Sequence record: MT612988.1 | Length of the DNA stretch: 64,000 nt | Reading direction: 5' to 3' (one strand) | In this document: one piece after another, positions 1 through 64,000 of the stretch | Layout: each line of letters starts with the position of its first letter | Numbering within the stretch: the first letter of the stretch is position 1 | The notes under the pieces: generated by a model | Told to the model about the DNA's origin: nothing | The model's database searches: none | Seen by the model: the letters and a program-made list of their open reading frames with translations, nothing else | Made by a program: the position numbers and the translations under genes

Positions 1-1239
1 AACATCATCAACCATTTCAGTCACTGGACGTAGACTAGACATGATATTCGGGTGGAATACACGATTCGACTCAGCCATTGTTGAAAATGCAGTCACTGTT
101 TGACGCTCAGGGGTAACACAACCATCGAACGATAGCATAGCTTCAGCAAATGCTTTACAGTCAAAACGTTTCACGCCTTTACGTTCCATCATCGCAATCA
201 TATCAAGAAGCGGGTAACCTGCTTCAGATAATTCAACGCGATATTCTTCACACACACGACCTGCACGCATAGCATGTTCCGCGTTTGTTAGAACAATACT
301 TGTGTTGTTGTGTTTCAGCTTCCAACCGTTGTCAAAATACGCTTCTTTCACATCAACAAGATTTTGCCATGCAGTCGATGTCAGTGGCGCAGTCGCGATT
401 TCTTTCGTGAAAACGTTCTGAGCATGTTCAATCATGGTGATGTTCTGTTTCAGATCGTATGCTTTGAATCCTTCTAGCATCGGCAAGCCAGTATCGTCTT
501 TACGTTCACGAGCGTATGATACGTCTTTCGCTTCTTTTACAATGAACAAGTCCATGATTTTACGGTTCAGTGCAGCCAATGTAAGTGCATTTTTACCAGA
601 CTTGATTTTCATCTCAGTGATGTCAGACAGTTCGGCTTTTGAATCAACCGATTCAACAGTCACATAAACGTCACCAAGCTCGATGTTTTCAGCCATTGAC
701 AGTATTTCAGATGCTGAATTGTCATCAATTGATAGCGATTCAATTACAAGCTTATCAGAATCAGCAAGATTAATTTTCATTTCACGCATAGGGAAAACAA
801 CGTGAATGTCATTTTTCTTATAACCAAGCTTAGTCGCTTCGGCAACAACCTGATCTAAGTAACCGCCTTTAATCACGATGCTAGGAAGACGAGCTTCAGT
901 ACACATGATCATAGACTTAACTTGCTGTAGCTCATGTGCTGGCAATGATAAGAATTCGTTTTCCATAAGCAAGTTGATTGTGCTTACGTTCTCGCTCAGA
1001 TTAATATCGAAGTTTTTCTCATCGACGTTTTTATCTTCAGCAAGTTTAGTACTCATGATAGATTTAAGCTCATTTGCCTTTTCCATCATGCCGATAGTTG
1101 TTTCAACGCCTTTGCCTTTGCTGAACTCAGTAGATGCAGTGCCTAGCTCAACAATAACTTGACCAAACTTAGGGTAGATTTTACCACCCTGAGTTTGACG
1201 GCGATTTTCACTCAGAAATGAGTCAAAGTTACCTAACAT
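1..1239 (-). CDS. Hypothetical protein, >413 aa, runs off the window edge; not in the ORF track
   Basis: Hand translation from ATG 1239 (MLGNFDSFLSENRRQ...) stays open to position 1. AAGGAA SD overlaps the gp55 stop. Confidence 0.85.
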   Translation of the reverse strand, partial: MLGNFDSFLSENRRQTQGGKIYPKFGQVIVELGTASTEFSKGKGVETTIGMMEKANELKSIMSTKLAEDKNVDEKNFDINLSENVSTINLLMENEFLSLPAHELQQVKSMIMCTEARLPSIVIKGGYLDQVVAEATKLGYKKNDIHVVFPMREMKINLADSDKLVIESLSIDDNSASEILSMAENIELGDVYVTVESVDSKAELSDITEMKIKSGKNALTLAALNRKIMDLFIVKEAKDVSYARERKDDTGLPMLEGFKAYDLKQNITMIEHAQNVFTKEIATAPLTSTAWQNLVDVKEAYFDNGWKLKHNNTSIVLTNAEHAMRAGRVCEEYRVELSEAGYPLLDMIAMMERKGVKRFDCKAFAEAMLSFDGCVTPERQTVTAFSTMAESNRVFHPNIMSSLRPVTEMVDDV

Positions 1240-1248
1240 GTTAATTCC

Positions 1249-1761
1249 TTAATCGTAAAATTTCTGTAAGTTAAGTGGTTCTTTCTGTTCATCTGGTTGA
1301 GCTTTAGCAGTCTTGCCAGATTCGTAAGAATTGACACGTTCTAACATCTGTTGAAGAAAATCGAAATCAGTTTCTTCACCATCAATCGAGTAGTTAGACG
1401 AATCACATAAGAATACTTTATATTTAATCGCTGTATCTTTTCTTTCTTTCTTAATACGTTGTACAAACGCATTGAAGCAAATACGAGTGATATAAGCGTG
1501 TGGGTTGTTATACTTGTCAGTGTCGAAGTTCTTGATATAGCGCAAGCAATGTTCAATCGCGTCACCAATCATCTCTTCTTTCCATGTTGCAGTATACCCA
1601 CTAAAATTGTAACGGCGAGATAAATTCTCGCTGATCTTCATGATGCTGATTGCTACCACGTCAGGGACGGGAATTGCAGCATCAGGGTGTTTCTTCATTT
1701 CGTTTTTCCATTCGCACAAAGATGCGTACAGAGCTTTATTATCTACATAATGATTTTTCAT
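1249..1761 (-). CDS. 55: Late-transcription sigma factor gp55
   Basis: NHYVDNK, LSRRYNFSGYT, WKEEMIGDAIE and NPHAYITRICFNAFVQRIKKE are T4 gp55 motifs; 170 aa. Confidence 0.95.
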   Translation of the reverse strand: MKNHYVDNKALYASLCEWKNEMKKHPDAAIPVPDVVAISIMKISENLSRRYNFSGYTATWKEEMIGDAIEHCLRYIKNFDTDKYNNPHAYITRICFNAFVQRIKKERKDTAIKYKVFLCDSSNYSIDGEETDFDFLQQMLERVNSYESGKTAKAQPDEQKEPLNLQKFYD

Positions 1762-1769
1762 GTCACACC

Positions 1770-2669
1770 TTATACCGTTACTGCGTGAGTGTATGACAGC
1801 TTAGAACTGTTCGCAAGAACACCAAGATTATCCCAGTCGATTTCAACGGCACCCGTTTGATTGTCTTCTAATGGGGCTACGGTCAATGCGTATCGAGCAA
1901 TCACACCGTAAATTGGGTGGAATGATTTTGAGTCTTGTGTTTTATATTGATATGCAATACCAGCGTCTGTTGCTTTGTCAAAGTTGTATGGGCTGAATAC
2001 TAAACTTGAGATTTCATAATCACCAAGTTCTTTCTTAACACCAATTGTTACGTAGTCAGTCGTTGCATACTTGTCATGAACTAGATATAACCCAGAGTCA
2101 CATTTATACATGCTAGTATCACCAATCTGTGTAGCCATACCAGTGCCCGTCAATAGACCAAATGCTTCACCACCTGCTACGATATATGTACCTGTACAAC
2201 CCGTCGACTTTTCAATCTCAGCAGCAGATGCATGGACGAGCGAGTATAATTCTCGACCTTTATCAAAACGATTAGTAATCCCAGATAGCGTAATTGCACT
2301 ACCAACAGTTGAAATACTGTTTAGTGCATCGATGATATTAGTGTTGATGTCATCTGCGATTTGGTCAGCAATAGAATCTGTGATAATCGATTCATTGACA
2401 CCAAGTGCTTGCATATCTTGAATTGTTTCAAGTGAGATTTCAGTTTTTAGCTTTGATGATTGAACTTGTGCATACCAGCGATCAAGTCTAAAACCATGGG
2501 GAAGCCAGCCACTCGCGTCATCAGCTTCAGCTACAGATTTGAAACCGAATGCAGTCGCAACCGGTTGAGTTGTTGGCTGTTCTGAAACGATTTGCGTAAA
2601 TATTAACGGGTATAGTCGTTTTTGAACAGAAACAATGTCTGGTAAACCGTTACTATTAGATACAGTCAT
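1770..2669 (-). CDS. 24: Capsid vertex protein gp24 (short, 299 aa)
   Basis: N-terminus NSNGLPDIVSVQKRLYPLIFTQIVSEQPTTQPVA resembles the mature N-terminus of T4 gp24; VFSPY and YGVIARYAL resemble gp23/24 motifs; late promoter upstream. Confidence 0.8.
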   Translation of the reverse strand: MTVSNSNGLPDIVSVQKRLYPLIFTQIVSEQPTTQPVATAFGFKSVAEADDASGWLPHGFRLDRWYAQVQSSKLKTEISLETIQDMQALGVNESIITDSIADQIADDINTNIIDALNSISTVGSAITLSGITNRFDKGRELYSLVHASAAEIEKSTGCTGTYIVAGGEAFGLLTGTGMATQIGDTSMYKCDSGLYLVHDKYATTDYVTIGVKKELGDYEISSLVFSPYNFDKATDAGIAYQYKTQDSKSFHPIYGVIARYALTVAPLEDNQTGAVEIDWDNLGVLANSSKLSYTHAVTV

Positions 2670-2724
2670 TGTATGATTCCTTTAATTTATTGCCGCATTT
2701 CAGCGGAGAGAATGTTATTTTCTT

Positions 2725-2964
2725 TTATTTATATGTCTGGTTATCAACCCATTGCTTGAGTTCTGGAAGATGACCTATGTATGTATCACCATGCATAGCA
2801 AGAGGCACGCGAATGTTGCGCACCCCACCAAGTTTCTCATGCAATTTATCGATATCAGATTGAGACTGTAACTCTATTACAGTGTACGGGACGTTTTTGA
2901 ACTTACAGAGGGAAATTGCGTGACGACAGCCGTCACAGTTGGGAATTGTGTATATCGTTATCAT
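2725..2964 (-). CDS. Glutaredoxin / NrdH-like
   Basis: TIYTIPNCDGC (CxxC), VP motif, YIGH; 79 aa. Confidence 0.85.
   Translation of the reverse strand: MITIYTIPNCDGCRHAISLCKFKNVPYTVIELQSQSDIDKLHEKLGGVRNIRVPLAMHGDTYIGHLPELKQWVDNQTYK
2726..2733 (-). promoter_or_regulatory. Late promoter TATAAATA upstream of gp24-gp55
   Basis: Exact T4 late consensus overlapping the glutaredoxin stop codon. Confidence 0.7.
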
Positions 2965-2981
2965 TTCTTCACCTCGACCTA

Positions 2982-3011
2982 TATTATACGTCTGCCAAGG
3001 TGGTTATTAAA
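2982..3011 (-). promoter_or_regulatory. GTTTAA-18-TATAAT promoter for the glutaredoxin-gp24-gp55 unit
   Basis: Minus strand reads gtttaa taaccaccttggcagacg tataat, then GAGGTGAG SD and ATG 2964. Confidence 0.6.
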
Positions 3012-3020
3012 CAAATCTTA

Positions 3021-3081
3021 CTAATACTTCTAATATTACTAAAAGCACTAATACTACTAAGATGAGACGGAATTTTTCCGC
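3021..3081. repeat. 61-bp dispersed element, copy 1: five 9-bp CTAA-iterons plus CGGAA-ttt-TTCCG hairpin
   Basis: 60/61 identical to the reverse complement of 45710-45770. Units: ctaatactt, ctaatatta, ctaaaagca, ctaatacta, ctaagatga. Confidence 0.95.
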
Positions 3082-3088
3082 TCAAACC

Positions 3089-3110
3089 AAAAAAAGCCCC
3101 TTTCGGGGCT
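3089..3110 (-). terminator. Rho-independent terminator
   Basis: agcccc-gaaa-ggggct followed by a T-run, after the SprT-like gene. Confidence 0.85.
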
Positions 3111-3128
3111 ATAAAGAGAACAACAATG

Positions 3129-3956
3129 TTATAAACCGTGAGATTTTTTGAAAGTGTCTAGACGCTTTTCGATTGTGTGAGCTTCTAGTTCAATAATGAT
3201 GTACCAATCTTTGTATTTACCACGCTGTTCAAATGACACTGACTTACAACCTTTGTGAGTAGTATTCATTACGATTTCTGCGATTGCGTCACGAGCAGCT
3301 TGACCACGTGCGTTTACTTTCTTAGCAGGCTTAGGCGCTTCAGCTTTCTTTTCAGCTTTCGGTGCAGGTGCTGCTACAGGTTCAACTGCTTTAGTATTTT
3401 CAGCTTTCTTAGCTTCGTGATCTGCTTTGATAGCGTTGAATGTTGATGTTGCAACGCAACGAAGTTGACCTTCAGTTTCAGCTTTACGACCTTTCAAGTA
3501 TAGAGCCTTGATGTGTACTGGTTGAAAACGCTTAGTCAAACGATCCATTTTCTGAACTACTTCAAGTTCACCTTGAGCGTTTTCGAAGAAAACAACGTAC
3601 TTGCTATCTACAGCATCAGGGTTAGATACAGTTGAGCAACGCTTTGCATCGCCACCTAGTTGACGGTGTACACGCTTCCAGATAGCACCGTGACCACGTT
3701 CGTTGTAATCAGTGTAAGCAATCGCATGAGCCATTTCGTGAGTGATTGTGTTGATTTGCTCTTCTTTAGTACGAGCGTTCAAGAATTCTTCAGAAATACG
3801 TAGCGTTTTAGTACGGTAGTTACAATCACCTAGTGCAGCTTTACGTTTTGAAAATTCAAATGACCAACCTTCTGCAATCAGATCGCGCTTCATCAAGTTG
3901 TTACCAGACATAAGGTCGATTGCGATAGCTTTCATTTCTGCTTTAGTGATTGTCAT
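3129..3956 (-). CDS. SprT-like zinc metalloprotease
   Basis: TITHEMAHAI (HExxH), HGAIWKRV and LGDCNY SprT-like motifs; A/P/K-rich linker. Confidence 0.85.
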   Translation of the reverse strand: MTITKAEMKAIAIDLMSGNNLMKRDLIAEGWSFEFSKRKAALGDCNYRTKTLRISEEFLNARTKEEQINTITHEMAHAIAYTDYNERGHGAIWKRVHRQLGGDAKRCSTVSNPDAVDSKYVVFFENAQGELEVVQKMDRLTKRFQPVHIKALYLKGRKAETEGQLRCVATSTFNAIKADHEAKKAENTKAVEPVAAPAPKAEKKAEAPKPAKKVNARGQAARDAIAEIVMNTTHKGCKSVSFEQRGKYKDWYIIIELEAHTIEKRLDTFKKSHGL

Positions 3957-4000
3957 AATGTTCTCTCTTTAAGTAGTTCGTATCTCGTCTTGATGTGTTT

Positions 4001-4029
4001 ATTATCGGGGATTGACGTGTTATTGTCAA
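4001..4029 (-). promoter_or_regulatory. Early sigma70-like promoter TTGACA-17-GATAAT
   Basis: -35 at 4024-4029 and -10 at 4001-4006, overlapped by a 9-bp inverted repeat at 4008-4033. Confidence 0.75.
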
Positions 4030-4064
4030 TCCCTAAAACTACTTTTTTCGTGAATTATTTCAAA

Positions 4065-4568
4065 TTATTCACTAATTGACTTCACTTTTTCGATAATTTC
4101 AACGATTTCTTTCGCTGAACGATTCGAAAATATGATTGTCGATTTTTTGCGTCGCTGTACTTCTTTATGCTTTGCTGGGTTTAGATGTCCAAGTTCGCGA
4201 TCAAGTTCCTTATTTGATAATACACTAGAACGAATCATTACGCGATGACTATCAGGCAGTCCAGTAGTCACGTATACATTTAGACCGTGCTCTTCAGAGT
4301 CCATACCAGGCTGAGATTCTCGAATCTCCCAAAAATCTGAAGACTCGCTTTGTAGTTCTGCAAGTAGTTCTTCAGCAGTTGCTTTAGGCTGTGCTTCAGC
4401 GCGTACTTTACGTGCTTTCTTCGTCTTAGCAGATTTCATTGCTTTCTGACGAAGGTCTGTTAAATAATGACGACGACCTTTCTCATCAACAACTTGAAAA
4501 CCGTTTGAGTCTACTGTCATGTTGAAGTAAGCAGCAAGTTGTTCGTTAGTCAGTGATTGTACATTCAT
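4065..4568 (-). CDS. Hypothetical early protein, 167 aa
   Basis: ORF with GAGAGA RBS and an early promoter. Confidence 0.75.
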   Translation of the reverse strand: MNVQSLTNEQLAAYFNMTVDSNGFQVVDEKGRRHYLTDLRQKAMKSAKTKKARKVRAEAQPKATAEELLAELQSESSDFWEIRESQPGMDSEEHGLNVYVTTGLPDSHRVMIRSSVLSNKELDRELGHLNPAKHKEVQRRKKSTIIFSNRSAKEIVEIIEKVKSISE

Positions 4569-4607
4569 AATTATTCTCTCTGTTCGTTAATTCGTTTCGA
4601 TGAAGCT

Positions 4608-4636
4608 ATATTAGGTCTATATTGTTTTTCGTGCAA
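4608..4636 (-). promoter_or_regulatory. Early promoter TTGCAC-17-TAATAT
   Basis: A-tract, GGTTGCAC, 17-nt spacer, TAATAT. Confidence 0.75.
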
Positions 4637-4687
4637 CCTTTTTCTGACAAAAAGTTTAAAATAATTTCAACGGGTGTTATGAGCAAT

Positions 4688-4695
4688 CATAAATA
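4688..4695 (+). promoter_or_regulatory. Late promoter variant CATAAATA
   Basis: TAAATA core about 30 nt before ATG 4727. Confidence 0.6.
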
Positions 4696-4726
4696 CACAT
4701 ATATTTCTAAAGGGTGAGTCTATAAA

Positions 4727-6355
4727 ATGATTGGATTTCAACAATTAAATGAAAACATGAGCGCAACGTACGACTATTATCCGGCTCGCTCGACCAAAGA
4801 AAACAAATTCTTTGTGATCGACATGAAAGGCGAAGCCAGAGACATCGTTGTTTCGTTCACAACTAAAACAAAATCAGATATCGGAAATCGCGGTAAACGT
4901 TCTTGGTTCTGTACTGTATCAGCAATGCGCGGCAAAAAAGGCGGTGTTACTATTCGTGAAATGGGAGATGAACAAAAGCTTCAACAAACTATTGTTAAAG
5001 TGGTTCAAGATTTCATGATCAAACGTCGTGCGAATGTCGTTTCAATGCGTGTGCAGAAACTAGGTACGGGTAAGATGTTCGACTTGCGCGTTAAAACGTT
5101 GTTTAAAAAGCTACGTTACGGCTGTGATACAACTAAGATTATTGGCGTGGGTGGTGAAGAAATTTCGCAAGATTACAGCTTCTTTATTGTAACCAAACCA
5201 GGGTATAATGCCGATAAGCTATTCGAAGCATCTGAAGAAACAATTAACGATATTGCGTTAAAAATGTCACTCGAAACTGATATTTCAAGCAAGAAAACGA
5301 TTATCGTAACTGCCGATGCTGCGTATGACGACTATGAAGATGACGTACTAGGTAAATGGGTAGAAGAAAACCCCGCTGCACGTGTTCCAAATGATGTTCT
5401 TCAAATGCCTCAATATGAAGCGCGTGTAAGTTCGTCTGTTCGTTCTCAATTGAATGAAAGCAATGAACATGTTCTTGCTAATGCTGCGAAAGGTTTAATT
5501 GATATGAGTTTGAATCTTGAAACTGTGGCAGTTTCATTGAATTCATATATCGCCGAATCGAAGAAGCCTCAAAGCGTTCTGAATAGTATCATGGAATCTC
5601 GCTCACGTGCTCATGCAAGTCAGTATGAACGTCTTTCTTTGCAACTTATGCAGGAAGATTCATTTGCGGGTCTATCGTCACTTACACAAGCGGCTATTGC
5701 TAGATACTCCGCGACTCGTTTTTCATGGAAGGTGAATGAAGAGTTATTACACGGAACTGGTGTTGATAAAGAATCACAGATTGTCTCACGCATCGACCAA
5801 GCGTTTTCTGAAGCTGGTATGATTGCTGGTGGAATGACGTTATATCGTGGCTGTGAAATGTCAAGTAAACATGTGCGCTCTATTCTTGAATCTGGCTCGT
5901 TTGTTTCGACTGCGTTTATCTCAACGTCAATCGACCCTCTTGTTGCTTGTAAGTTCGTTGAATCAAGCTCTAAGAACATCATTGATTCAACTGCTAAGAA
6001 TAGTAAATCAGATATGCGTTCTCTGCTTGAGTCAGATAAGAAAATGAATGTTGTATTCATCATAGAAGCGAGCGGCTTGCCTGTTTTAGCTTCAGGTAAA
6101 CACGGTATGAAAGACTCAAAAGAGATTATCATCAACCGTAATACGATGTTTGAAGCTGACGTTGTTCAAATGTCTGAATACGACGCTGTAATTCGATTGA
6201 AAATCAAAGAAGATACGAAGCAAGGTGTATTGTCTGCTTTCAAAAAGCAAGACCGTTTACACGAGCTTTCAGAAGTAGCTAATTTCATGCGTTCTGTTGA
6301 TGTAGATGTCGATGCAGATAGACTAACAAAAGAGCGTAGTCCTCTAACACCATGA
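4727..6355 (+). CDS. Alt-like ADP-ribosyltransferase (R-S-E class), probably virion-packaged
   Basis: C-terminal LYRG (R374), FISTSID (S399-T-S401) and SKEIIINRN (E466); N-terminus MIGFQQLNE; late promoter. Confidence 0.75.
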   Translation: MIGFQQLNENMSATYDYYPARSTKENKFFVIDMKGEARDIVVSFTTKTKSDIGNRGKRSWFCTVSAMRGKKGGVTIREMGDEQKLQQTIVKVVQDFMIKRRANVVSMRVQKLGTGKMFDLRVKTLFKKLRYGCDTTKIIGVGGEEISQDYSFFIVTKPGYNADKLFEASEETINDIALKMSLETDISSKKTIIVTADAAYDDYEDDVLGKWVEENPAARVPNDVLQMPQYEARVSSSVRSQLNESNEHVLANAAKGLIDMSLNLETVAVSLNSYIAESKKPQSVLNSIMESRSRAHASQYERLSLQLMQEDSFAGLSSLTQAAIARYSATRFSWKVNEELLHGTGVDKESQIVSRIDQAFSEAGMIAGGMTLYRGCEMSSKHVRSILESGSFVSTAFISTSIDPLVACKFVESSSKNIIDSTAKNSKSDMRSLLESDKKMNVVFIIEASGLPVLASGKHGMKDSKEIIINRNTMFEADVVQMSEYDAVIRLKIKEDTKQGVLSAFKKQDRLHELSEVANFMRSVDVDVDADRLTKERSPLTP

Positions 6356-6358
6356 TCG

Positions 6359-6384
6359 AAAAAGGGAGCAAATTGCTCCCTTTT
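6359..6384. terminator. Bidirectional terminator
   Basis: aaaaa-gggagc-aaatt-gctccc-tttt between convergent genes; identical 26-mer at 47107-47132. Confidence 0.9.
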
Positions 6385-6387
6385 CTT

Positions 6388-7269
6388 TTATCGAATATCT
6401 TCTAGTTCATAACCCCAGATATTACTAAAATCTTCTTCTGATTCGACGTAATACAATGTATCTTGCTCACATAAAATCATATCACCTGCATCAAGCGCCG
6501 CACCTTTTTCACTAATATCAAATGTACGACCTGTTTTAGTGCGAACTGTAATATCACCTAGCATTGACAGCCAAATGTCAGCCGAATCTAAGTTATTGAA
6601 CTTACCACGCGGAGTTGTTGCTTCAATGTGAATAACATCACTCGATTTTCGCTCTATGTAAACTCGACCGTGTGGCAATCCAAATCGAATGAAATCTCCG
6701 TCGTTGTCTAACCAGAATAACTTAGCCCAAGTGAATGCGTTAGTATTTGGGAAAATAACGTACGTTAGTTCTTCTTCTTTGTGAATCCCGTCGTTATGCA
6801 GTCTGCGAACTTTCGGTGGGTTATTGTTCTTCAATGTGAAGCTATTTCCCATGACGTGAACCGTATAGTCCATCTTGTTCGCGTATCGCTCAGCCATACG
6901 TTTGTACAGTCGGAAACGTTTGTCTGCATCATTGCGATCTTCATCTGAGTACGCACTAAACGCAATCTCATCAGGGTTAATCTCAGACGCTTTTTCAAAC
7001 GTAGCAGCTAGAATCGTACTTAATACTGTCATGGCATCTTTAGGCGATCCTTTTGCAAGCGTGTGCGTCCAATTGCCTGTTTCACGATCTTTTCGTTGGA
7101 AAGCTACATATATGCTTACACCGCGTGGCGTTTCGCGATCTTGAATCGTTGCTAGGTATTGGGTCCCGCCTACTGTGAAACTAGCTTCATTGTGCATAGC
7201 ATCCCATCTATATGGCACTGGTCGGTCGAACGCTTCAATTAACGTTTCTCCATGTTCAAAAATGATCAT
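6388..7269 (-). CDS. Hypothetical late protein; N-terminal AFDRP domain shared with 51609-52529
   Basis: MIIFEHGETLIE|AFDRP; TATAAATA at 7294-7301. Confidence 0.8.
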   Translation of the reverse strand: MIIFEHGETLIEAFDRPVPYRWDAMHNEASFTVGGTQYLATIQDRETPRGVSIYVAFQRKDRETGNWTHTLAKGSPKDAMTVLSTILAATFEKASEINPDEIAFSAYSDEDRNDADKRFRLYKRMAERYANKMDYTVHVMGNSFTLKNNNPPKVRRLHNDGIHKEEELTYVIFPNTNAFTWAKLFWLDNDGDFIRFGLPHGRVYIERKSSDVIHIEATTPRGKFNNLDSADIWLSMLGDITVRTKTGRTFDISEKGAALDAGDMILCEQDTLYYVESEEDFSNIWGYELEDIR

Positions 7270-7293
7270 TTTCGTTATCTCTCTAAATGAAAG

Positions 7294-7301
7294 TATTTAT
7301 A
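7294..7301 (-). promoter_or_regulatory. Late promoter TATAAATA
   Basis: Exact consensus between the ligase terminator and ATG 7269. Confidence 0.8.
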
Positions 7302-7304
7302 CGC

Positions 7305-7327
7305 AAAAAGGGGCATAAGCCCCCTTT
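7305..7327 (-). terminator. Terminator after DNA ligase
   Basis: ggggc-ttat-gcccc followed by a T-run. Confidence 0.8.
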
Positions 7328-7328
7328 A

Positions 7329-8666
7329 TTAACCTTTGAACCCGCTCATTTCTTCAAGCGCATTCGCAACATCTTTGTCATCACGGAATTGCACGAAAAT
7401 AGGCAAGAAACAAGACCATGTTTCTTTATTGCGTGCGCGTGTGATTGCGTTGTAGTTGATTTCAACAATCATACCGATTACTTCATCACGACGTTCCCAA
7501 ATTTCAGCACGCTGTTTATCACTGAAGCCACTACCGACTTTAGTAATCAACATACCGCAAGCTGAACGAAGAAGAAGAGCACCCATTTTGCCTTTGTTCT
7601 TCTTGTCACCTTCGATTACTTCAATGATCTCTAAATCACCATCGTGAACTTCTTTGTATTTCACAAGTGATTTGCTTCGCTTGTTTTCCCAGAGTGCATC
7701 TGGGTCTTTCAAGATGATACCTTCTAGACCTTGAGCAACGTACTGATTGTAGATTTCAGATGCTTGTTCTTTTGTAGAAACAGTCTGCCACGGAATCGGT
7801 TCGATGATACCACGTGCTTTAATAGCAACATCTGCAAGAATCTGTTTACGTTTACTGTACGGCATGTTCAATTCATTCGACTTACCGAAATAAACGTCTT
7901 CAGGGATGATATCCCACACTTGAAATACAATGTCAGCCTGTTCTTTCGGTGTGATTGTACCTTTGCTTGCTTTGTTGACAATGCCATTACCAGTCGAACG
8001 GTCTTCAACCTCATGTAAACCGTTTGGCGCGTACACAAGCTCACCGTCGATAACAAAGCCGTTTACACCCATTTCAGTCAAACCTTTCTCAACTTTGACT
8101 AGACCTTGATAGCGTTTACCGTTACGCGATGTAAGAGTAATGTTACCATCTAAGTCAACATGAGCGAAACAACGAGCACCATCAGCTTTCAATTCAGCGT
8201 ATGCGATTTTAGTTAGAATCGCGTCGATTAGTTTGTCGTTCTTCGGGCTTGCAAGCATTTGAGGTTGTTCTGGAATCAGTTTCTTCCAAACTTTGTTTGC
8301 AGTACCACCCGTACAACCAGTTCGAAGGTCTTTCAATATAACACGACGAATCACTTCCGCGTCGTCTTCAGAAACTGAAGCGAGTATACGAGCAACAAAA
8401 TCTTGTGCAGAATGACCGCGCACTTGATTCACAACCAACGCACTAAACACTTGCTCTAGTGCATCTTCTAGTTCGGTATATTCATGCACATATGCTTCAC
8501 CTGCATTCACTTCAGGCAGTTTCTTCATATTAAACTGATACGTAGGTGTGTATGCAAGCTCAAATACACGCTTTAGCAATTCATTGTCTTTTTCAGACTT
8601 CAGGATTGCTTCTTTTTCAGTGCGTTTAGTCGTTGCTGCTAGTTTATTCAGGATTGGTAGAATCAT
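7329..8666 (-). CDS. 30: ATP-dependent DNA ligase gp30
   Basis: ELKADGAR (KxDG), IDGEL, EGIILK, WENKRS and VGSGF motifs. Confidence 0.97.
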   Translation of the reverse strand: MILPILNKLAATTKRTEKEAILKSEKDNELLKRVFELAYTPTYQFNMKKLPEVNAGEAYVHEYTELEDALEQVFSALVVNQVRGHSAQDFVARILASVSEDDAEVIRRVILKDLRTGCTGGTANKVWKKLIPEQPQMLASPKNDKLIDAILTKIAYAELKADGARCFAHVDLDGNITLTSRNGKRYQGLVKVEKGLTEMGVNGFVIDGELVYAPNGLHEVEDRSTGNGIVNKASKGTITPKEQADIVFQVWDIIPEDVYFGKSNELNMPYSKRKQILADVAIKARGIIEPIPWQTVSTKEQASEIYNQYVAQGLEGIILKDPDALWENKRSKSLVKYKEVHDGDLEIIEVIEGDKKNKGKMGALLLRSACGMLITKVGSGFSDKQRAEIWERRDEVIGMIVEINYNAITRARNKETWSCFLPIFVQFRDDKDVANALEEMSGFKG

Positions 8667-8856
8667 CTGGACCCTCTATATAAATTTCAGGACGAACACG
8701 TGCAACAAAGCACTGCTCGTGTAAATCATTTTTGTACAACACTTTAAGTGCATCTTGCTCTTTCAGGTACAATGCAGGCATTGTAACATCACCGAGATCA
8801 ATAATCGCCACTTCTTGGTTGCTTTTCATTAGTATAGCAAACATCATTTTCCTCAA
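8644..8856 (-). CDS. Hypothetical protein (likely ATG start near 8847)
   Basis: ORF in operon orientation with GAGG SD. Confidence 0.6.
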   Translation of the reverse strand: MRKMMFAILMKSNQEVAIIDLGDVTMPALYLKEQDALKVLYKNDLHEQCFVARVRPEIYIEGPDDSTNPE

Positions 8857-9097
8857 AATATACGTTGCCGTTGTTGATTGTTACTAAGAATGGCTTACCT
8901 GCGATATGATCACCGTAAATGTGAACAATATAATCACAAGCTTCTTTGTTCCATTCTTGCCAATCGGTTTGCAATTCAGCTTCCCATTCTTCTCGATTCG
9001 AAAAGAACGGCTTGCCTTTTGCCTCTCGCTTATCTAACGCAACAGCACGTTTTGCAAGTGCGCTATCAGCATGAATAATATAAGCTCGTTTAATCAT
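8798..9097 (-). CDS. Hypothetical protein, 99 aa
   Basis: ORF downstream of the promoter at 9130-9159. Confidence 0.65.
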   Translation of the reverse strand: MIKRAYIIHADSALAKRAVALDKREAKGKPFFSNREEWEAELQTDWQEWNKEACDYIVHIYGDHIAGKPFLVTINNGNVYFEENDVCYTNEKQPRSGDY

Positions 9098-9107
9098 AAT
9101 TAACCCA

Positions 9108-9159
9108 AAAAAGCCCCGACAGGAGCTTTATTATATGATGAATGTAAGACGTGTTAAAC
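9108..9159 (-). promoter_or_regulatory. GTTTAA-18-TATAAT promoter directly followed by a terminator hairpin
   Basis: -35 at 9154-9159, -10 at 9130-9135, hairpin aagctcc-tgtc-ggggctt plus T-run at 9108-9129. Confidence 0.6.
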
Positions 9160-9160
9160 T

Positions 9161-9754
9161 TTATTCGTGAATAAAATCTAATAGCTTTGACATATGATGA
9201 ACGTCTGCTCGTTCGTCATATCGATTGAGGTGTACCACTTTAAGGTCGTGAAAACACTTCTTGATTTGCTCAGTATTTTCTAACTGATCATCAATGAAAC
9301 CGATCACGTCGTGATCTGATACTAGCTGAGAGACATAACCGACTTTGCTCTCATCACCGCGAATAGTAATCAATTCGCTGAAACAACCCGGGAAGAATGT
9401 TTCTAAGTTGAACTTGCGCACAAGCCAGTGATCAGTTGAATCACCGAATTTAGTCAGCGCAACAAGATTGTATTCTTTCGCGATTTTGTGAACGTTCTCT
9501 ACCGCATCAGGGAACGCAGTCATGTACTTACCGTGCTCAAGATTATACTTCTCAAGTAAGTCAAATGCTATTGAACGCTGCTCGACACCGAATAAATCAC
9601 GTACGTCAACATGCTCTTTAGCAGTGAAGTGTTTTAATGCAAGAACGGGGTCGATACCACATCGCTTGCAGAATAGCGGTAGCTGGCTTGCCCAATCAAT
9701 AAGCACACCATCTACGTCGAAAATTAGAGTAGGTTTTTGTTTCTTGTCTGTCAT
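9161..9754 (-). CDS. HAD-superfamily hydrolase, T4 30.2-like (start ATG 9754)
   Basis: LIFDVDGVLIDW (DxD motif I), ALTKFG, FIDDQLEN (motif IV). Confidence 0.8.
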   Translation of the reverse strand: MTDKKQKPTLIFDVDGVLIDWASQLPLFCKRCGIDPVLALKHFTAKEHVDVRDLFGVEQRSIAFDLLEKYNLEHGKYMTAFPDAVENVHKIAKEYNLVALTKFGDSTDHWLVRKFNLETFFPGCFSELITIRGDESKVGYVSQLVSDHDVIGFIDDQLENTEQIKKCFHDLKVVHLNRYDERADVHHMSKLLDFIHE

Positions 9755-9767
9755 AATATATTTCTCG

Positions 9768-9965
9768 TTACATATATTCAGCGCCCGTGAAGACAATGAA
9801 CATAAAAGTAAAACAAAACACAGCAACAGCTACTAACAATGCAGTTACACTAGCTATCATTGAATCGAATTCGTCTTCAATAATCTTATTGACTACATAT
9901 ACTAATGGCGTTGCTGATACGAATACTAGAATAACACCTAGTGTTGCTAATAAAATTTGAATCAT
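9768..9965 (-). CDS. Small membrane protein with two hydrophobic segments
   Basis: MIQILLATLGVILVFV... and ...ALLVAVAVFCFTFMFIVF; GGAG SD. Confidence 0.7.
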   Translation of the reverse strand: MIQILLATLGVILVFVSATPLVYVVNKIIEDEFDSMIASVTALLVAVAVFCFTFMFIVFTGAEYM

Positions 9966-9991
9966 ATTGTGCTCCTTTATTTGAAGCATCT

Positions 9992-10027
9992 ATGATAATG
10001 AAAAGGGCTGCAAATTGCAACCCTTTT
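9992..10027 (-). promoter_or_regulatory. Early promoter TTGCAA-17-TATCAT with its -35 inside a terminator stem-loop
   Basis: aaaaggg-ttgcaatttgcag-ccctttt; -10 at 9992-9997. Confidence 0.65.
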
Positions 10028-10029
10028 GT

Positions 10030-10539
10030 TTATTTCATCCACTGTTTGCGCTTTTTAGAGCGTTTCCACCCGCGCTGTGGAGATTTGTAAGACGATAGAC
10101 CATCCCAATCTAGAAGACAGCGAACTGTATGAGCACGTTTTTTGCGAACTACTTTACCGTATTCGGCTTCAATCTCGTCTTCACAGAACTTGTTATGATG
10201 CATTTCAGACATCAAACCGTTACCGCGTCGAGCATGAATCCAGTTCTTGTAGCAACCAGTATGTGGCACTGGCGTGTAACGAAACACGTAGTTACCTTTG
10301 TAACGTGCTAGACATTCACCATTTCGAATTAGGTCAATCATACGTCTTGCGCTAGTTGACATGTAAAACCCAACACGTTCTGGGCTCCAGAAGCTCTGAT
10401 AACGAACGTATGTTCTAGCCCACTCAGGTACCCATTCACCATCCCATAATTCGAAAACATGATGAGGTCCCATTTCGCGTGAGTTGTATAGTGGTAGATC
10501 TTTTTCTTTTACGCCTTTGTATTTTTTGACTTCAGTCAT
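10030..10539 (-). CDS. Hypothetical protein with basic C-terminus
   Basis: 169-aa ORF with GGAG SD. Confidence 0.75.
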   Translation of the reverse strand: MTEVKKYKGVKEKDLPLYNSREMGPHHVFELWDGEWVPEWARTYVRYQSFWSPERVGFYMSTSARRMIDLIRNGECLARYKGNYVFRYTPVPHTGCYKNWIHARRGNGLMSEMHHNKFCEDEIEAEYGKVVRKKRAHTVRCLLDWDGLSSYKSPQRGWKRSKKRKQWMK

Positions 10540-10598
10540 CGTTGTTTCTCCAAGTTAAATTACTTAGTGAAACAACTCCTTACGATGAAATTTCTTCA

Positions 10599-10844
10599 TT
10601 ATTCAATTACCTCATACGCTTCGTTAAGGAAGTCATCAACATCATCTACGTTGATTTTGTCTTCATCTATTGCTAGTAAATCACATAGCAATTCTAAAAT
10701 ATCATGTTTACGAATTGTCCCATGACTGAATACAGTCTGACCAATCCATTCGGCTACCGACCAGTAATAGTCTTCAAAATCACCATCGCATTCGTAATTT
10801 GCTAGGTTGTACTGCTCTAGAAGCATATTCAAATCGTGCGTCAT
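10599..10844 (-). CDS. Acidic hypothetical protein, possibly late
   Basis: 81-aa ORF; ATTAAATA at 10878-10885. Confidence 0.7.
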   Translation of the reverse strand: MTHDLNMLLEQYNLANYECDGDFEDYYWSVAEWIGQTVFSHGTIRKHDILELLCDLLAIDEDKINVDDVDDFLNEAYEVIE

Positions 10845-10884
10845 TGTATTACCTTTTATTGTTTTATTTGACGCACGTATTTAA

Positions 10885-11073
10885 TCATTTAATTTTGAAC
10901 AATTTCATCACGATTAGAGCAATCATTAGTACTGGCGTGATGACTGTCGATAATAAATTCACCACGGTTTTACTCGCTTGACCACCGTTTTGGCGGTACG
11001 TTTCGTGTAATGTATCTTGAATCGCAACTGTCAAAAGTGCACCAATCAATAAGTAAACAAAAATAAAAGTCAT
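10885..11073 (-). CDS. Small membrane protein
   Basis: Two hydrophobic segments; ATGA overlap with the upstream gene. Confidence 0.7.
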   Translation of the reverse strand: MTFIFVYLLIGALLTVAIQDTLHETYRQNGGQASKTVVNLLSTVITPVLMIALIVMKLFKIK

Positions 11074-11798
11074 ATGTCGAAAATCCTAAGCCCATATTCT
11101 GGGTTTTCTGAGCCATATGCACGTGGGTTACACAGTACATTACAGCCATTTACGTGATAGTCAAATTCTTGATGAACATGACCGTGAATTGCAAAACTGA
11201 ACCCTTCAAGTAAATGGTCAAGGTCAGTGCAATAAAAACTATTCGTACTTGAATACGCATAGTAAGATGAAATGCTCTTCAGAGAAGGGGCGTGATGTGT
11301 GATTAACACTTTCTTACCTTCAATCTCGCGACATTTCTCAATAAATTTGACTGATTTACAATGAAGTGCATGTACATCTTCACCGTACAAAGGTCGCCAT
11401 TGCGGACCGCGAATCTTACGACGGTCATTCATGTTGTCTTTCCAACGTTGACCCTCAAACCAGTCATTGACTTCGTGCCACAGCGTTGTTCCGCAGAATG
11501 TCACGTCATCAATCTGAACTGTATTTTCAAGCAAAACGTGAACATTGTCAACCGAAGTTTCAAATTTATGTCGCTCGTGAATCGCAAGACCCCACCAATC
11601 GTGATTTCCCGGCACTGCGATAACAGCGCGCCAACGGTCGGCTACAGCTTCTAAATCGCGCACTGTGCGCCCTTTGCTGTTAATGTCACCCGCTACTACC
11701 AATACAGCGTCTTTGTCGCCTGTAATCGATTCTAGCGCGTTCTCTGCGTGATAGTCGTTGTGAATATCACTACAGTAATAAACTTTTAAATTTGCCAT
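11070..11798 (-). CDS. Calcineurin-like metallophosphoesterase
   Basis: SDIH, AGDI, GNHD, THHAP and HGHVH motifs. Confidence 0.92.
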   Translation of the reverse strand: MANLKVYYCSDIHNDYHAENALESITGDKDAVLVVAGDINSKGRTVRDLEAVADRWRAVIAVPGNHDWWGLAIHERHKFETSVDNVHVLLENTVQIDDVTFCGTTLWHEVNDWFEGQRWKDNMNDRRKIRGPQWRPLYGEDVHALHCKSVKFIEKCREIEGKKVLITHHAPSLKSISSYYAYSSTNSFYCTDLDHLLEGFSFAIHGHVHQEFDYHVNGCNVLCNPRAYGSENPEYGLRIFDI

Positions 11799-12070
11799 CG
11801 AATCTCCAAAATATTATCGACATAAAATGCGTTGTAGTTGTGTAAACGCAGATATTCAATCAATAGGCGTTTCATACTATGACTTTCAATACCTGGCAAT
11901 TCGTCTTGCATTCTGATATTAATACCAAAGCGCATTTCATCAGTTGCTTGCGCAATGCGCTCATCTAGATGTTCTAGATCATCAACGGGAAACTTCTCTT
12001 CCATTACTTTGATGCTGCGTGCGCGTGCTTCTTCTGCTTTCATAATCATGCTCATGACTTTCGTCTCCAA
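11786..12070 (-). CDS. Hypothetical protein
   Basis: ORF in a tightly packed operon. Confidence 0.65.
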   Translation of the reverse strand: METKVMSMIMKAEEARARSIKVMEEKFPVDDLEHLDERIAQATDEMRFGINIRMQDELPGIESHSMKRLLIEYLRLHNYNAFYVDNILEIRWQI

Positions 12071-12444
12071 TCAATTATAGTCAATATCATGCGTTCAGAA
12101 CCGTGTTCCATCAACATACGATTCACATAAGCAAGTGCTAAACTGTGAGTCTCGTATTGCAAGTAGCCAATTTCGGACGGCTCGTAAGGGTTGATTCGAT
12201 TTTTAATATCGAATGTATTCTTCACTGCTCTGATATTATAACCTAATTTCTCGAACTCTGCAACCGCTGATTCATAAAATTCAGCTTTTATACCGACTTT
12301 TATCTCAAGCTCTGTATCAGCTATTTTATCAATTGATTTCAAAGTGTTATACAGAAAATCTTGAAATTCTTCGATTTTCTTTAACTGACGGTCGGACGGT
12401 TTCTTCGGCTTATAGCGTGACCGCATACTAGCAGCATCAAACAT
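12052..12444 (-). CDS. Hypothetical protein
   Basis: ORF with GAGAGA RBS. Confidence 0.7.
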   Translation of the reverse strand: MFDAASMRSRYKPKKPSDRQLKKIEEFQDFLYNTLKSIDKIADTELEIKVGIKAEFYESAVAEFEKLGYNIRAVKNTFDIKNRINPYEPSEIGYLQYETHSLALAYVNRMLMEHGSERMILTIIDWRRKS

Positions 12445-12455
12445 AATATTTTCTC

Positions 12456-12722
12456 TCAGAAGTAGTCAGCGTACCTATCTAAGATTCGCTTCGGGATTTT
12501 TAAGTTTACAAATCTCTTACCTTTCAAACCACCATCATATGCGATTTCTGCAATCAGATCTTCGTACATGTCTGGTTCAAGTTCGTCGATAATGTCCTTG
12601 TACTCTTGTGGAAGCTGTCTCTTCAGCTTCTTAACGAGCGCGTGGATCTCATTTATCGTGAGATCACGCAACTCTTGGTATGTCATTTCGTTTAGGGATA
12701 TTTCAATAAAAGACTTTAGCAT
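12456..12722 (-). CDS. Hypothetical protein with CTS-like N-terminus (MLKSFIEISLNE)
   Basis: GGAGG SD; ATTAAATA at 12741-12748. Confidence 0.7.
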   Translation of the reverse strand: MLKSFIEISLNEMTYQELRDLTINEIHALVKKLKRQLPQEYKDIIDELEPDMYEDLIAEIAYDGGLKGKRFVNLKIPKRILDRYADYF

Positions 12723-12739
12723 AATGCCACCTCCGTCTC

Positions 12740-12961
12740 TTATTTAATCCCTAGTAGCTTACCAATTACGGTCATTGGTAGATAAAAAATGACATAAAAC
12801 AAAATGTAAATCGCAATCTGTACGCCGAAACCTAGTGATAGCATAGCGACGTAAAGCTGCACGAGGTAATAATCTACCTCGGCTGTCGCTGCTTCGTTCA
12901 GTTCGCCGCGAAACTCGCGACACATATCTTCTAGAATTCGAATGAAATTGCTCATTACCAC
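12740..12961 (-). CDS. Small membrane protein
   Basis: Hydrophobic C-terminal half. Confidence 0.65.
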   Translation of the reverse strand: MVMSNFIRILEDMCREFRGELNEAATAEVDYYLVQLYVAMLSLGFGVQIAIYILFYVIFYLPMTVIGKLLGIK

Positions 12962-13197
12962 ATCACCTCAAGTTTCTCACCTGTAATGAACGCATCATAG
13001 CCGAGACTAATCAAAATACTACGAATAGTATCGCGCTCACTTTCAGTCAATTTTTCTGTTTTGAAGTCAACTCGCGACTTCGTGGGAGAAGCGACTTGAA
13101 TTGCAAAATCTAGCTCTTCAAGTGACTTCTCAACAGCAGGCGAAAGTTTCTTCCGCTTTGCTCTTGCCTCTTTTGCTGTAATCATTGGGTCATCCAA
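12955..13197 (-). CDS. Hypothetical protein
   Basis: ORF directly after the topoisomerase gene. Confidence 0.65.
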   Translation of the reverse strand: MDDPMITAKEARAKRKKLSPAVEKSLEELDFAIQVASPTKSRVDFKTEKLTESERDTIRSILISLGYDAFITGEKLEVMW

Positions 13198-14987
13198 TCC
13201 TTACGTTTATCAGTGTCATTACCGAACAATAGTTCAAAACAATTTGGGTCATCGATTACAATATCATCAAAAACTGGCTCGTTAATAACTTTTTTGTATT
13301 CTTTTTCAGTCAGTGAACCCAAACCCTTAATGTAACGAATCTTCCACGTTTTACTCAGTTTCGCCTTGCGATACTCTTCAATAGAATAAAACCATTTCGT
13401 TTCTTTATTCTTCGATGCAATGACTACTGGTGTACGAACGAACTTGATTCGCTTCTGCTTGTAAAGCTCTGGCCAGTTGTAGAAAAACGCAAGCAACAAC
13501 GGGAAAATCGAACCTTTACCATCAACGTCCGCATCAACTAAGATACCAATGTCTTTATAGTACATGTCTCGAATGTCGTCATTACCGAGCTGAATGTTCA
13601 GCACTGACATGATATCGCATAGCTCTTTGTTTTTCATGATCTCGGCAGGGCGTTTACCCCATGTGCTCAGTACTTTACCGCGCAACGGAATACCACCATG
13701 CTTTTTACTGTCACGAACTTTAATCAAGTAACCAATCGCTGACTTACCCTCAGTCAAGAACAGCGTACCACCTGGCTGCGAAGCCTTGATATGCTCTGCA
13801 ACTTTCGCTTGTTGAGCTTTCTTCTGCTTGCGTGCTAGTTCTCGCGCTTCGGCTGCTTGTTGTTTAGCAAGTAACGCTTCAATAATCGGCATGATGATAT
13901 CATCTTCTGCCAGAATCTTCTTAGCGATTTTGTCATATGCTAAGTCTTTCAAGTATGGTGACACTTCACCTTGAGAACTAGTTAGACGTTCTTTTGTCTG
14001 ACTGTCAAACTTAGGGTCTGTGAAGTTACGAATGAACAACCCGAGTGTCAAACCATTCTTTAATTGTGGTTTTGGTACATTGATTTTATGCTTGCGCTTA
14101 ATCATCGGGATTAATTCATCTGAAAGTTTATTGATGAAGTAATCTACGTGGGTACCACCATTAGATGTATTTACACCATTGATGAAGCTGTTATGTCTGA
14201 ATTCATCAGACGGCGCGACAAACAGCGCAACGTTGTCAAATTCAAACGCAACTTCTGTGTTAAACATCTTTGCGTATTGCTTCAGCGTAGGGGCGTGTTT
14301 CTTCCCGTTGTACTTGAACGTAATCTCAGGGAATGCGACTGACAACGACGCGAGACGGTCTTTGATGATCTCTTCGTCTTGAGGGGAGATACCAAATACA
14401 CCAAAGCGGTTAAAATCAGGGATGAATTCAACTGAAGTCCCTTTCGTACCGCCTTTCGAAGTTCTAACGAAAATACGATCTGCATTGTTAGAACAGCTTA
14501 CTGTTACTGTGTTTTTACCGTCACACGTCTTACCAATGAATTGATGACTGAAGTAGTTGGTCAGTGCAGCGCCAACACCGTTCATACCAACAGTTGTTCG
14601 GTCATCTTCGAAGTTACTACCTGCTTTAGTACGTGTCCATGCAGCTTCAGGTCGAAGAAGCTCTTTACCATCTGGGTCTAGAACTTTGTCTTGCGGAATA
14701 CCGCGACCGTTATCTGAGATAGTGATTCGATTACCTTCGATTTTCACTTCAATAACATTGGCAAATTTGAACTTAGTTCGAATCGCTTCATCAAGAGAGT
14801 TATCAATAACTTCGTTGATGATCTTCACAAGACCCGGTACGTACTCGATTTTCTTGAAATCACCTAAGACAAAACGCTCATGTTCTTCTCGATCAACTGA
14901 CCCGATGTACATACCCGGTCGTTTAAGAACGTGTTGTTTGTCTGATAAAATTTGAAAGTTGTCTTTTTTAGACATCATGTTCCTCAC
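13182..14987 (-). CDS. 39: Type II DNA topoisomerase large subunit, fused gp39+gp60 (likely start 14978)
   Basis: HVLKRPGMYIGS, NEVIDNSLDE, DNGRG, GMNGVG, LTEGKSA, PLRGK, DADVDG, RYIKGLGS. Confidence 0.97.
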   Translation of the reverse strand: MRNMMSKKDNFQILSDKQHVLKRPGMYIGSVDREEHERFVLGDFKKIEYVPGLVKIINEVIDNSLDEAIRTKFKFANVIEVKIEGNRITISDNGRGIPQDKVLDPDGKELLRPEAAWTRTKAGSNFEDDRTTVGMNGVGAALTNYFSHQFIGKTCDGKNTVTVSCSNNADRIFVRTSKGGTKGTSVEFIPDFNRFGVFGISPQDEEIIKDRLASLSVAFPEITFKYNGKKHAPTLKQYAKMFNTEVAFEFDNVALFVAPSDEFRHNSFINGVNTSNGGTHVDYFINKLSDELIPMIKRKHKINVPKPQLKNGLTLGLFIRNFTDPKFDSQTKERLTSSQGEVSPYLKDLAYDKIAKKILAEDDIIMPIIEALLAKQQAAEARELARKQKKAQQAKVAEHIKASQPGGTLFLTEGKSAIGYLIKVRDSKKHGGIPLRGKVLSTWGKRPAEIMKNKELCDIMSVLNIQLGNDDIRDMYYKDIGILVDADVDGKGSIFPLLLAFFYNWPELYKQKRIKFVRTPVVIASKNKETKWFYSIEEYRKAKLSKTWKIRYIKGLGSLTEKEYKKVINEPVFDDIVIDDPNCFELLFGNDTDKRKDWMTQ

Positions 14988-15150
14988 TCAATTTCACATA
15001 GCAGTACGTTAACAATGCACCTAGTATAGACGCACAGCCTGCTAAAATATACAACTTATCTAGAATGAGTAAAAAAGCTGCTATGAATGACATAACAGCC
15101 CCACTTCCACTAACGATTAACGCTATTCCCTCGATAGTCAAGTAGACCAT
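14968..15150 (-). CDS. Possible small membrane protein (start uncertain, 15150 or 15093)
   Basis: Hydrophobic ORF filling the gap between sir2 and gp39. Confidence 0.45.
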   Translation of the reverse strand: MVYLTIEGIALIVSGSGAVMSFIAAFLLILDKLYILAGCASILGALLTYCYVKLSEEHDV

Positions 15151-15871
15151 TAGGAAAATTGCGTGAAATATGCTCTTCAATGTGCTTATCAATTTCATCG
15201 AATGCCTCAGTGGCTGGCTTATTGATGAATACGTCACACATACGAATCGCTTCGTTTAGTGCAGAATGCTTTTCAGTGTCAATGCCAGTCGGGTTAATAA
15301 GAATGAATTTACAGCCCGTCGCAGACAAATCCCAATGAATCGGGTTAATCTCAAGCGTCGAACCAACAACAATTGCAATGTCAGTCGGCAATAGAGTGTC
15401 AATATCACCCCAGAAGTGAGTGTATAATGGTGCGCCTTCATTGAAGAACACAACACCCGGTTTATCACGACGACCTGTACGCAACTCGTATTCATTGTAC
15501 CCGATGTCAATAACTGTACTGTCTTTTGACGTGTAATCTTGCACGATCTTTGTCAACTCACCGTGAATATGCTTAACGTCTTTACAACCTGCACGCTCAA
15601 GTAAATCTGATACGTTCGCAGTGTAGTTGTCAACGTCGTATTTTTCACACAGTTCAGCAATTTTGTAGTGTGCTGAATTCGGGTGAACTTCAGCTAATTG
15701 TTTACGACGCTCATTGTAGAAACGATGTGTCACTTCATAATTGTTTGCAAATGTGTTGATGTTACACACTTCCATAATGTCGTGGTTTTCCCACAGACCG
15801 TTTGCGTCTCGAAACGTGCTGATACCTGATTCTGCATCAAGACCTGCACCGCTAAAAATAAAAATTCTCAA
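15110..15871 (-). CDS. Sir2/CobB-family NAD-dependent deacylase
   Basis: SGAGLDAESGISTFRD, HIHGE, KPGVVFFNE, VVGST, INP; TTG start with AAGGA SD. Confidence 0.92.
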   Translation of the reverse strand: MRIFIFSGAGLDAESGISTFRDANGLWENHDIMEVCNINTFANNYEVTHRFYNERRKQLAEVHPNSAHYKIAELCEKYDVDNYTANVSDLLERAGCKDVKHIHGELTKIVQDYTSKDSTVIDIGYNEYELRTGRRDKPGVVFFNEGAPLYTHFWGDIDTLLPTDIAIVVGSTLEINPIHWDLSATGCKFILINPTGIDTEKHSALNEAIRMCDVFINKPATEAFDEIDKHIEEHISRNFPNGLLDYRGNSVNR

Positions 15872-16302
15872 AATGATTCCTTAATTGTCGCTGAGGGACC
15901 TTGTTGCCACTCAGAGTATTGTTGCTTAACTAACTCGTCAGGAATATCATAACGCACGAAAAACGTGTTATAAACTTTTCCGTTTACAGTATTTGATTCA
16001 CCGAACCACGTTTCAACTTCTTGAACTTTAAACCATTCTTTGGCTTCGGCTAACGTCATGCCAGTATAGCGGCGAATCTCATTATATACACCATACAATG
16101 CTTCTTTGATGTATATCGAATCCATTTCGCCGTCTTCATGAACAGGAATGGCAAAAATATCACAGTGTAATTCAGGGTCATACACGTCTGAACTGCGATA
16201 TTCATCTGCGAGTCGTTCCATTAAATCATCACTCATGAGCATACCTCGATTAAAGTTTCGACTGCTTGTTTCGTTGGGTTTGCAATGGTTGCTAAATGCC
16301 AC
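15868..16302 (-). CDS. Hypothetical protein (real start likely near 16236-16242)
   Basis: ORF in operon. Confidence 0.6.
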   Translation of the reverse strand: MAFSNHCKPNETSSRNFNRGMLMSDDLMERLADEYRSSDVYDPELHCDIFAIPVHEDGEMDSIYIKEALYGVYNEIRRYTGMTLAEAKEWFKVQEVETWFGESNTVNGKVYNTFFVRYDIPDELVKQQYSEWQQGPSATIKESF

Positions 16303-16493
16303 TCTTCACCGTAAAGCTCATAACACGACCATGTCTGGTCTTCTTCGTTGAAGTAAGGACGATCAGTCCATCCCGTGACGTAACCGTTCCCGTCAACAGT
16401 CACATACTCAGTTTCGTGGTCTACAACTAACGGTATACCGCTCACGTTTACGACAGTTGAACAACCTTTGTTCATTGATAGTAAATAGCTCAT
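16233..16493 (-). CDS. Hypothetical protein
   Basis: 86-aa ORF. Confidence 0.65.
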   Translation of the reverse strand: MSYLLSMNKGCSTVVNVSGIPLVVDHETEYVTVDGNGYVTGWTDRPYFNEEDQTWSCYELYGEEWHLATIANPTKQAVETLIEVCS

Positions 16494-16494
16494 G

Positions 16495-17202
16495 TTATGC
16501 TCCTATTGTTTTCATCATTGCTCGTTTTTGAGCGGGTGTCATGTCCAATTCTTCAATTGAAGTCATGATTTCATCGATTTGACGCGAAGTTACTTGAATG
16601 TTGTCACACGTAATAGGCTTAGAATCGTCTATAACGCGCACTACGCGCTGTTTCATGTTCGGCAGTAGTACTTTACTAACCTGACAGCGTTTACGCGATA
16701 CAGTACGTTTGAAGTCGCCTATCGTGATTTCAAAGTGTTTACCTTGGCGCTGTGCTTCAGTCGCGTACTTCACGTATAGCTTAGTGATCTCAAGATCAGT
16801 CATCGGTGTTTCAATAACTTCACCTTTGTAGCGATCAAGATATGACTGAATAATGCTTTTGACTTTCGTCTCATCTGCAAGAAGACGTTGAATCTGCTTC
16901 AGTGTATGAGCTTCTTCAGCATTTGCTTTACTCACGGGCTGATTCTGCTCGATGTAGTTACACTTTACGTTGTTTGCAAGCTGAGTCACAAGAACACAGT
17001 TCTTTGGTTCATACGGCATAGACTCGTCAATACGCTCAACAGTCGCACGCATTTTCTTGCTGCTTTGATTAAACGGGTGGTTTGTGTATGCACAACGACC
17101 ACCGTTCTTCATGCTTTGTAATGTTTTCCATTGTTCTTCAGTGAAGTTGAATGCAATACCGCGTTTTTCACACTCTGCTTTCTTTGTGTTGTAGCTGCTC
17201 AT
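16495..17202 (-). CDS. srd: Srd-like protein with a tandemly duplicated domain
   Basis: KRGIAFNF...RCAYTNHPF...TVERIDESMPYEPKNCVLV resembles T4 Srd (KRRSKDFNL...CAYSGEPF...SLERFDNNVGYIKGNVIAV, from recall). Confidence 0.65.
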   Translation of the reverse strand: MSSYNTKKAECEKRGIAFNFTEEQWKTLQSMKNGGRCAYTNHPFNQSSKKMRATVERIDESMPYEPKNCVLVTQLANNVKCNYIEQNQPVSKANAEEAHTLKQIQRLLADETKVKSIIQSYLDRYKGEVIETPMTDLEITKLYVKYATEAQRQGKHFEITIGDFKRTVSRKRCQVSKVLLPNMKQRVVRVIDDSKPITCDNIQVTSRQIDEIMTSIEELDMTPAQKRAMMKTIGA

Positions 17203-17205
17203 AAT

Positions 17206-17607
17206 TTATTCCTCAATCATACCTTGGCTTACTAGTGAACCTTTGAAACGTTTAAGAACGCCTTCCCATGCTTCGTCTGTGTAAGCATCAATATTGAACA
17301 CTGCGCGAATCTTGTCAAAAAGTTCTCGACGCTGTTCGAGTGGCATTTCTTTGCAGAATATCATGATTGCACCTTGATATTCACGTGCTGTCTCATGCAA
17401 ACCTTTGTACATAAGATGATGTAGATCTAGACCTTTATGGTCAATTTCATGTGAAATCTCGCGTGATAGATGCTCACGCTTCATTTCAGTTTTGAAAATA
17501 TACTTGCCTTCATCACCAGCAGCAAGTTGACCCATGTCGTAGATTTTCTTGTGCATCTCTTCAAGACGCCCGATTTTCTTTTCCCACATTTGATAAAATT
17601 CTGACAT
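17206..17607 (-). CDS. Hypothetical helical protein
   Basis: 133-aa ORF. Confidence 0.7.
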   Translation of the reverse strand: MSEFYQMWEKKIGRLEEMHKKIYDMGQLAAGDEGKYIFKTEMKREHLSREISHEIDHKGLDLHHLMYKGLHETAREYQGAIMIFCKEMPLEQRRELFDKIRAVFNIDAYTDEAWEGVLKRFKGSLVSQGMIEE

Positions 17608-17609
17608 GA

Positions 17610-17939
17610 TTAACCCTCAAATGATTCGATAAGACGAAAGTTTTCGTAGTCTGCTTCTGAAGCAGCACGCCAATGTTTAAGTGAAACTTTACCCGCTGCT
17701 TTGATTTTGTCAATAAGCTGTGCTGACTCATAACCTGGCCATGCACATTTCTTTTCAACTGTAGTGCTCCACAGTTTGCGACTTTCACAATATGAACCTT
17801 TCGAATCCATGAAAAGCACTTCATGCAGCATGATTGTACCATCTTCAAGGCGCATTGCTACTTTTTGGTGTTCTGCACGCATAGAATAAACGACTTTGAT
17901 TTCAGCAAATTTGATGTCGAATTTAGTTTGGTCAGTCAT
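17610..17939 (-). CDS. Hypothetical early protein
   Basis: AAGAGAGAACATTATG leader and early promoter. Confidence 0.75.
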   Translation of the reverse strand: MTDQTKFDIKFAEIKVVYSMRAEHQKVAMRLEDGTIMLHEVLFMDSKGSYCESRKLWSTTVEKKCAWPGYESAQLIDKIKAAGKVSLKHWRAASEADYENFRLIESFEG

Positions 17940-17983
17940 AATGTTCTCTCTTTGTTTTAGGTCAACATCGTGTTGATGTAGCT

Positions 17984-18020
17984 ATAATACACAAAAGGGC
18001 TGACCGCAGTCAACCCTTTT
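17984..18020 (-). promoter_or_regulatory. Early promoter TTGACT-18-TATTAT embedded in a terminator stem-loop
   Basis: aaaagggttgac-tgcg-gtcagcccttttg; -10 at 17984-17989. Confidence 0.6.
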
Positions 18021-18771
18021 CTTCAAGAATATTCAAATTATATTTCGGCTTCATGTAATGACTCATGTTTGCACAAATGAAATCACATGCCCAATTCTTA
18101 GTAAGCCGTGTAATTGTCTTCTTCAACGCATGATTCCACGCATTCAACGGCATCATTCCGTGAACAATGTATCGTTCAATTGCGATTACCGAAATTTCTT
18201 CGTGGAATAAATTGATCTTGTCTTCGAACGACAATTGTTCGAACTTCTCTTTACTGACTAAAACATCACAGCCGTCTTTGAGAATTTTCTCATACAACGG
18301 GCGGTTAGGTGCTGCGACCATTCGATGAAGCTCATCATGTTCATACACGTATCGAACTTTGTCATTAAAGAAGTCGTCTGCGTCTTTGTTCAAACACAGA
18401 TAATCTTTATTGCCAAGCTCTTTTCGCCAATGATTTGTCAACGCTGCGTATAGCTCAGGCTTGATTTTGCAGAATCGCGATAGCGCCATAACATCACGCT
18501 TGTGCTTGTCCCACAATGTCGAACCACCAAACTGACTGTACCCGACTTTATGCTCATCCCAACCAAGATGACTGCATTTTATCGTGTAGATTTCGTCAGC
18601 AGTTGCTATATCACCGTCGAACATCTGCAATATATCGACGGGCATGACAATAAAATCATCCCCGTCGTTAGCCGAGTCGGGCGAGTCTACGAATACATCT
18701 AGATCTTTAATGGTCTTACGCAGTCGAATACCATTATGATGTAACGCAGTTGACCCGACAACAATACGCAT
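18010..18771 (-). CDS. Pol-beta-like nucleotidyltransferase-family hypothetical protein
   Basis: N-terminal IVVGSTAL...KDLDVF (hGS...DhD). Confidence 0.5.
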   Translation of the reverse strand: MRIVVGSTALHHNGIRLRKTIKDLDVFVDSPDSANDGDDFIVMPVDILQMFDGDIATADEIYTIKCSHLGWDEHKVGYSQFGGSTLWDKHKRDVMALSRFCKIKPELYAALTNHWRKELGNKDYLCLNKDADDFFNDKVRYVYEHDELHRMVAAPNRPLYEKILKDGCDVLVSKEKFEQLSFEDKINLFHEEISVIAIERYIVHGMMPLNAWNHALKKTITRLTKNWACDFICANMSHYMKPKYNLNILEEKG

Positions 18772-19067
18772 TACTGAGGAGTGCTCACGTATTGGGTGAT
18801 TGTAACTTGCTTTGGGTAAACTTCAACGAAGTGGTCCCCGTAGTTGTCGTAACCGTGGTAGCTGTAGTAGCTGTATTCAGTCTTGAAGTAACGACCGTCT
18901 TTTTCAAGAATCGTGTAGCAGTACTCAGAACCACCTTCACCACCGCCGTCTTGGTCGATGAACTTCACACCAGGGAAGTCACCATAACCATCTAGTAGAA
19001 AGTCAAGATAGTCTTTGTCGTCGTAGTCTTCACCAAGAATTTCTTCAAATGTATAACGATTTGTCAT
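18771..19067 (-). CDS. Hypothetical acidic, Tyr-rich protein
   Basis: Translationally coupled ORF. Confidence 0.7.
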   Translation of the reverse strand: MTNRYTFEEILGEDYDDKDYLDFLLDGYGDFPGVKFIDQDGGGEGGSEYCYTILEKDGRYFKTEYSYYSYHGYDNYGDHFVEVYPKQVTITQYVSTPQ

Positions 19068-19390
19068 TTATTTTCACCATTTTTTTCAGTTTTTGCTTTG
19101 TGTTCGTTTTCCTTTCGCTCCCATTTAGCGAGCTTGTTACGAACAACGTTCATGATTTCAGCTTCAGTGATGTTCGGGTTATCGACGTAAATTAGGTCAA
19201 TTAGACACAGAATACCATCAACCGATTCACCTAGAATCCCGTCAACGTCAGCGTTTTTGTACGACGTACCGTACTTGACGCGAACTTCAGTTGCTAGTTC
19301 GCCTACTTCTTCAACAACGCTCATGTGAACGTCTTTTACTGTTCGACCGTTGTCGATTCGCTTACTTGAAGCTAGAATTTCATTGATCAT
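19064..19390 (-). CDS. MazG-like NTP pyrophosphohydrolase
   Basis: VVEEVGELA...GESVD (EExxE...ExxD). Confidence 0.8.
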   Translation of the reverse strand: MINEILASSKRIDNGRTVKDVHMSVVEEVGELATEVRVKYGTSYKNADVDGILGESVDGILCLIDLIYVDNPNITEAEIMNVVRNKLAKWERKENEHKAKTEKNGENK

Positions 19391-19677
19391 AGAGTATTCA
19401 ACACATCAACAATTTGAATTTTTTCAACAGTGTGAAATCCGTATTCACAGTAAGGCATTTGTTCAGAAATGAACTGAATATCATCTTCACTGAACTCAGG
19501 GTATACTTCTGAGTTCGGACGCTCTTGACATTCGCCTTCTGTCCAACTCGCCAGAGAATCACCAGAAAGATGTACGAGCGTTTCAAATCGCTCAACTTCT
19601 TCACTCGATGCCGGTTTCAAATCGCCAACGTAATCACCATCATTGGTGTCAACTTCTACGTAAATATGTAACGCCAT
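19387..19677 (-). CDS. Hypothetical protein (start ATG 19677, MALHIY...)
   Basis: GAGG SD; overlaps the stop of the upstream gene. Confidence 0.65.
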   Translation of the reverse strand: MALHIYVEVDTNDGDYVGDLKPASSEEVERFETLVHLSGDSLASWTEGECQERPNSEVYPEFSEDDIQFISEQMPYCEYGFHTVEKIQIVDVLNTL

Positions 19678-19907
19678 TACAAATTCCTCATTATTGTGCC
19701 TATTAAAGCGAAAACAATCGCCGAGATGAACAATACAACCCACCCAGCGACTGTATGACCCGAAATGATGAGCCATGCACCGAAGATAAGCCCGCCAACT
19801 GACAATCCGAGAATAACCAACATTGCGACGATACCGAACGCAATCAATGTCAACAACCCCGTTACGAACTCACCTAAGTTCATGTTACTCACCAATTTCA
19901 AAGTCAA
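19677..19907 (-). CDS. Membrane protein
   Basis: Two to three hydrophobic segments. Confidence 0.7.
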   Translation of the reverse strand: MTLKLVSNMNLGEFVTGLLTLIAFGIVAMLVILGLSVGGLIFGAWLIISGHTVAGWVVLFISAIVFALIGTIMRNL

Positions 19908-20079
19908 AAAGATAGTGAATCTTGCCGTCAGTTAGCGAATCGCCGATGAGCGGGTCGTTAGCTGCAACAACTTTGCTGTACGGAAGTTTGATAAGCTCAC
20001 CGTCGATTGTGTCAATTCGCTCAATTACAATGATCGGCGTACCTGTTTTCAGTTCAAAATAATCTGTTTTACTAATCAC
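19885..20079 (-). CDS. Hypothetical protein
   Basis: ATGA-coupled to td. Confidence 0.6.
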   Translation of the reverse strand: MISKTDYFELKTGTPIIVIERIDTIDGELIKLPYSKVVAANDPLIGDSLTDGKIHYLFDFEIGE

Positions 20080-20978
20080 GACATTTTACCTTTTAGGGTT
20101 GGGTATGGGTCATAGTCATATACGCGAAAATCACTTGCGCGTTTAGTTAACAACTGTGACAACGTTTCAAATTCAGGAAGTTCAATCTGAGGTAGCGCAC
20201 GCGGCGTACGTCTCATTTGCTTCATTACTTGTATTAGATGATCTTCATAAATGTGAACATCACCACCAGAGAAAATCAATTCACCGACACCTAAGCCAGT
20301 CAATTTAGCTAGTATATGCACTAGCAAAGCATACGATGCGATATTGAACGGTAGACCTAAGAATGTGTCAACTGAACGCTGATTCCATTTCAAGCTGATC
20401 TTACCATTACGCACGAACACTTGAAAGCCGTAATGACATGGCGGTAGAGCTACGTCAACTGAGTTACTTTCAGTATGGAAGTACGGGTCCCATGCTTCAA
20501 CAAGCATACGACGTTGCGCACTTTGCGTCGGGTCTTCATTAACCGCTGCAATATCGCACAGCAATTGATGAATCTGGTCAAACTCAACAATTTCTCGCTC
20601 TGCATTTACAGATAGACGTTTACGCCACACTTTGCCATAGACATAACCAAGGTCGTCTTCATTGCGAACAATACCTGCTTCTTTCGCACGCTCGTTCAGC
20701 TCGTCGAGATTTTGTTGCCAGATACAGAAATCTTCGTCTGATAATTCAGTGTATTTTCTCAGTTCAGAAATCGAACCTGAACCGCTCAAGAACCATAGCA
20801 ACTCACCGAAAATAGCTCTTGTCGCCATTTTCTTAGTCGTTAGCAACGGGAAACCTTTTTCTAAGTCCCATCGAAGCTCACGCGAAACAACACTAACAGT
20901 ATTCGTGCCTGTTCTATTCTCAAGAAAATCACCATTTTCTAGAATATCTTTACAAAGTTCCAAGTAGTTTTTCATCAA
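20076..20978 (-). CDS. td: Thymidylate synthase (uninterrupted)
   Basis: FPLLTTKK, ELLWFLSG, LPPCH, QRSVD, LGLPFNIASY, HIY. Confidence 0.97.
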   Translation of the reverse strand: MMKNYLELCKDILENGDFLENRTGTNTVSVVSRELRWDLEKGFPLLTTKKMATRAIFGELLWFLSGSGSISELRKYTELSDEDFCIWQQNLDELNERAKEAGIVRNEDDLGYVYGKVWRKRLSVNAEREIVEFDQIHQLLCDIAAVNEDPTQSAQRRMLVEAWDPYFHTESNSVDVALPPCHYGFQVFVRNGKISLKWNQRSVDTFLGLPFNIASYALLVHILAKLTGLGVGELIFSGGDVHIYEDHLIQVMKQMRRTPRALPQIELPEFETLSQLLTKRASDFRVYDYDPYPTLKGKMS

Positions 20979-20984
20979 TTACCT

Positions 20985-21188
20985 TTAAAAATCATCGTCC
21001 CATACTGCTTGCACGGGAGTACATTGCATCAACTGACCGTCAATTTCATAAGTCTCTGATTGCGGTTGAGTACTGTAAGATGTAGGTTGTTCAGCCCCAA
21101 ACAACGTACCAGCAGCTACCGACGCTAGAATCCCTAGAATCGCAATCAAAACAATCAATTCGATCAGAGTAAAACCTTTAGATTTCAT
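20985..21188 (-). CDS. Mini type IV prepilin-like protein, 67 aa
   Basis: MKSKG|FTLIELIVLIAILGILASVA: basic leader, G|F cleavage site, E at +5, hydrophobic helix. Confidence 0.85.
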   Translation of the reverse strand: MKSKGFTLIELIVLIAILGILASVAAGTLFGAEQPTSYSTQPQSETYEIDGQLMQCTPVQAVWDDDF

Positions 21189-21224
21189 AATATTACACTC
21201 ACAAAGTTAGTTAATAAACAGTTT

Positions 21225-21455
21225 TTACGGCAGTTTGCTCGTTTTGCGTGCTTGCTTTGCCGTTTCAGGTAGTTTCACTTCAAAGTGCTCTGCTTGTGAA
21301 ACGTACAATACGCGCTCTGCAAGTAATTCACCGTTCTCGTAAACAGTCGTAATGAATTCAGGACCAGAAGAGCTATTTTTAACATCAACACCTGGTTTTG
21401 TCATTAGCTCTTCAAAGCGAGTCGCAGTAGTCAATTTAAGATTTAAGTTATCCAT
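21225..21455 (-). CDS. Hypothetical protein
   Basis: 76-aa ORF. Confidence 0.65.
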   Translation of the reverse strand: MDNLNLKLTTATRFEELMTKPGVDVKNSSSGPEFITTVYENGELLAERVLYVSQAEHFEVKLPETAKQARKTSKLP

Positions 21456-21891
21456 GATGAGAATGAAACCCCTCTAAGTATTTTGCAAGTTCATATGTTC
21501 GACCGTATTTGTAGAACATATCTGAATCAAAGTCGCGACGCTTTAGACCTTCGCCGATCTTACGCAGTTCACGCCATTCTTTCATTTCGGCTTGAACTTG
21601 CATTAGCGTGTCGTCGCCAATGAATGCTACACCTGTTAGTGAGTGATGTAAACCTTCTTCTTGAAAAAATGTAATGTCTTCAACAACACCCATTTCACGA
21701 ATTGTCTCTTCGATTTCTTCAAGATGGTCATGACTAGCCGCTGACAGAACACAAATCGTCTCGTGATCATTCAGCCACTTATTGAAAACTGGGTTATCTG
21801 CTTTACGCGCAAGACGTAGAAGCGCATGTGCACCTTGAATACCAGCTTGAATACCTTTACAATAGCGATTTACAAATACGTAACCTTTCAA
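21448..21891 (-). CDS. PTH2 (peptidyl-tRNA hydrolase 2)-like protein
   Basis: YVFVN...GIQGAHA...W...HETICVL...FQE...LTGVAF follows the PTH2 pattern (AQxAHA, W, KIVL, T); GTG start. Confidence 0.5.
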   Translation of the reverse strand: MKGYVFVNRYCKGIQAGIQGAHALLRLARKADNPVFNKWLNDHETICVLSAASHDHLEEIEETIREMGVVEDITFFQEEGLHHSLTGVAFIGDDTLMQVQAEMKEWRELRKIGEGLKRRDFDSDMFYKYGRTYELAKYLEGFHSHHG

Positions 21892-22133
21892 ATCTTTTCC
21901 TCACAATACATAAAGCCATGAGCGTTTCTAGTTAATTCACTCACAACTGTGCCATTAATCATGTCGATGTTCACAGTGTTCAATTGAACTTCATTACCTG
22001 CGTCATCAACAAGTCGTAGAAAATCACCACGTGCCCATAGACACGGTGCAATATCAACCAACTGACCAAAAAAGCTCTCTTGGTCTAGTCTTTCAGTGAC
22101 CTCGATATAGTCACCAAGTCTAATTTGCTTCAT
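21888..22133 (-). CDS. Hypothetical protein
   Basis: Coupled ORF. Confidence 0.65.
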   Translation of the reverse strand: MKQIRLGDYIEVTERLDQESFFGQLVDIAPCLWARGDFLRLVDDAGNEVQLNTVNIDMINGTVVSELTRNAHGFMYCEEKI

Positions 22134-22518
22134 TTTGCTTTCTGCTTATATCAATCAAAAAGAATTTATCATGGTTTTGCTTATTTTCATTACGATATAT
22201 CGTCGTAATCAAAATACAACCTTTAATTCCCTTCTCAAATATTATGTAAATATCTTCACGCTTGATAGCAAGCTCACGCTTTTCAGCACTGTAATACCAA
22301 TACAGAACTTCACCTAAGTGCTTGTTTACTGTATGATACAGCATTCTACGCAATGTTGAATGTTCAGCAGCACAGAATCGGTCATATACTCGATGTGTGA
22401 AGTGTTTCTTCATCACAAAGTCAACAGTCCCGACTAAGCCACGCTGCTTCTCAATCGCGTAATTGTTGAATTCAAATGAAAATCTTTTCCATTTGTACAT
22501 GAACGAATGCAAATTCAT
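22120..22518 (-). CDS. Hypothetical protein
   Basis: Coupled ORF. Confidence 0.65.
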   Translation of the reverse strand: MNLHSFMYKWKRFSFEFNNYAIEKQRGLVGTVDFVMKKHFTHRVYDRFCAAEHSTLRRMLYHTVNKHLGEVLYWYYSAEKRELAIKREDIYIIFEKGIKGCILITTIYRNENKQNHDKFFLIDISRKQNEAN

Positions 22519-22652
22519 AACGTTTTTTCAAACTCATTGATTTGCGAATTAAGCTCTTCGCGAGTACGAGCAACTAAAACAGTACCGTCTTTGTATGTCG
22601 CGATGAACTGAGCTTTCTTTTCGATTGTCCAATCTAAGCGATTCGTTGTCAT
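22515..22652 (-). CDS. Small early protein (MTTNRLDW..., 45 aa)
   Basis: AAGAGAAC leader; early promoter at 22685-22713. Confidence 0.65.
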   Translation of the reverse strand: MTTNRLDWTIEKKAQFIATYKDGTVLVARTREELNSQINEFEKTL

Positions 22653-22684
22653 AATATTGTTCTCTTTTCGTTGTCGATGTGAGT

Positions 22685-22713
22685 ATATTACACAAGTCAC
22701 ATCGACAACGCAA
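22685..22713 (-). promoter_or_regulatory. Early promoter TTGCGT-17-TAATAT
   Basis: A-tract, GGTTGCGT, 17-nt spacer. Confidence 0.75.
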
Positions 22714-22720
22714 CCACTTT

Positions 22721-22882
22721 TTACATATTTTCTGTAATTCTGAAAATATTAATCAGTGGGTATTTGTAAACCATACCGTCTTTCATCATCAAGCAGTAAA
22801 GACCGTCTTTGGTGTAAGCGTTCTTTACATTATCATGAACAACTGGCTTGGCTTGTGATAGTAAATGTACAGCAATCATCAT
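22721..22882 (-). CDS. Hypothetical 53-aa protein missed by the ORF track (MMIAVHLLSQ...)
   Basis: ATGA overlap with the dexA stop; open to TAA at 22721. Confidence 0.65.
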   Translation of the reverse strand: MMIAVHLLSQAKPVVHDNVKNAYTKDGLYCLMMKDGMVYKYPLINIFRITENM

Positions 22883-23571
22883 AGTAGCCCAAGTTCCTCT
22901 TTCTCTTCGTCAGTGAAATCAACCGATACTTCATGACATTCCATTTTCTCGGGTAGTTCTTCTAAATCAAGTGCGTAACGCGCTGCCATGATAAGCATCA
23001 TTGCATCTTTCGCACAGTCGTGTACGCCGTTGTGGTGAATGAAACCTGGCATTGCGTCACGACGAATTGGCACTTTACACATGTCACGTTGTAACATCAA
23101 TGCTTCAATACGAGTACGAACATCACGGAATTTCCAGAATCGTTCGATGACTGCATGACGCAAGCCGCTGTACTTGAAGCAATCTGCCATTAACGGGATA
23201 TCGTAGTTATTACCGCGACAGTACAAGTGTGAACGACCGTCGTAGCGAGTGTTTTCTTCGATCCACTCAATGAACAACTTGTGACCTTCTTCAACCGACA
23301 CGTCTTCTGCGCTAGGTATTAGAATTTCTTTCGCTTCTTTTGATTGCTCAGACCACCATTGCACAGTAGCTTTGTTAATGCTTCGCTTACCTTTCTGAGT
23401 TTTGATCTCAAACTTGCAACGAAAAGAGTTTTTCACAAGCTCTTGGTAGTCAGGGACTTTCGTAAAATCGTGCTCGAATTCAACTGCACCTAGTTCAATA
23501 ACCGCTGCGTCGGGAGTCACGTCGAATCCCTCATAGTCGATTAGAATGTCATAGACGGGTTTATCACTCAT
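22879..23571 (-). CDS. dexA: DexA-like 3'-5' exonuclease (DEDDh)
   Basis: LIDYEG, YCRGNNYD, FWKFRDVRT, HNGVHDCAKD. Confidence 0.85.
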   Translation of the reverse strand: MSDKPVYDILIDYEGFDVTPDAAVIELGAVEFEHDFTKVPDYQELVKNSFRCKFEIKTQKGKRSINKATVQWWSEQSKEAKEILIPSAEDVSVEEGHKLFIEWIEENTRYDGRSHLYCRGNNYDIPLMADCFKYSGLRHAVIERFWKFRDVRTRIEALMLQRDMCKVPIRRDAMPGFIHHNGVHDCAKDAMMLIMAARYALDLEELPEKMECHEVSVDFTDEEKEELGLL

Positions 23572-23804
23572 GATATTTCCTTCTTCACGTCAAGTAATGT
23601 ATGTAGCAAATCGAGCTTAGATTCGATTCTGCTTTGTTGTTTGTCAATGTCGCAAATCTTAGTTCGATTCGAAATCAACATCTTTTCTTTTTGCTCTTGG
23701 TCACGTGCAATATCCATTCGAAGAGAAGCTTCAATGCGCTCGTCCATGAGCACTGAACGCATTGAACCTAGAATCTCACCAGTTTTAGAAATAGGCGTGT
23801 GCAT
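23568..23804 (-). CDS. Hypothetical coiled-coil protein
   Basis: Coupled ORF. Confidence 0.65.
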   Translation of the reverse strand: MHTPISKTGEILGSMRSVLMDERIEASLRMDIARDQEQKEKMLISNRTKICDIDKQQSRIESKLDLLHTLLDVKKEIS

Positions 23805-24301
23805 TATTTCACCCCGCTCTCACCGAACCCACTAGCACCGCGGTCAGTTTCTTCGTCGAAATCATCAACTACTTCAAACTGCACGTTTTTCACGTAAGTG
23901 TGGAAAATCAACTGACAGATACGATCACCGCGCTCAATATGCAGCACGTCGTCGCCTTCGTTGCGAATCTTGATCATGATTTCGCCTTGATAGTTCGCGT
24001 CGATAATCCCGATTGTGTTTGCAAGGCGTAAGAAGTGCTTGAACCCAAGACCGCTTCGCGGTGCAATCGCGCCGTATACACCTAAATCAGTGAATACTCG
24101 ATGTAGTGGGTGCGAACCAATATGAATCTTGACACCAGACGGGATAACGACTGAATCACCCGGTTGTAGCTCGATTGACTCTTCAATTGCAGCACGCAGA
24201 TCAATACCCGCGTCATCTGGGTCTTTCACACCAATTGGCTCAATTGCTTTTAGACCAAGTTCTTTGTTTTCTTTGTAGTGAGGCAGGTAAATAATCTTCA
24301 T
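23804..24301 (-). CDS. dut: Trimeric dUTPase
   Basis: AGIDL, PRSGLG, GIIDANYQGEI, RICQL, RGASGFGESG. Confidence 0.95.
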   Translation of the reverse strand: MKIIYLPHYKENKELGLKAIEPIGVKDPDDAGIDLRAAIEESIELQPGDSVVIPSGVKIHIGSHPLHRVFTDLGVYGAIAPRSGLGFKHFLRLANTIGIIDANYQGEIMIKIRNEGDDVLHIERGDRICQLIFHTYVKNVQFEVVDDFDEETDRGASGFGESGVK

Positions 24302-25359
24302 TAAATTTTCTTCCATCTGTTAAGTCGATTTGTAGCCATTAGACCGCTAACGGCATTTTCATAAATGTATTGCTGAATGAACTCAGCAGATACACCAGCT
24401 TTGACAAAATCATTGATGTCTTTCTTATCAATAATTTGAGGTGGGAGCTTATCCCAAATAACAACACGCTCACCCGCTCTGATTAGAACTTGAAGACGCT
24501 TTACAACGTCTGGGTGGCGAGGCTCATTATCAAGCGCCCAAATGCGATTCCCCGCATAGGGTGCATTTTGTGGACTGACTTGTCCACCTACTATAGCACA
24601 GCAATTGTAGAGGAATAAACTATCAATCGGGCCCTCAACGAAAATAACAGGGTCATCTTCATTGATACGCTCTGTGCCGTATATCTTGTTGAAATCGTCG
24701 TCAATTTTAATGGTCATGTATCGTTGAGCATGTTTGTTTGTCAACGCACGACCTTGAACAGCAATCAAACCTTCTTTGTTATAGATAGGTATTACCAATC
24801 GAGGGTGGTCATTTCTAATCTCACCTTCGTACAAATCTGGGCGAAGCGTCTTAGCCATTTGAGACCAGCCACGAGTAAACCCAAGCAAATGCCACTTGTC
24901 TTTAGGGATTTTTCTAGATTCGAGGTATTTGTGCATCACATGACCATCTTTAAGGGCAGTGATATTATAGAAAAGTTGCTCTTCTTGTTCTTTCTCAACG
25001 ACAGTCGCTTCTTTCTTTTCAACGACTGGTTCAGGTTCGCGTTCTTTACGCTCACGAGAATTGCGCTCTTTGAATAACTCGACGCGATACTGAGAAAACA
25101 ACGATGGTTCGTGATCTTTCAAAAAAGTATACAGCGATTCGTTATAGTCACAGTTCCAGCAACTACAACGTAAATGAATCTCACCAGAACGTGTCTTAAC
25201 TTCATTAATCCAGAAACGTGTCTTGTACTTGTTCTTTTTCGAGTCACCACAAATCGGGCATCTTGCATTGATTTTGAATGGACGATGACTATGCACCGTA
25301 GGGAGTAGTAATCGATGCTGAAGCATCTTGGCGTATTGTATATCAATCAATATTTGCAT
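24301..25359 (-). CDS. 61: DNA primase gp61
   Basis: RCPICGDS...CWNC zinc finger, QGRAL, VEGPIDSLF, DNEPRH, KDIND. Confidence 0.96.
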   Translation of the reverse strand: MQILIDIQYAKMLQHRLLLPTVHSHRPFKINARCPICGDSKKNKYKTRFWINEVKTRSGEIHLRCSCWNCDYNESLYTFLKDHEPSLFSQYRVELFKERNSRERKEREPEPVVEKKEATVVEKEQEEQLFYNITALKDGHVMHKYLESRKIPKDKWHLLGFTRGWSQMAKTLRPDLYEGEIRNDHPRLVIPIYNKEGLIAVQGRALTNKHAQRYMTIKIDDDFNKIYGTERINEDDPVIFVEGPIDSLFLYNCCAIVGGQVSPQNAPYAGNRIWALDNEPRHPDVVKRLQVLIRAGERVVIWDKLPPQIIDKKDINDFVKAGVSAEFIQQYIYENAVSGLMATNRLNRWKKI

Positions 25360-25379
25360 AATTCAACCTCCGTGTAGTG

Positions 25380-25408
25380 ATTATACACGGCATCACGATA
25401 CGATAAAC
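25380..25408 (-). promoter_or_regulatory. GTTTAT-17-TATAAT promoter for primase
   Basis: -35 at 25403-25408, -10 at 25380-25385, GGAGG SD. Confidence 0.7.
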
Positions 25409-25410
25409 AT

Positions 25411-25432
25411 AAAAAAGCCCCGTTTCCGAGGC
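25411..25432 (-). terminator. Terminator of the late 3-gene operon
   Basis: gcctcg-gaaa-cggggc followed by T6. Confidence 0.8.
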
Positions 25433-25438
25433 GTTTTA

Positions 25439-25918
25439 TTATTCGAAATGTCTGAACTTCTTCAGCTTTTTCTTTTTCTTTTTCTTACCGATAGTTTCAG
25501 GACCTGCATTAGTTACAGCACCAGTCGTTTCACCAGAAGCAATCGACTCTGGTGAGCTACTACCGTCACCCGCATCACCTGCAACAACAGCTTCTTCGAC
25601 TCGAATACACTCTTTCGCGAAATCTTCAGATAACCCGTATTCTTTTGCAAGCTCAATCAGCAACAAATAAGACGCGCCATAATCAAGTGCTGTTTTACCA
25701 CCTGGTAATGCACCAACCATGCGCTTGATATTTCTCACAGTAACATGAAACATCGTCCAGTTACTTTTCTCTTGTGCAGTTACAGGGTCACGCAACTTCT
25801 TACCATCTGCGTCGATGATACCCATTCGATATGCTTCCCAACGTTCAAAACGAAGATGAAGCAAACGAGACAGACGAAGAGCATAAAAACCATCTGCACC
25901 ACGTTTAGCTACACTCAT
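25439..25918 (-). CDS. gp61.1-family protein with C-terminal gp23 N-arm-like segment and poly-Lys tail
   Basis: FYALRL...WEAYRMGIIDADG...TMFH...RNIKR recalled from the T4-like 61.1 family; adjacent to gp61. Confidence 0.7.
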   Translation of the reverse strand: MSVAKRGADGFYALRLSRLLHLRFERWEAYRMGIIDADGKKLRDPVTAQEKSNWTMFHVTVRNIKRMVGALPGGKTALDYGASYLLLIELAKEYGLSEDFAKECIRVEEAVVAGDAGDGSSSPESIASGETTGAVTNAGPETIGKKKKKKKLKKFRHFE

Positions 25919-26742
25919 TATGCCCCCAAGATTTGCTCAAGTTGACGATCAAAGATCTTCTCTGCTTCATCAAGTGGTAATGGTACGCTGCGCATGAATT
26001 CGTGCAGATTATCTTCGCGAATCAGATTTTCAATAGTACTAGATGGTACTTTGTTCTTGACTTCAACGATCTCGAATCGTGTTCCACCTACACGTAGGAA
26101 GTGACGACCTAGACGGCGATACTCAGCTACTTTGTTCGCTTCTACAAATGCAAACACGCGAGTGATACCTTTTTGAATCATAGTCTCTACTTCAGCAAAC
26201 ATCACGCCTTTCGGTGCAACATCGACATCAGAGAACGATTCAAATAATTCAACGCGCTCTTGAAGTGATAAAACCTTGTTCTGAGCCTCAGGTACAAACA
26301 CTTTACCAACAGCACCAACGTGTTCACACGCTTCAGATAATGTTTTAGTCAATTCTTTATGACCAACTGAAGGAATGCTTGAATCCACGTCCATGATACA
26401 CGCAGCGTCAATCGCACACTCATTCACAACGGTTTCATGTTCGAAGAAATCTTTTTCCGAAACGACAAATAGACCCTCATCAAGTTTAGCTGCAATTGCT
26501 TCAGCTTCTTGTTGTTGTTTCTTCATCGTTGCTTCTTCTTTTTCAGCAGCAGATTCTTTGTCAAACATGGTGATTTTGCCGCGAATTGCGTCTCGAACAC
26601 GAATGTCCATCATCGGTGTGATGTTCGCCCCGAGTTCTTTTTTCTTTTGCGTATATAGTTTCTCGATTTCAACTACACCGTCTTTGGTAGTACATTGGTG
26701 AACCGACGCAATAAGTTCTTCCAATTTATCTTTGATAGCCAT
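25918..26742 (-). CDS. UvsW.1-like domain fused to a degenerate cytidylyltransferase-like domain
   Basis: IASVHQCTTKDGVVEIEKLY...DIRVRDAIRGK versus T4 UvsW.1; C-terminal PSVGHKEL and SSTIENL...EFMRSVP. Confidence 0.55.
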   Translation of the reverse strand: MAIKDKLEELIASVHQCTTKDGVVEIEKLYTQKKKELGANITPMMDIRVRDAIRGKITMFDKESAAEKEEATMKKQQQEAEAIAAKLDEGLFVVSEKDFFEHETVVNECAIDAACIMDVDSSIPSVGHKELTKTLSEACEHVGAVGKVFVPEAQNKVLSLQERVELFESFSDVDVAPKGVMFAEVETMIQKGITRVFAFVEANKVAEYRRLGRHFLRVGGTRFEIVEVKNKVPSSTIENLIREDNLHEFMRSVPLPLDEAEKIFDRQLEQILGA

Positions 26743-26745
26743 TAG

Positions 26746-27591
26746 CTACTCCTCGTAAACAATCGTATTTTTAGTAATTCTTGATTCGAATACAACTTCA
26801 ACACGTACACCATAAGGCAATGCCTTAGAACGGCGACATGCATCATTTCTAATCAACATATACGGGTGATATACAGTATCTTTAATATCTTTCGCGTTCA
26901 ACAAAACATCACCGTTAATATGCAAGGTACCGCGTTTGAATACAAAATCATCTAGTGTAAAGCTATTGACTACAACAAGACCGTTATTGAGAATGTCTGA
27001 ACCAAATACAACATGATTTATTTCGTCGTCTCGTAGTCTGCGTGCGATTGGCTGGCTAAGTCTCTTCACTTTACCATCGTCAGAATAGTCCGATAATGTA
27101 ACCATCTTCTTGACTATCATTTGTGATAAAAGCTTACGAGCTTCAGTGCCGTGAATAACGTCAGTACTAGCCCAACGCTCGGCATTTGATTTTTTAATCG
27201 AAATCGGAAAATCGCCGCTTACGGTCTTCAATACCATATCGGCTTTTTTGTTGTTTTTTGTGTCGTGACCAGTCATTTCAATCGACTGAACACCTTTTAT
27301 TACTCGTCGACCAATTTTAATCCGAGTACAGCCAGAATCAATGTGTTGCTTTACAATATTATAGAAATTGCGTTCATTCTCGATGCCCGGATTAGATGTT
27401 GGTTTGACGTATACTCTGCATTTTTCCATCTGTATACAACCAATTGAACTGCCTGGGTCGCACTTCTTGTACGTCCCGTCAAGCTCTTTCGCAAGTTTAA
27501 CAATTAGACCAAGTCGATTTTCATCTGTGTAGATAACGATCTTTCGGCTATTGATAATTCTCGCGTCATATCTTAACAAAACATCTATCAT
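26746..27591 (-). CDS. PD-(D/E)xK nuclease-like late protein
   Basis: ENERNF...KADMVL...PISIKK pattern; late promoter and RBS-occluding hairpin upstream. Confidence 0.5.
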   Translation of the reverse strand: MIDVLLRYDARIINSRKIVIYTDENRLGLIVKLAKELDGTYKKCDPGSSIGCIQMEKCRVYVKPTSNPGIENERNFYNIVKQHIDSGCTRIKIGRRVIKGVQSIEMTGHDTKNNKKADMVLKTVSGDFPISIKKSNAERWASTDVIHGTEARKLLSQMIVKKMVTLSDYSDDGKVKRLSQPIARRLRDDEINHVVFGSDILNNGLVVVNSFTLDDFVFKRGTLHINGDVLLNAKDIKDTVYHPYMLIRNDACRRSKALPYGVRVEVVFESRITKNTIVYEE

Positions 27592-27593
27592 AG

Positions 27594-27642
27594 TGCATGA
27601 ACACCATCTTTAATACCATACCAGTATTTAGATGTTCATGCA
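27594..27642 (-). promoter_or_regulatory. Late promoter TCTAAATA (27625-27632) inside an RBS-sequestering hairpin
   Basis: Perfect 10-bp arms tgcatgaaca (27594-27603) and tgttcatgca (27633-27642), plus inner pairing. Confidence 0.8.
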
Positions 27643-27655
27643 GATAGACTACCAC

Positions 27656-28180
27656 TTAGAAGTCGTAACTTACCTCTTTGGACTCACGACGTTTGTCAAG
27701 AAGTTGTCGCAGATCAGTTAAACGAATCATCGGCTGACCGATGTTACGCTGCAAGTTATCACAACAAACGTTCACGTAACGATAGTCATCAATCGTTGCG
27801 TAATGCACGTGCCCGTGAATGCTGAAATGACCACGCAGTTCATCGGGGTGTAATGGAAAATGACTCAACCAACCCAACTTTTTGTACTTTTCACAACCGC
27901 GAATCACGTCAAACGCACGCATGTAGCTTGAAACAGGAAGATCGTCATGATTCCCGCCATATTGTACTTTACGACCCGGCAAACCAGCAAGAATTCCAAC
28001 AGCTTCTTCAGTAAATGCAGTATCACCAAGCATAATCACAGTGTCACGCTTGCGAACGTTCTTCAACCAGAAGTCAACAATCCAGTCGGTATTCGCTTGA
28101 GTGTCTTCAATGTCATCCCGAAACTTACCAATATTTTTGTGACCTAAATGCAGATCACTTGTAATCCAAACACAACTCAT
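27656..28180 (-). CDS. Calcineurin-like phosphoesterase
   Basis: SDLHLGH, LGD, GNHD, SHFP, HGHVH. Confidence 0.9.
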   Translation of the reverse strand: MSCVWITSDLHLGHKNIGKFRDDIEDTQANTDWIVDFWLKNVRKRDTVIMLGDTAFTEEAVGILAGLPGRKVQYGGNHDDLPVSSYMRAFDVIRGCEKYKKLGWLSHFPLHPDELRGHFSIHGHVHYATIDDYRYVNVCCDNLQRNIGQPMIRLTDLRQLLDKRRESKEVSYDF

Positions 28181-28656
28181 TAATTTCTCTCTTTATCAAT
28201 AACCATTTCATCATTTACCCGAACGTACAAGATTTGATTATCAGAGCCGCGCCACGCTTTCTGCGTTGGTTGATGTCTCTTGTATCGTCCGTCAATGAAA
28301 ACATCAATATAATTCATTATCTCTAAATGATAAACATGAGATAATTTGTAACCGCTCCACAACCAAATGTCTTTATCGGGATATCGCTCTTTCACTGATT
28401 TACAAATACGCAATATTTCGTCGCGATTGCTCGGGTGCAACGGGTCACCTCCTGAAAGACTCAGCCCATCGTGCTGCTCTAAGCTCGTCAAAACGTCTCT
28501 AAGCGTTTCTTCAGTGAAATCGATACCATCGTTCGAGTCCCACGTAGATTCGTTGTAGCAGCCCTTACAGCGATGCTCACAACCAGAAACGAAGATGCTC
28601 AATCGAACACCTTCGCCGTTTGCAAAATCAAATTCGTTAATCTTCTGATACTTCAC
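28180..28656 (-). CDS. nrdG: Anaerobic ribonucleotide reductase activase (radical SAM)
   Basis: NGEGVR, SGCEHRCKGCYN, LSGGDPL, DGRY, RGSDNQ. Confidence 0.95.
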   Translation of the reverse strand: MKYQKINEFDFANGEGVRLSIFVSGCEHRCKGCYNESTWDSNDGIDFTEETLRDVLTSLEQHDGLSLSGGDPLHPSNRDEILRICKSVKERYPDKDIWLWSGYKLSHVYHLEIMNYIDVFIDGRYKRHQPTQKAWRGSDNQILYVRVNDEMVIDKERN

Positions 28657-29239
28657 TTACCTGCCATCCCGCAAAAACATCAATATTGAGGCGACAAGAT
28701 TTTTTGATACCATCATTCGATACATGAACAATATTTTTGTTCATAGCTTCGCGTCGAGAAAATGTAAACGGTACATCATCTGCAACAACTGTGATGAAAT
28801 CATCATTACAAAACACAACTGTTGCTTCTTCTTGTCTCGGCTCGAATTGACAGTTCAAGTATACGTCAATCGTGTCACCTTCGTTGATACGAACATATTC
28901 CATCTTCGTTTCAATCGTTTCTTTATTGTATGACAGCACACCGTCGTGATTAAACAATTCTTGAAACGTTTCTCGTTCTTCAAAACGTGAAATGATACCA
29001 AAGCTAGAATTATCGCTGACTCGACTGCCTTGAACAATAAACGTCAAAGAACTCATATAATCATACAAAACACAGTCGCCAGTTTCGTCTTGATATATAA
29101 ATCGAGCATCTATAGTATCACTCGCACTTAAACTCAAGCTGCTACTACTCATAGGTTCGACGTATACTCTAACATCTTTACCAATTTCTAAAGCTGTCGG
29201 CGTGTATGTAGGTATTCTTCGTTCTTTTTGCGTAAACAT
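28637..29239 (-). CDS. Hypothetical protein
   Basis: 200-aa ORF. Confidence 0.7.
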   Translation of the reverse strand: MFTQKERRIPTYTPTALEIGKDVRVYVEPMSSSSLSLSASDTIDARFIYQDETGDCVLYDYMSSLTFIVQGSRVSDNSSFGIISRFEERETFQELFNHDGVLSYNKETIETKMEYVRINEGDTIDVYLNCQFEPRQEEATVVFCNDDFITVVADDVPFTFSRREAMNKNIVHVSNDGIKKSCRLNIDVFAGWQVSEVSED

Positions 29240-29240
29240 T

Positions 29241-29657
29241 TTAAAACTCCCAATTTATTTTAGACGTGTGACCATGTACTAACGTGCAACAGCCGCCCCG
29301 AACCCATTGACCAGACAACTTACGGCGATAGTATTTGCCACCCGTTGATGTCGTGATCATCTTCATTGTTTTTGAAATCTTCGTGATTACACCGTCGGGA
29401 TGACTGTCACCATTGAAACAATAGCTAACTGAATCACCTACACGTGGCTTTTTGATAATGTCAAAGCGCGGCAAGCAACCTGAACCTGCGTCCACAACCA
29501 TGTATAAATCTTGGTCGAGCATGTTGCAAACTTCAGTAACTCGCTCTAATGTTTTCCAATCTCTACGAGATTCAACAGTGTGACCCTCTTGGCGCCACTG
29601 TTCAGCTACTGAGTGTTCGTCGATAACGCTGCAAGTTGTCAAGTTGATGTATAGCAT
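29241..29657 (-). CDS. Hypothetical early protein (start ATG 29657)
   Basis: GAGAGAGAAACATTATG leader. Confidence 0.7.
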   Translation of the reverse strand: MLYINLTTCSVIDEHSVAEQWRQEGHTVESRRDWKTLERVTEVCNMLDQDLYMVVDAGSGCLPRFDIIKKPRVGDSVSYCFNGDSHPDGVITKISKTMKMITTSTGGKYYRRKLSGQWVRGGCCTLVHGHTSKINWEF

Positions 29658-29700
29658 AATGTTTCTCTCTCTGTTAGTCGATGTCGTCTCGATGAAGTTA

Positions 29701-29729
29701 ATATTACGCACTTATGATTCGTGTTGCAA
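29701..29729 (-). promoter_or_regulatory. Early promoter TTGCAA-17-TAATAT
   Basis: A-tract, GGTTGCAA, 17-nt spacer. Confidence 0.8.
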
Positions 29730-29748
29730 CCTTTTTCTTCGTCAAAAA

Positions 29749-29773
29749 CAAAAAAAGCGCCCGAAGGCGCTTT
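29749..29773 (-). terminator. Terminator after nrdD
   Basis: agcgcc-ttcg-ggcgct followed by a T-run. Confidence 0.85.
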
Positions 29774-29774
29774 C

Positions 29775-31610
29775 TTAACAGTGTTTAACTCGATTTTGCA
29801 TTTCGACAGTCTTGCCGTGATTCCACCCACGAGCACCCGGGTTACCGAGATAACCGCAGACACGTCTCGTTACATTGAGCTTTTCAGGGTCGCGTTCACC
29901 ACAAACAGGACAAGAATAACCCAGCGAATCACCATGAGCTTCACCAGACCAACCACACGTACACTGATCAATCGGGGTATTCGTACCGAAGTAAGCTACT
30001 TTAGTGTAAGCATAATCCCATACGCGCTCTAGACCTTTGATGTTATCTCGCATATTCGGGAACTCAGCATAACAGATGAAACCACCGTTTGCATGAATTG
30101 GGTATGCAGCTTCAAAATCAATTTTCTCAAATGGGTTAACTTTCTTGAACACGTCTAAGTGAAACGAGTTTGTGTAATAGTCTTTGTCATTGATACCTGT
30201 AATGACACCGTATTTCTCTTGGTCGAGACGACAGAAACGATCACACAGCGATTCACTTGGTGTACTGTACAGACTGAAACCGTAGCCCGTCAGTTCTTTC
30301 CATGCATCTGTGTACGCTCTAAGAGTTTCCACAATCTTTTCAGCGAGGAATTGTTTGTGCTGTGACTCAAACGTATGCATGTCTTTATCTGGCGAAAGCA
30401 ACGTTACTGCTTCGTGTAACCCGATATAACCAAGCGAGATACTTGAACGACCGTGTTTGAAAACTTCACTGACTTTATCAGTTGGCTTCAAGCGCACGCC
30501 CATTGCACCTTCACAGTATAGAATCGGAGCAACTGATGCAGTTACATCATCAAAACGCTTAATACGCAACATCAATGCTTCGTAAGCTAGTGTACAACGC
30601 TCGTGTAAGATCTCGAAGAAGCGTTCAGTATCACCCGATGCTTCAATAGCAATACGCGGGATATTGATTGAGACGACGCCTAAGTTATTACGACCATCGA
30701 ATACCGTTTCACCATCTTCGTTCTTCCAGTCACCCAAGAATGAGCGACAGCCCATTGGAGACTTAAACCCACCAGTCGTTTCAACTAGTTTGTCATAGTT
30801 CAAAATGTCTGGGTACATACGCTTACTTGCACATTCAAGAGCTAACTTTTTGATGCCGTAGCACGGGTCGCCTTCTTTTAGGTTCACGCCGTCTCTCAAT
30901 GTGAAAACAAGCTTAGGGAAAATAGCAGTTTTCTTAGTCTTACCTAGACCTGCAATACGATTCTGAAGAATACTTTTTTGAATAAGTTTTTCTTCCCACG
31001 ACGTACCTAACCCGAAGTTGATTGTCGTGAATGGTGTCTGACCGTTTGAAGTCTGCATCGTATTGACTTGATATTCAAACGTCTGGAATGCATCGAACGT
31101 TTCCTTTTCAACACGCTTTCGTGCAAAGATAGCAGCTTTAGAATCAGAGTCGGGATGTTCTTCGCGACCTACTTCGAGCCATTTATAATATGACTTACGA
31201 ACATAAGGTGCTAGGACTTCGTCGATTCTATTGATCGTGTTACCGCCGTAGATATGGCTACTTACTTGCTGAATAATCTGAGTTACAACAGTGGCAGCAG
31301 TGCTAATACTGTTTGGTTCTTCGATTTCAGCATTACCCATTTTGAAACCGCCTTCAAACATGCCTTTGATATCAATAAGCATACAGTTGAATTGCGGGAA
31401 TAATGGGCTGTAGTCAAGGTCATGAAAATGAATATCGCCGTCGATATGTGCATCTGCAATATGCTTCGGTAGATAGTCTTCAAGTGCGTAATGTTTCGAC
31501 ACTGTGCCAGCTACTAAGTCACGCATTGTAGGGATTACTTTCGAATCTTTATTTGCATTCTCTTTGTTGTTACCCGAACCGCTAACAATGTCTAAAATGT
31601 CGTGTTTCAT
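29775..31610 (-). CDS. nrdD: Anaerobic ribonucleoside-triphosphate reductase (uninterrupted)
   Basis: IHFHDLDY, NCMLI, PMGCRSFL, GRNNLGVVSIN, PSESLC, CPVCG, RRVCGYLG. Confidence 0.97.
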   Translation of the reverse strand: MKHDILDIVSGSGNNKENANKDSKVIPTMRDLVAGTVSKHYALEDYLPKHIADAHIDGDIHFHDLDYSPLFPQFNCMLIDIKGMFEGGFKMGNAEIEEPNSISTAATVVTQIIQQVSSHIYGGNTINRIDEVLAPYVRKSYYKWLEVGREEHPDSDSKAAIFARKRVEKETFDAFQTFEYQVNTMQTSNGQTPFTTINFGLGTSWEEKLIQKSILQNRIAGLGKTKKTAIFPKLVFTLRDGVNLKEGDPCYGIKKLALECASKRMYPDILNYDKLVETTGGFKSPMGCRSFLGDWKNEDGETVFDGRNNLGVVSINIPRIAIEASGDTERFFEILHERCTLAYEALMLRIKRFDDVTASVAPILYCEGAMGVRLKPTDKVSEVFKHGRSSISLGYIGLHEAVTLLSPDKDMHTFESQHKQFLAEKIVETLRAYTDAWKELTGYGFSLYSTPSESLCDRFCRLDQEKYGVITGINDKDYYTNSFHLDVFKKVNPFEKIDFEAAYPIHANGGFICYAEFPNMRDNIKGLERVWDYAYTKVAYFGTNTPIDQCTCGWSGEAHGDSLGYSCPVCGERDPEKLNVTRRVCGYLGNPGARGWNHGKTVEMQNRVKHC

Positions 31611-31856
31611 TCATTCCTCTTCTAACAATTTGTCGATGCGAGATAAGACGCTCACACCCTCGCCTAGACATTCGCCATTGTAAAACGCTATTGGGTGGGC
31701 AATATAACCATCATCTTCAGCGATTTTCTGAAGTTCTTTATAGCGTTCACTAGGAACAAATGCGTCATAAAAAATATGTTTAATGTTTCTATCATTTAGC
31801 GAGTCGCACAACTTGCGACAAGCTAAACAATATTTTGACCCGATAATCTCTACCAA
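31611..31856 (-). CDS. Glutaredoxin/thioredoxin-like protein
   Basis: GSKYCLACRKL (CxxC), HPIAFYNG; next to nrdD; GTG start. Confidence 0.75.
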   Translation of the reverse strand: MVEIIGSKYCLACRKLCDSLNDRNIKHIFYDAFVPSERYKELQKIAEDDGYIAHPIAFYNGECLGEGVSVLSRIDKLLEEE

Positions 31857-33250
31857 TTTACCGCCTCTGCTTTCTGCGTCTGTTCTTTCTTCTGCGCGAA
31901 AGGAGTCGCCGATTGCGTTTGAGATTGAGCAGGCGCCGTATAACTCGCAGTACCATCTACATCACCCCAACGTTGTTTACCTTTGTTAACAGCAATCATA
32001 AATGTCTGGTCTTGGTTACGGTCAGCATAACGAGACTTAATCTGTTTCACTCGTTGTTGCCCGAGCGCGACAGTTTCTTCAGTTTCCATAATACCGAGAA
32101 TCAAGTCAGCAGTATGAGCAAGACCAGCCGATTCAGCAATATCACCCATTCCCATGTCACTTGCATCCCATGCGTTACGTGTAGTCTGAGCAGCAGACCA
32201 AACAGCAACGTTATGTTCAACAGCAAAACCACGAATTTCTTCAGCAATAGCTTTAACGTGAACGTATGTATTTTCTGAACTTGCAACACGTGAACTTGCA
32301 CAGATACCAAGATAATCGACAATCACAATGTCTGGGATTACGTCTTTCTTGGTGCGAAGCTCATTCATCAACGTATTGAAGTGAGTTACATTCGCGCCCG
32401 CAGTCGGGAACTGTTTAATGAATAATTTACCTTGAGTTTTCTTCTCAAGATTCTGAATCTTAGTGCCGTATGTTTTTTCAGTAATAGTATCGAAATCGTC
32501 CATACTGATGTCCATTAAGTTGGCATCAATACGCTTCGACACTGCCGCTTCACTCATTTCCATACTGATGTATAGAACGTTGTAGCCTTGTAGAAGATAC
32601 TCAGTTGCTAAATGACACAACGCAAGTGATTTACCCACGTTAGAACCCGCTAGAAGTAGGTTCAGAGTACTTCTTTCAACACCACCTTGAGTGATCTTGT
32701 TTAAAATGTTCATTTTGAATGGGATTTTTGCTGCTTTCTCGATATACGATTTGTATCGAGGTTCCCAATCTGCAAAATAATCATGACCAACTGATGTGTC
32801 AAAACAAACGTTCAATGCATCACGCATCAAATCGGGAATCGCACCAAGCGTTTTCATTCGTTTGTTTTGTTGATCAAGTGGTTTAGCTGCATTCTCTTGA
32901 ATAGCAAGTGATTCACTAAGCGCGTTAAAAACGCTCTGTTCGATACAGAACTGTTCAGTCGTGTCAATCAACCATCTCAGGTCGTGACTCGGGTGAGGTT
33001 CTAGTTCATTTATTGTTTGTTGTATCTCTGCATAGTCGTATTCACTAATCCCTGTCAATGACTCAAGACATACTTTCAAAACTTCAGGTGTCGCACGACG
33101 TTTGTACTCGTCTGCGTGGTTCTTAATCATCATAAAGATATGCTGATGAGCAGTTGACTGAAAGTATTCTTTTTTCAAGTGAGGGATTACGGTAGCAAAG
33201 TACTCTTGATTTTCGATAAGATTTGAGAAAATCGACTTCTCGATTTGCAT
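31850..33250 (-). CDS. 41: Replicative helicase gp41
   Basis: AGSNVGKS (Walker A), LYISMEM, IVDYLGI, SAAQTTR, KQIKSRY. Confidence 0.97.
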   Translation of the reverse strand: MQIEKSIFSNLIENQEYFATVIPHLKKEYFQSTAHQHIFMMIKNHADEYKRRATPEVLKVCLESLTGISEYDYAEIQQTINELEPHPSHDLRWLIDTTEQFCIEQSVFNALSESLAIQENAAKPLDQQNKRMKTLGAIPDLMRDALNVCFDTSVGHDYFADWEPRYKSYIEKAAKIPFKMNILNKITQGGVERSTLNLLLAGSNVGKSLALCHLATEYLLQGYNVLYISMEMSEAAVSKRIDANLMDISMDDFDTITEKTYGTKIQNLEKKTQGKLFIKQFPTAGANVTHFNTLMNELRTKKDVIPDIVIVDYLGICASSRVASSENTYVHVKAIAEEIRGFAVEHNVAVWSAAQTTRNAWDASDMGMGDIAESAGLAHTADLILGIMETEETVALGQQRVKQIKSRYADRNQDQTFMIAVNKGKQRWGDVDGTASYTAPAQSQTQSATPFAQKKEQTQKAEAVNW

Positions 33251-33525
33251 TGTTCTTTTACCCCATTCTTGTTCTGTTCTTCACGAATAAGTTTCATAAT
33301 ACACGCCTCAACATGCGGACGAATTTGTTCTTCTTTGTCTGGATGTTGAGTTACAAATTCAATTTTGAGTCTGCCGCTATTATCTACTAGAATGTCAGTA
33401 ATATAAACTTCAATATCGTCAATCATTATACTAAATTTCACGCGCTCTTGAAGCTCGGTTAGCATTTCTGTTACTTGGTTCGGAGTCATACGATTCGTCC
33501 CGTCTAAGGTGAAAAAGACCCGCAA
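33187..33525 (-). CDS. 40: Head vertex assembly chaperone gp40 (likely start near 33489)
   Basis: RPHVEACI resembles T4 gp40 APHVEKCI; uvsX-40-41 synteny. Confidence 0.75.
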   Translation of the reverse strand: MRVFFTLDGTNRMTPNQVTEMLTELQERVKFSIMIDDIEVYITDILVDNSGRLKIEFVTQHPDKEEQIRPHVEACIMKLIREEQNKNGVKEQCKSRSRFSQILSKIKSTLLP

Positions 33526-33543
33526 TTAAGCGGGCCAGTATCG

Positions 33544-34644
33544 TTAATCGAATAAGCTATCGATTTCATCATTCAATTCAGACTCGTCTAACTGACCTAA
33601 GCAGTAAAGTCGTTTCACGCCTTCTTTGAAAGTCGGTGAATTGATGATGTCTTTCCAGAAAGAAAGCGTTTGTGTTTCTTTCGCTCGATATTTCTTTTCT
33701 TCGACGATCATTTCGCCAGTTTCTTCATCAACAGTTGCACGTTGATACCAACCATTAGATGGTTTAACAACATGACCGGTTTGAAGTGCAATATCAAGTA
33801 GACCAGAGAACATATCGATACCGTTTTCGTATGTAACTGTCAACGGAACTTTCATCTTCTCTTTCACGAAACGTGATTTCTCGATATTCATAATGAAGTG
33901 ATAGCCGACAATCTCTTTGCCGTCTTTTTCTTGCTGTTTACCGAGAATGATTACCGTATCAGCAGAGTACATGATACCCGTACCACCAGACATGACAGTT
34001 TTAGAGTACATTTCTTGAGTTTGATACGTGTGGTTGATCGCGATACAAGGAATATCGAGCATTGTGAAATATGGTGTGATGATACGGAACAATGATTTCA
34101 ATTGTTTCGCACGAGACATATCAGCAACTGACTTTTCGTTTTGCGCGTCATCGATTTCTTTTGCAGAAGCAACGTTACCTACCGAGTCAATAAAGAAAAT
34201 TACGCGGTCTGGTTCGTCACCCGCTTTCTTAGCTCGCTTACGTTCTGCAAGGTCTTTAAGCTGATTCGCCATTTCGAATTTCATACGCTCAACGCTCTCA
34301 CATTGTATATGAAGAACACGGTCTGGGTCAACACCTTGTGAGCGCAAATAAGACGGTGTGATACCGAATTCTGTATCAATGAATACACAAATTGCCTCAG
34401 GGTATTTCTTCAAGTAAGCAGCTACGCCAACTAGACCCAAGTTCGATTTAAAGTGCTTTGACGGTCCCGCTAGTACTGTCAACCCAGAAGTTAAACCACC
34501 ATCTACTTCACCACTAAAAGCAATGTTAATCGCAGGCACGTAAGTACGTGTATGATCTTTTTCGAACATAAACTGACTTTCTGATAACACTTGCGCGTAA
34601 CCAGATGTGCTTGATTTTTTCAACGATTTCATTAAATCTGACAT
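33544..34644 (-). CDS. uvsX: RecA-like recombinase UvsX
   Basis: GPSKHFKS, IDTEFG, IDSVGN, SGGTG, IEKSRFVKE. Confidence 0.96.
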   Translation of the reverse strand: MSDLMKSLKKSSTSGYAQVLSESQFMFEKDHTRTYVPAINIAFSGEVDGGLTSGLTVLAGPSKHFKSNLGLVGVAAYLKKYPEAICVFIDTEFGITPSYLRSQGVDPDRVLHIQCESVERMKFEMANQLKDLAERKRAKKAGDEPDRVIFFIDSVGNVASAKEIDDAQNEKSVADMSRAKQLKSLFRIITPYFTMLDIPCIAINHTYQTQEMYSKTVMSGGTGIMYSADTVIILGKQQEKDGKEIVGYHFIMNIEKSRFVKEKMKVPLTVTYENGIDMFSGLLDIALQTGHVVKPSNGWYQRATVDEETGEMIVEEKKYRAKETQTLSFWKDIINSPTFKEGVKRLYCLGQLDESELNDEIDSLFD

Positions 34645-34662
34645 TATTTTACCTTCTAACTA

Positions 34663-34690
34663 AGAAAGGAGCAGCAAAATGCTACCCCTT
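34663..34690 (-). terminator. Possible imperfect terminator
   Basis: ggggtagca-ttt-tgctgctcc followed by tttctt. Confidence 0.45.
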
Positions 34691-34710
34691 AAATTACAAC
34701 TGAGATTAAA

Positions 34711-35427
34711 TTAAGCTTTCTTTGCAGCACGCTTGCGTTTTGGCTTTACGGGCTCATCTTCAACTTCTTCATCTTCAGGGTCGACCTTTAGTTTGCGAAG
34801 CTCTTCAGCTACGCGCTCTTGAATCTGTTCTTCAAGTTGAGATTCAATGTCACCTGCAAGTTGAGCTTCAGCTTCTTTCATTTCATCTTCGAACTTCTTC
34901 GACATTTCTTGAAGACGTTCTGTAACCTCTTCTGGCGTCAGCCATAAGTCTTGGTTATGGTTGATGATTTCGTCGATCTCGTCAGCATCAAAGAACGGTT
35001 CATAAAGAAGACCACATACGCGGTTTAAATGCTCTTCGTGAGATTTAGCTTGTTTCAACGTGTCTGGCATTTTACCAATTTGACCGCCGCTCGATGTATG
35101 GAACATGAACGTTGCAAATGGGGATACGTGCCAACCATTACAAGCTAAGAAAATCATTGTACCTGCGCTGCACACTTCACCCTCTGCGCACGCGATGACT
35201 GCACCTGCTTTAGATTGCATAATTGCATCACAAATTTGACATGCAGCATAGAAGTTACCACCAGGTGTATTCAAGTGCAAGTAAATCACGTCTGTTTCGG
35301 AAGCCGTATGCAGAATTTGAAGCATTTCTTCATAATCATTCGGCTCTTCAATCGCACCGTTGATGTAGAAATCATGACGTACAGAACCAGCCCCTGCGTA
35401 CCATCCAATGTTATTTTTAAAAATCAT
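34711..35427 (-). CDS. ClpP-like serine protease with acidic/basic tail
   Basis: LHLNTPGG, EVCSAGTMIF (nucleophile Ser), FMFHT (His). Confidence 0.85.
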   Translation of the reverse strand: MIFKNNIGWYAGAGSVRHDFYINGAIEEPNDYEEMLQILHTASETDVIYLHLNTPGGNFYAACQICDAIMQSKAGAVIACAEGEVCSAGTMIFLACNGWHVSPFATFMFHTSSGGQIGKMPDTLKQAKSHEEHLNRVCGLLYEPFFDADEIDEIINHNQDLWLTPEEVTERLQEMSKKFEDEMKEAEAQLAGDIESQLEEQIQERVAEELRKLKVDPEDEEVEDEPVKPKRKRAAKKA

Positions 35428-35969
35428 AAGTCACCCTTTGTTAACTTTTCGATGAAAATCGTAGAGCCGTTCTGGCATTCGACGATCTCTGATTCCCCGT
35501 TGTGTGGGAAATACCAGAAAATTTTAGTTAAATCAATCGTAACGTCGTACGCTTCGATTTCATCAACGATTGTAGTTTTATATATGTGGTCTGCAAAAGG
35601 TAATGCAGACTCGATAACACTAGGGCCACCGATAACACTTATTTTATCAAAACCTTCTATCAGATAAACATTTTCGATGTTCTTAATCAGGTCTTGAAAG
35701 GAGTCACACTTGCAGTAAACATCGGCTTTTTGACCGTTTTTTGCAGTCGCTGTATCGCTGCTACTGAGCACAACGTGCGGGCGGTCTGCTAGTTTACCGG
35801 GAAGTGATTCGAATGTCTTAGAGCCCATTACAAGCACGCTATTCATAGTAACTGCTTTAAATCGAGCCAAGTCTTCTTTGTTATGTTTCCAAGGGAGTTT
35901 GTTTTGATTGCCGAAGGGCGCGTGCGGGGATTTACTCATACCGTGAGCGAAAACGATTTGAACTTTCAT
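35424..35969 (-). CDS. frd: Dihydrofolate reductase
   Basis: FGNQNKLPW, DLARFK, VMGSKTFESLP...R, VIGG. Confidence 0.92.
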   Translation of the reverse strand: MKVQIVFAHGMSKSPHAPFGNQNKLPWKHNKEDLARFKAVTMNSVLVMGSKTFESLPGKLADRPHVVLSSSDTATAKNGQKADVYCKCDSFQDLIKNIENVYLIEGFDKISVIGGPSVIESALPFADHIYKTTIVDEIEAYDVTIDLTKIFWYFPHNGESEIVECQNGSTIFIEKLTKGDL

Positions 35970-35990
35970 TTAATCTCCTATAAAGAGAAC

Positions 35991-36012
35991 AAAGGGGCAA
36001 TTAAGCCCCTTT
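35991..36012 (-). terminator. Terminator after gp32
   Basis: aggggc-ttaatt-gcccct followed by tt; the same stem-loop occurs at 63228. Confidence 0.8.
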
Positions 36013-36018
36013 AAATCA

Positions 36019-36945
36019 TTACTCGTCTAGCTCTAGGTCAGCTAGTAGTGCGTCTAGCTCGTCATCGACAGAATCAGTCACTGGCTCTTGTGAAGCAGGA
36101 GTGTCGTCAGTGTCGATAGTTGCGCTTGGTTTAGCAACTGTACGAGGTGCATTTGCTTGAGCAGGAGCACCAGTGTTCAGTTGAGCTTCAAGATTTTGAG
36201 CAGCCGTAGATGCTTTAGACTGAGCAGCGCCAGTCACTTGAAGAAAACGCTTCTGAAGGTCAGCTTCAGATTTAAACGCAGACGGTGCAATGATTGCGTT
36301 TAGGTCGTGCATTTGGTCCCAGACTTCTTTCAGTTTAGCTTCGTCACCGCCGTATAGCTCAGTGCTTGGGCCGAATTTAGAGTCGTCGTAGTTAGGGAAA
36401 CCAGATACTTTCTTAGCTTTCAAGCTGAAGTTAGCACCATCGAATACACAAGTCACGTCCATGCCCGGTACACCTAGATCTTCATCTGCTTGAGCAGCTT
36501 GAGTGATCTTGTCAAGAATTTTCTTACCGAAACGGTATTTGAAAACTTTGCCTTCATTTTCTGGTGCAGCTTCATCTTTGATTACAACGATGTTAGCCCA
36601 GTAAGAAAGAGTACGCTTGCGTTTACGTGCAATGTTTTGGTTATCTTCGTTTTCAGTTTTCCAAAGCTCGCCGTTAGCTTGGCAGCATGGACATGGAAGA
36701 TCGATAGTCGAAGGACAGTTTTCGATGTACCAGTTACCGTTTTCTTTGAAACCGTGTGTGAAGATTTTTACAAATGGTAGGTCGTCTTCGCCTTTAGCAG
36801 GCAGGAAGCGAATCACCGCAGAACCATTACCAAGCTTGTCAGTAGAAAGTTTCCACTCGTCAGCATTGTCGAATGACTTTTTGCTTGACATTTGCTCTAG
36901 TTTTTCTTGAAGTTTTGCTGGAGATTTGCGTTTGAACATAGACAT
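36019..36945 (-). CDS. 32: Single-stranded DNA-binding protein gp32
   Basis: MFKRKS, AVIRFLP, HGFK, CP...CPCC zinc site, acidic tail. Confidence 0.97.
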   Translation of the reverse strand: MSMFKRKSPAKLQEKLEQMSSKKSFDNADEWKLSTDKLGNGSAVIRFLPAKGEDDLPFVKIFTHGFKENGNWYIENCPSTIDLPCPCCQANGELWKTENEDNQNIARKRKRTLSYWANIVVIKDEAAPENEGKVFKYRFGKKILDKITQAAQADEDLGVPGMDVTCVFDGANFSLKAKKVSGFPNYDDSKFGPSTELYGGDEAKLKEVWDQMHDLNAIIAPSAFKSEADLQKRFLQVTGAAQSKASTAAQNLEAQLNTGAPAQANAPRTVAKPSATIDTDDTPASQEPVTDSVDDELDALLADLELDE

Positions 36946-37008
36946 ATTGTATTTTACCTTGTATTTTATAGTATGATATAGTATCGTATAGTGTGTTATT
37001 GTATTTTA
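36946..37008 (-). promoter_or_regulatory. A/U-rich repetitive gp32 leader, likely autogenous translational operator
   Basis: Three copies of TAAAATACAA and 10-nt periodic repeats. Confidence 0.5.
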
Positions 37009-37649
37009 CTTTGATTTTTTATTTGAATAAACATTTCTTTAGCAAGAACTTCGTCGATTTTCAGCAACTTATCGTATGCTAAAGCTCGTGTCTTGAACTC
37101 GTGCCAGAAGATATCGTCTCCGTAATCTTTGTCGATTACAGGTACGAAGTTCAATAATCTATTCAGAATTACGAACGTCTCAATTGAGATAGTATTTCGT
37201 AACACGAGTTGCATTATAACGGGATGCCCTTCGCCTCTAAACAAATCTTTGAATTTTTTATTCTCTCTATTTATAAGAGTAAAAATCGAAAGTAGTTCAT
37301 TTTTGTAGTGTTGACTGTAAATTTCCATAAATCCCGTATGTTTCAACCAGAATTCATGAGCGTCAGCACCTGCAATCTCATAAGAAATCGCATTTGGGTT
37401 CGCTGCTAAGTTACTAACAAGCAACTGATAGCAATCATTCAATGTTAGCCGTTTGGCTAGCCGTTCAAAAAACACCTTATCTGAACGCTTCTCGAACGCA
37501 GATCTAGGTGTTTTCATTCCGAGTTTATACTTGGAGATGTCGTACTTTCCGCCCATATGCGCCTTTACAGCACAATAAACACGAAATACGCTATACCCAT
37601 TGACCCAAGTCCGAGGCAGAACCAAATCGACTTCTAATAGTCTTTTCAT
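36996..37649 (-). CDS. 59: Helicase loader gp59
   Basis: YCAVKAHMGGKYDISKY, FEKRSDKVFF, TISIETFVIL. Confidence 0.92.
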   Translation of the reverse strand: MKRLLEVDLVLPRTWVNGYSVFRVYCAVKAHMGGKYDISKYKLGMKTPRSAFEKRSDKVFFERLAKRLTLNDCYQLLVSNLAANPNAISYEIAGADAHEFWLKHTGFMEIYSQHYKNELLSIFTLINRENKKFKDLFRGEGHPVIMQLVLRNTISIETFVILNRLLNFVPVIDKDYGDDIFWHEFKTRALAYDKLLKIDEVLAKEMFIQIKNQSKIQ

Positions 37650-37899
37650 TTATCGCCTCAGTCTCAATTTTGTCTTTCAACGTCTGATTAATCAGATACG
37701 GGAAGCGACTAATGTCGTAATCGTATTGCTCAATGAAGAACAGACACGCTTCAAGATAGGTCATGGCGGGACAGCTATTATAAATCTCTTCAATTTCTAG
37801 AGAGATTTGCTGTCTAAGACTGCCTTTAATAGGCGGAACTAAATCACCAAGCTCTTCTTTTAAAACGTAGTTGTCTTTATTCATCATCTGCATCGTCAA
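37591..37899 (-). CDS. 33: Late transcription coactivator gp33 (likely start 37887)
   Basis: EIEEIY, TYLEA, LKDKIETEA; dsbA-33-59 synteny. Confidence 0.85.
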   Translation of the reverse strand: MTMQMMNKDNYVLKEELGDLVPPIKGSLRQQISLEIEEIYNSCPAMTYLEACLFFIEQYDYDISRFPYLINQTLKDKIETEAINEKTIRSRFGSASDLGQWV

Positions 37900-38158
37900 A
37901 AAGCTTCTCGTATAGATTGTCTACCTTTTCATACTTCGCCTGTTCTTCTTGGCGGTTTTGTTTGTGATACATCTTCACAACTTTGTTGAAATCGGCAGGT
38001 TTGATTTCGAACTCTTCTTTTGCGCGATTCGCAATGTCTTTCATTAGATCGCGTTCAGAATCAATGCGCAACATGGAAGCAGACGCTTCTTTAACCATGT
38101 TAACTACTTCTTGCTTATCTTGCGGAGTAGAGATTGTTTCGTATTCAAGAATGTCCAT
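37877..38158 (-). CDS. dsbA: dsDNA-binding protein DsbA
   Basis: KEAS...KDIANRAKEE...FNKVVKMYHKQ; synteny. Confidence 0.88.
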   Translation of the reverse strand: MDILEYETISTPQDKQEVVNMVKEASASMLRIDSERDLMKDIANRAKEEFEIKPADFNKVVKMYHKQNRQEEQAKYEKVDNLYEKLFDDADDE

Positions 38159-38204
38159 CGTTACCTCAATATGTTTTGTTCAATGTCGTTGTTTCGTGCT
38201 GCTC

Positions 38205-38233
38205 ATTATACAGCAGCACATGTTGTTCTAAAC
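38205..38233 (-). promoter_or_regulatory. GTTTAG-17-TATAAT promoter for dsbA-33-59
   Basis: -35 at 38228-38233, -10 at 38205-38210. Confidence 0.7.
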
Positions 38234-38240
38234 AATTTTT

Positions 38241-39173
38241 TTAGAATTCGCTCATACTTTCAATAAGCTTATCTAACTTCTTAGAAGCAAAATACATCAT
38301 GATTTTACTTCTAGGCGCTGGCTTCTGCGCTTCAAACTGTTCGATTATGCTATCACTGATATTCTTAGGAATAAACGCAAAATCTAACAATTTTCTGTTT
38401 TCTTCATAACGAGCAAATTGCTCTTCAGTTAAGAGCTTTTTAAGCTCATCTGGCGTTGATGTCATTAGCGTGCGCAACTCTTCTTTGCGAACAGATGGTG
38501 CACGACGACCATCGCCATGTGTGTAGTGATCATTCGGCGCTTTCAACGGTGCAATACCGTCTTTTTTATCGCCTTTTATGCATTTAAACATGATGTCCAT
38601 TTCTGGTGAACCATGCTTCGGCTTGACCCATTTCTTCTGAATCGGAGACCATTGACGTACAAGCTTGCTTGTGTGTAACTGAGTAAAGTCACCATCTGAA
38701 GAAGTAATCAAAACTGGAACGTTTTTACTCACGTAATAATTAGTCAAAACACCAATATGGTCATCGGCTTCAACGCCTTCAATGTCCATTACGTAATACG
38801 GCATGTTTTCTTTGATTTCTTCTTTAATCTGCGCCATTGCATTGAAAATCGTTTCGAAATCCCAGCCAGAGTCATCACGCTGCTCACTACGTTTGTATTT
38901 GTAGTACCAAGCTTCTTTCTTGCGCCAATAACCGCCTTTACCGTTATCAATACACAAGATAATACGCGGGTATTTGAGTTTGTTCTTTAGCACGTTACTA
39001 CGTAGCGTGTTAAGAACGATATGACGAATCAAATCAACTGTTAGTAGATCAGTCGGTTTGTATGTTGCCATGATTGTACTCAAGACAATCTGACTGAAGT
39101 CAACGAGATTAACACCCGCTGGCATACCATCAAACGATTTTGTCTTTCGCTTGAAGAACCCCTCTAAACTCAT
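38241..39173 (-). CDS. rnh: RNase H / 5'-3' exonuclease
   Basis: VDFSQI, YWRK, YKYKR, EADD, SSDGDFTQL, KGDKKDGI. Confidence 0.95.
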   Translation of the reverse strand: MSLEGFFKRKTKSFDGMPAGVNLVDFSQIVLSTIMATYKPTDLLTVDLIRHIVLNTLRSNVLKNKLKYPRIILCIDNGKGGYWRKKEAWYYKYKRSEQRDDSGWDFETIFNAMAQIKEEIKENMPYYVMDIEGVEADDHIGVLTNYYVSKNVPVLITSSDGDFTQLHTSKLVRQWSPIQKKWVKPKHGSPEMDIMFKCIKGDKKDGIAPLKAPNDHYTHGDGRRAPSVRKEELRTLMTSTPDELKKLLTEEQFARYEENRKLLDFAFIPKNISDSIIEQFEAQKPAPRSKIMMYFASKKLDKLIESMSEF

Positions 39174-39203
39174 GTGTCGTTTCCTATATGTTTATATCGT
39201 GTG

Positions 39204-39211
39204 TCTAAATA
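39204..39211 (+). promoter_or_regulatory. Late promoter variant TCTAAATA for gp34-35
   Basis: TAAATA core about 40 nt before ATG 39252. Confidence 0.7.
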
Positions 39212-39251
39212 TATCATAGCGAATTGCATATCTAAACAAAGGAGCAATGAA

Positions 39252-42200
39252 ATGTCAGAATTCCGCAGAGCATTTCGTGCGTCAGGTCTTGATGCAAGTG
39301 GTCAGAATGTCATTAACGTAGCAGACCCACGAGCAAATGAATTGTTCGACGGTATTAACCAAGGCTACTTTATTGAAGAGAACACTGTTCAAGAGTATGA
39401 CCCAACACGAGATCACTATAAAGTAGACTTTATCGTTGAGTTCAATCAACGTCTATACAAAAACATTACCGAAATCAATGCACCTGAACCTTTTGACTCG
39501 CAGAAGTGGCAGAAAATGCGTACCGACCCTGAATGGGAAGATACTGATTCATCGGTAGGCGCAAACGTCGGTGACTTCTTGTTGTTAACAGCAAGCTCGG
39601 CAATCACTATTACACTGCCTGAAACACCATTAACAGGTGACACAGTTACAATCAAAGACGGTAAAGGCGTTCTTACAACTTACCCTTGTACGATTGCAGC
39701 AGCGGGCGGCTTGACGATTCAACATTACGGCATTGACGGTTCAATTGAGTCTAAACCGAGTATTTCATTCAATACCCCTAACAGCACTATATTCTTAGTG
39801 TACAACGGTATTGCATGGACATATCAGATCAATCAAGAGTTATACAATACGTATATTGACGACAGTCACCCAACTCAACAGGGTGGGTACTTATCAACTG
39901 GTGGTTATTTCACTAACGTTGGCGAGACAGTCACATATGACGGTTCAGTTAAGAAAATTGCAATTTCTGTACCACTGAACCCGAACGTGGGCGATACAAT
40001 TCATCTTAAAGATGTTGCGTATCTTGAGAATCAAACGTCGATTCAAATCGGTGTGAACCCGACTGCTACGGGTCAGGTTATTCAAGACCCTATTTCAGGC
40101 GAACGTAGTTCTGTTATCAGTCTTGATACTATCGGCGGCGCTGATATCACATTTATCGATGATAACGGTACTGGCGTATGGGTAATCACAATCGCGAACA
40201 ACCCGCATTTATGGAACTATGTCGGTGATTCAAGCGCGGTTGAATTGAAGCCTCGTTCTCGTTACGCTATCGAAATCGCAGATGCTGTTCCTGCAATGAC
40301 GATCACACTACCAGAAAAACCAGCAGATGGTGACTGGATTGAGATCTCACACAACAAAACAGCTCATAAGAAAGTAACGATTCAAGTTCACCCGAATTTC
40401 GGTGATGATGACCCAGGTCACGGCCCCGATGAATACAAAGTATTCTTGGACTTTGAAACATATCGTTATCAAAAATACCGTCATTACGTTGATTTCGTTC
40501 CATTCTTCGTTGAATCATTCGAAATTAGTGATTATGACAGCGGTTATTCACTAGTTCTATACTACGACGCGAGTCGTAAAGTATGGTCGTTCGGTAACAT
40601 CGCGACTCGTATCGATATCGCTGATGAACTATACCGTAAACGCCCGGGTATCGTGCCATTAGCTGACCCAACGGAAGCTCTAGCACACGGGATTGAATAT
40701 GCGCACCCTGAAGATGCAGCAGACCCTTGGGCTGATCAAAACCCACTGAAAGACCACGTAATCACGGTAGAGACGCTTGACGCTCGTCGTGCAGGTGAAC
40801 AGCAAGTTGGTATGGCTCGTGTTGCTACTCTTGGAACTGATGAAGCTCTTGAAGAATCGCGTTCTGGTACGTTTGTTCGTTACCCAGATACAAACTTCAG
40901 ACATGATCTGTTCATAACACCACGTAGTTTGAATGCGCGTACAGCAACTGAAACACGTCGCGGTGTAGTTGAAATCGCAACTCAAAACGAGACGCGAAGC
41001 ACAACTAACGATGTTCAAGTTCTAACACCGATGAAATTCCACGCTGCACAAGCTGAAGAAGATCTAACAGGTGTTGCAAAACTAGTCGAAGCGTCGAACA
41101 ACATCAATGCTGGTGGTATTGTTACATCAACAGCGAATATGCGTTCAGACCGTTCAGTAAATGGTCTTGACAATACAGTATATGATAAAACTGATCATCT
41201 GCGTATCGTAACGCCAAAAATGCTTGATGAGTATCGTGCTACAGAGAATCAACCTGGTACATTATGGGTTGCTAAGAGCAGTGAACTCCGCATCAACGAC
41301 TCAACAGTTGATAACGCGATCATCACGCCTAAGAAATTAGCAGCGTGGAAAGCAAGCTCAACGGTTCGTGGTATTGCTCGTTCTGCCACACAGTCTGAAG
41401 CAAATGCAACAACAGGAACTGGTGAATCGTGGACAACAGTCTTCATCACACCAGAAACGTTGAATAGCAGAACAGCAACTGAATCACGTCGTGGTGTTGC
41501 TGAAATCGCAACTCAAACTGAAGTTGACTCAGGGACAGACGATACTCGTATTGTTTCACCACTTAAACTGAAGACATGGCTTGATCGTGACCATTTCGTG
41601 ACGGCAGGAACAGATGGTCTATCGCATACTGGTACAGTGTGGGGCGACGTTACATTCAGCATCGCGTCAGCGACTGAAACACAACGTGGTACACTACAAG
41701 TTGCGACTCAAGTAGAAGCGAATGCTCAAACTGGTGCGCTTGATGATGTAATCATCACACCACAGAAGTTAAATGCGCGTCGTGCTACAGAAACGCAAAC
41801 CGGTATCGTGCGTCTTGCGACTCAAGCTGAAGTCGAAGCAGCGACAGCTAGTAATGAAATTGTTATTACTCCGAGTGATTTGCTACACTGGACTCGTTAC
41901 TCTGACAGCTCACGTGCAAATGAAAGTCGTTATGGTAACGTACAAATCGCAACACCAGCAGAAACATTTGTTGGTAACAGTACAGACGGTTCAACACAAG
42001 CGTATACGTCGTACTTGCGTGTTCCGTATGCAGTTTCACCTTACGGTCTGCATTATGCATTGCGCAACTACTTACCGCTAAACGCTAAAGCTGATGACTC
42101 AGAATTACTAGATGGCTTGAACAGTACACAATTTGCACGTCGTGACATCGACCAAACAATCAATGGCACGTATACGTTTAGTGGCGAATTCGTGCAAACG

Positions 42201-42959
42201 AAAGGTGGCGGTTATTTCTTAGTTGCAAACCCAACGAACGACGCAGCGAGTGTAAAACTCGACTGGTTTAATGACGAACCTCGCATTCGTGTGGGCGGTA
42301 GTGGTAACGGGTCTTCTTCACCATTCTCAATCGCAGGGACAGGTGACACAACTCGATGGCAAGTAAACTCAACTGGTTATACGACTCAACCAGGTGGGGC
42401 ATCGTTCGGTGATACAATATATGAAAATGAAGCGACTGCTAACGTTGATACAACATACGGGTCTTATTCGAGCCCGTCAAGCGGTTCACTTCGTCAGAAG
42501 TACTTGGGTATTAACAACGTAGCTAAAGCGTCTGAGAAGTGGGTTACAGCGCGTACAGTAACGTTCACCGGCGACTTGTCTGGTAACTTTACGTTAGATG
42601 GTAGCGGAAACGTTACTACAAACATTCAAGTTAATGATTACAGTCACGCTCACTCAGGTGAGAACATCACAACGGGTACAATTAACAATGATCGTCTGCG
42701 CAAATCAAGCCGCACGAATCAAGGTATTGTACAAGTAACAAGTGACGTGCGTACAGCAGACCCAGTGAATGCTTCAGACCCACACCAAGCTCTATCGGCT
42801 GGTGCTGGTAAGACGCTATCTGAGCGTATCGACTTGTTCACGCCAGACGGTGGTACAGGTGAGAGCGTTAAATACAGAGACTACATTCAAGTTGGTTCTG
42901 TAAGAATGTCAACTAATAATCAAGGCGTGTTGGAGTTTACGTACGGACACGCTATATAA
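39252..42959 (+). CDS. 34: Long tail fiber proximal subunit gp34
   Basis: FRASGLDA...INVADP N-terminus; repeated TPxxL...ATETRRG.AEIATQ units; divergent from rnh as in T4. Confidence 0.92.
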   Translation: MSEFRRAFRASGLDASGQNVINVADPRANELFDGINQGYFIEENTVQEYDPTRDHYKVDFIVEFNQRLYKNITEINAPEPFDSQKWQKMRTDPEWEDTDSSVGANVGDFLLLTASSAITITLPETPLTGDTVTIKDGKGVLTTYPCTIAAAGGLTIQHYGIDGSIESKPSISFNTPNSTIFLVYNGIAWTYQINQELYNTYIDDSHPTQQGGYLSTGGYFTNVGETVTYDGSVKKIAISVPLNPNVGDTIHLKDVAYLENQTSIQIGVNPTATGQVIQDPISGERSSVISLDTIGGADITFIDDNGTGVWVITIANNPHLWNYVGDSSAVELKPRSRYAIEIADAVPAMTITLPEKPADGDWIEISHNKTAHKKVTIQVHPNFGDDDPGHGPDEYKVFLDFETYRYQKYRHYVDFVPFFVESFEISDYDSGYSLVLYYDASRKVWSFGNIATRIDIADELYRKRPGIVPLADPTEALAHGIEYAHPEDAADPWADQNPLKDHVITVETLDARRAGEQQVGMARVATLGTDEALEESRSGTFVRYPDTNFRHDLFITPRSLNARTATETRRGVVEIATQNETRSTTNDVQVLTPMKFHAAQAEEDLTGVAKLVEASNNINAGGIVTSTANMRSDRSVNGLDNTVYDKTDHLRIVTPKMLDEYRATENQPGTLWVAKSSELRINDSTVDNAIITPKKLAAWKASSTVRGIARSATQSEANATTGTGESWTTVFITPETLNSRTATESRRGVAEIATQTEVDSGTDDTRIVSPLKLKTWLDRDHFVTAGTDGLSHTGTVWGDVTFSIASATETQRGTLQVATQVEANAQTGALDDVIITPQKLNARRATETQTGIVRLATQAEVEAATASNEIVITPSDLLHWTRYSDSSRANESRYGNVQIATPAETFVGNSTDGSTQAYTSYLRVPYAVSPYGLHYALRNYLPLNAKADDSELLDGLNSTQFARRDIDQTINGTYTFSGEFVQTKGGGYFLVANPTNDAASVKLDWFNDEPRIRVGGSGNGSSSPFSIAGTGDTTRWQVNSTGYTTQPGGASFGDTIYENEATANVDTTYGSYSSPSSGSLRQKYLGINNVAKASEKWVTARTVTFTGDLSGNFTLDGSGNVTTNIQVNDYSHAHSGENITTGTINNDRLRKSSRTNQGIVQVTSDVRTADPVNASDPHQALSAGAGKTLSERIDLFTPDGGTGESVKYRDYIQVGSVRMSTNNQGVLEFTYGHAI

Positions 42960-42967
42960 GGTGATTT

Positions 42968-45661
42968 ATGTACGAAAGACTTAAACGTGACGGCGATTGG
43001 CTATTAATCTTTCGCCATGATTCAACAGGAGGTGTGTTTTTCACCTCCGATGCTGAAGCACGCAGCGTCGGGACAGATCCCGACGTTGAACAAAAATTCA
43101 GTGCGTTGAACTCACTTGAGGAATTTCGCCGTGAAGACGGAAAATTCCAATTCAAGCTTCATTACCCTGAATTAGATGTAACAAACATCTGGAAGCAAAG
43201 TAGTAACTTTGCAGCTATTGATGTAGGTCAATATCTTACAAACGGTAACTTAGCGGGTGGGGAATACGTCACTGAACAAAATGCAAAAATCGGCTCTTGG
43301 GTTATTGTTGAGAAAGAAAACCCAGGGTCATCAAAATACGTTGTAGAACAACCAACTGCGGCACTCGAAGATCAATTGCGATTTCAAGTGCCACAATCGC
43401 GTTTAAAACCAAACAAAACATACACATTGTCATGTTGGGTTGGGTATGAAATAGACGCTGATCACGACACAGCAGCTATATTTCACGCTCGTTGGTATGA
43501 CGGTTCCAATAATGATTATACATTAGGCGAACATACTGCGGGTGACGTGTTCGAATCAGCAGGAAACGAAATAATAGTTGACGGGATTCTTTGGAAACGT
43601 CACTATGCTCGTTTCACAACGCCTAGTACTCTTTCATCAAGTAGCATGTACTGGTATTGTTGTTATACAACTGATACAGGTAAATTACCAACAGGTAAGC
43701 GTTGGCTTACAAACTTCATGATCACAGACTCGCAAATCGTCAAAAACTATACTGGCGATTACGACGCTACAACTCGCGGCGTTAGAGGCTATGAACCGAT
43801 TTACATCGAAAGCACTGCAAATGATTGGGGTGGAATAGAATATAGTGTTTCAGCCAGTACGTTAGCAGACGGTTCAGTTGACATATCAAATTGGTATTGG
43901 GCTATCGGTGCGAAACGTTCTTGGCCAGACGGGGCTACTACATTCCCGGGACCGGGTATAAACGTCAATCAAGCTGAATTGTGGGTATATGCTCCTGTTG
44001 GTTCTAGAATCGGTGAATATGAAGTGTCAGCTAGGCATATCAGAGATTTTTCAAACAATAATATCAGACTGTTAGCAACAGGTGTCGCGAACGGAAGTTC
44101 AAACCTAGCATCATGTTATATAAACGATGTTAGCGTATTTACACCCGAAGCTAAACAACAATATCAAGTTCGTTTGATTATATTCAACGACGATATGACA
44201 GTCAAAACTAATAGAAAATATCTTCTGAGTAGTTCAACAGAACGTAGCAACTTCATCAACGGTCTGAACGGGTTGACAACAGAGCCGTTTGTTATTTTAT
44301 CAAATGGGTCAATGTACGCAGATTCTGCGGTAGATGCTGCAATTCAACAGTATCACCCGATTGAGTATCGCGGTAGCTCTTACTTCAGTCAATACAGTTA
44401 TAGTTACTGTGCATTCGGGACAGGTCAATTAGGTATTGTATATGATCGTTGTATGTTCGACCATGAATCTGACGGTGACAGTGTTGTTGATACTGCATTC
44501 GAAGATAAAGCAGGGATTGGTTCAAACGGGTACGGAATTCCTTTACTCGAAACAATGACTGTTCCTACTGATAAACGTTATCTTCTTTCAGATTATGGTG
44601 TAATCGACGGACAGTACTTGATTTACAAAGCTCGTGCATGTATTGATCGAAATTCAGCAATCGCGAATGCAGACAAAATGGCGAATCTTCGATTCTACAA
44701 CGTAGTTGGCGATGAAGTAGGCAGACAGAATATTCATTTTTACAGTGCAGAGAAAAAAGAAACTCAAGAATTTTTCGTACAAGTACCAACAGGTGCAGTT
44801 AAATTTGGAGTTTGGTCTGACTTACAACCAGAGTACTTTGATTACGTCATATTGACTAAAGGCGGAATGTCAACCCCGAGTGGTATACCTCATATGATTT
44901 CGAACATAAACGGTATCGCTGCTCAAGAGATTGTCAATTCACCGATTACAGGTAACGTAGTTGATGACGATAGCTGGTGGCGAGCATATAACGCAGATTC
45001 AAACTTGTATGCAGGTATTAATATGCCAGTACAAGAAATTGACAACGTTCAATGGGGTAATTATGTACTTTCAGGCGGTGAAAAGTGTTTCACACGTACA
45101 GCAGGCTCATCATCTCCAATTGAAATGCAAGAAGTATCAATCGATCCATCTCGACCGTATTTCCTATCATTGTGGGTTAATGCTATCGACAAACAAAATA
45201 GCTTCTTATACTTCAGTGTACGAGTCAAAAATTCAACAGGTGATTATAGAACTCTGAGATTGTCAGACGGTAGCAGAACATCTACATATATCAATATTGA
45301 TAGAGTGTATGGGTTCCCTGCATCAAATAATCAGTGGATATTGCTACAAGGGTATATTTTACCACACGATTGGACTGATGCACAACATCAAGCGTTTGCT
45401 GATAAGTTTAACAACTATTTCGGTGTTATAAACCCTGAAGATGATCCAAGTTACCAAACGTCAAAGGGTGTTGGTTACTATACAACAGATGCAGACAAGT
45501 CATTTAGATGGAATAGTGATGATGATAAGTTGATACTTCGATATAAAGACGAAACAGCCGTTGAGAATCAAGTAATGTGGGCTTTCCCAATTGTTACTGA
45601 AGTCAATGTTGCTAGTTCGTTTGAAGACAACTTCACTGCAATCGACTTTGCAATGAAATAA
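42968..45661 (+). CDS. 35: gp35-position tail fiber hinge protein, 897 aa, multi-domain
   Basis: Follows gp34; fibrinogen-like segments, beta-sandwich inserts. Confidence 0.65.
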   Translation: MYERLKRDGDWLLIFRHDSTGGVFFTSDAEARSVGTDPDVEQKFSALNSLEEFRREDGKFQFKLHYPELDVTNIWKQSSNFAAIDVGQYLTNGNLAGGEYVTEQNAKIGSWVIVEKENPGSSKYVVEQPTAALEDQLRFQVPQSRLKPNKTYTLSCWVGYEIDADHDTAAIFHARWYDGSNNDYTLGEHTAGDVFESAGNEIIVDGILWKRHYARFTTPSTLSSSSMYWYCCYTTDTGKLPTGKRWLTNFMITDSQIVKNYTGDYDATTRGVRGYEPIYIESTANDWGGIEYSVSASTLADGSVDISNWYWAIGAKRSWPDGATTFPGPGINVNQAELWVYAPVGSRIGEYEVSARHIRDFSNNNIRLLATGVANGSSNLASCYINDVSVFTPEAKQQYQVRLIIFNDDMTVKTNRKYLLSSSTERSNFINGLNGLTTEPFVILSNGSMYADSAVDAAIQQYHPIEYRGSSYFSQYSYSYCAFGTGQLGIVYDRCMFDHESDGDSVVDTAFEDKAGIGSNGYGIPLLETMTVPTDKRYLLSDYGVIDGQYLIYKARACIDRNSAIANADKMANLRFYNVVGDEVGRQNIHFYSAEKKETQEFFVQVPTGAVKFGVWSDLQPEYFDYVILTKGGMSTPSGIPHMISNINGIAAQEIVNSPITGNVVDDDSWWRAYNADSNLYAGINMPVQEIDNVQWGNYVLSGGEKCFTRTAGSSSPIEMQEVSIDPSRPYFLSLWVNAIDKQNSFLYFSVRVKNSTGDYRTLRLSDGSRTSTYINIDRVYGFPASNNQWILLQGYILPHDWTDAQHQAFADKFNNYFGVINPEDDPSYQTSKGVGYYTTDADKSFRWNSDDDKLILRYKDETAVENQVMWAFPIVTEVNVASSFEDNFTAIDFAMK

Positions 45662-45684
45662 AAGAGCCCTTCGGGGCTTTTTTT
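45661..45684 (+). terminator. Terminator after gp35
   Basis: agccc-ttcg-gggct followed by a T-run. Confidence 0.9.
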
Positions 45685-45709
45685 ATACGCGAAGCGAAAA
45701 CGGTAAGAG

Positions 45710-45779
45710 GCGGAAAAATTCCGTCTCATCTTAGTAGTATTAGTGCTTTTAGTGATATTAGAAGTATTAGAGGGATTAG
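45710..45779. repeat. Iteron element, copy 2 (inverted), upstream of uvsY
   Basis: 45710-45770 matches copy 1 at 60/61; a sixth in-phase unit (ctaatccct on the minus strand) lies at 45771-45779. Confidence 0.95.
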
Positions 45780-45780
45780 T

Positions 45781-45810
45781 GTTTAAGCAACCAATGATGA
45801 AATGTATACT
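45781..45810 (+). promoter_or_regulatory. GTTTAA-18-TATACT promoter for uvsY
   Basis: gtttaa gcaaccaatgatgaaatg tatact; GAGG SD. Confidence 0.65.
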
Positions 45811-45828
45811 TGATGACGCGAGGTTATT

Positions 45829-46242
45829 ATGAAGCTACAAGATTTAAAAATTGAATATCACGAAGACGTGAAAATTGACACAACTGCTTTAGAAACAGCA
45901 GCTATTCGAATTCCCGTTCTTCATGCGAAGTGGCTTGCATACCGAGCCGATGCAAGACAACTACTTATCAAAGCTGAAATGAAAATGGAAGCTGTGAGAA
46001 AAGACCGCTGGCTCTTTTATAGCGGCAAACATGACGATGAAGTTTGTGATTTCATCGTAGAAAAGAGTGAAATGAAATATGCTCTTGCGGGTGATGAATA
46101 TCTTCAACGTGCAATTGCTACTTTTCAACACATGAAAGATGTGTTATCATTCATCGAAGAAGCTTTGAAAGGCATTAGTCAAATGGGCTTCACAATCAAA
46201 CACATTATTGACAACAGAAAAATTGAGAGTGGTATAGTATGA
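45829..46242 (+). CDS. uvsY: Recombination mediator UvsY
   Basis: IPVLHAKWL, YSGK, KSEMK...LAGD, MGFTIKHII. Confidence 0.92.
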   Translation: MKLQDLKIEYHEDVKIDTTALETAAIRIPVLHAKWLAYRADARQLLIKAEMKMEAVRKDRWLFYSGKHDDEVCDFIVEKSEMKYALAGDEYLQRAIATFQHMKDVLSFIEEALKGISQMGFTIKHIIDNRKIESGIV

Positions 46243-46652
46243 TCATCGAAACAATTAAAACAACACGCCTACAAGCTCGTAAAGACCGTAACAACGCAGT
46301 TGCGTCTGTACTCGGTGTCATTATGGGTGAACTTGACCGTCGTCAAAAACACGATGATGAGTCTTGCATCAAAGTAATCTCAAGCGCGATTGACAACAAC
46401 AAACTTGCTCTTGAACACGCACAAGGCGACCATGTAGACATTCTGAACGCAGAAAACGCAGTTCTTGAGTCTCTACTACCTGCAAAAATCTCTGAATCAG
46501 ATCTAGACACGTTCGTTTCTAACTTTGTTCTAGAAACTGGTGCTGATTCTATGCGTGACATGGGTAAACTAATGGGCGCTCTAAAAGCTACAGGTAAAGT
46601 TTTCGATGGTGGTAAAGCGTCTCAGTTGTTCAAACTAGCAATCGGTCTGTAA
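46239..46652 (+). CDS. GatB/YqeY-domain protein
   Basis: ARKDR...LGVIMGEL, E..VLESLLP..ISE, MRDMGKLMGALK...DG. Confidence 0.85.
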   Translation: MIIETIKTTRLQARKDRNNAVASVLGVIMGELDRRQKHDDESCIKVISSAIDNNKLALEHAQGDHVDILNAENAVLESLLPAKISESDLDTFVSNFVLETGADSMRDMGKLMGALKATGKVFDGGKASQLFKLAIGL

Positions 46653-46653
46653 T

Positions 46654-46818
46654 ATGCAGACTGATTACATTAAATACAAAGTAGTGCATGGCAATAATTC
46701 AAGAACTTTTGAAGAAGAAGTGCAGAAACTACTTAACGAGGGATGGGAACTTCATGGCTCTTTACAAGTCGATGGGTTTTATCTCTATCAATCACTTATA
46801 AAAAAGGGGTTAGACTAA
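46654..46818 (+). CDS. 54-aa DUF1737-like protein missed by the ORF track
   Basis: MQTDYIKYKVVHGNNSRTFEEEVQKLLNEGWELHGSLQVDGFYLYQSLIKKGLD. Confidence 0.65.
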   Translation: MQTDYIKYKVVHGNNSRTFEEEVQKLLNEGWELHGSLQVDGFYLYQSLIKKGLD

Positions 46819-46988
46819 TGGCACATTGTGTTGTATGTAAACAACCTATTAAAGAAGGCGATGTCACTATTGATACGCCACAAGGCACAGTTCACGCAGG
46901 TCAATGTCAGCAACATTTATCAGAAATGTCTATTTCTGAGTCTGGTGGCGAAACGCAACTTGTAGAAACACAACTACTAAACGGGTAA
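46818..46988 (+). CDS. UvsY.-2-like zinc-binding protein, 56 aa (start ATG 46818)
   Basis: CVVCKQPI...TPQGTVHAGQC...SES...ETQLL resembles T4 UvsY.-2 (from recall). Confidence 0.8.
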   Translation: MAHCVVCKQPIKEGDVTIDTPQGTVHAGQCQQHLSEMSISESGGETQLVETQLLNG

Positions 46989-46992
46989 AGAT

Positions 46993-47103
46993 ATGAGTAA
47001 GAATCGTAAACGAGATCGCGGGTTCTTCGACTGGCTATGGGCGCCATTTGAATTATTTTTTGAGTTAATCGGTGCGATTCTCTCAGCAATCTTTTCAGAC
47101 TAA
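46993..47103 (+). CDS. 36-aa amphipathic/membrane peptide missed by the ORF track
   Basis: MSKNRKRDRGFFDWLWAPFELFFELIGAILSAIFSD; stops just before the terminator. Confidence 0.55.
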   Translation: MSKNRKRDRGFFDWLWAPFELFFELIGAILSAIFSD

Positions 47104-47104
47104 T

Positions 47105-47133
47105 AAAAAAAGGGAGCAAATTGCTCCCTTTTT
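47105..47133. terminator. Bidirectional terminator
   Basis: Same 26-mer as 6359-6384; lies between convergent genes. Confidence 0.9.
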
Positions 47134-47138
47134 CGTAT

Positions 47139-48671
47139 CTATGCGGCAAGATCTACTTTCTTGACTGCGTATTTGAACTCTTCTTGGTTGTAAAGCTCAA
47201 TACGTTGCATACCATGCTTCATAGTATAATTTACGTGAGTGTACGGCTTCTTAGCGTTCTTGCGTTTCGGCTTGATTGCTAAGTTGTCGATAATATCAAA
47301 CAGCTTCGCAGTTACCTTCGAACCGTGCTTACGTAGAATACGACCAATCGACTGTAAGTTGATGATCTTGCTCTTCGTTGGGTGCGCAAAGATTACATTG
47401 TGCAGTTTCTTGATACTGATACCAGTAGAAAACACACCATACGATGCTACGATAATAGCCCCGTCAATATCTTCTGCAATCTTCTTCACATGCGTACGGT
47501 CGTCTGTTTTAGTCTCACCAGATACGTAGAACACTTTCTCTGGGTCATATACGCTCTTCAATGCTTCGTAAAGCAATTTACCGTGTTTGATGTTCTTGAA
47601 CAGCAATAGCGTGTTTTCGCCTTTCTTCGCGCTCAAGTGATGCGCAAGCTTAATCAAGTAACGATTTCGCTGCTTGTTCTCAAGAATGAATTTCATTTCT
47701 TCTTGATATGAACTGCCCTTCATTTCATCACGTAACGGCTGTGGGTATTCAAGCATTAAACAGTTTATCTTCAGATCTGTTACTTGCCCTTCTTCCATTA
47801 GCTGTGCAGTCGAAACAGGTCGGAAAATATCACCGAATGAACCAACGTACTGTAGAATATTCGCTTTACCGTCTCGAAGTGAGCCAGTAAGACCGATTTT
47901 GTATTCACAGTTTGTCATTTTCTTGATGATGCCGTCTAATGACTTACCTGTTGCTAAGTGACACTCATCGACTAAAAGCATACCGAATTGGTCAAACCAT
48001 TCTTTCGGTTGTTTTACAGCAGATTGCCATGTAGATACAACGATTCGGCAGTCACCGATTGCGTCTCGATCAACCCCACCACGAATCTGATAAATGTCGT
48101 TGTGTTCGAATAAACGATAATCTAAGAAGTCATCGCGCATTTGCTGGACAAGTGCAGTTGTAGGTACAATCACTAATACTTTCTGAAGTTCGTGCTCTTC
48201 TTGTGCTAAGAACCATTTAGTAATCAGCGACTGAATTAATGATTTACCCGCAGATGTTGGTAGATTCAATAGACTGTGTTGGTTGTTAATTCCGTGAAAC
48301 ACAGAGTCCATCTGATACCAATACGGTGAAATCTTATTCGACCCTGAGTAGATGTCAATAGACTCAACCCATGCTTCGAAATCTTCACGAGAAATTTTCT
48401 CAATCGGATCTAGCATTGGATCGGTTTCAATCGTATACATCATATTTGATGCAAACGCTTTAGCTTGTCCGACTAGACCGTATGGTAATAGACCTTGATA
48501 CGTCATTAGTCGAATTTTGCCATCCCAAATGCCCATTTTAAATTTCGGGTTAAATTTGTACCCATCTGTTAGAAATGAGAAATAGTCAATCATTTCGTGA
48601 GTGATGCTTGGCTCGGCTACGACTCTCGCATAACTCTCATCGTGGTACTCAATTTTAATGTCACATGTCAT
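47139..48671 (-). CDS. uvsW: SF2 DNA helicase UvsW (start ATG 48671)
   Basis: LPTSAGKS, VDECH, LTGS, QSIGRILR. Confidence 0.96.
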   Translation of the reverse strand: MTCDIKIEYHDESYARVVAEPSITHEMIDYFSFLTDGYKFNPKFKMGIWDGKIRLMTYQGLLPYGLVGQAKAFASNMMYTIETDPMLDPIEKISREDFEAWVESIDIYSGSNKISPYWYQMDSVFHGINNQHSLLNLPTSAGKSLIQSLITKWFLAQEEHELQKVLVIVPTTALVQQMRDDFLDYRLFEHNDIYQIRGGVDRDAIGDCRIVVSTWQSAVKQPKEWFDQFGMLLVDECHLATGKSLDGIIKKMTNCEYKIGLTGSLRDGKANILQYVGSFGDIFRPVSTAQLMEEGQVTDLKINCLMLEYPQPLRDEMKGSSYQEEMKFILENKQRNRYLIKLAHHLSAKKGENTLLLFKNIKHGKLLYEALKSVYDPEKVFYVSGETKTDDRTHVKKIAEDIDGAIIVASYGVFSTGISIKKLHNVIFAHPTKSKIINLQSIGRILRKHGSKVTAKLFDIIDNLAIKPKRKNAKKPYTHVNYTMKHGMQRIELYNQEEFKYAVKKVDLAA

Positions 48672-48696
48672 GATTTTTCTCTCTATGCGAGTTTTG

Positions 48697-48722
48697 TCTA
48701 AATATGTATAACTGTATTTATA
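48697..48722. promoter_or_regulatory. Overlapping divergent late promoters: TCTAAATA (+, 48697-48704) and TATAAATA (-, 48715-48722)
   Basis: Motifs lie in the uvsW / 48736 intergenic region. Confidence 0.7.
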
Positions 48723-48735
48723 GAGGTCTAAATTC

Positions 48736-48945
48736 ATGACAAGAGACGAAATGTTTTACAAGATGAAAGATGGTTGCTTTAAGTTTGAGCATAAAGGCAA
48801 GAAATATCACGCGACTTTATGCAAGCATTATCTACCACATCTTGATTGCAATCGAGAAGAACAACGTAAAAATGAAAACGGTGCAGATAATGAACTTACA
48901 TTTTTCGATTTAAATCGAAATGTGTGGGTAACAATTGAATGCTAA
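48736..48945 (+). CDS. Small WYL_2/SH3-like hypothetical protein
   Basis: FKF..K...HATL...LP...FFDL...W pattern. Confidence 0.45.
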   Translation: MTRDEMFYKMKDGCFKFEHKGKKYHATLCKHYLPHLDCNREEQRKNENGADNELTFFDLNRNVWVTIEC

Positions 48946-48954
48946 GGTAAAACT

Positions 48955-49467
48955 ATGATTAAAGAATATCTAAAGAAACAAACCAAGCGCGTAGTTGCAG
49001 AATTTGCAAAAGAGTACTACGACATCGAACTTGATAAATCGCTGACTAAAAGCAAGATGATCGACGAGTTATTCACACACGAGCTACGCGAGGTTAAAGA
49101 ACTACCACTAGAATGCTCTGTAATCGAGTCTGAGACGCGCTGTGAATCAGTCGATGAATCGGACGCGATTGTAGTCAAAGAGCTTTCAGACGACGTTAAG
49201 AAAGAATTAGAAGGTGTTTCTGCTAATGCCCCTTTAGGTGATGAAAACGTAACATTAGTAATCAAGGACGAATTCAAGCCTAAATGGATGCCTACTTATC
49301 GCCGTGGTGATGAGCTATATCAGCCAGTTGCGCATGATGTGATTCATGATTGGAATATAGGTCGACGCGACTCTCACGAATTGAAGACGATTGAATATTG
49401 GGTTAAGCGAAATGGTCATCTTTTAGTTCACGACCGTCTTTCGAACAGCTTCATTTATCTGAGGTAA
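48955..49467 (+). CDS. Inh-like paralog
   Basis: EFAKEYYDIELD..LTKSKM matches 54288-54782; similar C-terminus. Confidence 0.7.
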   Translation: MIKEYLKKQTKRVVAEFAKEYYDIELDKSLTKSKMIDELFTHELREVKELPLECSVIESETRCESVDESDAIVVKELSDDVKKELEGVSANAPLGDENVTLVIKDEFKPKWMPTYRRGDELYQPVAHDVIHDWNIGRRDSHELKTIEYWVKRNGHLLVHDRLSNSFIYLR

Positions 49468-49470
49468 TTT

Positions 49471-49959
49471 ATGTTACGATTTAATGAATATGAAAACACG
49501 CTTTACGGTATCGAACTGAGTTTATCACTTGAAGAGGGGTGGGGTAATCATAACCTAGCCAAACTAATCCCTGAGCCGAAAATCGATGAGTTACTAGAAA
49601 CGAAACCGAAGCACCCGTGGAAGATTGCTGCGAATGCTGCTCAATACCAGAACTTGCTCTTCAATATTGATTCAAGTCGAATCGTATTCAAGAACACTGT
49701 ATATCAAGTTGCGTATCTAGGTAACTTATACCCGCCAGAAGAAGTCGGTAAACCTGAAGGTGGGTATAAGTTCGCAGTTAAAAAGTCGATTTATCACTCA
49801 CACCCTAGTAGTGAATTTTATTCAGGGAAAAACCCAAAAGACCCTAAGTTAAATGATACTATTTCATTGGTCTGGTGGTTTCAGAGAGGTACAATCGTAT
49901 TCGACTTATGGAAGCATAGCGAATATGATGAAAAACTTGAGAGATGGCGAAGAAAGTAG
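49471..49959 (+). CDS. Hypothetical late protein with CTS-like N-terminus
   Basis: MLRFNEYE...LEE|G; GAGG SD; in the late unit. Confidence 0.7.
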   Translation: MLRFNEYENTLYGIELSLSLEEGWGNHNLAKLIPEPKIDELLETKPKHPWKIAANAAQYQNLLFNIDSSRIVFKNTVYQVAYLGNLYPPEEVGKPEGGYKFAVKKSIYHSHPSSEFYSGKNPKDPKLNDTISLVWWFQRGTIVFDLWKHSEYDEKLERWRRK

Positions 49960-49988
49960 TTGACAACTCAAATGTTTTTGCTTATTAT
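49960..49988 (+). promoter_or_regulatory. Early promoter TTGACA-17-TATTAT
   Basis: Exact spacing; AAGAGAG RBS downstream. Confidence 0.8.
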
Positions 49989-50025
49989 AGTCATCGTTAA
50001 CACAACATAACTAAGAGAGCAGAAT

Positions 50026-50292
50026 ATGAACAAACTCGAAACAGCTTTTGCTGAACATAACGCTGTACAAGTTCCTGTTGAAAAACCTAGAGAGTTTTAT
50101 ACACCGTGTGGCGTTAAATTCACAACTGAACCGATGTTTAATACTGCAACTGGTAAATATGACAGTATTTTATATTCATTTGATACTGGTGAAAAAATAA
50201 TTGTTGACGATGAACTTGACAGCTTTCATGAAGCATATCAAGAATTCACTGGCAAGACATTCATGGCTATTCAAGAGCCAATCGTAATTTAA
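50026..50292 (+). CDS. Hypothetical early protein
   Basis: 88-aa ORF. Confidence 0.75.
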   Translation: MNKLETAFAEHNAVQVPVEKPREFYTPCGVKFTTEPMFNTATGKYDSILYSFDTGEKIIVDDELDSFHEAYQEFTGKTFMAIQEPIVI

Positions 50293-50307
50293 TGAGAGAA
50301 ATATATT

Positions 50308-50934
50308 ATGAAAGATTTAGACATCGTACGTAAAGCACTTGCAACTAACGAGTCACCTAAGCGTCGTAACTTCCGCAAAGCAGTAATTCAATTGCTTGAA
50401 AAGCGTGACTTGACAGTTGCAGAGATTGTATATTCACTTAATGGTGGTGAATATGATGAGCGTCTTCGTCGTCGTGTTCAAGCTAACGTTCAGAATGCAC
50501 CTGAAATCATGGTCACTCGATTCGAAACGTTCGGTCACACCGAGATTCCTGTATACACGTTGAAAGGTGACGGTAAATTAGAAGTACTCATGCCAAAACG
50601 CGAGTCGCCACGTAAGCCTGTATTAGGGATGGAATCTCTATTGACACGTGTTCTCAATCTTGGTCTGGGGCGTGCAGTAGCTGTTGCGGGTCCACAAGCG
50701 GTTGATGCATTTAAAAAACTTGAACCGAAACAGCAAGCTCGTTATATTTCAACGCTTGCATTGTCAGATCACGCACGTTCTATTCTTACGCTTGTACATA
50801 GCGCGAACTTGTCAAAAGAGCAGTTGAAAGAACTGAACGTTAAACAACTTGTTCGTCAGAATGCATCGTATGTTGTAGCGAAACTACACGGTTCAACTGC
50901 GTTTTTCGACAATATCAAATCAGTATACGGTTAA
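50308..50934 (+). CDS. Early protein with possible N-terminal winged-HTH
   Basis: AVIQLLEKRDLTVAEIVYSL...RRRVQANV pattern; 208 aa. Confidence 0.55.
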   Translation: MKDLDIVRKALATNESPKRRNFRKAVIQLLEKRDLTVAEIVYSLNGGEYDERLRRRVQANVQNAPEIMVTRFETFGHTEIPVYTLKGDGKLEVLMPKRESPRKPVLGMESLLTRVLNLGLGRAVAVAGPQAVDAFKKLEPKQQARYISTLALSDHARSILTLVHSANLSKEQLKELNVKQLVRQNASYVVAKLHGSTAFFDNIKSVYG

Positions 50935-50946
50935 ATTAAACAATTT

Positions 50947-50974
50947 AAAAGGGTGACTTCGGTCGCCCTTTTTT
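50947..50974 (+). terminator. Terminator
   Basis: gggtgac-ttcg-gtcgccc followed by T6. Confidence 0.9.
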
Positions 50975-50982
50975 CGTTTGCG

Positions 50983-50990
50983 TCTAAATA
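50983..50990 (+). promoter_or_regulatory. Late promoter TCTAAATA
   Basis: Directly after the terminator, 22 nt before ATG 51013. Confidence 0.75.
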
Positions 50991-51012
50991 ATAGTAAACA
51001 AAGGGGTTAACA

Positions 51013-51606
51013 ATGATAGAATTTTTAACAGAAATGGACAAAGCTAAACAAACCGGTAGATGGGCTCAATTTAAAGCAGCAACATCGGGTTCGAAAGGTG
51101 AAGTTAAAAAGCGTATGCAGCGCAAAGGTGGCTTCTGGGGTGTGTTTGCAGGTTTGATCGCGAGTGCGACAGCATCGGGTGAACTTAGAAAGCACAATAA
51201 GTCACTAGAAGACCATAAGCTAAGAATGGAGCGTGCAGCAGTGAACACAATTCACAGTCTGAATGTTCTTAAAGACGTAATCGAGCTTGAACGTCCTCGT
51301 GACGAAGTAATGAAAGCTGCAAAGCGTTTAAAGCTTGATAACATGGAAATGAAGAAATACGCAACCGAAATGATTCGTGTCGTAGATGAATACAAGCGTG
51401 TTCATGACGAAGATAAGAAGGCAGGTGCGTTTCGTTTTAATGTGAAAGAATACGACCGTCATGATTTTCGTGAGATTTACCATCACTTGAACATGATTGA
51501 AGATAGCACATTTTACGTCGATAAAGCAGCGTCATCGGCTATGACTGGCGATACTGAATACGCAATTCGTATGATTCGCAATATTACAAACGCAGCAACG
51601 AGGTAA
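51013..51606 (+). CDS. Hypothetical late helical protein with CTS-like N-terminus (MIEFLTE)
   Basis: FLTE is the sequence preceding the T4 gp23 cleavage site; late promoter. Confidence 0.75.
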   Translation: MIEFLTEMDKAKQTGRWAQFKAATSGSKGEVKKRMQRKGGFWGVFAGLIASATASGELRKHNKSLEDHKLRMERAAVNTIHSLNVLKDVIELERPRDEVMKAAKRLKLDNMEMKKYATEMIRVVDEYKRVHDEDKKAGAFRFNVKEYDRHDFREIYHHLNMIEDSTFYVDKAASSAMTGDTEYAIRMIRNITNAATR

Positions 51607-51608
51607 TA

Positions 51609-52529
51609 ATGAGCATAATTTTTGAACGCGCTACATTGAAAACTCGAAAAGGTAGTGCAGTAAAACGCAGCAAGTGGGGCGTGGGTAAAGACATTGGCGG
51701 TTCATTATATGTTCACATTGACTATATACCAGATGAGTTCAAGCAAATGGTTGCTGATGCTCGTACTCAAGTATCAATTGCAAACCCACAATTTACTCCG
51801 AATGTAGTACGAATTGACTACAAGAAAGGTGGAGTTGCCTTCTACGATTCAGTTGAATTTGATACTGTACAAGAACCAGCCGCGGGTATGATGATTACTT
51901 ACAGAGACGGTGTTGTTTCTAAACCACGTCAAGTAAACCAAATATGGCATCACAAATGGTTGTGGGTTGGTGATGATTATAGAGGGTTTGATACTTCTCA
52001 GTCATATGACCGCTCGGCTCAGTGGCTAGATCATGACGATATCCCATTTGCCAAGATCGGTAATAAGAAGACATGGCGTGAATGGTTATCTTCAGTTAAC
52101 TTGACTGAGGCATTTGACCGACCATCTAAAATACACTGGGTTGAGAAGAGAATTCACAGTTGGGGTGGTACGTTCACGGTAAACGGGGACGAATACGCGA
52201 TTGCAATACAGTATCAAGAACAAAACGATGCATGGGAACTTGTGTTCTTAGGTATGAACAGTTCGGGTGATTATACTTACAGCGCAACAGGTCGAGGCAA
52301 TATGTATGGTGTGTTTGCGACAGTAATGAGCGGTATGCGTGAATTTATAGACGAGCGAGAGCCAGAAACAATTTATTTCAGTGCAGAGCGAGATATAAAA
52401 AACGACAGTGATTCGAGAATAAAACTATACAATCGTTTAGTAAAACGATATGCTGATACATTACCGAATTACACATATAAAACGGTCGAAGGGAAAGTCT
52501 CGACTAAAACATATTTCATTAGAAAATAA
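51609..52529 (+). CDS. Two-domain late protein: PT-associated-MTase-like domain plus AFDRP domain
   Basis: VGKDIGGSLYVH...IWHHK...IGNKKTW; internal LTE167|AFDRP. Confidence 0.75.
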   Translation: MSIIFERATLKTRKGSAVKRSKWGVGKDIGGSLYVHIDYIPDEFKQMVADARTQVSIANPQFTPNVVRIDYKKGGVAFYDSVEFDTVQEPAAGMMITYRDGVVSKPRQVNQIWHHKWLWVGDDYRGFDTSQSYDRSAQWLDHDDIPFAKIGNKKTWREWLSSVNLTEAFDRPSKIHWVEKRIHSWGGTFTVNGDEYAIAIQYQEQNDAWELVFLGMNSSGDYTYSATGRGNMYGVFATVMSGMREFIDEREPETIYFSAERDIKNDSDSRIKLYNRLVKRYADTLPNYTYKTVEGKVSTKTYFIRK

Positions 52530-52536
52530 GAGAGCA

Positions 52537-52591
52537 ATGAAAACATTTCAAGATTTTCATGAATTCAGCAGATTTCGTACCTGCTTGATAA
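52537..52591 (+). pseudogene. CTS-like stub MKTFQDFHE; possibly a frameshifted 16-aa micro-ORF
   Basis: AAGAGAG RBS; the +1 frame ends TGA TAA just before the terminator, while frame 0 reads through the terminator. Confidence 0.4.
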
Positions 52592-52593
52592 TT

Positions 52594-52619
52594 AAAAAGC
52601 GCATTTTTGCGCTTTTTTT
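52594..52619 (+). terminator. Terminator
   Basis: aaaaagcgca-tttt-tgcgcttttttt. Confidence 0.85.
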
Positions 52620-52630
52620 GTATCTATTGG

Positions 52631-52659
52631 TTGACGACAACACCAAAAAGCCGTAATAT
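52631..52659 (+). promoter_or_regulatory. Early promoter TTGACG-17-TAATAT
   Basis: GGTTGACG, 17-nt spacer; AAGAGAGAACATTATG leader. Confidence 0.8.
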
Positions 52660-52701
52660 CTCTATCAACGAAACGAATCGTCCATTACAAGAGAGAACAT
52701 T

Positions 52702-53886
52702 ATGACTTCACTAAACAAATTCGAAAACACTTACACAATCAAATCAATCTACATGAGCGAGTTTGAAGCGCGTATTGCATCTACTAACAAGATTGCAAAA
52801 CGTCTCGGTGTTGCTGAAATTACATTTGAGTTCGGTGAAGTGTACTCAAAAGTCATTATTATCAATCACCAAAAGCATCGTGAATACTACGTTGATGTTA
52901 CTATTCGCGGTGAATACCCGTCAACTAAAGGTTGGTCTTTCTTGACTCAACTTGACCACGCGACAAATCTTATTCGTTCAAACAACGAAACAAATCACCG
53001 TCATCTTCTAGGCGACACAACATGCGATCACTGTAACTCTAATCGTCAACGCAATGTAACTTACGTCATTCAGAATGAAGAGACTAAAGAAGAAATGCGC
53101 GTCGGTGGTTCATGCTTGAAATACTACTTGCCGACTAAATCTATCGACTCACTAGCGACGTTCTACACTGCAATCGCTGATTTCGGTGATGAAGAGTCTT
53201 GGGGTGGTGGTTCTCGTAAAATTTCATATAACGCGCTTCAGATTCTTGCTTGGGCTGCTATGTATGTTGAACACAAAGGTTGTTATCACGGTGGCGGTGT
53301 GACTCGTCAATGGGTTCTTGACATGATTAATGCAGGTACACCTGCACTTCGTACCGAACGCGATGCAATGTTAGATGAATATGATTACGACAATTGTGAA
53401 GAGCAAGCAAAAGAGATTTTAGAATGGGTTGCAACTCAAGAAGCGACTAACGATTTCATGCATAACGTCATCGCGTCTTGTTCTGCACCATTCATCGAGT
53501 ACAAACAAACTGGTTACATTGCAGCGGCTATCTTAGCTTTCAACAAAGCAAAAGAGCGCGAGATTCTAGCTAAACGCGAAGCTGAACGTAAAGCAGATTT
53601 GCCAGAATCTGAGTACGTCGGTACTATCAAAAAACGCGAGAACTTTAATGTCACTCTTGAAGCGGTTATCGTTTCTGAAGGCTACTACGGTGACACGTTC
53701 ATTCACAAGTTTCGCGATGAACAAAACAATCTAATCGTGTGGTTTGGTTCAAAGCGTCTACGTGATAACGACGGCGAAGCGATTGAGAAAGGCGTTTCAG
53801 TAACTGTAAAAGCGACTGTAAAAGCGCACGAAGAGTTTCGCGACGAAAAACAGACAATCGTACAGCGTGTAGCGTTCGTCGCTTAG
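52702..53886 (+). CDS. Early protein with Cys motif (CDHC...SCL) and C-terminal OB-fold-like domain
   Basis: CDHCNSNRQRN; YVGTIKKR...YGDTFIHKF...VKATVKAH..FRDEKQT. Confidence 0.6.
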   Translation: MTSLNKFENTYTIKSIYMSEFEARIASTNKIAKRLGVAEITFEFGEVYSKVIIINHQKHREYYVDVTIRGEYPSTKGWSFLTQLDHATNLIRSNNETNHRHLLGDTTCDHCNSNRQRNVTYVIQNEETKEEMRVGGSCLKYYLPTKSIDSLATFYTAIADFGDEESWGGGSRKISYNALQILAWAAMYVEHKGCYHGGGVTRQWVLDMINAGTPALRTERDAMLDEYDYDNCEEQAKEILEWVATQEATNDFMHNVIASCSAPFIEYKQTGYIAAAILAFNKAKEREILAKREAERKADLPESEYVGTIKKRENFNVTLEAVIVSEGYYGDTFIHKFRDEQNNLIVWFGSKRLRDNDGEAIEKGVSVTVKATVKAHEEFRDEKQTIVQRVAFVA

Positions 53887-53915
53887 AAACGCATACAGCT
53901 CGATTTAGAGACAAT

Positions 53916-53942
53916 AAAAAGCCCGCACTGAGCGGGCTTTTT
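53916..53942. terminator. Bidirectional terminator
   Basis: aaaaa-gcccgc-actga-gcgggc-ttttt between convergent genes. Confidence 0.9.
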
Positions 53943-53943
53943 A

Positions 53944-54279
53944 TTATTCAGCAGGTGTAATAACAGTCCAAGCGATTCGGAAGAATCGGCTATTGGTATG
54001 TTCTCTGCAAAGTGTAGTTGTTGAATCAACCGCGCCTGCAAGAATGTCAACGCATTCTTGAGAAAGACCAGTAATTGAACTCAACGGACTAGCAGTTTCA
54101 ATCGCAGCTTTAAGCTCTTCATAAGTTTGCTTGTCTACGATAATGTAAGATTCGCCTGAGTGATTAAGCACAGACGTTGTTACATCATCGTACCCACTTT
54201 TCGCAGCGTCTGCCGCTGCTACAGTCGCATCATCAAGTTCGACTGCAAGGTTCATATCAGTATAGATTGGTGTTGTCAT
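53944..54279 (-). CDS. Hypothetical late protein
   Basis: 111-aa ORF after inh. Confidence 0.7.
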   Translation of the reverse strand: MTTPIYTDMNLAVELDDATVAAADAAKSGYDDVTTSVLNHSGESYIIVDKQTYEELKAAIETASPLSSITGLSQECVDILAGAVDSTTTLCREHTNSRFFRIAWTVITPAE

Positions 54280-54287
54280 TTCAGTTC

Positions 54288-54782
54288 CTATTTAATTGTG
54301 ATGAATTGACTGTTGCGAGTTTCACGCACTAGCACCTTGCCGTCTTTATCGACATAATGCAAGATTGATTTAACTACGCGAAGATCTGATGCAAGTACAT
54401 CATCAAGCGAACCATCCCCTGCGATAATAGCTTTCGCAGATTTAACCGCGCTATCAGAAGCAGTCATGAAAAATTCACGACCACGACGGAATGGCAATGG
54501 CATAGGTTCGAATGAATCATCTTTTGGTAATTCAACTACCACTTCTTTCGTCTCGACTGGTTTAGTCTCAACAATCGGATCAGGTTTATCTTCAGTTTCC
54601 ACTAGAAGTTCTTCCCACGGTAATTGTTTAAGAGGCGTTTTAGTCTCAGCTTCTTCGACAAGCTTCTTAGCCATTGCGCCTTTTGATTTACGACGATCAA
54701 GTTCGACGCCGTAATATTCTTTTGCAAACTCATCAAGTTCAGCTTTCGTTAATGACTCTGCATGTGTTTTCAATTGACTCAT
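54288..54782 (-). CDS. inh: Inhibitor of prohead protease Inh
   Basis: C-terminal ILHYVDKDGKVLVRETRNSQFITIK resembles T4 Inh; AATAAATA upstream at 54813-54820. Confidence 0.82.
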   Translation of the reverse strand: MSQLKTHAESLTKAELDEFAKEYYGVELDRRKSKGAMAKKLVEEAETKTPLKQLPWEELLVETEDKPDPIVETKPVETKEVVVELPKDDSFEPMPLPFRRGREFFMTASDSAVKSAKAIIAGDGSLDDVLASDLRVVKSILHYVDKDGKVLVRETRNSQFITIK

Positions 54783-54818
54783 TGTGAATCTCCAATTTAT
54801 TTCATTCAGTTATATTTA

Positions 54819-56273
54819 TTACGGGATGCGCAACGTTGCGTCTGTGACGATGACCCCTGCACTACTAGTTCTATTCTCGACGAATATTTCTATGTAGTCG
54901 CCTTCAGAAATATCCAATTGCCATGATATAGACAAGTTTGACGGATCCCCGTTATCAACCGTAGTAGTTTTAGCACTAGCGACAATCGGTACACCATTCT
55001 TGGCAAGATAACAGCGTATATTAATACCGTTACCGGTAGCAGGCTCAACACTTATTGAAGCATCTACGCTAGTCGAAATCGTTCTGATGATCTGAGAAGT
55101 CAATCTCCCCGCCGTGGATGGCTCGAAGTGCGATGTTTCTTGTATATCCCACACACCCGCTGCTAATGTTGGTGTGTTAATAGCGCCCACCACCGTGGGA
55201 GTTGTGTTATCGGTAAGTGATAGTAAGCCACCATGTACTGTGTTACCGATTAGTGTGTTACCGATACTTTCAAATTTGTAATCGCGAGGTGTCAAACTTC
55301 CCGGTGCAAATATCGTACCATTCAATGCACCGCGTAACGTACAGTTACGAACGTTGATTGTATCAATAGTATCTTGAATATTCGGATCGAAATTAAAGAT
55401 CGTCTCGTTTGTACCTAGTGAGCACGTAACTGTATCTATGTTAATTGAACCAGTTGACGATGTACCCTGTACAGTGAAATAAGTACAACCTGCTTGGTTA
55501 TTACCAAACACAAAGAACGTATTAACTTCGAAAAAGCCAGGGTCATGAACAATCAATCCCTGATTGAAGTTTCTAAATGTACCGTTATTGAACACGATAG
55601 TCGAAAGACCACCACAATAAACCTCACCTAGACTTGCACAGTTGTTGAATCGGTCTGCATATCTCGACTGAAACGAGAACCCACCTGCACCTGAAATCAA
55701 ATTGAACATATCAGCATTCGGCGCATTAAACTCAGTCTGACCAGCAATTTCAATGTTTCCTTGAGCGCCTAGATCGTGGAACATTGCATCTGTCCCTGTG
55801 TAAGTTAGCACTGAACGATTGACTGCTTTGATTGTCGCGCTGATGCCCGGTCCCGGGAACCCTAGAGCATTCGATATATCAACGTCACCATCAATTACAT
55901 ACTCTTTCCCTTCGAGTTTATGGGTAAGAACCCCGTTGATTAGCTGAGGTGAAGGTAAATCGGCTTCACTTCGAACGTAAACAACATTTAGCGGGTCGTT
56001 GTAATAAAGCTCTTCAAGTGCATCATGAACGTTAATTGAATCTAATAGCGTAGATGTCAATGTAATGTCATTTGCTGTATATGTCGGGTACGTTGGTAAA
56101 ACCCATTGAAAGTCTTTTCTTACGTATTCTTGCCCGTCGGCAGGTGCTTCAAGTACACCATCTGAGAGAGCGATTAACTCCCATGTGGCATTTCGTCTAC
56201 CGTATAGCTGACCGTCATTTGGTGATTCAGGTACAGCAGAATAGCCGAAGCCAGGTATATTAATACTTGACAT
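54819..56273 (-). CDS. Putative virion surface/adhesin-like protein in the hoc position
   Basis: Two E.P.DG..Y.R....W repeats; beta-rich body; late operon. Confidence 0.55.
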   Translation of the reverse strand: MSSINIPGFGYSAVPESPNDGQLYGRRNATWELIALSDGVLEAPADGQEYVRKDFQWVLPTYPTYTANDITLTSTLLDSINVHDALEELYYNDPLNVVYVRSEADLPSPQLINGVLTHKLEGKEYVIDGDVDISNALGFPGPGISATIKAVNRSVLTYTGTDAMFHDLGAQGNIEIAGQTEFNAPNADMFNLISGAGGFSFQSRYADRFNNCASLGEVYCGGLSTIVFNNGTFRNFNQGLIVHDPGFFEVNTFFVFGNNQAGCTYFTVQGTSSTGSINIDTVTCSLGTNETIFNFDPNIQDTIDTINVRNCTLRGALNGTIFAPGSLTPRDYKFESIGNTLIGNTVHGGLLSLTDNTTPTVVGAINTPTLAAGVWDIQETSHFEPSTAGRLTSQIIRTISTSVDASISVEPATGNGINIRCYLAKNGVPIVASAKTTTVDNGDPSNLSISWQLDISEGDYIEIFVENRTSSAGVIVTDATLRIP

Positions 56274-56282
56274 AGTATTCCC

Positions 56283-56624
56283 TTAATAAATTAGTGTTAT
56301 TTTACCTGCACCTCGCAGCCATACGCGCAAGTTGCTGTTAAACATTCTCCCCTGAGCCTCGAAATGTCCCTGAGAGCCGATTAGATGAAAATCGGTATCT
56401 TCTGGTATCGGGTCTCGCTCGCCCTCAGTTTCGTTATAAAACCCTCCAAAGGCAATCTCAACTGCGATTTGTTCTTCACTATTCAGAACTGCAAAATAGT
56501 TACTATCAGACCCACATGGGCTACTAGGCAAATCGATGTAAATCGCACCTTTATAATCAGGCAAATTAATCCCGTGACTACGACGGCTACGATATTTTTG
56601 AATCTCGTATTTTGTATATTCCAT
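56283..56624 (-). CDS. Hypothetical late protein
   Basis: ACTAAATA at 56655-56662. Confidence 0.7.
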   Translation of the reverse strand: MEYTKYEIQKYRSRRSHGINLPDYKGAIYIDLPSSPCGSDSNYFAVLNSEEQIAVEIAFGGFYNETEGERDPIPEDTDFHLIGSQGHFEAQGRMFNSNLRVWLRGAGKITLIY

Positions 56625-56643
56625 GATCTTCCCATAAATCTGG

Positions 56644-56672
56644 TTGACTTATATTATTTAGTCTTGTACAGT
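56644..56672. promoter_or_regulatory. Overlapping divergent promoters: early TTGACT-17-TACAGT (+) and late ACTAAATA (-, 56655-56662)
   Basis: Motifs lie in the 71-bp intergenic region. Confidence 0.55.
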
Positions 56673-56695
56673 ATAGGTTCACTAAGGAGAATAAA

Positions 56696-57793
56696 ATGAA
56701 AGCGAAAATGAACTTAATGCGAAAATACATTGTCGGTGGCGCAGTACGCGACTCTATACTGAAACACGTAGAGGGCTGGTCTAGATTCCCGAAAGATATT
56801 GATTACGTCGTCACTGGTTGTACACACGAACAAATGATGGCTATGTACGGCGAACCTATCGGTGCTGATTTCCCTGTTTGGCTAGATCGAAACAACAATG
56901 AAGTCGCGCTTGCTCGTGTTGAACGTAGCACTGGTGACAAAACTACTGACTTCACTTTCACAACTGATGGGGTCACGTTAGAAGATGACTTATCACGTCG
57001 AGATCTGACTATCAACTCAATGGCTATACCTGACATGACGCCAAATAGTCTGTTTATGTTTGGTTCAACTGATGATGTCATCGACCCGTACGGCGGTCTA
57101 GATGACTTGAAGAACAAGATTCTCCGTCATACAACTGAAGCGTTTGCCGAAGACCCGTTGCGTGTTCTGCGCGTCGCTCGTTTCTATGCTCGATACTACA
57201 GCATGGGATTTACAGTCGCAGAAGAGACAGTTGAGCTATGCAAGAAAATGATCAACGACGGTATGCTTGAGAATCTGCCGAAAGAACGTGTTTGGCTTGA
57301 AACACAAAAAGCACTGTCAGAAAAAGACGCGCACATGTACTTTGCATTCTTAGGTCAAGTGGGATTCTGTGCTGCACCATCTGCACGCGAACTACTTGAG
57401 TTGAAGTACTACAACCGTATGCCATTTAAATGCGAAGACGTTCAGATGATTGCTAAGTGGGCATCGTTTGATCATCGTAATCGTTACACTCGTAAGTTCG
57501 GTGCGACTAAGCAGTATGACAAAGCATCTGAGTTGCTGATGTCACTTAACGTTGCAAATGTATTCGACGAGACTATTGTAATTGTATTGCGTAAGCTAGG
57601 TGCATATAAAGAAGGTCTTCCGTTTGAAGTTGCGCTATCACAAGTGAAAGATGTTGTGAAGCGTCAAATTATTACCGATTTGATTGAACTGACACGCAAT
57701 GTCAAAGTAGACGTTGAGCCGGGCCCTGAATATGGTGCAGCATTAGAAGACGCACGAATGACAATCGCATACGATTATTTGCATTGTCTATAA
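56696..57793 (+). CDS. cca: Class II tRNA nucleotidyltransferase (CCA-adding)
   Basis: VGGAVRD, DIDYVV, EDDLSRRDLTINSMA, DPYGGLDDL, EDPLRVLRVARF. Confidence 0.93.
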   Translation: MKAKMNLMRKYIVGGAVRDSILKHVEGWSRFPKDIDYVVTGCTHEQMMAMYGEPIGADFPVWLDRNNNEVALARVERSTGDKTTDFTFTTDGVTLEDDLSRRDLTINSMAIPDMTPNSLFMFGSTDDVIDPYGGLDDLKNKILRHTTEAFAEDPLRVLRVARFYARYYSMGFTVAEETVELCKKMINDGMLENLPKERVWLETQKALSEKDAHMYFAFLGQVGFCAAPSARELLELKYYNRMPFKCEDVQMIAKWASFDHRNRYTRKFGATKQYDKASELLMSLNVANVFDETIVIVLRKLGAYKEGLPFEVALSQVKDVVKRQIITDLIELTRNVKVDVEPGPEYGAALEDARMTIAYDYLHCL

Positions 57794-57797
57794 ACGC

Positions 57798-57824
57798 AAA
57801 AAGGGACTCCGAAGAGTCCCTTTT
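57798..57824. terminator. Bidirectional terminator (UUCG loop on the gp23 strand)
   Basis: aaaaa-gggactc-cgaa-gagtccc-tttt. Confidence 0.9.
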
Positions 57825-57849
57825 GTTGTCTGTTTCAATTAAGAGTCTA

Positions 57850-59394
57850 TTATAGACCCTTAACGAATACACGACGGAAGTAAGCGTTTTTACCCATTGA
57901 AGCTGCAACAGGCGCGCCGTTACCAACTTTTTCAGCAGCCTTAGTAGGATCTGCGAATGGGTTAACTTGAATACCGTAACGAGTTTTGAAACCAATTACA
58001 GGTTGGAAGTTCTTGCTGTCTGAACCACGTAGTGGAGTCAGCGGTACGTATGGTGAGTAGAACACACCCGCGTCCATTTCAGTAGAACCTTTGAAACCAA
58101 CTGTGAAGTAATCGTTCACTGCGTATTGGTCGATGAACACTTTGAAGCGACCACCTAGAACACCCGCGAACACAGTTTGGTTTGTGTCAGTGTTCATTGA
58201 ACCGTCTTGCATACCTTGTGCAGCAGGGCCAACAAGAGTATCAGTCATTGATAGTGCAGAAACTACGTTGCGTGATGCAATGATGAAGTTACCGTTACCA
58301 CGACCAGTTTGACGACCGATTTCGTTCGCTTCTTTCTCAATTTGAATTAGTAGAGCTTTGTAAGCTTCACCAGCCCAACGAGCACCTTTAACGTCTACAG
58401 CGTCTGCGAAGTCGAATACACCCGCTGCGCCTTGACCTTGAGTCCAACCAGACTTACCGATTTGCGCTTGAGAGTTAACTAGGTTAACGATTTCGCGGTT
58501 AAGCTCAACCATAACTTCGTTAGCAAGAATACCGCTAAGTTCAGCGTCAGCGTCTAGACCGTGTACAGCACGTAGATCTTGTGCAAGCTCGATTGAGTAT
58601 TGAGCTTTCAATTGACGTGATTTCGCTTCAACAACTTGTTTGTCGATGCGGAATGACATCTCGTTCCACTCGTTGTTGCTTGAACCGTTGAAGTTCTCTT
58701 GTAGTTCAGCCTGAGATGTTGCCATACCAGCGTCGATCTCAACTAGAAGACCACCTGCAACTGCGTCAGTGTATTCTGTAGCAGTCATTTCACCTGCAAC
58801 TGCTAGAGTAACAGCGCCAAGTGCTAGGAAGTAACGAGTGTCAACGTCGCCGCCAGAAGTAGTTACTTCAGCTTTGTACGGAGTACCGTCAGTTGCAGCA
58901 CCAGTAGTTGGGAAATCTGCAATTGTTGATGCAGCAGCTTGACCAGAGAACGAAGCGTCAGCTTGACGAGTCGGGTGGAAAGCTTCTTTACCAGTTAGCG
59001 GGTCTTTACCGTATACTGAGCGAAGTGTGAATACTTGGCTAGTTGGGCCAGTCATTGGCTGAACACCAGCGATATCGAATGCGATAAGCTGAGGAATAGC
59101 ACGACGAACCATACCCATTACAGTCGGACCGATGTTTGTTACTGCACCAGTAGTAACACCTTGAGCGATGTTAGACGGATCGTAACCATGGTCACCGTTA
59201 ACTACAGCTTCGTTTAGACCAGCATTGAATGCTTCGATTAACTGTGGGTCACGGTACATTGGATCGTTGTTGATGTCGCGATCTTGGTTTTCAAAGATTT
59301 TCGACATGATTTTTTGCTTAGTTGCAGTCGCAATCTCTGGCATTTCCGCACCGTCTGCTTCAAGCAATTCTTTCCATTTTTCAGTTAGGTTCAT
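57850..59394 (-). CDS. 23: Major capsid protein gp23
   Basis: LNE|AVVNGDHGY, VQPMTGPT, WNEMSFRIDK, YSIELAQDLRAVHG, YSPYVPL, GFKTRYG. Confidence 0.98.
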   Translation of the reverse strand: MNLTEKWKELLEADGAEMPEIATATKQKIMSKIFENQDRDINNDPMYRDPQLIEAFNAGLNEAVVNGDHGYDPSNIAQGVTTGAVTNIGPTVMGMVRRAIPQLIAFDIAGVQPMTGPTSQVFTLRSVYGKDPLTGKEAFHPTRQADASFSGQAAASTIADFPTTGAATDGTPYKAEVTTSGGDVDTRYFLALGAVTLAVAGEMTATEYTDAVAGGLLVEIDAGMATSQAELQENFNGSSNNEWNEMSFRIDKQVVEAKSRQLKAQYSIELAQDLRAVHGLDADAELSGILANEVMVELNREIVNLVNSQAQIGKSGWTQGQGAAGVFDFADAVDVKGARWAGEAYKALLIQIEKEANEIGRQTGRGNGNFIIASRNVVSALSMTDTLVGPAAQGMQDGSMNTDTNQTVFAGVLGGRFKVFIDQYAVNDYFTVGFKGSTEMDAGVFYSPYVPLTPLRGSDSKNFQPVIGFKTRYGIQVNPFADPTKAAEKVGNGAPVAASMGKNAYFRRVFVKGL

Positions 59395-59432
59395 TTGAAT
59401 GATTCCTTAATTTGTTCTAAAATTTATAGATG

Positions 59433-59440
59433 TATTTATA
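59433..59440 (-). promoter_or_regulatory. Late promoter TATAAATA (gp23)
   Basis: Exact consensus. Confidence 0.85.
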
Positions 59441-59464
59441 TAACGCTTTTTGACGTTTTATTGC

Positions 59465-60322
59465 TTATCGATTAGTACGAGCAGCTTTCAAGTATGCAGC
59501 CATAGATGGTACTGCGGATTCTTTCATATCTTTGTCGTCTTTCTTGTCAGCGTCGTCTTCACCGTCTTTTTTATCAGCCGGTTTTTTGTCGTCATCACTT
59601 GGCATATCTTCTTTTTCAGCAAGTTTGATGCCTGATGCGAACTTGATAACACTATTTAGATTGTCTTCAAAGTTCTCGTCGAAGCGAATTGATTCAGCTA
59701 GGTCAGAAACTTTCTCTTTTTGAGAGTCAGCCATACCAGCAGTCACGCGCTCGATGATGATATTTTTTTCTACGTAGTTAGCGTATTCTTTGTGTTGACG
59801 GTTCTCGATAACAACTGTATCTAGACGACCTTCAAGATCTTGAATGTTTTCTTCAAGAGCTTCGATCATATCGATCTTCTCGTCTGGGCAGTGAACGTTG
59901 TTCTCAATGAATACATTCTTCATGCCTTCCATCAACCCGTCGAACATTGAAACTTTTAGACCGTTTTCAACAGCTAGTTTGTTTTCAGTCATCCATGTTT
60001 CAACAACGTGGTCTAGATATGAATCTAGTTTATTCGACATTTGCTCTGCTAGATGTTCACCGTATTTTTCAGCGGCTTCATCAAGCTCTGCTTTGTGTTC
60101 GTTGATTACTGCTTCTGCCTTTTCAGCAGCTTCAGCGATATGTGCTTCAGCAAGCTCAACGGCTTTAGTTTTGATTACACTTTCGAAAACAGTGCTGAAC
60201 TTATTACGAACATCTTCGGAAAGTTCAACTGATTCAAAAATGCCATCCAAAGCAGTAGTGATTTTTGCATCGTCTTGCGATACAGCTTCAAGTAGTTGCT
60301 CTTTGATTTGCATCTTCTTCAA
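59465..60322 (-). CDS. 22: Prohead core scaffold gp22 (likely start ATG 60313)
   Basis: IFESVELS...FSTVFE; Glu-rich helical protein; 21-22-23 synteny. Confidence 0.92.
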   Translation of the reverse strand: MKKMQIKEQLLEAVSQDDAKITTALDGIFESVELSEDVRNKFSTVFESVIKTKAVELAEAHIAEAAEKAEAVINEHKAELDEAAEKYGEHLAEQMSNKLDSYLDHVVETWMTENKLAVENGLKVSMFDGLMEGMKNVFIENNVHCPDEKIDMIEALEENIQDLEGRLDTVVIENRQHKEYANYVEKNIIIERVTAGMADSQKEKVSDLAESIRFDENFEDNLNSVIKFASGIKLAEKEDMPSDDDKKPADKKDGEDDADKKDDKDMKESAVPSMAAYLKAARTNR

Positions 60323-60342
60323 TTCCTTAAATATGTTTTATA

Positions 60343-60350
60343 TATTTATA
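60343..60350 (-). promoter_or_regulatory. Late promoter TATAAATA (gp22)
   Basis: Exact consensus overlapping the gp21 stop. Confidence 0.8.
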
Positions 60351-60987
60351 AGAGAGTTTTTAACGTTTCCGCTAGTTTCGCAAATTCAGCGTCATTACTT
60401 TCTGTAATTTCTTCTGTTTTTACTGACTTAGCAGCTTCATTTGACTCAGTTACTGGTTTAACGTAAGCAGCAGGTGCACTAGGACCCCACACTACATCAA
60501 CGCCTACTGTAAGACGGAAATCTTGCACTTCGTTGATGCCGTCAACTTGCTTAACTGAACCAAGACCTCTTGAACTCACGCCCGGTACCCAACCACCTTC
60601 GATCAGACCTCGAACTATTTGTCCCTTCGGTGTATTTAGTACGATAGCTTTACCCATTACGTTATCGCCGTCCCACCACAACTCAGTAATTCGAATCGCA
60701 GCTTCAGCGGGGTCAACGTTTGAACGACTTGGGTGATTAAGCTCGCCCAACGCTTGATTCGTGTTGACTTGTTCTTTCATGTATTTAGATACAGCATTTT
60801 CCATGACTTTTTTCGGGTATCGACGACCATTACGGTTTACGACATTCGATTGCATGAAAATACCTTCGATGTACAAGTCACCGCCCTTTTCCGTGGGCAT
60901 TTTCGCTTCAACAAGAGGCTTTTCACCGAAGCTATCAGCGCAACCGCTAGATAAACCCCAGTCTTCAATTAAGAGTTGTAATTCCAT
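60346..60987 (-). CDS. 21: Prohead protease gp21
   Basis: IEGIFMQ, NRNGRRY, GELNHP, GVSSRGLGS, DVVWGPSAP. Confidence 0.97.
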   Translation of the reverse strand: MELQLLIEDWGLSSGCADSFGEKPLVEAKMPTEKGGDLYIEGIFMQSNVVNRNGRRYPKKVMENAVSKYMKEQVNTNQALGELNHPSRSNVDPAEAAIRITELWWDGDNVMGKAIVLNTPKGQIVRGLIEGGWVPGVSSRGLGSVKQVDGINEVQDFRLTVGVDVVWGPSAPAAYVKPVTESNEAAKSVKTEEITESNDAEFAKLAETLKTLL

Positions 60988-60989
60988 AA

Positions 60990-61481
60990 TTAAAGCCCCA
61001 TTTGTTGACGCTTCTTCATCGACTTCTTACGCAATTTTTTTGCTTTACGATCTGCACTAGTGCCTTTCATACGCTTGCGTGTTTTAGCCGCTTTTCGCGC
61101 TGTTTTTTGTCTCTTCGATTTACTTAGACCAGTTGTTTGAGTCGCTTTTCGCGCTCTGGTTTTTCGGTCTTTGCGCTTCGTAATTAAACTACCGCCAGCT
61201 TTTTTGTTAGCAATAGAAACTTGCTTAACTAGCTTTTCGGAAAGTTCGAATTTTTCACACGCTTCATCGATTGATAACCCGTCTTCAAGAGAACTTAGCA
61301 CGTCAAGTACAACTTCAACTTCGTTCGTGATGTCTTTATTGCTGTGAACGCCGATATCTTCAGCTTCAGCAAACGCTTTGATAGTGTCGCTGATATCTTG
61401 GCGATCTAACTGACCACCAAGAACTGCTTCTACCAAATCTTCGACGATTTTCTCTTGAACGGCTTCGGAAATGAACTTCAT
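60990..61481 (-). CDS. 68: Prohead core protein gp68
   Basis: Acidic N-terminal half, basic RKTRARKATQTTGLSKS...KA C-terminal half; synteny. Confidence 0.88.
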   Translation of the reverse strand: MKFISEAVQEKIVEDLVEAVLGGQLDRQDISDTIKAFAEAEDIGVHSNKDITNEVEVVLDVLSSLEDGLSIDEACEKFELSEKLVKQVSIANKKAGGSLITKRKDRKTRARKATQTTGLSKSKRQKTARKAAKTRKRMKGTSADRKAKKLRKKSMKKRQQMGL

Positions 61482-61649
61482 TTAGTCCTCCTGATTGATT
61501 TCACCGTCTACTGTAATTGAACGACCAAGTTCTTGCTTCATGTCGTCAATACGCGCCGCTACACGCTGACCGATTTCTTGGCGAAATTGAGATTCAAAAT
61601 CTGCCAATTTACCGTCTCGTGCCGCTGCTACCATTGTTTCTAAGCTCAT
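61482..61649 (-). CDS. 67: Prohead core protein gp67 (55 aa; missed by the ORF track)
   Basis: MSLETMVAAARDGKLADFESQF...; between gp20 and gp68. Confidence 0.8.
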   Translation of the reverse strand: MSLETMVAAARDGKLADFESQFRQEIGQRVAARIDDMKQELGRSITVDGEINQED

Positions 61650-61662
61650 TATGTGCTACCTC

Positions 61663-63213
61663 TTAAAATCCGTGATCGTCTTGTTGGAACCTTGGGTTTG
61701 TCTCTTCTTCGTCAATCTCACTCTGCATAGCAGTGATTTGATCGTCAGACAAACGTAAAATGTTCTTCTGAATGTATTTATGACTGTAATATTTGCCCGC
61801 GTACTCTTGCACGTCGCGCATTGCGTTCATACGACTATTTAGAATCTCTAATTCCTTAGCTTCTTCAAAATACGAGTCTTGGTTGAAAACAACATACAGT
61901 TTTTCGTGGTTTGCATCCCACTCTTCTTCTGTTATGATGTTATTTACAATCAACTGATGTTTTAACGGGTCAGTGATTACAGTTTCGAATTTCGTCTGCA
62001 AACGCTTAACGAATTTCGTGAATTTCAGCTCATCACGCGAAATTTCAGTGCCTTGACCGAAGTTGATACCACCATTTTGATCTTCTGTCGCTGCGCGTGA
62101 TGTAGGAATACGCATCGCTTTGTACAACTTACGATTGAAGTACAGAACGTCTTCGATGTCACCAAGTGACTGACCGCCAGGTAGTGTGCTTACTTCTGTA
62201 CCCTTCGAACCTTCTCGGCGAGGAAGATAGTAATCTTCAAGCATTGACATTGCGTTAGTCGTATTCTTGACTTTACCTGTTGATGTATCATACACAATGC
62301 GGTTTTTAACGTTTTGCATGATGCCGTTTACGTATTGCTGTGCTTTCTGAGTTGGCAAGTTACCTACGTCAACATAAAACACTCGACGTTCAGGTGCACG
62401 TGCTAGACGGTATATTACCAATGCGTCTTCTAGCATCTTCAACTGGTTCGCAGGTTTAATTGCGCGATCTAAGTAGCCGATAATATACGGCTCGTCAGCA
62501 CATCCCTTCATTAACCCGCTGTGAGCAAATACGATAGCATCTTTCGGAATTCTGAATGATGATTGTGAGCGAGAAGAACCACTCATCCATGACGGCATTT
62601 TGTAATCAGATTGCTTGTAAACGTAATACTCAAGCGTGCCCTTTACAACTTCAACACCATCAATAGTCTCTTTTTGAATTTCGCGAACTAGTTCCATTTT
62701 TGTCGGGTCTAGCGGGCGCAACTCAATGATATTATCTTCTTTGTCTAGAATTTTGTGAAAGTAGATTCGAGAATCAACGTACCATTTTCGAAACCACTTG
62801 TAGCCGTGCTTACGCATCTGTAGTAAGCCAACCACTCGATCAAATTCTTCGTTAATTTTAGTCTTGATATTTTCTGAGAAGTCAGTGTTGTCTAAGTTCA
62901 ACCACACAACTTCTTTATCGTTTTCATAAACGATAGCCTCATCGACGATTTCTTGAATAGCATCATCGACTTCGTGATATTCTGCTAGTGCTCGATATCC
63001 CTTTATCAACTCTTTTACGGGTACTGTCCCTTGAGCAGATTGACCGTCAGTCGGGATAAAGTTAGTTCCCATTTGAGGTGCTAATAAGTTAGTATGAATC
63101 TCTTTAGCACCATCTACGTTATCTGGCGCAGAAAACGAACGGACAGGGTTTTTATCGATTTGTTGTATTTCCTGTTCTTCTTCTTTCGCCCAGAATTTCA
63201 TAAACTCTAACAT
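61663..63213 (-). CDS. 20: Portal protein gp20
   Basis: DDAIQEIV, WYVDSRIYFH, YRLARAPERRVFYVDVGNLP, EDYYLPRREG. Confidence 0.98.
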   Translation of the reverse strand: MLEFMKFWAKEEEQEIQQIDKNPVRSFSAPDNVDGAKEIHTNLLAPQMGTNFIPTDGQSAQGTVPVKELIKGYRALAEYHEVDDAIQEIVDEAIVYENDKEVVWLNLDNTDFSENIKTKINEEFDRVVGLLQMRKHGYKWFRKWYVDSRIYFHKILDKEDNIIELRPLDPTKMELVREIQKETIDGVEVVKGTLEYYVYKQSDYKMPSWMSGSSRSQSSFRIPKDAIVFAHSGLMKGCADEPYIIGYLDRAIKPANQLKMLEDALVIYRLARAPERRVFYVDVGNLPTQKAQQYVNGIMQNVKNRIVYDTSTGKVKNTTNAMSMLEDYYLPRREGSKGTEVSTLPGGQSLGDIEDVLYFNRKLYKAMRIPTSRAATEDQNGGINFGQGTEISRDELKFTKFVKRLQTKFETVITDPLKHQLIVNNIITEEEWDANHEKLYVVFNQDSYFEEAKELEILNSRMNAMRDVQEYAGKYYSHKYIQKNILRLSDDQITAMQSEIDEEETNPRFQQDDHGF

Positions 63214-63227
63214 ATTTTTACCTCAAT

Positions 63228-63247
63228 AAAGGGGCAATTAAGCCCCT
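63228..63247 (-). terminator. Terminator/stem-loop after gp19
   Basis: aggggc-ttaatt-gcccct followed by tt. Confidence 0.7.
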
Positions 63248-63252
63248 AGTCT

Positions 63253-63753
63253 TTAGTCCATTGTGAAGTAGTCTAGGCTGAATGTTACTTCAAACGTTTC
63301 GATTTCGTTGTTTGAGTCCCAATCAAGCGCAACTTCACCGACCATTGTTGGGAAGATACCGAATACAGTTGCTGAAGTAGTCGGGTCGCCATTACGGTCT
63401 AATTGCGTGATTGTACCAGTACGCTTGTACTGATCTGGCGTCTCACCTGAAATGTCTTTACCTAAGCCTACTGCACGAGCTTGCCATGCCAAGATAGCTT
63501 TACGAATGTCGTGATTCTCATCATTGTAAACCGTAACGTTCCAATCATCGAAAGTACGATCACCTGCGATGTTGTATTTACGGTTCTGATATGAGACCTC
63601 AAGCTTTTCAACGCTGCCCGGTGGCATAGAAGAAGCTCGACATTGGAATTTAAAATTTTGTCCCAGATACGGAATCTCAACTTCGAACAAGTTTGGACGA
63701 GCGAAATCACCGTTACTGAAAGCTCTTTTAATGTTGTCTACATTAAGTGCCAT
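63253..63753 (-). CDS. 19: Tail tube protein gp19
   Basis: GDFARPNLFEV, NIAGDRTFDDW, LDWDSNNEI. Confidence 0.97.
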   Translation of the reverse strand: MALNVDNIKRAFSNGDFARPNLFEVEIPYLGQNFKFQCRASSMPPGSVEKLEVSYQNRKYNIAGDRTFDDWNVTVYNDENHDIRKAILAWQARAVGLGKDISGETPDQYKRTGTITQLDRNGDPTTSATVFGIFPTMVGEVALDWDSNNEIETFEVTFSLDYFTMD

Positions 63754-63768
63754 TTTCTCTTACCTTAT

Positions 63769-63794
63769 TATTTAGAGGGGCTAAAAAGCCCCTC
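63769..63794 (-). promoter_or_regulatory. Stem-loop after gp18 overlapping late promoter TCTAAATA (63769-63776)
   Basis: gaggggct-tttt-agcccctc followed by taaata. Confidence 0.7.
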
Positions 63795-63804
63795 GTGATT
63801 GCTC

Positions 63805-64000
63805 TTAGCCGATGATTTCTGCAAAGTCAGCGTCAGTTGACGTTGCTACGAAGTTCAGCGTAATGTAGTTGATTGACTTAGCAGGTTTCACGTAGATACT
63901 TGCTACAAACTCGTTTCTGTCGATGACAGACCCTGGGTTGTTTGTCTCATCACATACAACACGGAAATCGTAAATACCGCCTAGATCTTGAATGTTAGTC
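63805..64000 (-). CDS. 18: Tail sheath gp18, C-terminal fragment (partial)
   Basis: GGIYDFRVVCDETNN...IDRNEFVASIYVKPAKSINYITLNFVAT. Confidence 0.95.
   Translation of the reverse strand, partial: TNIQDLGGIYDFRVVCDETNNPGSVIDRNEFVASIYVKPAKSINYITLNFVATSTDADFAEIIG

Follow-up and report, generated by a model that had tools for sequence, protein, structure and literature searches.

A conserved hairpin and TTAG-array element at six gene junctions of KVP40-like vibriophages

Two almost identical non-coding sequences, inverted relative to each other and located upstream of a glutaredoxin gene and of uvsY, raise the question of what these phages use them for. The window, i.e. the whole stretch of 64,000 nucleotides that was analysed, is 100% identical to part of the genome of Vibrio phage vB_ValM_R10Z (MT612988.1, 247,167 bp), a KVP40-like phage of the genus Schizotequatrovirus, family Straboviridae. 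Positions in the R10Z record equal window positions plus 62,000. A preliminary description had presented the two sequences as twin elements and proposed either replication origins or activator sites of a promoter class. The inverted pair was recovered by a repeat search, with arms at 3011-3081 and 45710-45780 (71 nt, 93% complementary). The 61-bp cores were identical at 60 positions, the lone mismatch being T/C in the spacer of unit 3. Nine-base CTAA units numbered five in copy 1 and six in copy 2, as had been claimed. The CGGAA-AAA-TTCCG hairpin was found in both copies, and the layout of terminator, element, GTTTAA-18-TATA(A/C)T promoter and gene had been given correctly for both. At least four TTAG units at 9-nt spacing were matched five times in the window by overlapping hits, all within these two copies, here termed c2 and c3; the number expected from 100 shuffles of the window was 0.00. 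As to the extent of the element, the described 61-bp core held, but the GCGAAGC motif (45689-45695 in copy 2) lies outside the coordinates first assigned to it. The features of both loci are given in the order of local transcription.

3085-3110, minus strand: intrinsic terminator of the SprT-like gene, stem at 3095-3110 followed by a T run, immediately 5' of c2
3064-3083, minus strand: c2 hairpin or palindrome, GAGCGGAA-AAA-TTCCGTCTC
3061-3063, minus strand: invariant ATC linker of c2
3007-3060, minus strand: c2 TTAG array, seen as CTAA on the plus strand at 3021, 3030, 3039, 3048 and 3057
3007-3015, minus strand: degenerate sixth unit of c2, TTTG for TTAG, overlapping the -35 region
2983-3012, minus strand: sigma-70-like promoter after c2, TTAATA-16-TATAAT, or GTTTAA-18-TATAAT as first described
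2725-2964, minus strand: NrdH-like glutaredoxin gene downstream of c2, followed by gp24 and gp55
42968-45661, plus strand: gp35-like tail-fibre hinge gene upstream of c3
45664-45685, plus strand: intrinsic terminator after the gp35-like gene
45688-45696, plus strand: optional 5' motif of c3, CGCGAAGCG, core GCGAAGC
45707-45727, plus strand: c3 hairpin or palindrome, GAGGCGGAA-AAA-TTCCGTCTC, nine pairs including one G.T
45728-45784, plus strand: ATC linker and six TTAG-N5 units of c3, the sixth unit overlapping GTTTAA
45731, 45740, 45749, 45758, 45767 and 45776, plus strand: starts of TTAG in c3
45781-45810, plus strand: uvsY promoter-like sequence, GTTTAA-18-TATACT
45829-46242, plus strand: uvsY recombination mediator gene downstream of c3

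The idea of a twin pair did not survive a look at the full R10Z genome, which holds six copies, and the two window loci were not specially paired among them. Their positions in R10Z are as follows.

c1, 19.7 kb: upstream of a gene without known function and dam
c2, 65.0 kb: copy 1 of the window, at the junction of the SprT-like gene and the NrdH-like glutaredoxin gene
c3, 107.7 kb: copy 2 of the window, at the junction of the gp35-like hinge gene and uvsY
c4, 135.6 kb: upstream of wac
c5, 161.5 kb: at the junction of gene 3 and gene 1
c6, 211.5 kb: at the junction of two genes without known function in the NAMPT region

KVP40 and nt-1 also carried six copies each, at the identical six gene junctions, although nt-1 belongs to another genus (Mylasvirus). 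The nt-1 copies are found at 51.3, 104.2, 130.5, 157.7, 200.9 and 245.2 kb. Five copies were present in F86, the most distant relative found, which was without c6. With an 86-nt query, element-sized matches were obtained in 51 Vibrio phage records, at six places in nearly all complete genomes, and additional copies occurred on three metagenome contigs. The proposal had been made dependent on conservation in relatives, and the element was kept in every KVP40-like relative examined. A pattern anchored on CATCTTAGTAG proved specific, unlike the bare TTAG-N5 x5 array. It was absent from Vibrio genomes and gave a single match, in a Ruminococcus MAG, among 185,579 species genomes, while its matches in IMG/VR were KVP40, VH7D and single contigs. 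The scan of IMG/VR with the bare array was unspecific, with more than 120 stretches listed, many of them on giant-virus (GVMAG) contigs and often several side by side. Contig L161 was rejected as a family member, its TTAG run being partial, irregularly spaced and without a hairpin on an unrelated AT-rich contig. At the gene 3/gene 1 junction of Aeromonas phage phiAS5, which is 7 nt long, the element was missing, and, among the few IMG/VR relatives found through UvsY, the distant ones showed neither an intergenic gap nor an array upstream of uvsY. The element is therefore specific to the KVP40-like clade. A host-derived or mobile repeat of the REP or MITE type was dismissed because no copies were present in Vibrio genomes and the positions were fixed across genera. 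No description was found in the searchable full text, which does not extend to the KVP40 genome paper, either for the element sequence or for repeats and origins of KVP40. The element is apparently an undescribed non-coding module of KVP40-like vibriophages.

The anatomy was drawn from 26 aligned copies, read in the local direction of transcription. The parts followed each other in the order optional GCGAAGC motif, hairpin or palindrome, TCATC and TTAG units. The optional motif, GAGCGAAGCG, preceded the hairpin by 10-17 nt. Most phages had it at c3-c6, and c2 was without it. In R10Z, GCGAAGC was present at c1, c3, c5 and c6, whereas c4 had an altered version and c2 had none. The last codons of the upstream gene contain the motif at c6 and at R10Z c1. 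The CGCGAAGCG sequence was predicted to form a mini-hairpin both as RNA and as DNA. The main hairpin was centred on a nearly invariant AAAAATT and comprised six core pairs, or up to nine in the commonest variant. Two of its pairs showed compensatory GC-to-CG changes (four sequences each), and there were further G.U variants that pair on the sense strand only. Pairing was possible in 84% of the hairpin cells, compared with 35-53% when the partners were slid. The hairpin was broken in two of the 26 copies and was rebuilt in another way in F86 c5. TCATC between hairpin and array was invariant throughout. The unit was TTAG-W-R-R-W-A with a strict 9-nt period in 26/26 copies, of which 20 held six units and six held five. 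TTAG was invariant in 150/150 units; the spacers varied, with C almost never there. Judged from this pattern, invariant TTAG and varying spacers look like the signature of repeated recognition sites.

The core identity between R10Z, nt-1 and F86 averaged 81%, compared with 78-80% for the flanking genes and 68-71% for the non-coding flanks. The element core is thus as conserved as coding DNA. Within a genome, paralogous copies were 0.81-0.86 identical. Between F86 and the other phages, orthologous copies (0.77-0.80) were no closer than non-orthologous ones (0.78-0.79). The copies evolve in concert within a genome, which would fit one factor acting in trans combined with gene conversion. R10Z c1 was 99% identical to R10Z c5 and did not resemble KVP40 c1 in this way. 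Through the conversion tract at R10Z c1, the upstream gene acquired the GCGAAGC segment at its 3' end and with it a changed C-terminus. This 3' end, in R10Z gene _39 (L002:19772-19800), reads KKSEAK* compared with KKEQ* in KVP40 (L162); the codons AGC-GAA-GCG (S-E-A) also terminate the gene upstream of c6. Since copies evolve in concert and c1 was converted by c5-type sequence, the 60/61 identity in the window reflects lineage-specific homogenisation by recent gene conversion in R10Z.

Ectopic gene conversion of this kind, evident at R10Z c1, would also be expected of a recombination passenger, i.e. an array within a PeSL-like terminator-promoter cassette that was spread and homogenised by the recombination system of the phage and has no dedicated function. 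T4-like phages, nt-1 and KVP40 included, carry stem-loop-promoter cassettes that are linked to gene shuffling (PMC4122927). PeSL combine an A3-4G3-loop-C3T3-4 stem-loop with TTGYVH-N17-TAWWAT and are numerous, mainly in hyperplastic regions (PMC4122927). The element resembles PeSL and PmSL as a dispersed, recombining intergenic stem-loop with a sigma-70-like promoter, and the flanks of c2-c5 match. When the PeSL order was compared locus by locus, these flanks fitted, c6 was promoterless, and at c1 the element came before the stem-loop. Unlike in PeSL, hairpin and TTAG array form a separate insert between terminator and promoter, in six fixed copies. Copy number and the six positions were stable across genera, four of the six sites are surrounded by core genes, away from hyperplastic regions, and the published PeSL description is without this array (PMC4122927). 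Because TTAG was invariant in all units while the spacers were free, selection must have acted on specific bases and not mere homogenisation. A passenger without function is accordingly considered very unlikely. The element is a non-coding cis module that is restricted to this clade and subject to purifying selection; each genome has it six times, at fixed gene junctions.

Current annotations leave the element loci blank or cover them with probably spurious small ORFs. Small ORFs were annotated across the element in nt-1 (104096-104236, ORF204) and F86 (195891-196028, VPHF86_0317), and in D48x/K5xx phages a 'hypothetical protein' was annotated beneath the c2 match. A protein-coding micro-ORF, including the open L-V-V frame, was rejected, as the frame differed among copies and there was no common start codon. 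Open frames shifted even between orthologues (R10Z c5 and nt-1 c5). The small ORFs over the element are therefore probably false gene calls.

The transcriptional setting was uniform at four loci. At c2-c5 of all four phages, a stop codon, a strong intrinsic terminator, the element, a sigma-70-like promoter and a gene followed each other. At c1 the element was located directly after the stop codon, ahead of a stem-loop with a TTGACA promoter. Neither terminator nor promoter was present at c6, where the last two units form the Shine-Dalgarno (SD) sequence and the start codon (TTAGGAGTATTAGAGTG in R10Z), with a similar role in KVP40, nt-1 and two metagenome contigs. Since these units supply SD and start codon, the array is certainly part of the mRNA at c6. 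The gene that starts within c6 varied, being _294 in R10Z (L004:34750-35433) and ORF126 in nt-1 (L031:1366-2094). Its N-terminus resembled a lipoprotein signal peptide in R10Z and KVP40 and was unrelated in nt-1; the upstream gene and the element were conserved although the downstream gene differed. The TTAG strand was the coding strand of the downstream gene in 6/6 copies (two-sided P about 0.03).

This arrangement could indicate transcriptional control at the DNA level, in which a factor that coats the array would activate, repress or insulate the promoter next to it. In one variant the coated array would be a polar roadblock against terminator read-through, like the stoperators of mycobacteriophages. 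Five of the six copies were directly upstream of a sigma-70-like promoter, the orientation relative to transcription was fixed, and four copies came immediately after terminators. The sixth unit of c2 and c3 overlapped the -35 region in all four phages. However, the last unit and the -35 box were 20-31 nt apart at c1, ~15 nt at c4 and 22-29 nt at c5, and ~0 nt at c2 and c3. The distance thus ranged from 0 to ~30 nt between loci and differed even among the orthologues of a single locus, with 22-29 nt among those of c5. The earlier proposal of an activator site for the GTTTAA-18-TATAAT class fared poorly in the same respect. TGTTTAR-N16-18-TAnnnT occurred 23 times in the R10Z genome and adjoined an array only four times, leaving 19/23 such promoters without one, at variable distances where one was present and with c6 promoterless. 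As only 4/23 adjoin an array, the array is a separate module and not part of this promoter class. Moreover, the downstream genes (nrdH-24-55, uvsY, wac, gene 1 and two unknowns) do not form an obvious regulon, and the regular spacing of 26-55 kb would be left unexplained. Control of the adjacent promoter, by activation or otherwise, is therefore regarded as unlikely. L5 and Bxb1 stoperators are single 13-bp sites, present 20-30 or more times per genome and bound by the lysogeny repressor. They share with the element a dispersed intergenic location and an orientation that follows transcription, but the element is composite, about 100 bp long and present six times, in phages that are lytic.

Examples of TGTTTAR-N16-18-TAnnnT were located in the window at 37243, 38234 and 39238 (all minus strand) and at L003:36073 and L004:36224 (both plus strand). 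Possibly this class is an early or middle promoter type peculiar to the clade. The element-linked promoters (GTTTAA/TTTAAx-17/18-TATAAT) showed no TGCTT box at -30, and a T4-style MotA box was not seen at them. Several other signals were compared with the element and set aside. For an antisense sRNA ending at a bidirectional terminator, an antisense terminator-like run was found at c3 only, and no conserved antisense promoter was recognised by eye. A Rho-loading (rut) site on the antisense RNA, which is unstructured and G-poor, nevertheless fitted poorly because the C of CTAA mostly follows A and not a pyrimidine. The GCCCAAAAATTGGGC variant fitted a Fis consensus, but its outer G/C was not conserved among copies. 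Sites for the host factors IHF, ToxR and DnaA, compared in the same way, were likewise discarded.

The constant orientation also brings an RNA-level element into consideration, which could be a processing site, a stability element or a translational operator, maybe read by a UUAG-binding protein. In the modelled fold, a GC-rich hairpin would be followed by a long G.U-rich hairpin in which units 1-3 pair against units 6-4; at c6 such a structure would mask SD and start codon. Two observations are as expected of an RNA signal: the TTAG strand coincides in every case with the coding strand of the gene that follows, and the c6 array is transcribed. The sense array folded with a mean MFE of -9.4 kcal/mol and a mean z of -2.3 (26 copies), while the antisense was essentially structureless. 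In the proposed 23-pair helix, 83% of the cells paired, compared with 34-58% with partners slid, and the first hairpin added its two compensated pairs and its sense-only G.U variants. The sense RNA folds into the long G.U hairpin because TTAG and the consensus unit are wobble-palindromic. However, pairing in the long helix followed column composition without real covariation. RNAalifold kept the first hairpin only. No Rfam family matched: with Rfam 15 there was no match in the window at gathering thresholds, and the sub-threshold matches near copy 1 did not involve the array. Little sense transcript is expected at four of the six copies, which are located downstream of a strong terminator and upstream of the next promoter. 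A conserved reading frame or start codon was lacking, and the even genomic spacing is unexpected of a local RNA signal. The TA-TTAG-TA pseudo-symmetry would suit dimeric DNA-binding proteins equally. An RNA role is consequently held to be unlikely, with about one-fifth of the weight, and about two-thirds was given to a protein-binding array at the DNA level. The element most likely binds a protein.

The arrangement of the copies in the genome was more regular than expected. In R10Z the gaps between copies were 45, 43, 28, 26, 50 and 55 kb, and those in nt-1 were nearly the same. Compared with six random points on a circle, this corresponded to P values of 0.006-0.007 for the minimum gap, 0.002-0.005 for the maximum gap and 0.004 for the CV, in a post hoc test on six points. 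As the genomes of R10Z and nt-1 are collinear, the spacing counts as one observation. With separations of 26-55 kb, the copies are distributed more evenly than expected by chance (post hoc P about 0.005). A role at the scale of the genome is a better fit than local promoter control, which is weakened by the variable geometry, the promoterless c6, the regular spacing and the many promoters of this class that have no array.

The element probably acts mainly as DNA, as a docking array for about six protomers, three dimers or a hexamer. Each TTAG unit would be bound by one protomer of a sequence-specific factor, probably encoded by the phage, and the neighbouring palindrome would start or bound the protein complex. 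The six complexes could then serve a genome-wide DNA process as entry points; the most plausible such process would be origin-type initiation or the loading of a helicase or replisome early in infection. The AT-rich array would provide an easily opened stretch, and the co-orientation with transcription would reflect forks that set out in the transcribed direction, as they do at T4 ori(uvsY). That the six complexes act as origin-type or loading sites is the leading, still tentative, guess by analogy. It was ranked first because of the multi-origin precedent of T4 and the location of c3 exactly at the uvsY promoter. Doubtful, in turn, is the more specific idea that all six are polar origin modules for one dedicated oligomeric initiator or loader, forming a shared replicator.

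The origin proposal of the preliminary description concerns a feature that is real and conserved, and it is plausible. In its favour are the six dispersed, evenly spaced copies, conserved in every relative, with one at the uvsY promoter. The tandem direct repeats typical of iteron origins were present with a strict 9-nt period in 26/26 copies. As to an unwinding element, the array itself was AT-rich and one of its strands was free of structure in the folding analysis, and none separate from the array was defined. Against the proposal, the T4 origins share no motif, the array is upstream of the promoters and not downstream, and a period of 9 bp does not match the turn of the helix. For some small DNA-binding proteins, short tandem boxes out of phase with the helix are nothing unusual, so the period is no argument against duplex binding. 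The fixed orientation, the wobble-dependent self-complementarity restricted to the sense strand and the SD and start codon at c6 would be explained more directly by an RNA role. Copy c6 at least is dispensable, since F86 lost it, and two of the 26 copies have a broken hairpin. Pfam scans covered the flanking genes and a few candidate DNA or RNA binders, a minority of the ~250 unknown ORFs, and detected nothing relevant to a binding protein or initiator. The domains met were DUF2283, DUF2828, SprT, glutaredoxin, UvsW.1, DsbA, Alc and SLOG, none of which suggests a binder.

The regular spacing would also agree with another genome-scale role, such as chromosome organisation or condensation, a terminase or topoisomerase site, or a polar nick or sliding-clamp loading site for T4-type late transcription. 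The orientation is tied to the transcribed strand, and transcribed-strand orientation matters for T4 clamp-loading enhancers. In addition, the combination of a constant tetramer and AT-rich spacers is reminiscent of the arrays that small ribbon-helix-helix (RHH) proteins bind at centromeres and operators. On the other hand, no ParB-, RHH- or nickase-like gene was found among the few proteins scanned, and no need for specific sites is known for T4-type packaging or late transcription. Such roles are judged rather improbable. In an exotic variant, the six sites would be polar nick or sliding-clamp entry points that feed late transcription.

For the preferred reading as origin-type or loading sites, T4 is the nearest precedent. 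T4 has at least five dispersed origins (oriA, C, E, F and G), one of them at the uvsY promoter (PMC3016281). At oriE, evenly spaced short direct repeats of 12 nt are conserved in relatives and have no established binder (PMC3016281). The T4 origins share no common motif, and the unwinding element of oriF and oriG is downstream of the promoter (PMC3016281). The element is similar to the T4 layout in its dispersal and its site at the uvsY promoter. It differs from the 12-nt repeats of oriE, which belong to one origin only, by a 9-nt period and a hairpin at six loci. Direct equivalents of the oriE iterons were rejected because the gene 5/repE (repEA-repEB) position is not among the six loci and the period is 9 nt. 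The R-loop origins (oriF/uvsY and oriG/34), which have a middle-mode (MotA-box) promoter, were rejected as well, as the array is upstream of the promoter, the promoter has no TGCTT box at -30 and only the uvsY position matches. In SPP1 (oriL/oriR) and in lambda and plasmid iteron origins, the iterons are 17-22 bp long and helix-phased, and the initiator gene is known and usually adjacent. SPP1 oriL/oriR, two copies in one genome that are bound by a single initiator, are like the element in having identical repeat clusters tens of kb apart with AT-rich DNA near, whereas the element has a period of 9 bp and six copies. ParG/parH, the omega heptads and the MetJ met-boxes have invariant boxes of 4-8 bp with AT-rich spacers that are coated cooperatively by small dimers. 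These ribbon-helix-helix box arrays share the head-to-tail order at a non-helical period, but they are located at one or few operators or centromeres of plasmids or operons, unlike the six-locus element.

The choice of replication starts in T4-type phages is only partly understood, and the role of the oriE repeats has been undefined for decades (PMC3016281). One compact, invariant module at six even and conserved positions offers a direct experimental handle. Natural variants are at hand in F86 without one copy and in copies with five units or a broken hairpin. If the idea of a shared replicator is true, these would be the first T4-type phages whose origins all share a recognisable sequence and a trans-acting factor. 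Should the element act at the RNA level, it would represent a regulatory RNA motif that is new for phages and based on UUAG wobble-palindromes.

Other repeats were observed in the window. An identical 26-nt palindromic stem-loop, AAAAAGGGAGCAAATTGCTCCCTTTT, occurred at 6359-6384 and 47107-47132, 40.7 kb apart, with a third, diverged copy at 10001-10026. It fits the A3-4G3-loop-C3T3-4 stem-loop of the PeSL cassettes of nt-1 and KVP40 (PMC4122927). Three direct copies of a 76-nt segment were present at 40911-41826, 64-80% identical and with spacings of 531 and 309 nt. They are located upstream of the gp35-like gene, probably within a gp34-like tail-fibre gene, and have the look of an internal coding repeat. 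A 41-nt inverted repeat (17912-17952 and 52689-52729, 80% complementary) was found in an SD/start context (AAGAGAGAACATTATGAC) and may represent the shared translation-initiation region of two genes. KVP40-type phages are reported not to replace cytosine. Yet a clear homologue of Alc is encoded in the clade, in nt-1 as ORF326 (L033:49344-49898; PF17527, E = 5e-54). The orthologue in VH7D and ValKK3 is annotated 'inhibitor of host transcription', and the counterpart in the window lies between 2000 and 5000, probably as the ORF at 4065-4568.

Follow-up and report, generated by a model that had tools for sequence, protein, structure and literature searches.

Leader-bearing putative head-internal proteins in a 64,000-nucleotide stretch of Vibrio phage vB_ValM_R10Z

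Described systems and the proposed route

In the capsid-targeting sequence of phage T4, residues 4 and 7 are involved in targeting and residues 8 and 10 in processing (PMC9026906). Polyvalent proteins of phages and conjugative elements are packaged proteins that reach the cell along with the DNA (Iyer et al. 2017, PMC5512222). For phiKZ and SPN3US, the literature describes a T4-related prohead protease that cleaves many head proteins after Glu, and these proteins are delivered into the cell; giant-phage cleavage logos are mentioned in PMC9026906.

The window is the whole stretch of DNA analysed (64,000 nucleotides). It corresponds to bases 62001-126000 of record MT612988.1 (100% identity), Vibrio phage vB_ValM_R10Z, a KVP40-like Schizotequatrovirus. 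Genes are designated by their start or by their coordinates; arrows (↓) mark cleavage sites or predicted ones. The window probably encodes at least five and at most seven head-internal proteins of the T4 kind, processed by the route proposed here. Transcription of each gene would be late and start at an NTAAATA-type promoter, either its own or that of its unit. Each protein would begin with a propeptide of 5-12 residues on the plan of the T4 capsid-targeting sequence, with bulky or aromatic residues at the front for targeting and a terminal hydrophobic-x-Glu as the processing site. During prohead assembly, the propeptide would serve to dock its protein on the scaffolding core (gp22, gp67, gp68). 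The S77 prohead protease would then cut after Glu and, in 51609, also at the internal LTE↓AFDRP boundary. The mature proteins would remain beside the DNA in the head and would presumably exit with it at infection. We infer leader-dependent targeting, cleavage and ejection; the proteins might also act on the host, possibly against its defences.

Leaders, domains and transcription units

Table 1. Coordinates of the features of the window. Genes, promoters and terminators are sorted by position;., no strand.
Feature	Coordinates	Strand	Remarks
First 413 residues of a 481-aa protein	1..1239	-	Gene runs off the window
Late-promoter-like site CATAAATA	4688..4695	+	Ahead of Alt-like gene 4727
Alt-like ADP-ribosyltransferase, 542 aa	4727..6355	+	PHROG 802, E 1e-88; Pfam PF03496, 24.2 bits
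Terminator	6360..6384	.	Between the convergent Alt and 6388-7269 genes
293-aa protein	6388..7269	-	Leader, DUF6934, beta-rich C-terminal domain
Late promoter TATAAATA	7294..7301	-	Of 6388-7269; just after a stem-loop
88-aa protein	12456..12722	-	Leader MLKSFIEISLNE↓M (12687-12722)
Late-promoter-like site TCTAAATA	48697..48704	+	Heads late unit 48751 / 48955 / 49471
Second Inh-like prohead-protease inhibitor copy	48955..49467	+	BLASTP to Inh-like orthologs; PHROG 8608 (Table S8)
162-aa protein, leader MLRFNEYE	49471..49959	+	Late unit headed at 48697-48704
Strong sigma-70-type promoter	49960..49988	+	11/12 matches; early genes 50026 and 50308
Terminator (50947-50972), then TCTAAATA (50983-50990)	50947..50990	+	Heads unit 51013-51609
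197-aa all-helical protein	51013..51606	+	Leader MIEFLTE (51013-51033)
306-aa two-part protein	51609..52529	+	Leader MSIIFE (51609-51626)
39-codon frame, start MKTFQDFHE	52537..52656	+	T4-internal-protein-type start; not a gene
Terminator and early promoter ('PeSL'-type composite)	52594..52659	+	Drives early gene 52702-53886
Inh-like inhibitor of prohead protease	54288..54782	-	
Major capsid protein gp23	57850..59394	-	L-N-E↓A maturation site, residues 60-63
Scaffolding core genes gp22, gp21, gp68, gp67	59465..61649	-	T4 counterparts compared
gp21-type prohead serine protease	60346..60987	-	Pfam Peptidase_S77, E 1.9e-98

The initial annotation proposed about eight pre-packaged effectors and quoted eight N-terminal peptides, all of which are found at the starts assigned to them. 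The number proved too high for the window, in which five candidates are solid (4727, 6388-7269, 49471, 51013, 51609), and too low for the genome, since phage 6E35-1b has at least nine further particle proteins with leaders outside the window. Relatives retain each of the five leaders, whereas the residues that follow it drift.

The leader of the Alt-like protein, MIGFQQLNE (residues 1-9, 4727-4753), is retained at 46% overall identity. The ART domain corresponds to residues 317-495; residues 15-131 match DUF6934 below threshold (E 0.05). Alt is the only candidate with a recognisable activity; no functional lead for the candidates came from PADLOC, NCBIfam, PDB sequence searches or fold searches. 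The leader of 6388-7269 (residues 1-12, 7234-7269) ends in LIE↓AF and is directly followed by DUF6934 (about 6826-7233). In the family alignment of this protein (A1), MIIF is invariant and is followed by 0-8 variable residues, then by [L/I]-x-E↓A-F in 10/10 sequences.

Positions 4 and 7 are aromatic in the 49471 leader MLRFNEYE, like those of the T4 targeting sequence, and M-x-x-F-x-E-[Y/H]-E is kept in five relatives; its cleavage point is uncertain. MIEFLTE is invariant in nine orthologs of 51013 (66-100% overall identity), and the D479 homolog carries MIEFITE at 37% overall identity. A structure model and a fold search were run on the 51013 product, whose N-terminal part is basic and in which residues 39-56 form a hydrophobic stretch. 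In 51609, the N-terminal domain extends to about residue 164; this domain is a separate gene in D479 and 1.081.O. It is followed by an internal L165-T166-E167↓A168 site (52101-52109), then by DUF6934 (52110-52481); residues 164-291 align with A1 (hhalign, 97.5% probability). DUF6934 is thus common to 6388-7269 and the C-terminal half of 51609, and the N-terminus of Alt probably shares it; this link is new. The cargo is heterogeneous: an Alt-type ADP-ribosyltransferase, two DUF6934 proteins, the helical 51013 and the small 49471 beside the second Inh copy.

T4 leaders were read from fetched NC_000866 DNA. In a Glu-anchored alignment, T4 YQEFIAE corresponds to MIEFLTE (51013), MIEFIAE (D479 homolog of 51609) and F-x-x-F-L-x-E (1239). 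The leaders of the five candidates have the two-part build seen in these T4 leaders and described in PMC9026906. Within the same genus, small particle proteins of 6E35-1b start with MKTLQEFLAE↓A and, from a second in-frame Met, MKTLAEFLGE↓A, almost identical to T4 leaders; other abundant 6E35-1b particle proteins of no known function carry related leaders. The head proteins of the phage itself follow the leader rule, as had been annotated: L60-N61-E62↓A63 of gp23 lies where mature T4 gp23* chains begin in the alignment, gp68 begins with MKFISE↓A and gp22 with MQIKEQLLE↓A. The gp21-type protease is the presumed processing enzyme for the leaders, and the scaffolding core their presumed docking site.

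Late-promoter-like sites, as annotated directly ahead of the genes or in the same unit, are found for 4727, 6388-7269, 12722, 49471, 51013 and 51609. For the gene ending at 1239 there is none of its own; it lies only downstream of the gp24/gp55 genes. Among the candidates, the full TATAAATA is present only at 6388-7269; ATTAAATA (12741-12748) lies ahead of 12456-12722. The same NTAAATA variants are found ahead of certain late genes of this phage (tail tube, gp22, gp23, gp24, Inh, a tail fibre gene). TAAATA is not enriched across the whole window (39 observed vs 49.8 expected), so that only its position upstream of genes is informative. The second Inh-like copy belongs to the late unit of 49471. 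This unit is separated by the early genes 50026 and 50308 from the next one, in which 51609 directly follows 51013 under TCTAAATA. The layout is a terminator and late-promoter-like site, 51013, 51609 and a terminator, and early sigma-70-type promoters drive the intervening genes. The terminator and TCTAAATA before 51013 recur in nt-1, 1.081.O and 6E35. The composite after 51609 is of a described type (PMC4122927).

Particle data and alternative readings

Particle data are from mass spectrometry of 6E35-1a (PMC12028318, Tables S4/S8), a relative with 46-73% protein identity to the window candidate genes, and not from vB_ValM_R10Z. Spectra are given as replicate 1 / replicate 2. Orthologs of all five solid candidates are found in the particles: VP6E351A_0095 (Alt-like, 122/233), 0094 (6388-7269, 16/61), 0022 (49471, 17/14), 0019 (51013, 21/34) and 0018 (51609, 9/14). 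Both Inh-like copies are undetected there, as are the orthologs of the interleaved early genes 50026 and 50308 (0020 and 0021) and 52702 (0017). The particles had been precipitated with PEG, and the preparation includes clear non-structural and membrane proteins as well (thymidylate synthase, 1/3; ligase, 0/2; dUTPase, 7/10; NAMPT, 16/23; spanins, 12/10). Counts of 10-60 are therefore suggestive and not proof, and this caveat bears most on 51013 because of its membrane-like segment. Since late leader-bearing proteins are encoded here and their counterparts are found in particles of a related phage, the T4 mechanism would also work in this genus.

The packaged-protein reading of the initial annotation is supported for these five, whose leaders are conserved and fit the T4 build, and not for the other three. 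The 1239 product has a good leader, MLGNFDSFLSE (1207-1239; spacing F-x-x-F-L-x-E), yet its ortholog 0102 is absent from the 6E35-1a particle list. Gene 12456-12722 is a marginal candidate: its 6E35 ortholog keeps MLKSFIE and the hydrophobic-x-E↓M site with different residues between them, and ortholog 0082 gave 3/0 spectra. MKTFQDFHE at 52537 is the sole T4-internal-protein-type start in the window, against about 0.002 expected. Its frame was rejected as a gene: it overlaps both an intrinsic terminator (52594-52617) and a sigma-70-type promoter (52631-52659), one stop codon closes it in KVP40, and four other relatives lack the stretch. It is probably a non-coding vestige.

The leader rule by itself is weak: hydrophobic-x-Glu occurs within the first 13 residues of 36/95 genes (38%), and K, I, F, N, E and Y have A/T-rich codons. 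The leaders might then be chance resemblances or by-products of A/T-rich starts in well-expressed genes, and the particle proteins contaminants of a crude preparation, as the enzymes and membrane proteins found in it and the hydrophobic segment of 51013 would allow. Hydrophobic-x-Glu with Phe at positions 3-6, a combination defined after examples had been seen, occurs in 11/95 genes vs 3.5 +/- 1.8 in two kinds of shuffle. It also occurs in four genes outside the earlier list: gp68, 17206-17607, 20985-21188, where it corresponds to a prepilin-type signal, and 12740-12955, whose leader-like start is not conserved, yet whose ortholog gave 7/6 spectra. This explanation is nevertheless very unlikely. 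The leaders stay fixed while the residues behind them change, canonical T4-like leaders occur in the genus, the early neighbours are absent from particles, and the motif is missing from every tail, baseplate and fibre gene start of 6E35-1b, even though these are late genes with abundant products. In addition, the T4-derived pattern [F/Y]-x-[E/D]-[F/Y] near the start, found at 7 annotated starts genome-wide, predicts detection: 5/7 are found in particles vs 94 of about 442 genes overall (Fisher p = 0.006). The proteins could also be true head components that act as morphogenetic core or scaffold accessories, like T4 gp67/gp68 and IPIII, and not on the host. IPIII influences the head assembly rate in T4 (PMC9026906). 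The candidate leaders resemble those of gp68 and gp22, 49471 is paired with an Inh-like gene, and none except Alt has an effector-like domain. In D479, homologs of 52702, 51013 and the 51609 N-terminal domain lie within the head gene block, directly downstream of gp23 on the same strand, a position that favours the proposed route as well. T4 core proteins are largely degraded and expelled, whereas the candidates are recovered at counts like or above those of gp21 and gp22. Elsewhere, moreover, DUF6934 occurs in fusions with GNAT, HD, ParB-like, amidoligase and other enzyme domains, which is more cargo-like than scaffold-like. A purely morphogenetic role is unlikely.

A somewhat less unlikely, still doubtful alternative concerns 6388-7269 and the C-terminal half of 51609. 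Hydrophobic-x-E-A-F-D could be a structural element of DUF6934 and no protease site, in which case 51609 would stay whole. Such a segment precedes every DUF6934 copy, including internal repeats of large proteins, and AF2 places a short helix at residues 7-14 of 6388-7269. The same model gives pLDDT < 50 for residues 1-13 only, so that the fold starts past the predicted cut, and the Pfam model begins after the segment. Directly before 117 domain starts in public proteins, P3 is hydrophobic in 116 cases (background 29%) and P2 is free, which is the logic of T4 gp21 sites; P1 = Glu was fixed by the search pattern and carries no weight here. N-terminal copies add aromatics at the T4 targeting positions P4 and P7 (22/53 and 20/53); internal copies do not (2/64 and 4/64). 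Processing of both proteins by the prohead protease is the preferred reading.

Comparison with described systems

The phiKZ and SPN3US systems, compared here from the literature, belong to another phage lineage and have another site preference. As in polyvalent proteins, DUF6934 is found, single or repeated, in large multidomain proteins (400-2200 aa) beside enzyme domains, and fold matches include phage proteins containing ART, zeta-toxin or deaminase domains. The window encodes small versions with one or two domains, in which no packaging domain of the MuF type was seen; their proposed packaging signal is a T4-type leader.

The mature parts of the window proteins have no sequence similarity to T4 internal proteins, and none was assigned to PF11634 in a scan in which T4 IPI was. 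Most of their leaders are shorter than T4 leaders (5-9 residues) and lack the first aromatic residue. Their genes are dispersed, unlike the T4 internal protein loci, and cleavage and ejection are predicted only. With T4 internal proteins they share a short N-terminal propeptide, in which aromatics are followed by hydrophobic-x-Glu, as well as late expression, a location in the head and mature parts that are diverse and unrelated. The second half of the T4 leader is where MIEFLTE aligns; 49471 and the 52537 vestige share the aromatic-4 / aromatic-7 spacing.

The Alt-like protein is shorter than T4 Alt (542 vs 682 aa), and tblastn from it does not reach T4. Its leader is nearer the internal-protein type than MELITE of T4 Alt, and its N-terminal part resembles DUF6934 with a score below threshold. 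Both the Alt PHROG and the ART Pfam model match it. It is encoded close to the DNA ligase gene, as is T4 alt, its short leader ends in Glu, and its 6E35-1a ortholog is abundant in particles.

Five leader-bearing genes in predicted late units

The initial annotation proposed that about eight genes, named here by their positions, encode capsid-targeted, injected proteins with a short N-terminal F..(F/L)xE leader. The core of the proposal is right for five genes (4727, which encodes an Alt-like product, 6388-7269, 49471, 51013 and 51609), whose orthologues are found in phage particles and which extend the known T4 mechanism to Schizotequatrovirus. It fails for 52537, is unsupported for 1239 and is marginal for 12722. 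Cleavage of the proteins, their delivery and any anti-defence role are putative.

Vibrio phage vB_ValM_R10Z is a KVP40-like Schizotequatrovirus; the window is 100% identical to bases 62001-126000 of MT612988.1. It includes replication and nucleotide-metabolism genes, a head gene block (gp20, gp67, gp68, S77 prohead protease gp21, gp22 and gp23, according to Pfam) and a variable region between Inh and uvsW. Given the S77 protease gene, propeptide removal by a gp21-type enzyme is predicted.

The late promoter attributed to the candidates is retained in a looser form: the full TATAAATA is found only at 6388-7269, the others having C, T or A variants of NTAAATA. For six candidates, such sites, at 4688, 7301, 12748, 48697 and 50983, lie 24-52 nt ahead of the gene itself or of the gene that opens its unit, and late transcription is predicted. 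Identical variants precede certain late genes (tail tube, gp22, gp23, gp24, Inh and a tail fibre gene). TAAATA is not enriched across the window (39 observed vs 49.8 expected); therefore, only the placement of the sites carries weight. The layout of promoters and terminators supports an interleaving of late with early units. The Alt and 6388-7269 genes are convergent and have one terminator in common.

uvsW has no annotation in the R10Z record. A minus-strand TATAAATA falls within the longest ORF but ahead of the start that the 507-aa KVP40 protein implies; the true start is therefore probably further in, and a late promoter is probable for this gene.

All eight N-terminal peptides quoted in the initial annotation were found at their starts. 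The leader rule alone is weak, as hydrophobic-x-Glu occurs within the first 13 residues in 36 of 95 genes. With Phe required at positions 3-6, 11 of 95 genes are retained (3.5 +/- 1.8 in shuffles), a figure that overstates the case because the motif was drawn from the examples themselves. A T4-type propeptide was defined by a length of about 10-19 residues and aromatics at positions 4 and 7 (T4 IPIII). These aromatics are present in 49471 (F4, Y7), shifted by one in the 1239 gene (F5, F8) and also present in the non-gene 52537; 4727 has the T4 targeting residues only in part (F4, L7); 51013, 51609 and 6388-7269 have a shortened leader with a single Phe.

Leader conservation was compared across orthologues in KVP40, 6E35-1b, F86, D479, nt-1 and 1.081.O. 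The leader ends LNE, LIE (IFE in short forms), LNE, FNE, LTE, IFE and LSE are kept. A slash denotes the presumed cut, P1 the Glu before it. 6388-7269 family: MIIF and [L/I]-x-E/A-F are invariant in 10/10 members around an insert of 0-8 variable residues, as are P3, P1 and P1'. 51013: the leader MIEFLTE is invariant, with MIEFITE in D479 at 37% overall identity, and the ten residues that follow are variable. 51609: the first residues read M-x-[I/L]-I-F-E (MIIFE in 1.081.O, MIEFIAE in D479). 49471: M-x-x-F-x-E-[Y/H]-E is kept. Alt: the leader is retained at 46% identity. 12456-12722: MLKSFIE and a hydrophobic-x-E/M site are kept, with different intervening residues.

Particle proteins of related phages

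Particles of 6E35-1a, a relative of R10Z, have been analysed by mass spectrometry (PMC12028318, Table S4; PHROG assignments in Table S8); internal proteins are not mentioned in that paper. The window genes were paired with 6E35-1a proteins by PHROG and gene order. As the preparation was PEG-precipitated and enzymes and membrane proteins appear in it with 1-25 spectra, counts in the middle range are no more than suggestive.

Features of the window and spectra of their orthologues in 6E35-1a particles (replicate 1/replicate 2; none, no spectra in the particle list)
Feature	Position (strand)	Spectra	Remarks
1239 gene	1239	none	
Alt-like gene	4727-6355	122/233	
6388-7269	6388-7269	16/61	
12722	12456-12722	3/0	marginal
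Look-alike start	12740-12955		rejected
Pilin-like gene	20985-21188 (-)		rejected; 67 aa
'Major capsid protein'	25439-25918 (-)	11/24	159 aa
Genes in unit with 25439-25918	25918-26742; 26746-27591		unit headed by TCTAAATA
uvsW	47139-48737 (-)		
TCTAAATA	48697		heads 48751, 48955 and 49471
TATAAATA (uvsW)	48715-48722 (-)		
Inh-like gene (second)	48955-49467 (+)	none	late unit, directly before 49471
49471	49471	17/14	
Strong sigma-70-type promoter	49960-49988		drives 50026 and 50308
Terminator, with TCTAAATA	50947-50972		heads the 51013-51609 pair
51013	51013	21/34	
51609	51609	9/14	
Terminator	52594-52617		closes the 51013-51609 unit
Sigma-70-type promoter	52631-52659		drives 52702
111-aa protein gene	53944-54279 (-)	24/40	behind ATTAAATA
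Inh-like gene	54288-54782 (-)	none	

The 1239 gene is left without support, its orthologue being undetected in the 6E35-1a particles; for 12722, leader elements are kept and particle support is marginal. The orthologues of the early neighbours 50026, 50308 and 52702 have no spectra in the particle list. The orthologues of both genes for Inh-like proteins, inhibitors of the prohead protease, are undetected, although descriptions of T4 Inh class it among the minor head proteins. The 111-aa product of 53944-54279 has neither a leader nor an early hydrophobic-x-Glu; the leader rule is not followed by every non-canonical particle protein.

52537 is not a gene: its frame crosses a terminator and an early promoter, is closed by one stop codon in KVP40 and belongs to a stretch absent from 6E35-1b, F86, nt-1 and 1.081.O. 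Its start is of the T4 internal-protein leader type and is the sole such start in the window (about 0.002 expected); 52537 is most plausibly the remnant of a gene since lost. Terminator-promoter composites like the one beside it have been linked to gene shuffling in these phages (PMC4122927). Two other frames were rejected. The look-alike start of 12740-12955 is not conserved in relatives; 20985-21188 carries a prepilin-type N-terminal methylation motif (PF07963, E 2.7e-7), and this pilin-like phage protein, encoded among early genes, resembles the leader pattern by chance.

The product of 25439-25918 may be another capsid-directed protein, missing from the initial list. Its likeness to gp23 is limited to residues 107-148. 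This stretch is a copy of the junction at which gp23 matures and of residues 1-35 of the mature form (VEE/AVV vs LNE/AVV; 50% identity, E 3e-8), and a poly-Lys tail follows it. The orthologue of a neighbouring UvsW.1-domain protein is also in the particle list (7/19 spectra).

Most of 6E35-1b was fetched for a leader scan outside the window. Small particle proteins start with MKTLQEFLAE/A and, from a second in-frame Met, MKTLAEFLGE/A; further abundant particle proteins of unassigned function have related leaders. Two of the latter are further paralogues of the 6388-7269 domain. The T4-derived pattern is found at 7 annotated starts, 5 of them of proteins detected in particles (p = 0.006), and a looser motif at about 32, of which 12-14 were detected (p = 0.002-0.02); among the starts scanned, no tail or baseplate gene matches the motif. 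One start appears to have been annotated ten codons ahead of the true one: TATAAAT lies directly before it, and the leader begins at the second Met. The genes of near-canonical leader proteins (e.g. record positions 213214-213468 and 214163-214411) lie inside the tRNA gene region; T4 ipI likewise adjoins the T4 tRNA genes.

In D479 (fetched segment 9991-13197), a more distant relative, homologues of 52702, of 51013 and of the 51609 N-terminal half are found directly downstream of gp23, on the same strand; among them is a 209-aa gene of the size of 50308 that has no BLASTP match. In the window, these genes fall into separate early and late units, on the strand opposite to the head genes.

DUF6934 as a candidate cargo module

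The Alt-like product (PHROG 802, E 1.2e-88; PF03496, 24.2 bits vs a cut-off of 23.4) is, by family models, an ADP-ribosyltransferase of the Alt/VIP2 type. The model of 6388-7269 has a mean pLDDT of 83, with values below 50 only at residues 1-13, so that the modelled fold begins after the predicted cut. Its search against the PDB (Foldseek) gave nothing significant (best E 0.03, faint GNAT-like hints only). Fold matches of its first domain are numerous among predicted phage proteins; they include Alt-like enzymes from T4-like phages as well as multi-domain proteins that carry toxin-like or nucleic-acid enzyme domains. The 51013 protein, helical in its model (mean pLDDT 68), begins with a basic part and contains a hydrophobic stretch; its fold search matched only its own orthologue, and a scan of viral contigs gave two close relatives only. 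Word-indexed searches for homologues of 6388-7269 (9 matches) and 51013 (11 matches) gave only members of the Schizotequatrovirus lineage. PDB sequence searches with both family profiles and Alt, and PADLOC and NCBIfam searches with eight proteins, gave no matches.

Direct Pfam scores for DUF6934 (PF22028) are 16.3 for 6388-7269, 24.2 for 51609 and 14 bits for Alt, all below the cut-off of 27. Among 1.84 billion representative proteins, a profile search detected 529 relatives of the first domain of 6388-7269. Some are stand-alone proteins (~150 aa); in others the domain is a module, frequently in several copies, and these proteins reach 2215 aa. DUF6934 is matched in 35 of 45 large distant homologues found with the 6388-7269 family profile (best E 1e-23), where its partners are GNAT, HD, ParB-like and other domains. 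In 51609, the C-terminal half is the first domain of 6388-7269 again (97.5% probability) and begins right after L-T-E, and the N-terminal half has a gene of its own in D479 and 1.081.O. Residues 15-131 of the window Alt give a sub-threshold DUF6934 match. As hhalign of the 6388-7269 family against the window Alt, T4 Alt and T4 IPIII was negative, the DUF6934-Alt link depends on this match and on the fold matches.

DUF6934 starts preceded by Glu were surveyed in the representative proteins. P3 is hydrophobic at 53/53 N-terminal and 63/64 internal starts (background, 29%), and P2 is free. Of the 53 N-terminal starts, 22 have an aromatic at P4 and 20 at P7; the corresponding counts for the 64 internal starts are 2 and 4. 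Position 9 or 10 is the commonest place of the Glu, and some leaders nearly repeat that of T4. The genomic context of five distant DUF6934 proteins, on short contigs, was informative for one, whose leader is T4-like and which lies near an Inh_C-like gene.

This pattern fits the T4 division into targeting and processing residues and suggests, from sequence, that multi-module proteins are cut at each boundary. Alternatively, the segment preceding DUF6934 could simply be part of the fold and not a cut site. Tentatively, DUF6934 may serve capsid-packaged phage proteins as a general cargo module bounded by prohead-protease sites. In public proteins, the first copy has a T4-like leader of 9-10 residues, and later copies and enzyme-domain junctions keep hydrophobic-x-Glu only; on this reading, a long multi-domain protein would enter the head as a single chain and be cut there into its modules. 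51609 (LTE/AFDRP between its halves), 6388-7269 and the Alt N-terminus would be small examples of such a cargo module.

Comparison with T4 internal proteins

The five genes, annotated as 'hypothetical', belong to the core of the KVP40-like vibriophages, a group with uses in aquaculture phage work, and gain a likely location and a likely assembly route. A head-internal role would account for late genes being scattered among early and replication genes. The published particle proteome leaves these proteins unnamed and is now tied to the T4 capsid-targeting mechanism. DUF6934, widespread and uncharacterised, gains a testable context, and the leader with Glu-bounded modules provides a simple sequence rule for finding packaged proteins in metagenomic T4-like phages.

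T4 genes were read from NC_000866 (accession via PMC2993671). IPII and IPIII have a common ten-residue leader ending in I-A-E/A, and IPI has a similar start; the leaders of Alt, gp67 and gp22 are short, with Glu at the end. The profile of the T4 IPI nuclease inhibitor (PF11634) gave no reported match to any window protein scanned (T4 IPI itself, E 7e-54). According to PMC9026906, the first ten residues of IPIII are enough for loading, with residues 4 and 7 important for targeting and 8 and 10 for processing. The same paper suggests such leaders as a possible general route by which T4-like phages load diverse proteins. The T4 aromatic spacing is retained in the 1239 gene and in 49471. An alignment anchored at the Glu pairs the second half of the T4 leader with MIEFLTE of 51013 and, nearly residue for residue, with MIEFIAE of D479. 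The T4 capsid-targeting mechanism, with near-identical leaders, appears to reach well beyond T-even phages.

Follow-up and report, generated by a model that had tools for sequence, protein, structure and literature searches.

Pilin-class proteins encoded by phages have been described in Pseudomonas phages by Sztanko et al. (Cell Rep 2026; PMC12952977), who found truncated PilA-like proteins of ~60 residues (truncated P-PilA) in six virulent phages and hypothesised that these either enter the pilus, where they offer no binding site to phages, or inhibit its assembly. In the same study, the prophage-encoded P-FimU, a full-length minor pilin, enters the pilus, keeps it functional and blocks the phages that bind to its tip (PMC12952977). 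For the Aeromonas phages 44RR2.8t and Aeh1, matches to Pfam N_methyl were reported in 2006 (PMC1524935). The protein studied here is encoded in the window, by which we mean the whole stretch of 64,000 nucleotides of record MT612988.1 that was analysed, and its likeness to pilins was also on record: the entry of its orthologue KVP40.0030 carries the note "match to PF00114", the UniRef name of KVP40.0030 is prepilin-type cleavage/methylation protein, the orthologues of QD01 and 6E35.1a are annotated as "PilE", most records have "hypothetical protein", and the paper on ValKK3 mentions a weak PilE match (PMC13142089). Neither the motif nor the idea is thus new, and the initial annotation implied more novelty than there is: the likeness had been annotated, and Sztanko et al. 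had put the same speculation into print. What this analysis adds is the conserved tail, the evidence of selection, the extent of the family and the enrichment in viruses.

By comparison with truncated P-PilA, the window protein also belongs to a virulent phage and has also kept only the N-terminal pilin helix, with 67 aa, a pilin N-terminus and a T4-like genome around it. The two are different past the shared motif, where tblastn detected no homology and where the Vibrio family has a tail block of its own with a lone Cys, so that the window protein is a member of the same kind and not of the same sequence family. P-FimU of the F10-like Pseudomonas phages would be comparable as a phage-encoded pilin-class protein which uses the assembly machinery of the host and alters the pilus towards other phages. 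However, P-FimU is full-length, has a head with extra loops and is expressed from a prophage, whereas the window protein is headless, comes from a virulent T4-like phage and showed neither a FimU-like fold nor a prophage context.

Geopilin, a structural subunit of cellular origin, functions together with a head-like partner whose gene is separate. Geopilin domain 1, or PilA-N, of Geobacter (PDB 7tgg, 9egp, 2m7g and 6vk9) has ~60 mature residues and is essentially a helix only; its alignment to the window protein covers only residues 2-42 and is driven by residues 2-30, with no likeness past alpha1-N. The ORF of 76 aa that lies upstream of the mini-pilin gene and always adjoins it in the clade (21225-21455, minus strand; PHROG 14360) was considered as a PilA-C-like head partner and rejected, because it has neither a signal nor a membrane segment; without a hydrophobic segment it is not a secreted partner of the mini-pilin. 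Imm, Sp and RI of phage T4 are small early envelope proteins which act in superinfection exclusion or lysis inhibition and protect the infected cell. Their likeness to the window protein is one of role, by analogy only, given that they carry no prepilin signal and that no similarity of the window protein to these families was found in Pfam, NCBIfam or PHROGs.

Gene and genomic setting

The mini-pilin is encoded on the minus strand at 20985-21188, with an ATG start and 67 codons plus the stop, and both the ORF and the N-terminus quoted in the initial annotation were exact. It is the orthologue of KVP40.0030, with 76% identity, it matches PHROG 13280 over residues 1-67 (E-value 2.1e-46), and it is 100% identical to vBValMR10Z_144 of Vibrio phage vB_ValM_R10Z. 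A GAGTG element, read as a putative Shine-Dalgarno sequence, is located 7 nt 5′ of the ATG (21196-21200, minus strand) within the 36-nt spacer that separates the upstream ORF from the start codon. The thymidylate synthase gene td (20076-20978, minus strand; PF00303, E-value 3.4e-79) begins 6-9 nt past the stop of the mini-pilin on the same strand, and the two genes are probably co-transcribed. In the 4 kb compared, the window showed 100% identity to vB_ValM_R10Z, 99.8-100% to VH7D, phi-ST2 and others, and 87.5% to KVP40. These relatives are T4-like, virulent phages of the genus Schizotequatrovirus (the KVP40 group) in the Straboviridae.

The gene is one in a long row on the same strand, made up of genes for replication and nucleotide metabolism, with td, a PTH2-like hydrolase, dexA, dut and primase as its neighbours. 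No pilus assembly genes (ATPase, platform, peptidase or secretin) were found near the mini-pilin of the window, so that the proximity to assembly genes expected of a canonical pilin is missing. Considering its neighbours, an early or middle expression would be expected. No T4-type late promoter (TATAAATA) was present on the minus strand between window positions 7301 and 37268, and a scan for sigma-70 promoters and terminators between 18000 and 26000 returned 17 promoter-like sites for 16.5 expected, which is the level of chance and therefore gives no evidence of timing. The literature search found no transcriptome or proteome of a KVP40-type infection. The mini-pilin and its two upstream neighbours had no match in PADLOC, and the whole window (1-64000) contained zero tRNA genes and zero Rfam families at the gathering threshold.

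Other features of the surroundings were observed in their own right. The PTH2-like gene, an ORF of 147 aa at 21448-21891 (minus strand) with a PTH2 (peptidyl-tRNA hydrolase) match of 26.1 bits for a cut-off of 23, keeps its place two genes 5′ of the mini-pilin in the whole clade and shares 8 nt with the 76-aa ORF. About 1.1 kb downstream of the mini-pilin there is another ORF of 76 aa (19677-19907, minus strand), nearly all hydrophobic and with no Pfam match, which probably forms 2-3 membrane helices. A terminator-like hairpin with a T-run covers the last codons of the mini-pilin just 5′ of td (20998-21018, minus strand); its pairing is kept in Schizotequatrovirus, with changes from G-C to G-U, and is not kept in 6E35.1a or in the short metagenomic contig L013. 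This hairpin could modulate the read-through into td or the translation of td, or it could be there by chance. In a metagenomic relative of KVP40 (contig L015, 6222-8099), the td gene beside the mini-pilin is in 2 pieces with an ORF for a GIY-YIG/I-TevI-like endonuclease between them, an arrangement that, from its sequence, resembles an intron or homing element. In ValKK3, an annotated homing endonuclease is found inside the 4-kb region compared, which matched in 2 pieces and is ~700 bp longer than in the window.

Prepilin signal, conservation and tail

Every element of the class III signal listed in the initial annotation was present. The leader peptide (residues 1-5; 21174-21188, minus strand) has a net charge of +2 and ends with Gly5 at position -1, followed by Phe6 at +1 and Glu10 at +5. 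Residues 6-32 (21093-21173, minus strand), with a mean Kyte-Doolittle hydropathy of 2.27, are predicted to form a hydrophobic helix similar to alpha1-N, in agreement with the AlphaFold2 model and the sequence matches in the PDB. The match to Pfam PF07963 N_methyl (E-value 2.7e-7) scored 30.3 bits for a gathering cut-off of 21.2, and that to NCBIfam TIGR02532 IV_pilin_GFxxxE scored 26.6 bits for a cut-off of 16.3; since both are above curated cut-offs, the signal is more than chance. A six-frame scan of the 64-kb window for G-[FMLIVY]-[TS]-[LM]-[ILV]-E gave 2 matches, among which only the mini-pilin combined an N-terminal position of the motif in its ORF with a hydrophobic stretch behind it; the second match (51004, plus strand) had no hydrophobic stretch after the motif.

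Substrates of the T4a/T2SS subclass have a leader of fewer than 10 residues and Phe at +1, while those of T4b have a long leader and Met, Leu or Val at +1, and those of Tad have the Flp motif. In all 14 members of the family the leader had 5-9 residues and the residue at +1 was always Phe. Judged from its sequence, the protein lacks none of the features that define PilD substrates of the T4a/T2SS class, and the cleavage by prepilin peptidase would take place after Gly5. The N-terminal similarity does not tell which host system is concerned, since the NCBIfam and PDB matches are non-discriminating and the models of GspG, GspH, PilA, MshA and ComG reach similar scores, all from residues 1-36 alone. 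Among the matches listed, the best one in a Vibrio genome (L098) reached 85% identity over residues 1-26 only. It was evaluated as a pointer to the host system being mimicked and rejected, as it is an orphan pilin of 183 aa beside asd and a GGDEF/EAL gene, with no msh, pil or eps cluster. Vibrios have PilD/VcpD, MSHA, PilA-type pili and the Eps T2SS. When a Pfam-confirmed PilD of Shewanella was used as the query, no homologue of prepilin peptidase was found in any Vibrio phage record, and therefore any processing must use the PilD of the host.

Each of the relatives examined had one intact copy in the same place. The order PTH2-like hydrolase, 76-aa ORF, mini-pilin and td is fixed in the Schizotequatrovirus isolates, in Mylasvirus nt-1 and CZ01, in VS1, QD01 and F86 and in the 6E35.1a group of Vibrio crassostreae phages, whose genomes have 253 kb, and it was also seen in two metagenomic relatives. 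The ORF was intact in 11/11 isolates. Together with 3 metagenomic relatives, which HMMER retrieved when 1.84 billion representative proteins were searched exhaustively, these orthologues make up the 14 members of the family; a word-indexed protein search returned 4 proteins only, and tblastn with the window protein at E≤10 returned Vibrio phages only.

The alignment of the 11 orthologues showed two conserved blocks with a variable linker between them. In the numbering of the mature protein, where G14 corresponds to window G19 and the helix-breaker G22 to window G27, the residues K-2 and G-1 (K4 and G5 of the leader), F1, T2, L3, E5 and G14 were invariant in 14/14 members, and most of the invariant signal sites were encoded by 2-5 synonymous codons. 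The other positions of the helix vary among hydrophobic residues. The invariance of these determinants despite the turnover of synonymous codons speaks for their being in use. In pairs with the window gene, dN/dS was 0.16-0.27 where dS was measurable. The codon comparisons thus indicate purifying selection on the amino acids themselves, including the residues that would serve in recognition by prepilin peptidase and in pilin assembly.

Neither Pfam nor the PDB had a match for the ~38-40 residues behind the hydrophobic helix, which confirmed the initial claim that a globular pilin head is absent. What did not stand was the notion that the tail amounts to the mere absence of a head, given that it contains a strongly conserved block, E48-P58, with a lone invariant Cys56. 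Residues 33-67 are 35 residues with a net charge of -7 and no basic residue. They start with a variable linker rich in Ser, Thr, Gln and Pro (residues 33-46; 21051-21092, minus strand), which had the highest dN of the 3 segments (0.32-0.73) and a low pLDDT. It is followed by the conserved block (residues 47-58; 21015-21050, minus strand), in which E48, G51, Q55, C56, T57 and P58 were invariant and I49, D50, Q52 and M54 nearly invariant in the 11 phage orthologues; G51, C56 and T57 were invariant in 14/14 members with 2-3 synonymous codons each. The dN of this block was ~0-0.08 within Schizotequatrovirus and Mylasvirus. The last residues, 59-67 (20988-21014, minus strand), with an acidic run and a final Phe, are present in some lineages and missing in nt-1, VS1, QD01, CZ01 and F86. 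The tail alone (residues 28-67) had no match in the PDB, and in Pfam only a chance match with an E-value of 0.26. With one Cys only, it has no C-terminal alpha-beta head with a disulfide-bounded D-region as in canonical pilins.

AlphaFold2 was run on a family alignment of 9 sequences. The model has a helix at residues 8-29, with a pLDDT up to 89 for the block, and a hairpin of low confidence (pLDDT ~60, pTM 0.30) with strands at 45-49 and 52-56 and a turn at D50-G51, so that the tail block is predicted as a beta-hairpin which carries the lone Cys56. In Foldseek the model had no match in the PDB at E≤0.001, the best E-value being 6.7, as it is too small and too uncertain. By sequence, the PDB matches were geopilin domain 1, MshA, PilA, PilE and GspG, with only the N-terminal 30-42 residues aligned, and the best were those of geopilin domain 1 (48.7 and 47.9 bits). 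Taking into account the conservation of the tail block and of its lone Cys56, the tail points to a specific periplasmic interaction rather than to simple headlessness. It may be speculated that a lone invariant Cys in an oxidising compartment forms an intermolecular disulfide.

Mini-pilins of other phages

Metagenomic relatives of the mini-pilin were found on L015, a contig related to KVP40 whose topoisomerase is 71.6% identical to that of the clade, and on the short contig L013. A third contig (L014; ENA ERZ27250139) encodes a mini-pilin of 73 aa at 3113-3334 among small ORFs, ~560 nt upstream of a gene for N4-like RNA polymerase 2, and this polymerase has 47% identity to its counterpart in an N4-like phage of Alteromonas. 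From its sequence the 73-aa protein is probably a member of the KVP40-type family, an assignment that is provisional because it is based on a short tail similarity. The contig suggests that the module has been transferred between T4-like and N4-like marine phages.

Other mini-pilins were found in ORF097c of 44RR2.8t (72 aa), ORF040c of Aeh1, PHROGs 10597 and 11263 and the metagenomic protein P0004, and 5 PHROGs other than 13280 matched by their N-terminus, 2 of them with profiles of 59 and 72 residues. Like the window protein, these mini-pilins come from short ORFs of virulent and mostly aquatic phages and have the class III signal in full. However, their tails are unrelated to the KVP40 type, and many have two Cys, which could close a disulfide loop, whereas the KVP40 type has one. 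A separate family of 76-82 aa with a well-conserved two-Cys tail was observed in three viral contigs of IMG/VR of 57-168 kb (L021, L030 and L031).

ORF097c of 44RR2.8t and P0004 are directly downstream of an SPFH/Band_7 gene, whereas the KVP40-type gene is not. In 44RR2.8t (L178) the mini-pilin of 72 aa is at 2998-3216 and the SPFH/Band_7 "lipoprotein" gene at 3270-4193, both on the minus strand; in contig L012 the SPFH/Band_7 gene is at 7092-7883 and a mini-pilin of 58 aa follows directly at 7969-8145. SPFH/Band_7 and mini-pilin may thus be a recurrent pairing across two unrelated phages. The same pairing was considered for the KVP40 group and discarded, as no Band_7 gene adjoins the pilin-like gene in the regions examined.

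Among the ORFs with a pilin motif, those of ≤100 aa were 23/95 in a viral set of the best 80 IMG/VR loci and 2/99 in a cellular set of the best 80 loci of cellular genomes (Fisher p 2e-6), a viral enrichment which is indicative and not definitive, given that the scan patterns differed and that the best 80 loci were sampled. The scan of cellular genomes used only the N-terminal pattern, and a tail block in bacteria is outside its reach.

Candidate mechanism and its alternatives

The motif was observed to be conserved and under selection, the gene order to be fixed, and the phage to lack a peptidase; the mechanism that we arranged around these observations is conjectural in its timing, topology, cleavage, docking and outcome. 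The reading that we prefer, tentatively and at somewhat less than an even chance, is that the phage mini-pilin depends on host PilD, engages the assembly of T4a pili or of the T2SS and presents its tail hairpin in the periplasm, with the result that filaments are blocked, capped or changed. The interpretation in the initial annotation thus has partial support: a dominant-negative function, from which it expected superinfection exclusion, a block of DNA uptake or secretion, or altered adhesion, would be plausible. The protein would be expressed in the early or middle phase with the surrounding nucleotide-metabolism and replication genes. The basic leader and the hydrophobic helix would place the protein in the inner membrane so that its N-terminus faces the cytoplasm and its tail the periplasm, a topology that fits the charges of +2 in the leader and -7 in the tail. 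Host PilD/VcpD would remove residues 1-5 and N-methylate Phe6, leaving a mature peptide of ~62 residues. E5, G14 and the breaker at 22 are the positions that would let the helix of a real pilin leave the membrane and pack in the core of the filament and, considering that they are kept, the mature peptide would most likely dock at the assembly platform, either with T4a pilins of the host, of the MSHA or the PilA type, or with its T2SS pseudopilins. A short acidic tail would then stand in place of the head, with the conserved one-Cys hairpin as the likely effector surface, and the pili or pseudopili of the infected cell would be blocked, capped or changed in favour of host takeover or superinfection exclusion. 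KVP40 adsorbs to OmpK and to no pilus (PMC13609209), so that self-exclusion through pili would have no obvious benefit. Pili are unmentioned in a phage-resistance study with phi-St2 and phi-Grn1.

It is also conceivable, though rather unlikely, that the tail is a periplasmic effector on a target other than the pilus (envelope, lysis timing or DNA entry) and that the signal is only an anchor or a means of export, in the manner of T4 Imm, Sp and RI. The tail block is conserved as strongly as the signal, with a dN of ~0 against KVP40, and it is without relatives in Pfam or the PDB; the receptor of KVP40 is OmpK; the gene is found among small early ORFs, including that of the small membrane protein at 19677-19907; and exclusion and lysis inhibition by small envelope proteins are well known from T4-like phages. 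However, a simple anchor would not need G-1, F1, E5 and G14, and their invariance under synonymous turnover, which it leaves unexplained, argues for more than a plain membrane anchor. A charged Glu so early in a membrane helix would also be costly unless it is used, and the database searches showed no similarity to the T4 proteins.

A functional decoration or replacement similar to that of P-FimU, with incorporation at low stoichiometry in the tip or the shaft, continued assembly and an alteration of the filament surface by which other phages or ligands know it, is distinctly unlikely. It has a precedent in P-FimU, which enters the pilus and blocks tip-binding phages while the pilus keeps its function (PMC12952977), and the mini-pilin does retain E5, G14 and the breaker at 22. 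Against it, ~38 tail residues cannot reproduce the contacts of a minor-pilin head, and the phage is virulent and has no long-term expression from a prophage.

Even less probable is that an abundant early mini-prepilin acts as a competitive substrate or inhibitor, occupying PilD so that the host prepilins (MSHA, PilA and T2SS pseudopilins) stay unprocessed. The substrate motif is ideal and invariant, the pathway depends on a single peptidase and the phage has none of its own; but E5, G14 and the conserved tail would not be needed for such a role, and it is doubtful that the enzyme would stay occupied for long by a substrate that it can cleave. A host pilin gene captured and now in decay, or a functionless chance ORF, as the "hypothetical protein" of most records and the host match of 85% over residues 1-26 only (the best Vibrio genomic match among those listed) might suggest, can be set aside as very improbable and was already disfavoured, given an ORF intact in 11 isolates and 3 metagenomic relatives, a dN/dS of 0.16-0.27 with saturated dS, a conserved tail block and a synteny fixed over at least 4 lineages.

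Returning to the preferred reading, that of a mini-pilin which engages T4a pilus or T2SS assembly, a bolder form of it can be stated, to which we give only a small chance. Mini-pilins would be phage-specific, PilD-processed chain terminators; the periplasmic one-Cys hairpin of the KVP40 family would form a specific complex with a component of the host pilus or T2SS, possibly linked by a disulfide, and shut down filament dynamics within minutes of infection; and virulent marine phages as unrelated as the T4-like and the N4-like would exchange the module.

If the peptide were unprocessed or without effect on pili, its gene would be no more than another of the small early ORFs for membrane proteins that a large phage carries. 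In vibrios, adhesion, the uptake of DNA, secretion and the entry of phages are under the control of type IV pili and the T2SS. If the mini-pilin enters the pilin pathway, it would be a natural and compact probe, of 62 residues, of pilin extraction and filament assembly, and the recent finding of pilin mimics in phages, made with full-length proteins of prophages, would be widened to headless proteins and to virulent phages, with the conserved tail as a concrete interaction surface that can be tested.

Follow-up and report, generated by a model that had tools for sequence, protein, structure and literature searches.

A homologue of the capsid maturation site and N-fist in gp61.1 of T4-like phages, a possible precursor of a small internal head peptide

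Introduction

The closest described relatives in kind to the protein analysed here are the internal proteins of phage T4 (IPI, IPII and IPIII), which are targeted to the head by a short leader and processed by the prohead protease gp21. According to a review (PMC9026906), the first ten residues of IPIII suffice for head incorporation (Mullaney and Black), residues 4 and 7 of the leader are the main determinants of targeting and residues 8 and 10 those of processing, and the leader by itself carries foreign proteins into T4 heads. Much longer propeptides are known from the head proteins of giant phages such as SPN3US and phiKZ, in which a related prohead protease cuts after a Glu and takes off over 100 residues (PMC5694885).

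The major capsid protein of T4, gp23, loses 65 N-terminal residues (PMC9546572), and the mature gp23* begins with the N-fist, a 25-residue N-terminal knot (PMC9958956). According to structural papers, T4 capsid residues 66-105 of the unexpanded head lack order and lie within the shell, where they are probably on the scaffold, and an outward movement of the capsid N-terminal region on expansion gives the N-fist and the N-arm. The capsid changes A66D, A94V and G97S alter the length of the T4 head, and the recognition of the capsid cleavage region inside the prohead has been called mysterious in a T4 head review.

Here we describe gp61.1, a small protein that carries a homologue of this very region of the capsid protein. 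The analysis started from a stretch of 64,000 nucleotides of sequence record MT612988.1 (hereafter, the window). In the literature searched, we found no paper on the function of gene 61.1, on its leader or on its likeness to gp23, although an older remark may exist.

Results

The window belongs to a KVP40-like Vibrio myophage and, over 3 kb, is 100% identical to vB_ValM_R10Z, phi-ST2 and PVA23. Its gp61.1 gene, of the long form (Table 1), lies directly upstream of the primase gene 61, and its start codon shares 1 base with the stop codon of the upstream gene. The same position directly upstream of gene 61 is observed in T4, nt-1, D480, EnC07, Melville, SA79RD, Ac42, X20 and Ah1. One or two small ORFs separate the two genes in RB16 and JSE, and in the short stretch examined of PEi20 a mobE homing-endonuclease gene follows 61.1. 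On the other side, in the window and in most genera, the neighbour is either a gene with a UvsW.1 domain or gene 41, and in T4 the gene is located just downstream of dmd, 61.4 (tifA), sp and 61.2 (adfA).

Table 1. Features of the window relevant to gp61.1, with the evidence for each.
Feature	Coordinates	Strand	Evidence or remark
DNA primase gene 61, conserved downstream neighbour	24301..25359	-	PHROG 47, E 1.5e-83
Terminator-like hairpin with T-run, directly after the 61.1 stop	25417..25432	-	scan
gp61.1 gene, long form	25439..25918	-	ORF list; 159 codons plus stop
Lys/Arg-rich tail, residues 141-159, net charge +8	25442..25498	-	translation
N-fist-like segment, residues 110-140	25499..25591	-	19/28 identical to capsid residues 63-90
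V107-E108-E109, aligned with capsid L60-N61-E62	25592..25600	-	BLASTP, hhalign
N-terminal domain, residues 1-106, proposed long propeptide	25601..25918	-	AlphaFold2
Second aliphatic-x-acidic motif, L96-S97-E98	25625..25633	-	11 residues upstream of the first
Upstream gene, UvsW.1 domain, 274 aa	25918..26742	-	Pfam PF11637, E 2.5e-33
Major capsid protein gp23, 514 aa	57850..59394	-	Pfam Gp23, E 4.9e-120; PDB 6uzc (T4 gp23), E 6e-192
Capsid residues 60-90, L-N-E/A maturation site and N-fist, original of the copied segment	59125..59217	-	
Scaffolding protein gp22	59465..60322	-	Pfam T4_CASP, E 4.7e-71
Prohead protease gp21	60346..60987	-	Pfam Peptidase_S77, E 1.9e-98; 49% identity with T4 gp21

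The gene is annotated as gp61.1 in phage nt-1 and other relatives. The window protein is matched by PHROG 2086 over residues 1-153 (E 1.6e-53) and by PHROG 1823, a profile of 54 positions, over residues 102-152 (E 2.5e-17); NCBIfam and Pfam searches of gp61.1 returned nothing. With tblastn, the long form was found in 656 phage records and the T4 form of the module in 1433, compared with 1489 records with a T4-type capsid gene (counted at E 1e-100), and the two counts are nearly equal for each host genus. gp61.1 is therefore near-universal where a T4-type capsid gene is present, and its distribution is neither patchy nor host-dependent.

A search of the module profile against 1.84 billion representative proteins retrieved 59 clusters, which fall into three size classes only: proteins of about 50-70 aa, proteins of about 140-165 aa, and a small number in which an additional C-terminal domain brings the length to 237-251 aa. 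Beyond the module and its basic tail, the metagenomic proteins P0159, P0171 and P0178 contain another leader-like motif and an approximately 100-aa domain, reflecting either a fusion of 61.1 to a second leader-bearing protein or a read-through in gene calling. The short forms, which have a leader of 10-15 aa in place of the long front domain, were also considered as split long forms, and this was rejected because the genes upstream of them (dc1 in JSE, 61.2 in T4) are not split-off N-terminal domains. Homologues of the front domain exist in distant phages outside the Straboviridae, namely the Sinorhizobium phage phiN3 and phage Melnitz-1. The phiN3 homologue (1495-1920 of the stretch examined) is located two genes upstream of the primase and has an aliphatic-x-Glu motif and a basic tail, and its C-terminus gave no tblastn match at a second place in its own genome. 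The Melnitz homologue (1495-2106 of the stretch examined) combines the N-terminal domain with an unrelated C-terminus that is long and acidic.

In GenBank and UniRef, gp61.1 proteins are found under the names "major capsid protein", "major capsid domain-containing protein" and "capsid vertex protein". These names are wrong and arise from a similarity of 35 residues. A separate case is observed in Salmonella phage Melville (9773-12336), where two adjacent genes are both annotated as "capsid vertex protein"; this pair may be a tandem duplication of gene 24.

The similarity itself is clear. BLASTP aligns residues 107-148 of gp61.1 with residues 60-98 of the window capsid protein (21 of 42 identical, one 3-residue gap, E 3e-8), and when the C-terminal 60 aa of gp61.1 were searched against the whole window with tblastn, the capsid gene was the sole other good match (E 5e-8). 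A recount reproduces the figure given by the sequence-only reading in which the likeness was first noticed, that is, 19 of 28 residues identical after the Glu with one 3-residue gap (the capsid coordinates 59125-59208 correspond to residues 63-90). One weak tblastn match of the C-terminus (E 0.002), at 42276-42353 on the plus strand within the ORF 39174..42959, was discarded as a chance similarity to a G/S-rich stretch of a 1261-aa tail-fibre-like protein.

At the family level, a split-profile hhalign comparison of the gp61.1 and capsid families gave a probability of 98.5% (E 3.5e-15), the sole match of the gp61.1 family profile in the PDB was T4 gp23 residues 51-98 (E 7e-7), and residues 51-98 of the window capsid protein are matched by the profiles of both PHROG 2086 and PHROG 1823. 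The homologous stretch begins at about P10 of the maturation site and extends as far as the Gly-Pro at the end of the N-fist. A full-profile hhalign had suggested a likeness of 87 columns extending into the capsid propeptide, and this extension was rejected since the separated halves showed none; indeed, the gp61.1 front domain and the capsid N-terminal propeptide have no homology detectable by hhalign (probability 0.1%). The Pfam Gp23 domain (PF07068) starts at capsid residue 86, so that the likeness of about 35 residues lies ahead of it, and the gp61.1 proteins of the window, T4, EnC07 and RB16 do not match it at E 10. The idea of gp61.1 as an HK97-fold capsid protein was discarded for lack of this match.

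The sequence-only reading had described the segment as a copy of the capsid N-arm. The copying from the capsid protein is real, but the copied part consists of the cleavage site and the N-fist, and the N-arm proper is absent: the likeness ends at the Gly-Pro, where the N-arm proper starts, and the gp61.1 tail stands in the place of the N-arm. By homology, the position then assigned to the cleavage site is correct. The mature T4 chain solved as 5vf3_A has its first residue one before window capsid residue 64, and thus the bond between Glu62 and Ala63 is equivalent to that between Glu65 and Ala66 in T4.

The two segments have been separate for a long time. Only 11 of the 20 identical residues aligned between the window gp61.1 and capsid protein share the same codon, at a nucleotide identity of 59%, so the many synonymous differences remarked on earlier are genuine. 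Across genomes, the nucleotide identity between the two segments is 49-62% and the share of identical residues with the same codon goes from one quarter to slightly over half, which rules out recent gene conversion. Between the window and phage nt-1, 19 codons of the gp61.1 segment differ synonymously and 3 non-synonymously. The family-level homology and the codon divergence agree with the initial suggestion of protein-level selection rather than recent duplication.

Twelve phages with both genes, from at least nine genera, were compared in pairs. Of the 31 ungapped columns, seven do not vary among the 24 sequences (the P1 Glu, Gly-Asp, an Ile and three Gly), and two further columns (Gly and Pro) are each broken by one sequence. 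Other columns distinguish the two families. The His that follows Gly-Asp in 12/12 capsid proteins is Ser or Ala in 12/12 gp61.1, a capsid Tyr (11/12) is replaced by Gly or Ser, the Ile or Val before the capsid Gly-Pro corresponds to Lys, Ala, Arg or Pro, and P1', which is Ala in 12/12 capsid proteins, can be Asp, Glu, Ser or Ala. Co-variation of the segment with the cognate capsid protein, which the sequence-only reading had proposed to look for, gave no signal, the identity being 52.8% for cognate and 51.7% for non-cognate pairs (permutation p 0.16 for identity and 0.22 for BLOSUM scores, 12 phages), in a test of low power because the capsid segment is 75% identical across these phages. The lack of a cognate excess, the low nucleotide identity, the 19 versus 3 codon differences and the family-specific columns together indicate that the gp61.1 segment is an old paralogue under purifying selection that has diverged functionally, and not as a mimic that tracks its model.

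The short form of T4 adds a different line of evidence. T4 gp61.1 has 54 aa, with ten leader residues ending in I-K-E, then the capsid-like segment, and finally a Lys-run followed by acidic residues. It matches the window gp61.1 (E 5e-10), the window capsid protein (E 5e-9) and T4 gp23 residues 57-93 (E 6e-9). It shares residues 1-7 with IPI, 7 of its 10 leader residues match IPII/IPIII, and with Phe4, Phe7, Ile8 and Glu10 it has all four published capsid-targeting determinants. Such a leader is also present in PEi20 and in other short-form orthologues, with an aromatic residue at position 4, Phe or Val at 7, Ile, Leu or Met at 8 and Glu at 10, and in some of them the same pattern is shifted by a small insertion. 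This T4-type leader is the strongest new evidence that members of the family could enter the prohead and be cut by gp21. The window gp61.1 has no leader of about 10 residues with an aromatic residue at 4 and Phe at 7; it has a helical front of 109 aa instead. Among the ATG-started ORFs of at least 40 aa in the window, the only one that fits the leader pattern is a 413-aa ORF cut by the window edge (1-1239, minus strand, PHROG 14490), which starts with aromatic-x-x-Phe-Leu-x-Glu, as in the T4 leaders; its product is for this reason a candidate packaged protein.

The long forms have a constant order, consisting of the front part (109 residues in 8 of the 9 long-form phages examined, from six genera), the aliphatic-x-Glu motif, a capsid-like segment of 28-31 residues and a Lys/Arg-rich tail. 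The P1 Glu is present in 88/88 aligned long forms, with Leu, Ile, Met or Val at P3 in 87/88; it is likewise present in the gp61.1 of all 12 paired phages and in all short forms examined. The following residue is Asp or Glu in 70/111 long forms. The second motif (Table 1) has Leu, Ile or Met at its first position in all 88 long forms and Glu (71) or Asp (16) at the third, and may be an additional protease site.

The Lys-rich tail reported after the segment is present in the translation as described. Among the 111 motif-matched long forms, the 105 that gave a tail average 18.6 aa, with 7.4 Lys plus Arg and 1.3 Asp plus Glu, and the predicted mature peptide has a pI of 9.7 in the window and 9.7-10.3 in long forms. 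The exceptions are T4 (pI 5.0, tail net charge 0) and PEi20 (pI 6.5, tail net charge +1), and consequently a DNA-binding tail, as first suggested, is not a universal trait of the family. The last seven residues, K-K-F-R-H-F-(D/E) (25442-25462, minus strand), are conserved across most of the Vibrio-phage clade, and other genera lack them.

An AlphaFold2 model of the window protein, built on the 88-sequence alignment, has a mean pLDDT of 68. Residues 11-70, at 82-93, are modelled as helices and a short hairpin, and residues 113-159 are below 50, the segment being predicted as disordered. Foldseek found no match of the model in the PDB (best E 3.9). In BFVD it retrieved only unnamed phage proteins, some of them of 387-913 aa, and the front domain therefore appears to be a module that is also used in larger phage proteins.

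Regarding expression, a hairpin comparable to that after 61.1 in the window is observed in most of the relatives examined. No exact late promoter (TATAAATA) occurs within 400 nt upstream of 61.1 in 13 phages, and matches of 7/8 at -20 to -26 in four phages were not counted because they overlap the upstream stop codon. The gap between 61.1 and gene 61 (25360-25416, minus strand) contains a stretch resembling a T4 early-type promoter, with a GTTTAT-type upstream box, about 17 nt and TATAAT; it is also present in nt-1 and D480, and was not among the results of the sigma-70 scan. In T4, 61.1 is assigned to the early RNA class and has no protein value, and ipII and ipIII have early RNA and late protein (supplementary table, PMC9697503). 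Early transcription of 61.1 is thus no argument against a head protein, and the missing protein value is weak evidence, since the sole long peptide left after cleavage would be semi-tryptic and trypsin would fragment the tail, so that a standard tryptic search would overlook the product.

Discussion

The closest known kind of protein is that of the leader-targeted, gp21-processed internal proteins of T4. With IPI, IPII and IPIII, gp61.1 shares the short-form leader, the aliphatic-x-Glu site, a basic cluster and early mRNA. In contrast, the internal proteins are poorly conserved among T4-like phages, according to the review cited above (PMC9026906), whereas gp61.1 is near-universal; moreover, the mature part of gp61.1 is homologous to the capsid protein, its long forms have a 109-aa domain instead of a 10-aa leader, and its packaging is predicted from sequence while the T4 internal proteins are carried in the head. 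The window long form has the aliphatic-x-Glu motif (at the level of the motif) and a basic predicted mature product but, as it lacks the leader, it is not a plain member of this group. The relation with gp23 is one of homology over about 35 residues, covering the maturation site and the first 28 mature residues; gp61.1 differs from gp23 by having no HK97-fold body, no N-arm and nothing of what follows, and by the replacement of the His, Tyr and Ile of the N-fist. The proposed 109-aa propeptide resembles those of the SPN3US and phiKZ head proteins, although their mature parts are large proteins and that of gp61.1 would be a peptide of 4-5 kDa, and no sequence relation was found. Finally, T4 Dmd, TifA and AdfA are, like gp61.1, small early proteins and are encoded beside 61.1 in T4, but they have no sequence relation with it, the adjacency is absent in the window, and gp61.1 is spread far wider and more evenly.

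We propose, giving it an even chance of being correct, that gp61.1 is a precursor from which gp21 releases a small internal head peptide. Its front part, the 109-residue helical domain here and the 10-residue leader in T4, would bring the protein into the assembling prohead core; for the window long form, this targeting is suggested by analogy with the short forms. There, gp21 would cut after the conserved Glu (Glu109 here, Glu10 in T4), in parallel with the capsid cut after Glu62 (Glu65 in T4), and the product would begin with Ala110 here and with Asp11 in T4. The invariant Glu (88/88), the aliphatic P3 (87/88) and the T4-type leader give this cut at the aligned Glu independent support. The product would be a peptide of 41-52 residues (4-5 kDa), composed of 28-31 residues of N-fist paralogue followed by the Lys/Arg cluster. 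Since the capsid N-terminus is inside the shell before expansion, the invariant residues shared by both families most likely serve a common partner inside the prohead, protease or scaffold, and not the docking site of the mature N-fist on the outer surface; gp22 is a candidate for this partner. The Lys/Arg cluster may first bind the peptide to the acidic core and afterwards to DNA, as in the basic internal proteins.

Several other observations bear on this precursor model. A gp21-type protease is encoded in the window, a second domain with a leader follows in some metagenomic relatives, and the near-universal spread (1433 versus 1489 records) fits a morphogenetic role better than an accessory one. 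Against it count the acidic residue that follows the Glu in 70/111 long forms, the missing protein value in the T4 time course, the lack of a late promoter within 400 nt upstream in all 13 phages and, in the window, the lack of a short leader. The literature searched yielded no case in which proteomics or structural work had detected gp61.1 in proheads or virions, and the high-resolution maps of the T4 head report no such peptide, only an unassigned helical density under the vertex protein. A bolder version is that all T4-like phages, T4 included, carry an unrecognised virion-internal N-fist-paralogue peptide, which, once cut by gp21, replaces the capsid N-termini in the inner-shell or scaffold contacts they leave on expansion, holds DNA by its Lys/Arg cluster and might enter the host with the DNA. 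We put this forward tentatively, as a conjecture that is probably wrong in at least some part.

Among the alternatives, gp61.1 could be an assembly regulator absent from the virion, acting as a pseudo-substrate or competitor for gp21 or gp22 that tunes the timing of maturation or the geometry of the shell and is then degraded or lost. The copy covers exactly the cleavage site and the residues that follow it, from a capsid region thought to contact the scaffold and in which A66D, A94V and G97S alter head length; most gp61.1 proteins have Asp or Glu at the position equivalent to Ala66, and the replacements specific to gp61.1 are in keeping with a competitor able to bind one partner but not to dock on the shell. 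A protease decoy, already suggested in the sequence-only reading, is a conceivable role. The universal Lys/Arg cluster is nevertheless left unexplained by a regulator, and because a regulator and a precursor both require prohead entry, they are hard to tell apart by sequence. We consider a regulator unlikely, though a serious contender.

A cytoplasmic role is also conceivable, in which gp61.1 is an early anti-defence protein, either a decoy for a sensor of the N-terminal part of the capsid protein or a member of an anti-toxin island. The Gol peptide presumably starts approximately where the similarity between gp61.1 and the capsid protein ends, in which case Gol would not be what the gp61.1 module mimics. 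Imitating a phage protein that sets off a defence follows a known logic, the Gol region of the capsid protein being the activator of Lit (PMC3014915), and in T4, where its mRNA is early, 61.1 adjoins the dmd-tifA-adfA region, which has been called an anti-TA island with other genes as candidate anti-toxins (bioRxiv 10.1101/2022.04.14.488369). However, no such island surrounds the gene in the window or in most genera, a near-universal and strongly conserved gene contrasts with the patchy distribution of accessory anti-defence genes, and the short-form leader and the invariant Glu would have no explanation. Taken together, an anti-defence function seems decidedly improbable.

The sequence-only reading had suggested a released peptide that fills vacant N-fist or N-arm sites at the vertices or the portal, or tethers DNA to the shell. 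In its favour, the neighbours of the vertex protein and of the portal have no incoming N-fist and the portal-facing N-fists are disordered (PMC7136217), and the expanded T4 head has an unassigned density under the vertex protein; most gp61.1 tails are, in addition, strongly basic. Yet that density is helical, the segment is predicted by AlphaFold2 to be disordered, the T4 tail has no net charge, and an internal peptide would lie within the shell, on whose outer surface the mature N-fist sits. The invariant capsid His, Tyr and Ile are replaced in every gp61.1 examined and no co-variation with the cognate capsid protein was detected (p 0.16-0.22, at low power). The filling of N-arm or N-fist sites is thus not supported, and we regard it as very improbable. 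As for the possibility that the 5' end of the capsid gene was partly duplicated and left a remnant without function, the short extent of the likeness (about 35 residues) would suit it, but the conservation of the segment, which the sequence-only reading had made a condition of its proposal and which is borne out here by a module kept in about 1400 genomes of many genera with invariant columns, together with the 19 synonymous versus 3 non-synonymous differences between two Vibrio phages, leaves this explanation with almost no credibility.

T4 head assembly is among the best-studied morphogenetic pathways, yet gene 61.1 of T4 is without an assigned role. In practical terms, the capsid names carried by many database records for gp61.1 are wrong. 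Should the precursor model be true, the list of T4-like head proteins would miss a near-universal component, and the rule by which a leader plus an aliphatic-x-Glu site means a packaged protein would extend to a capsid-derived peptide. gp61.1 may then provide a natural probe for whatever recognises the capsid cleavage region inside the prohead.
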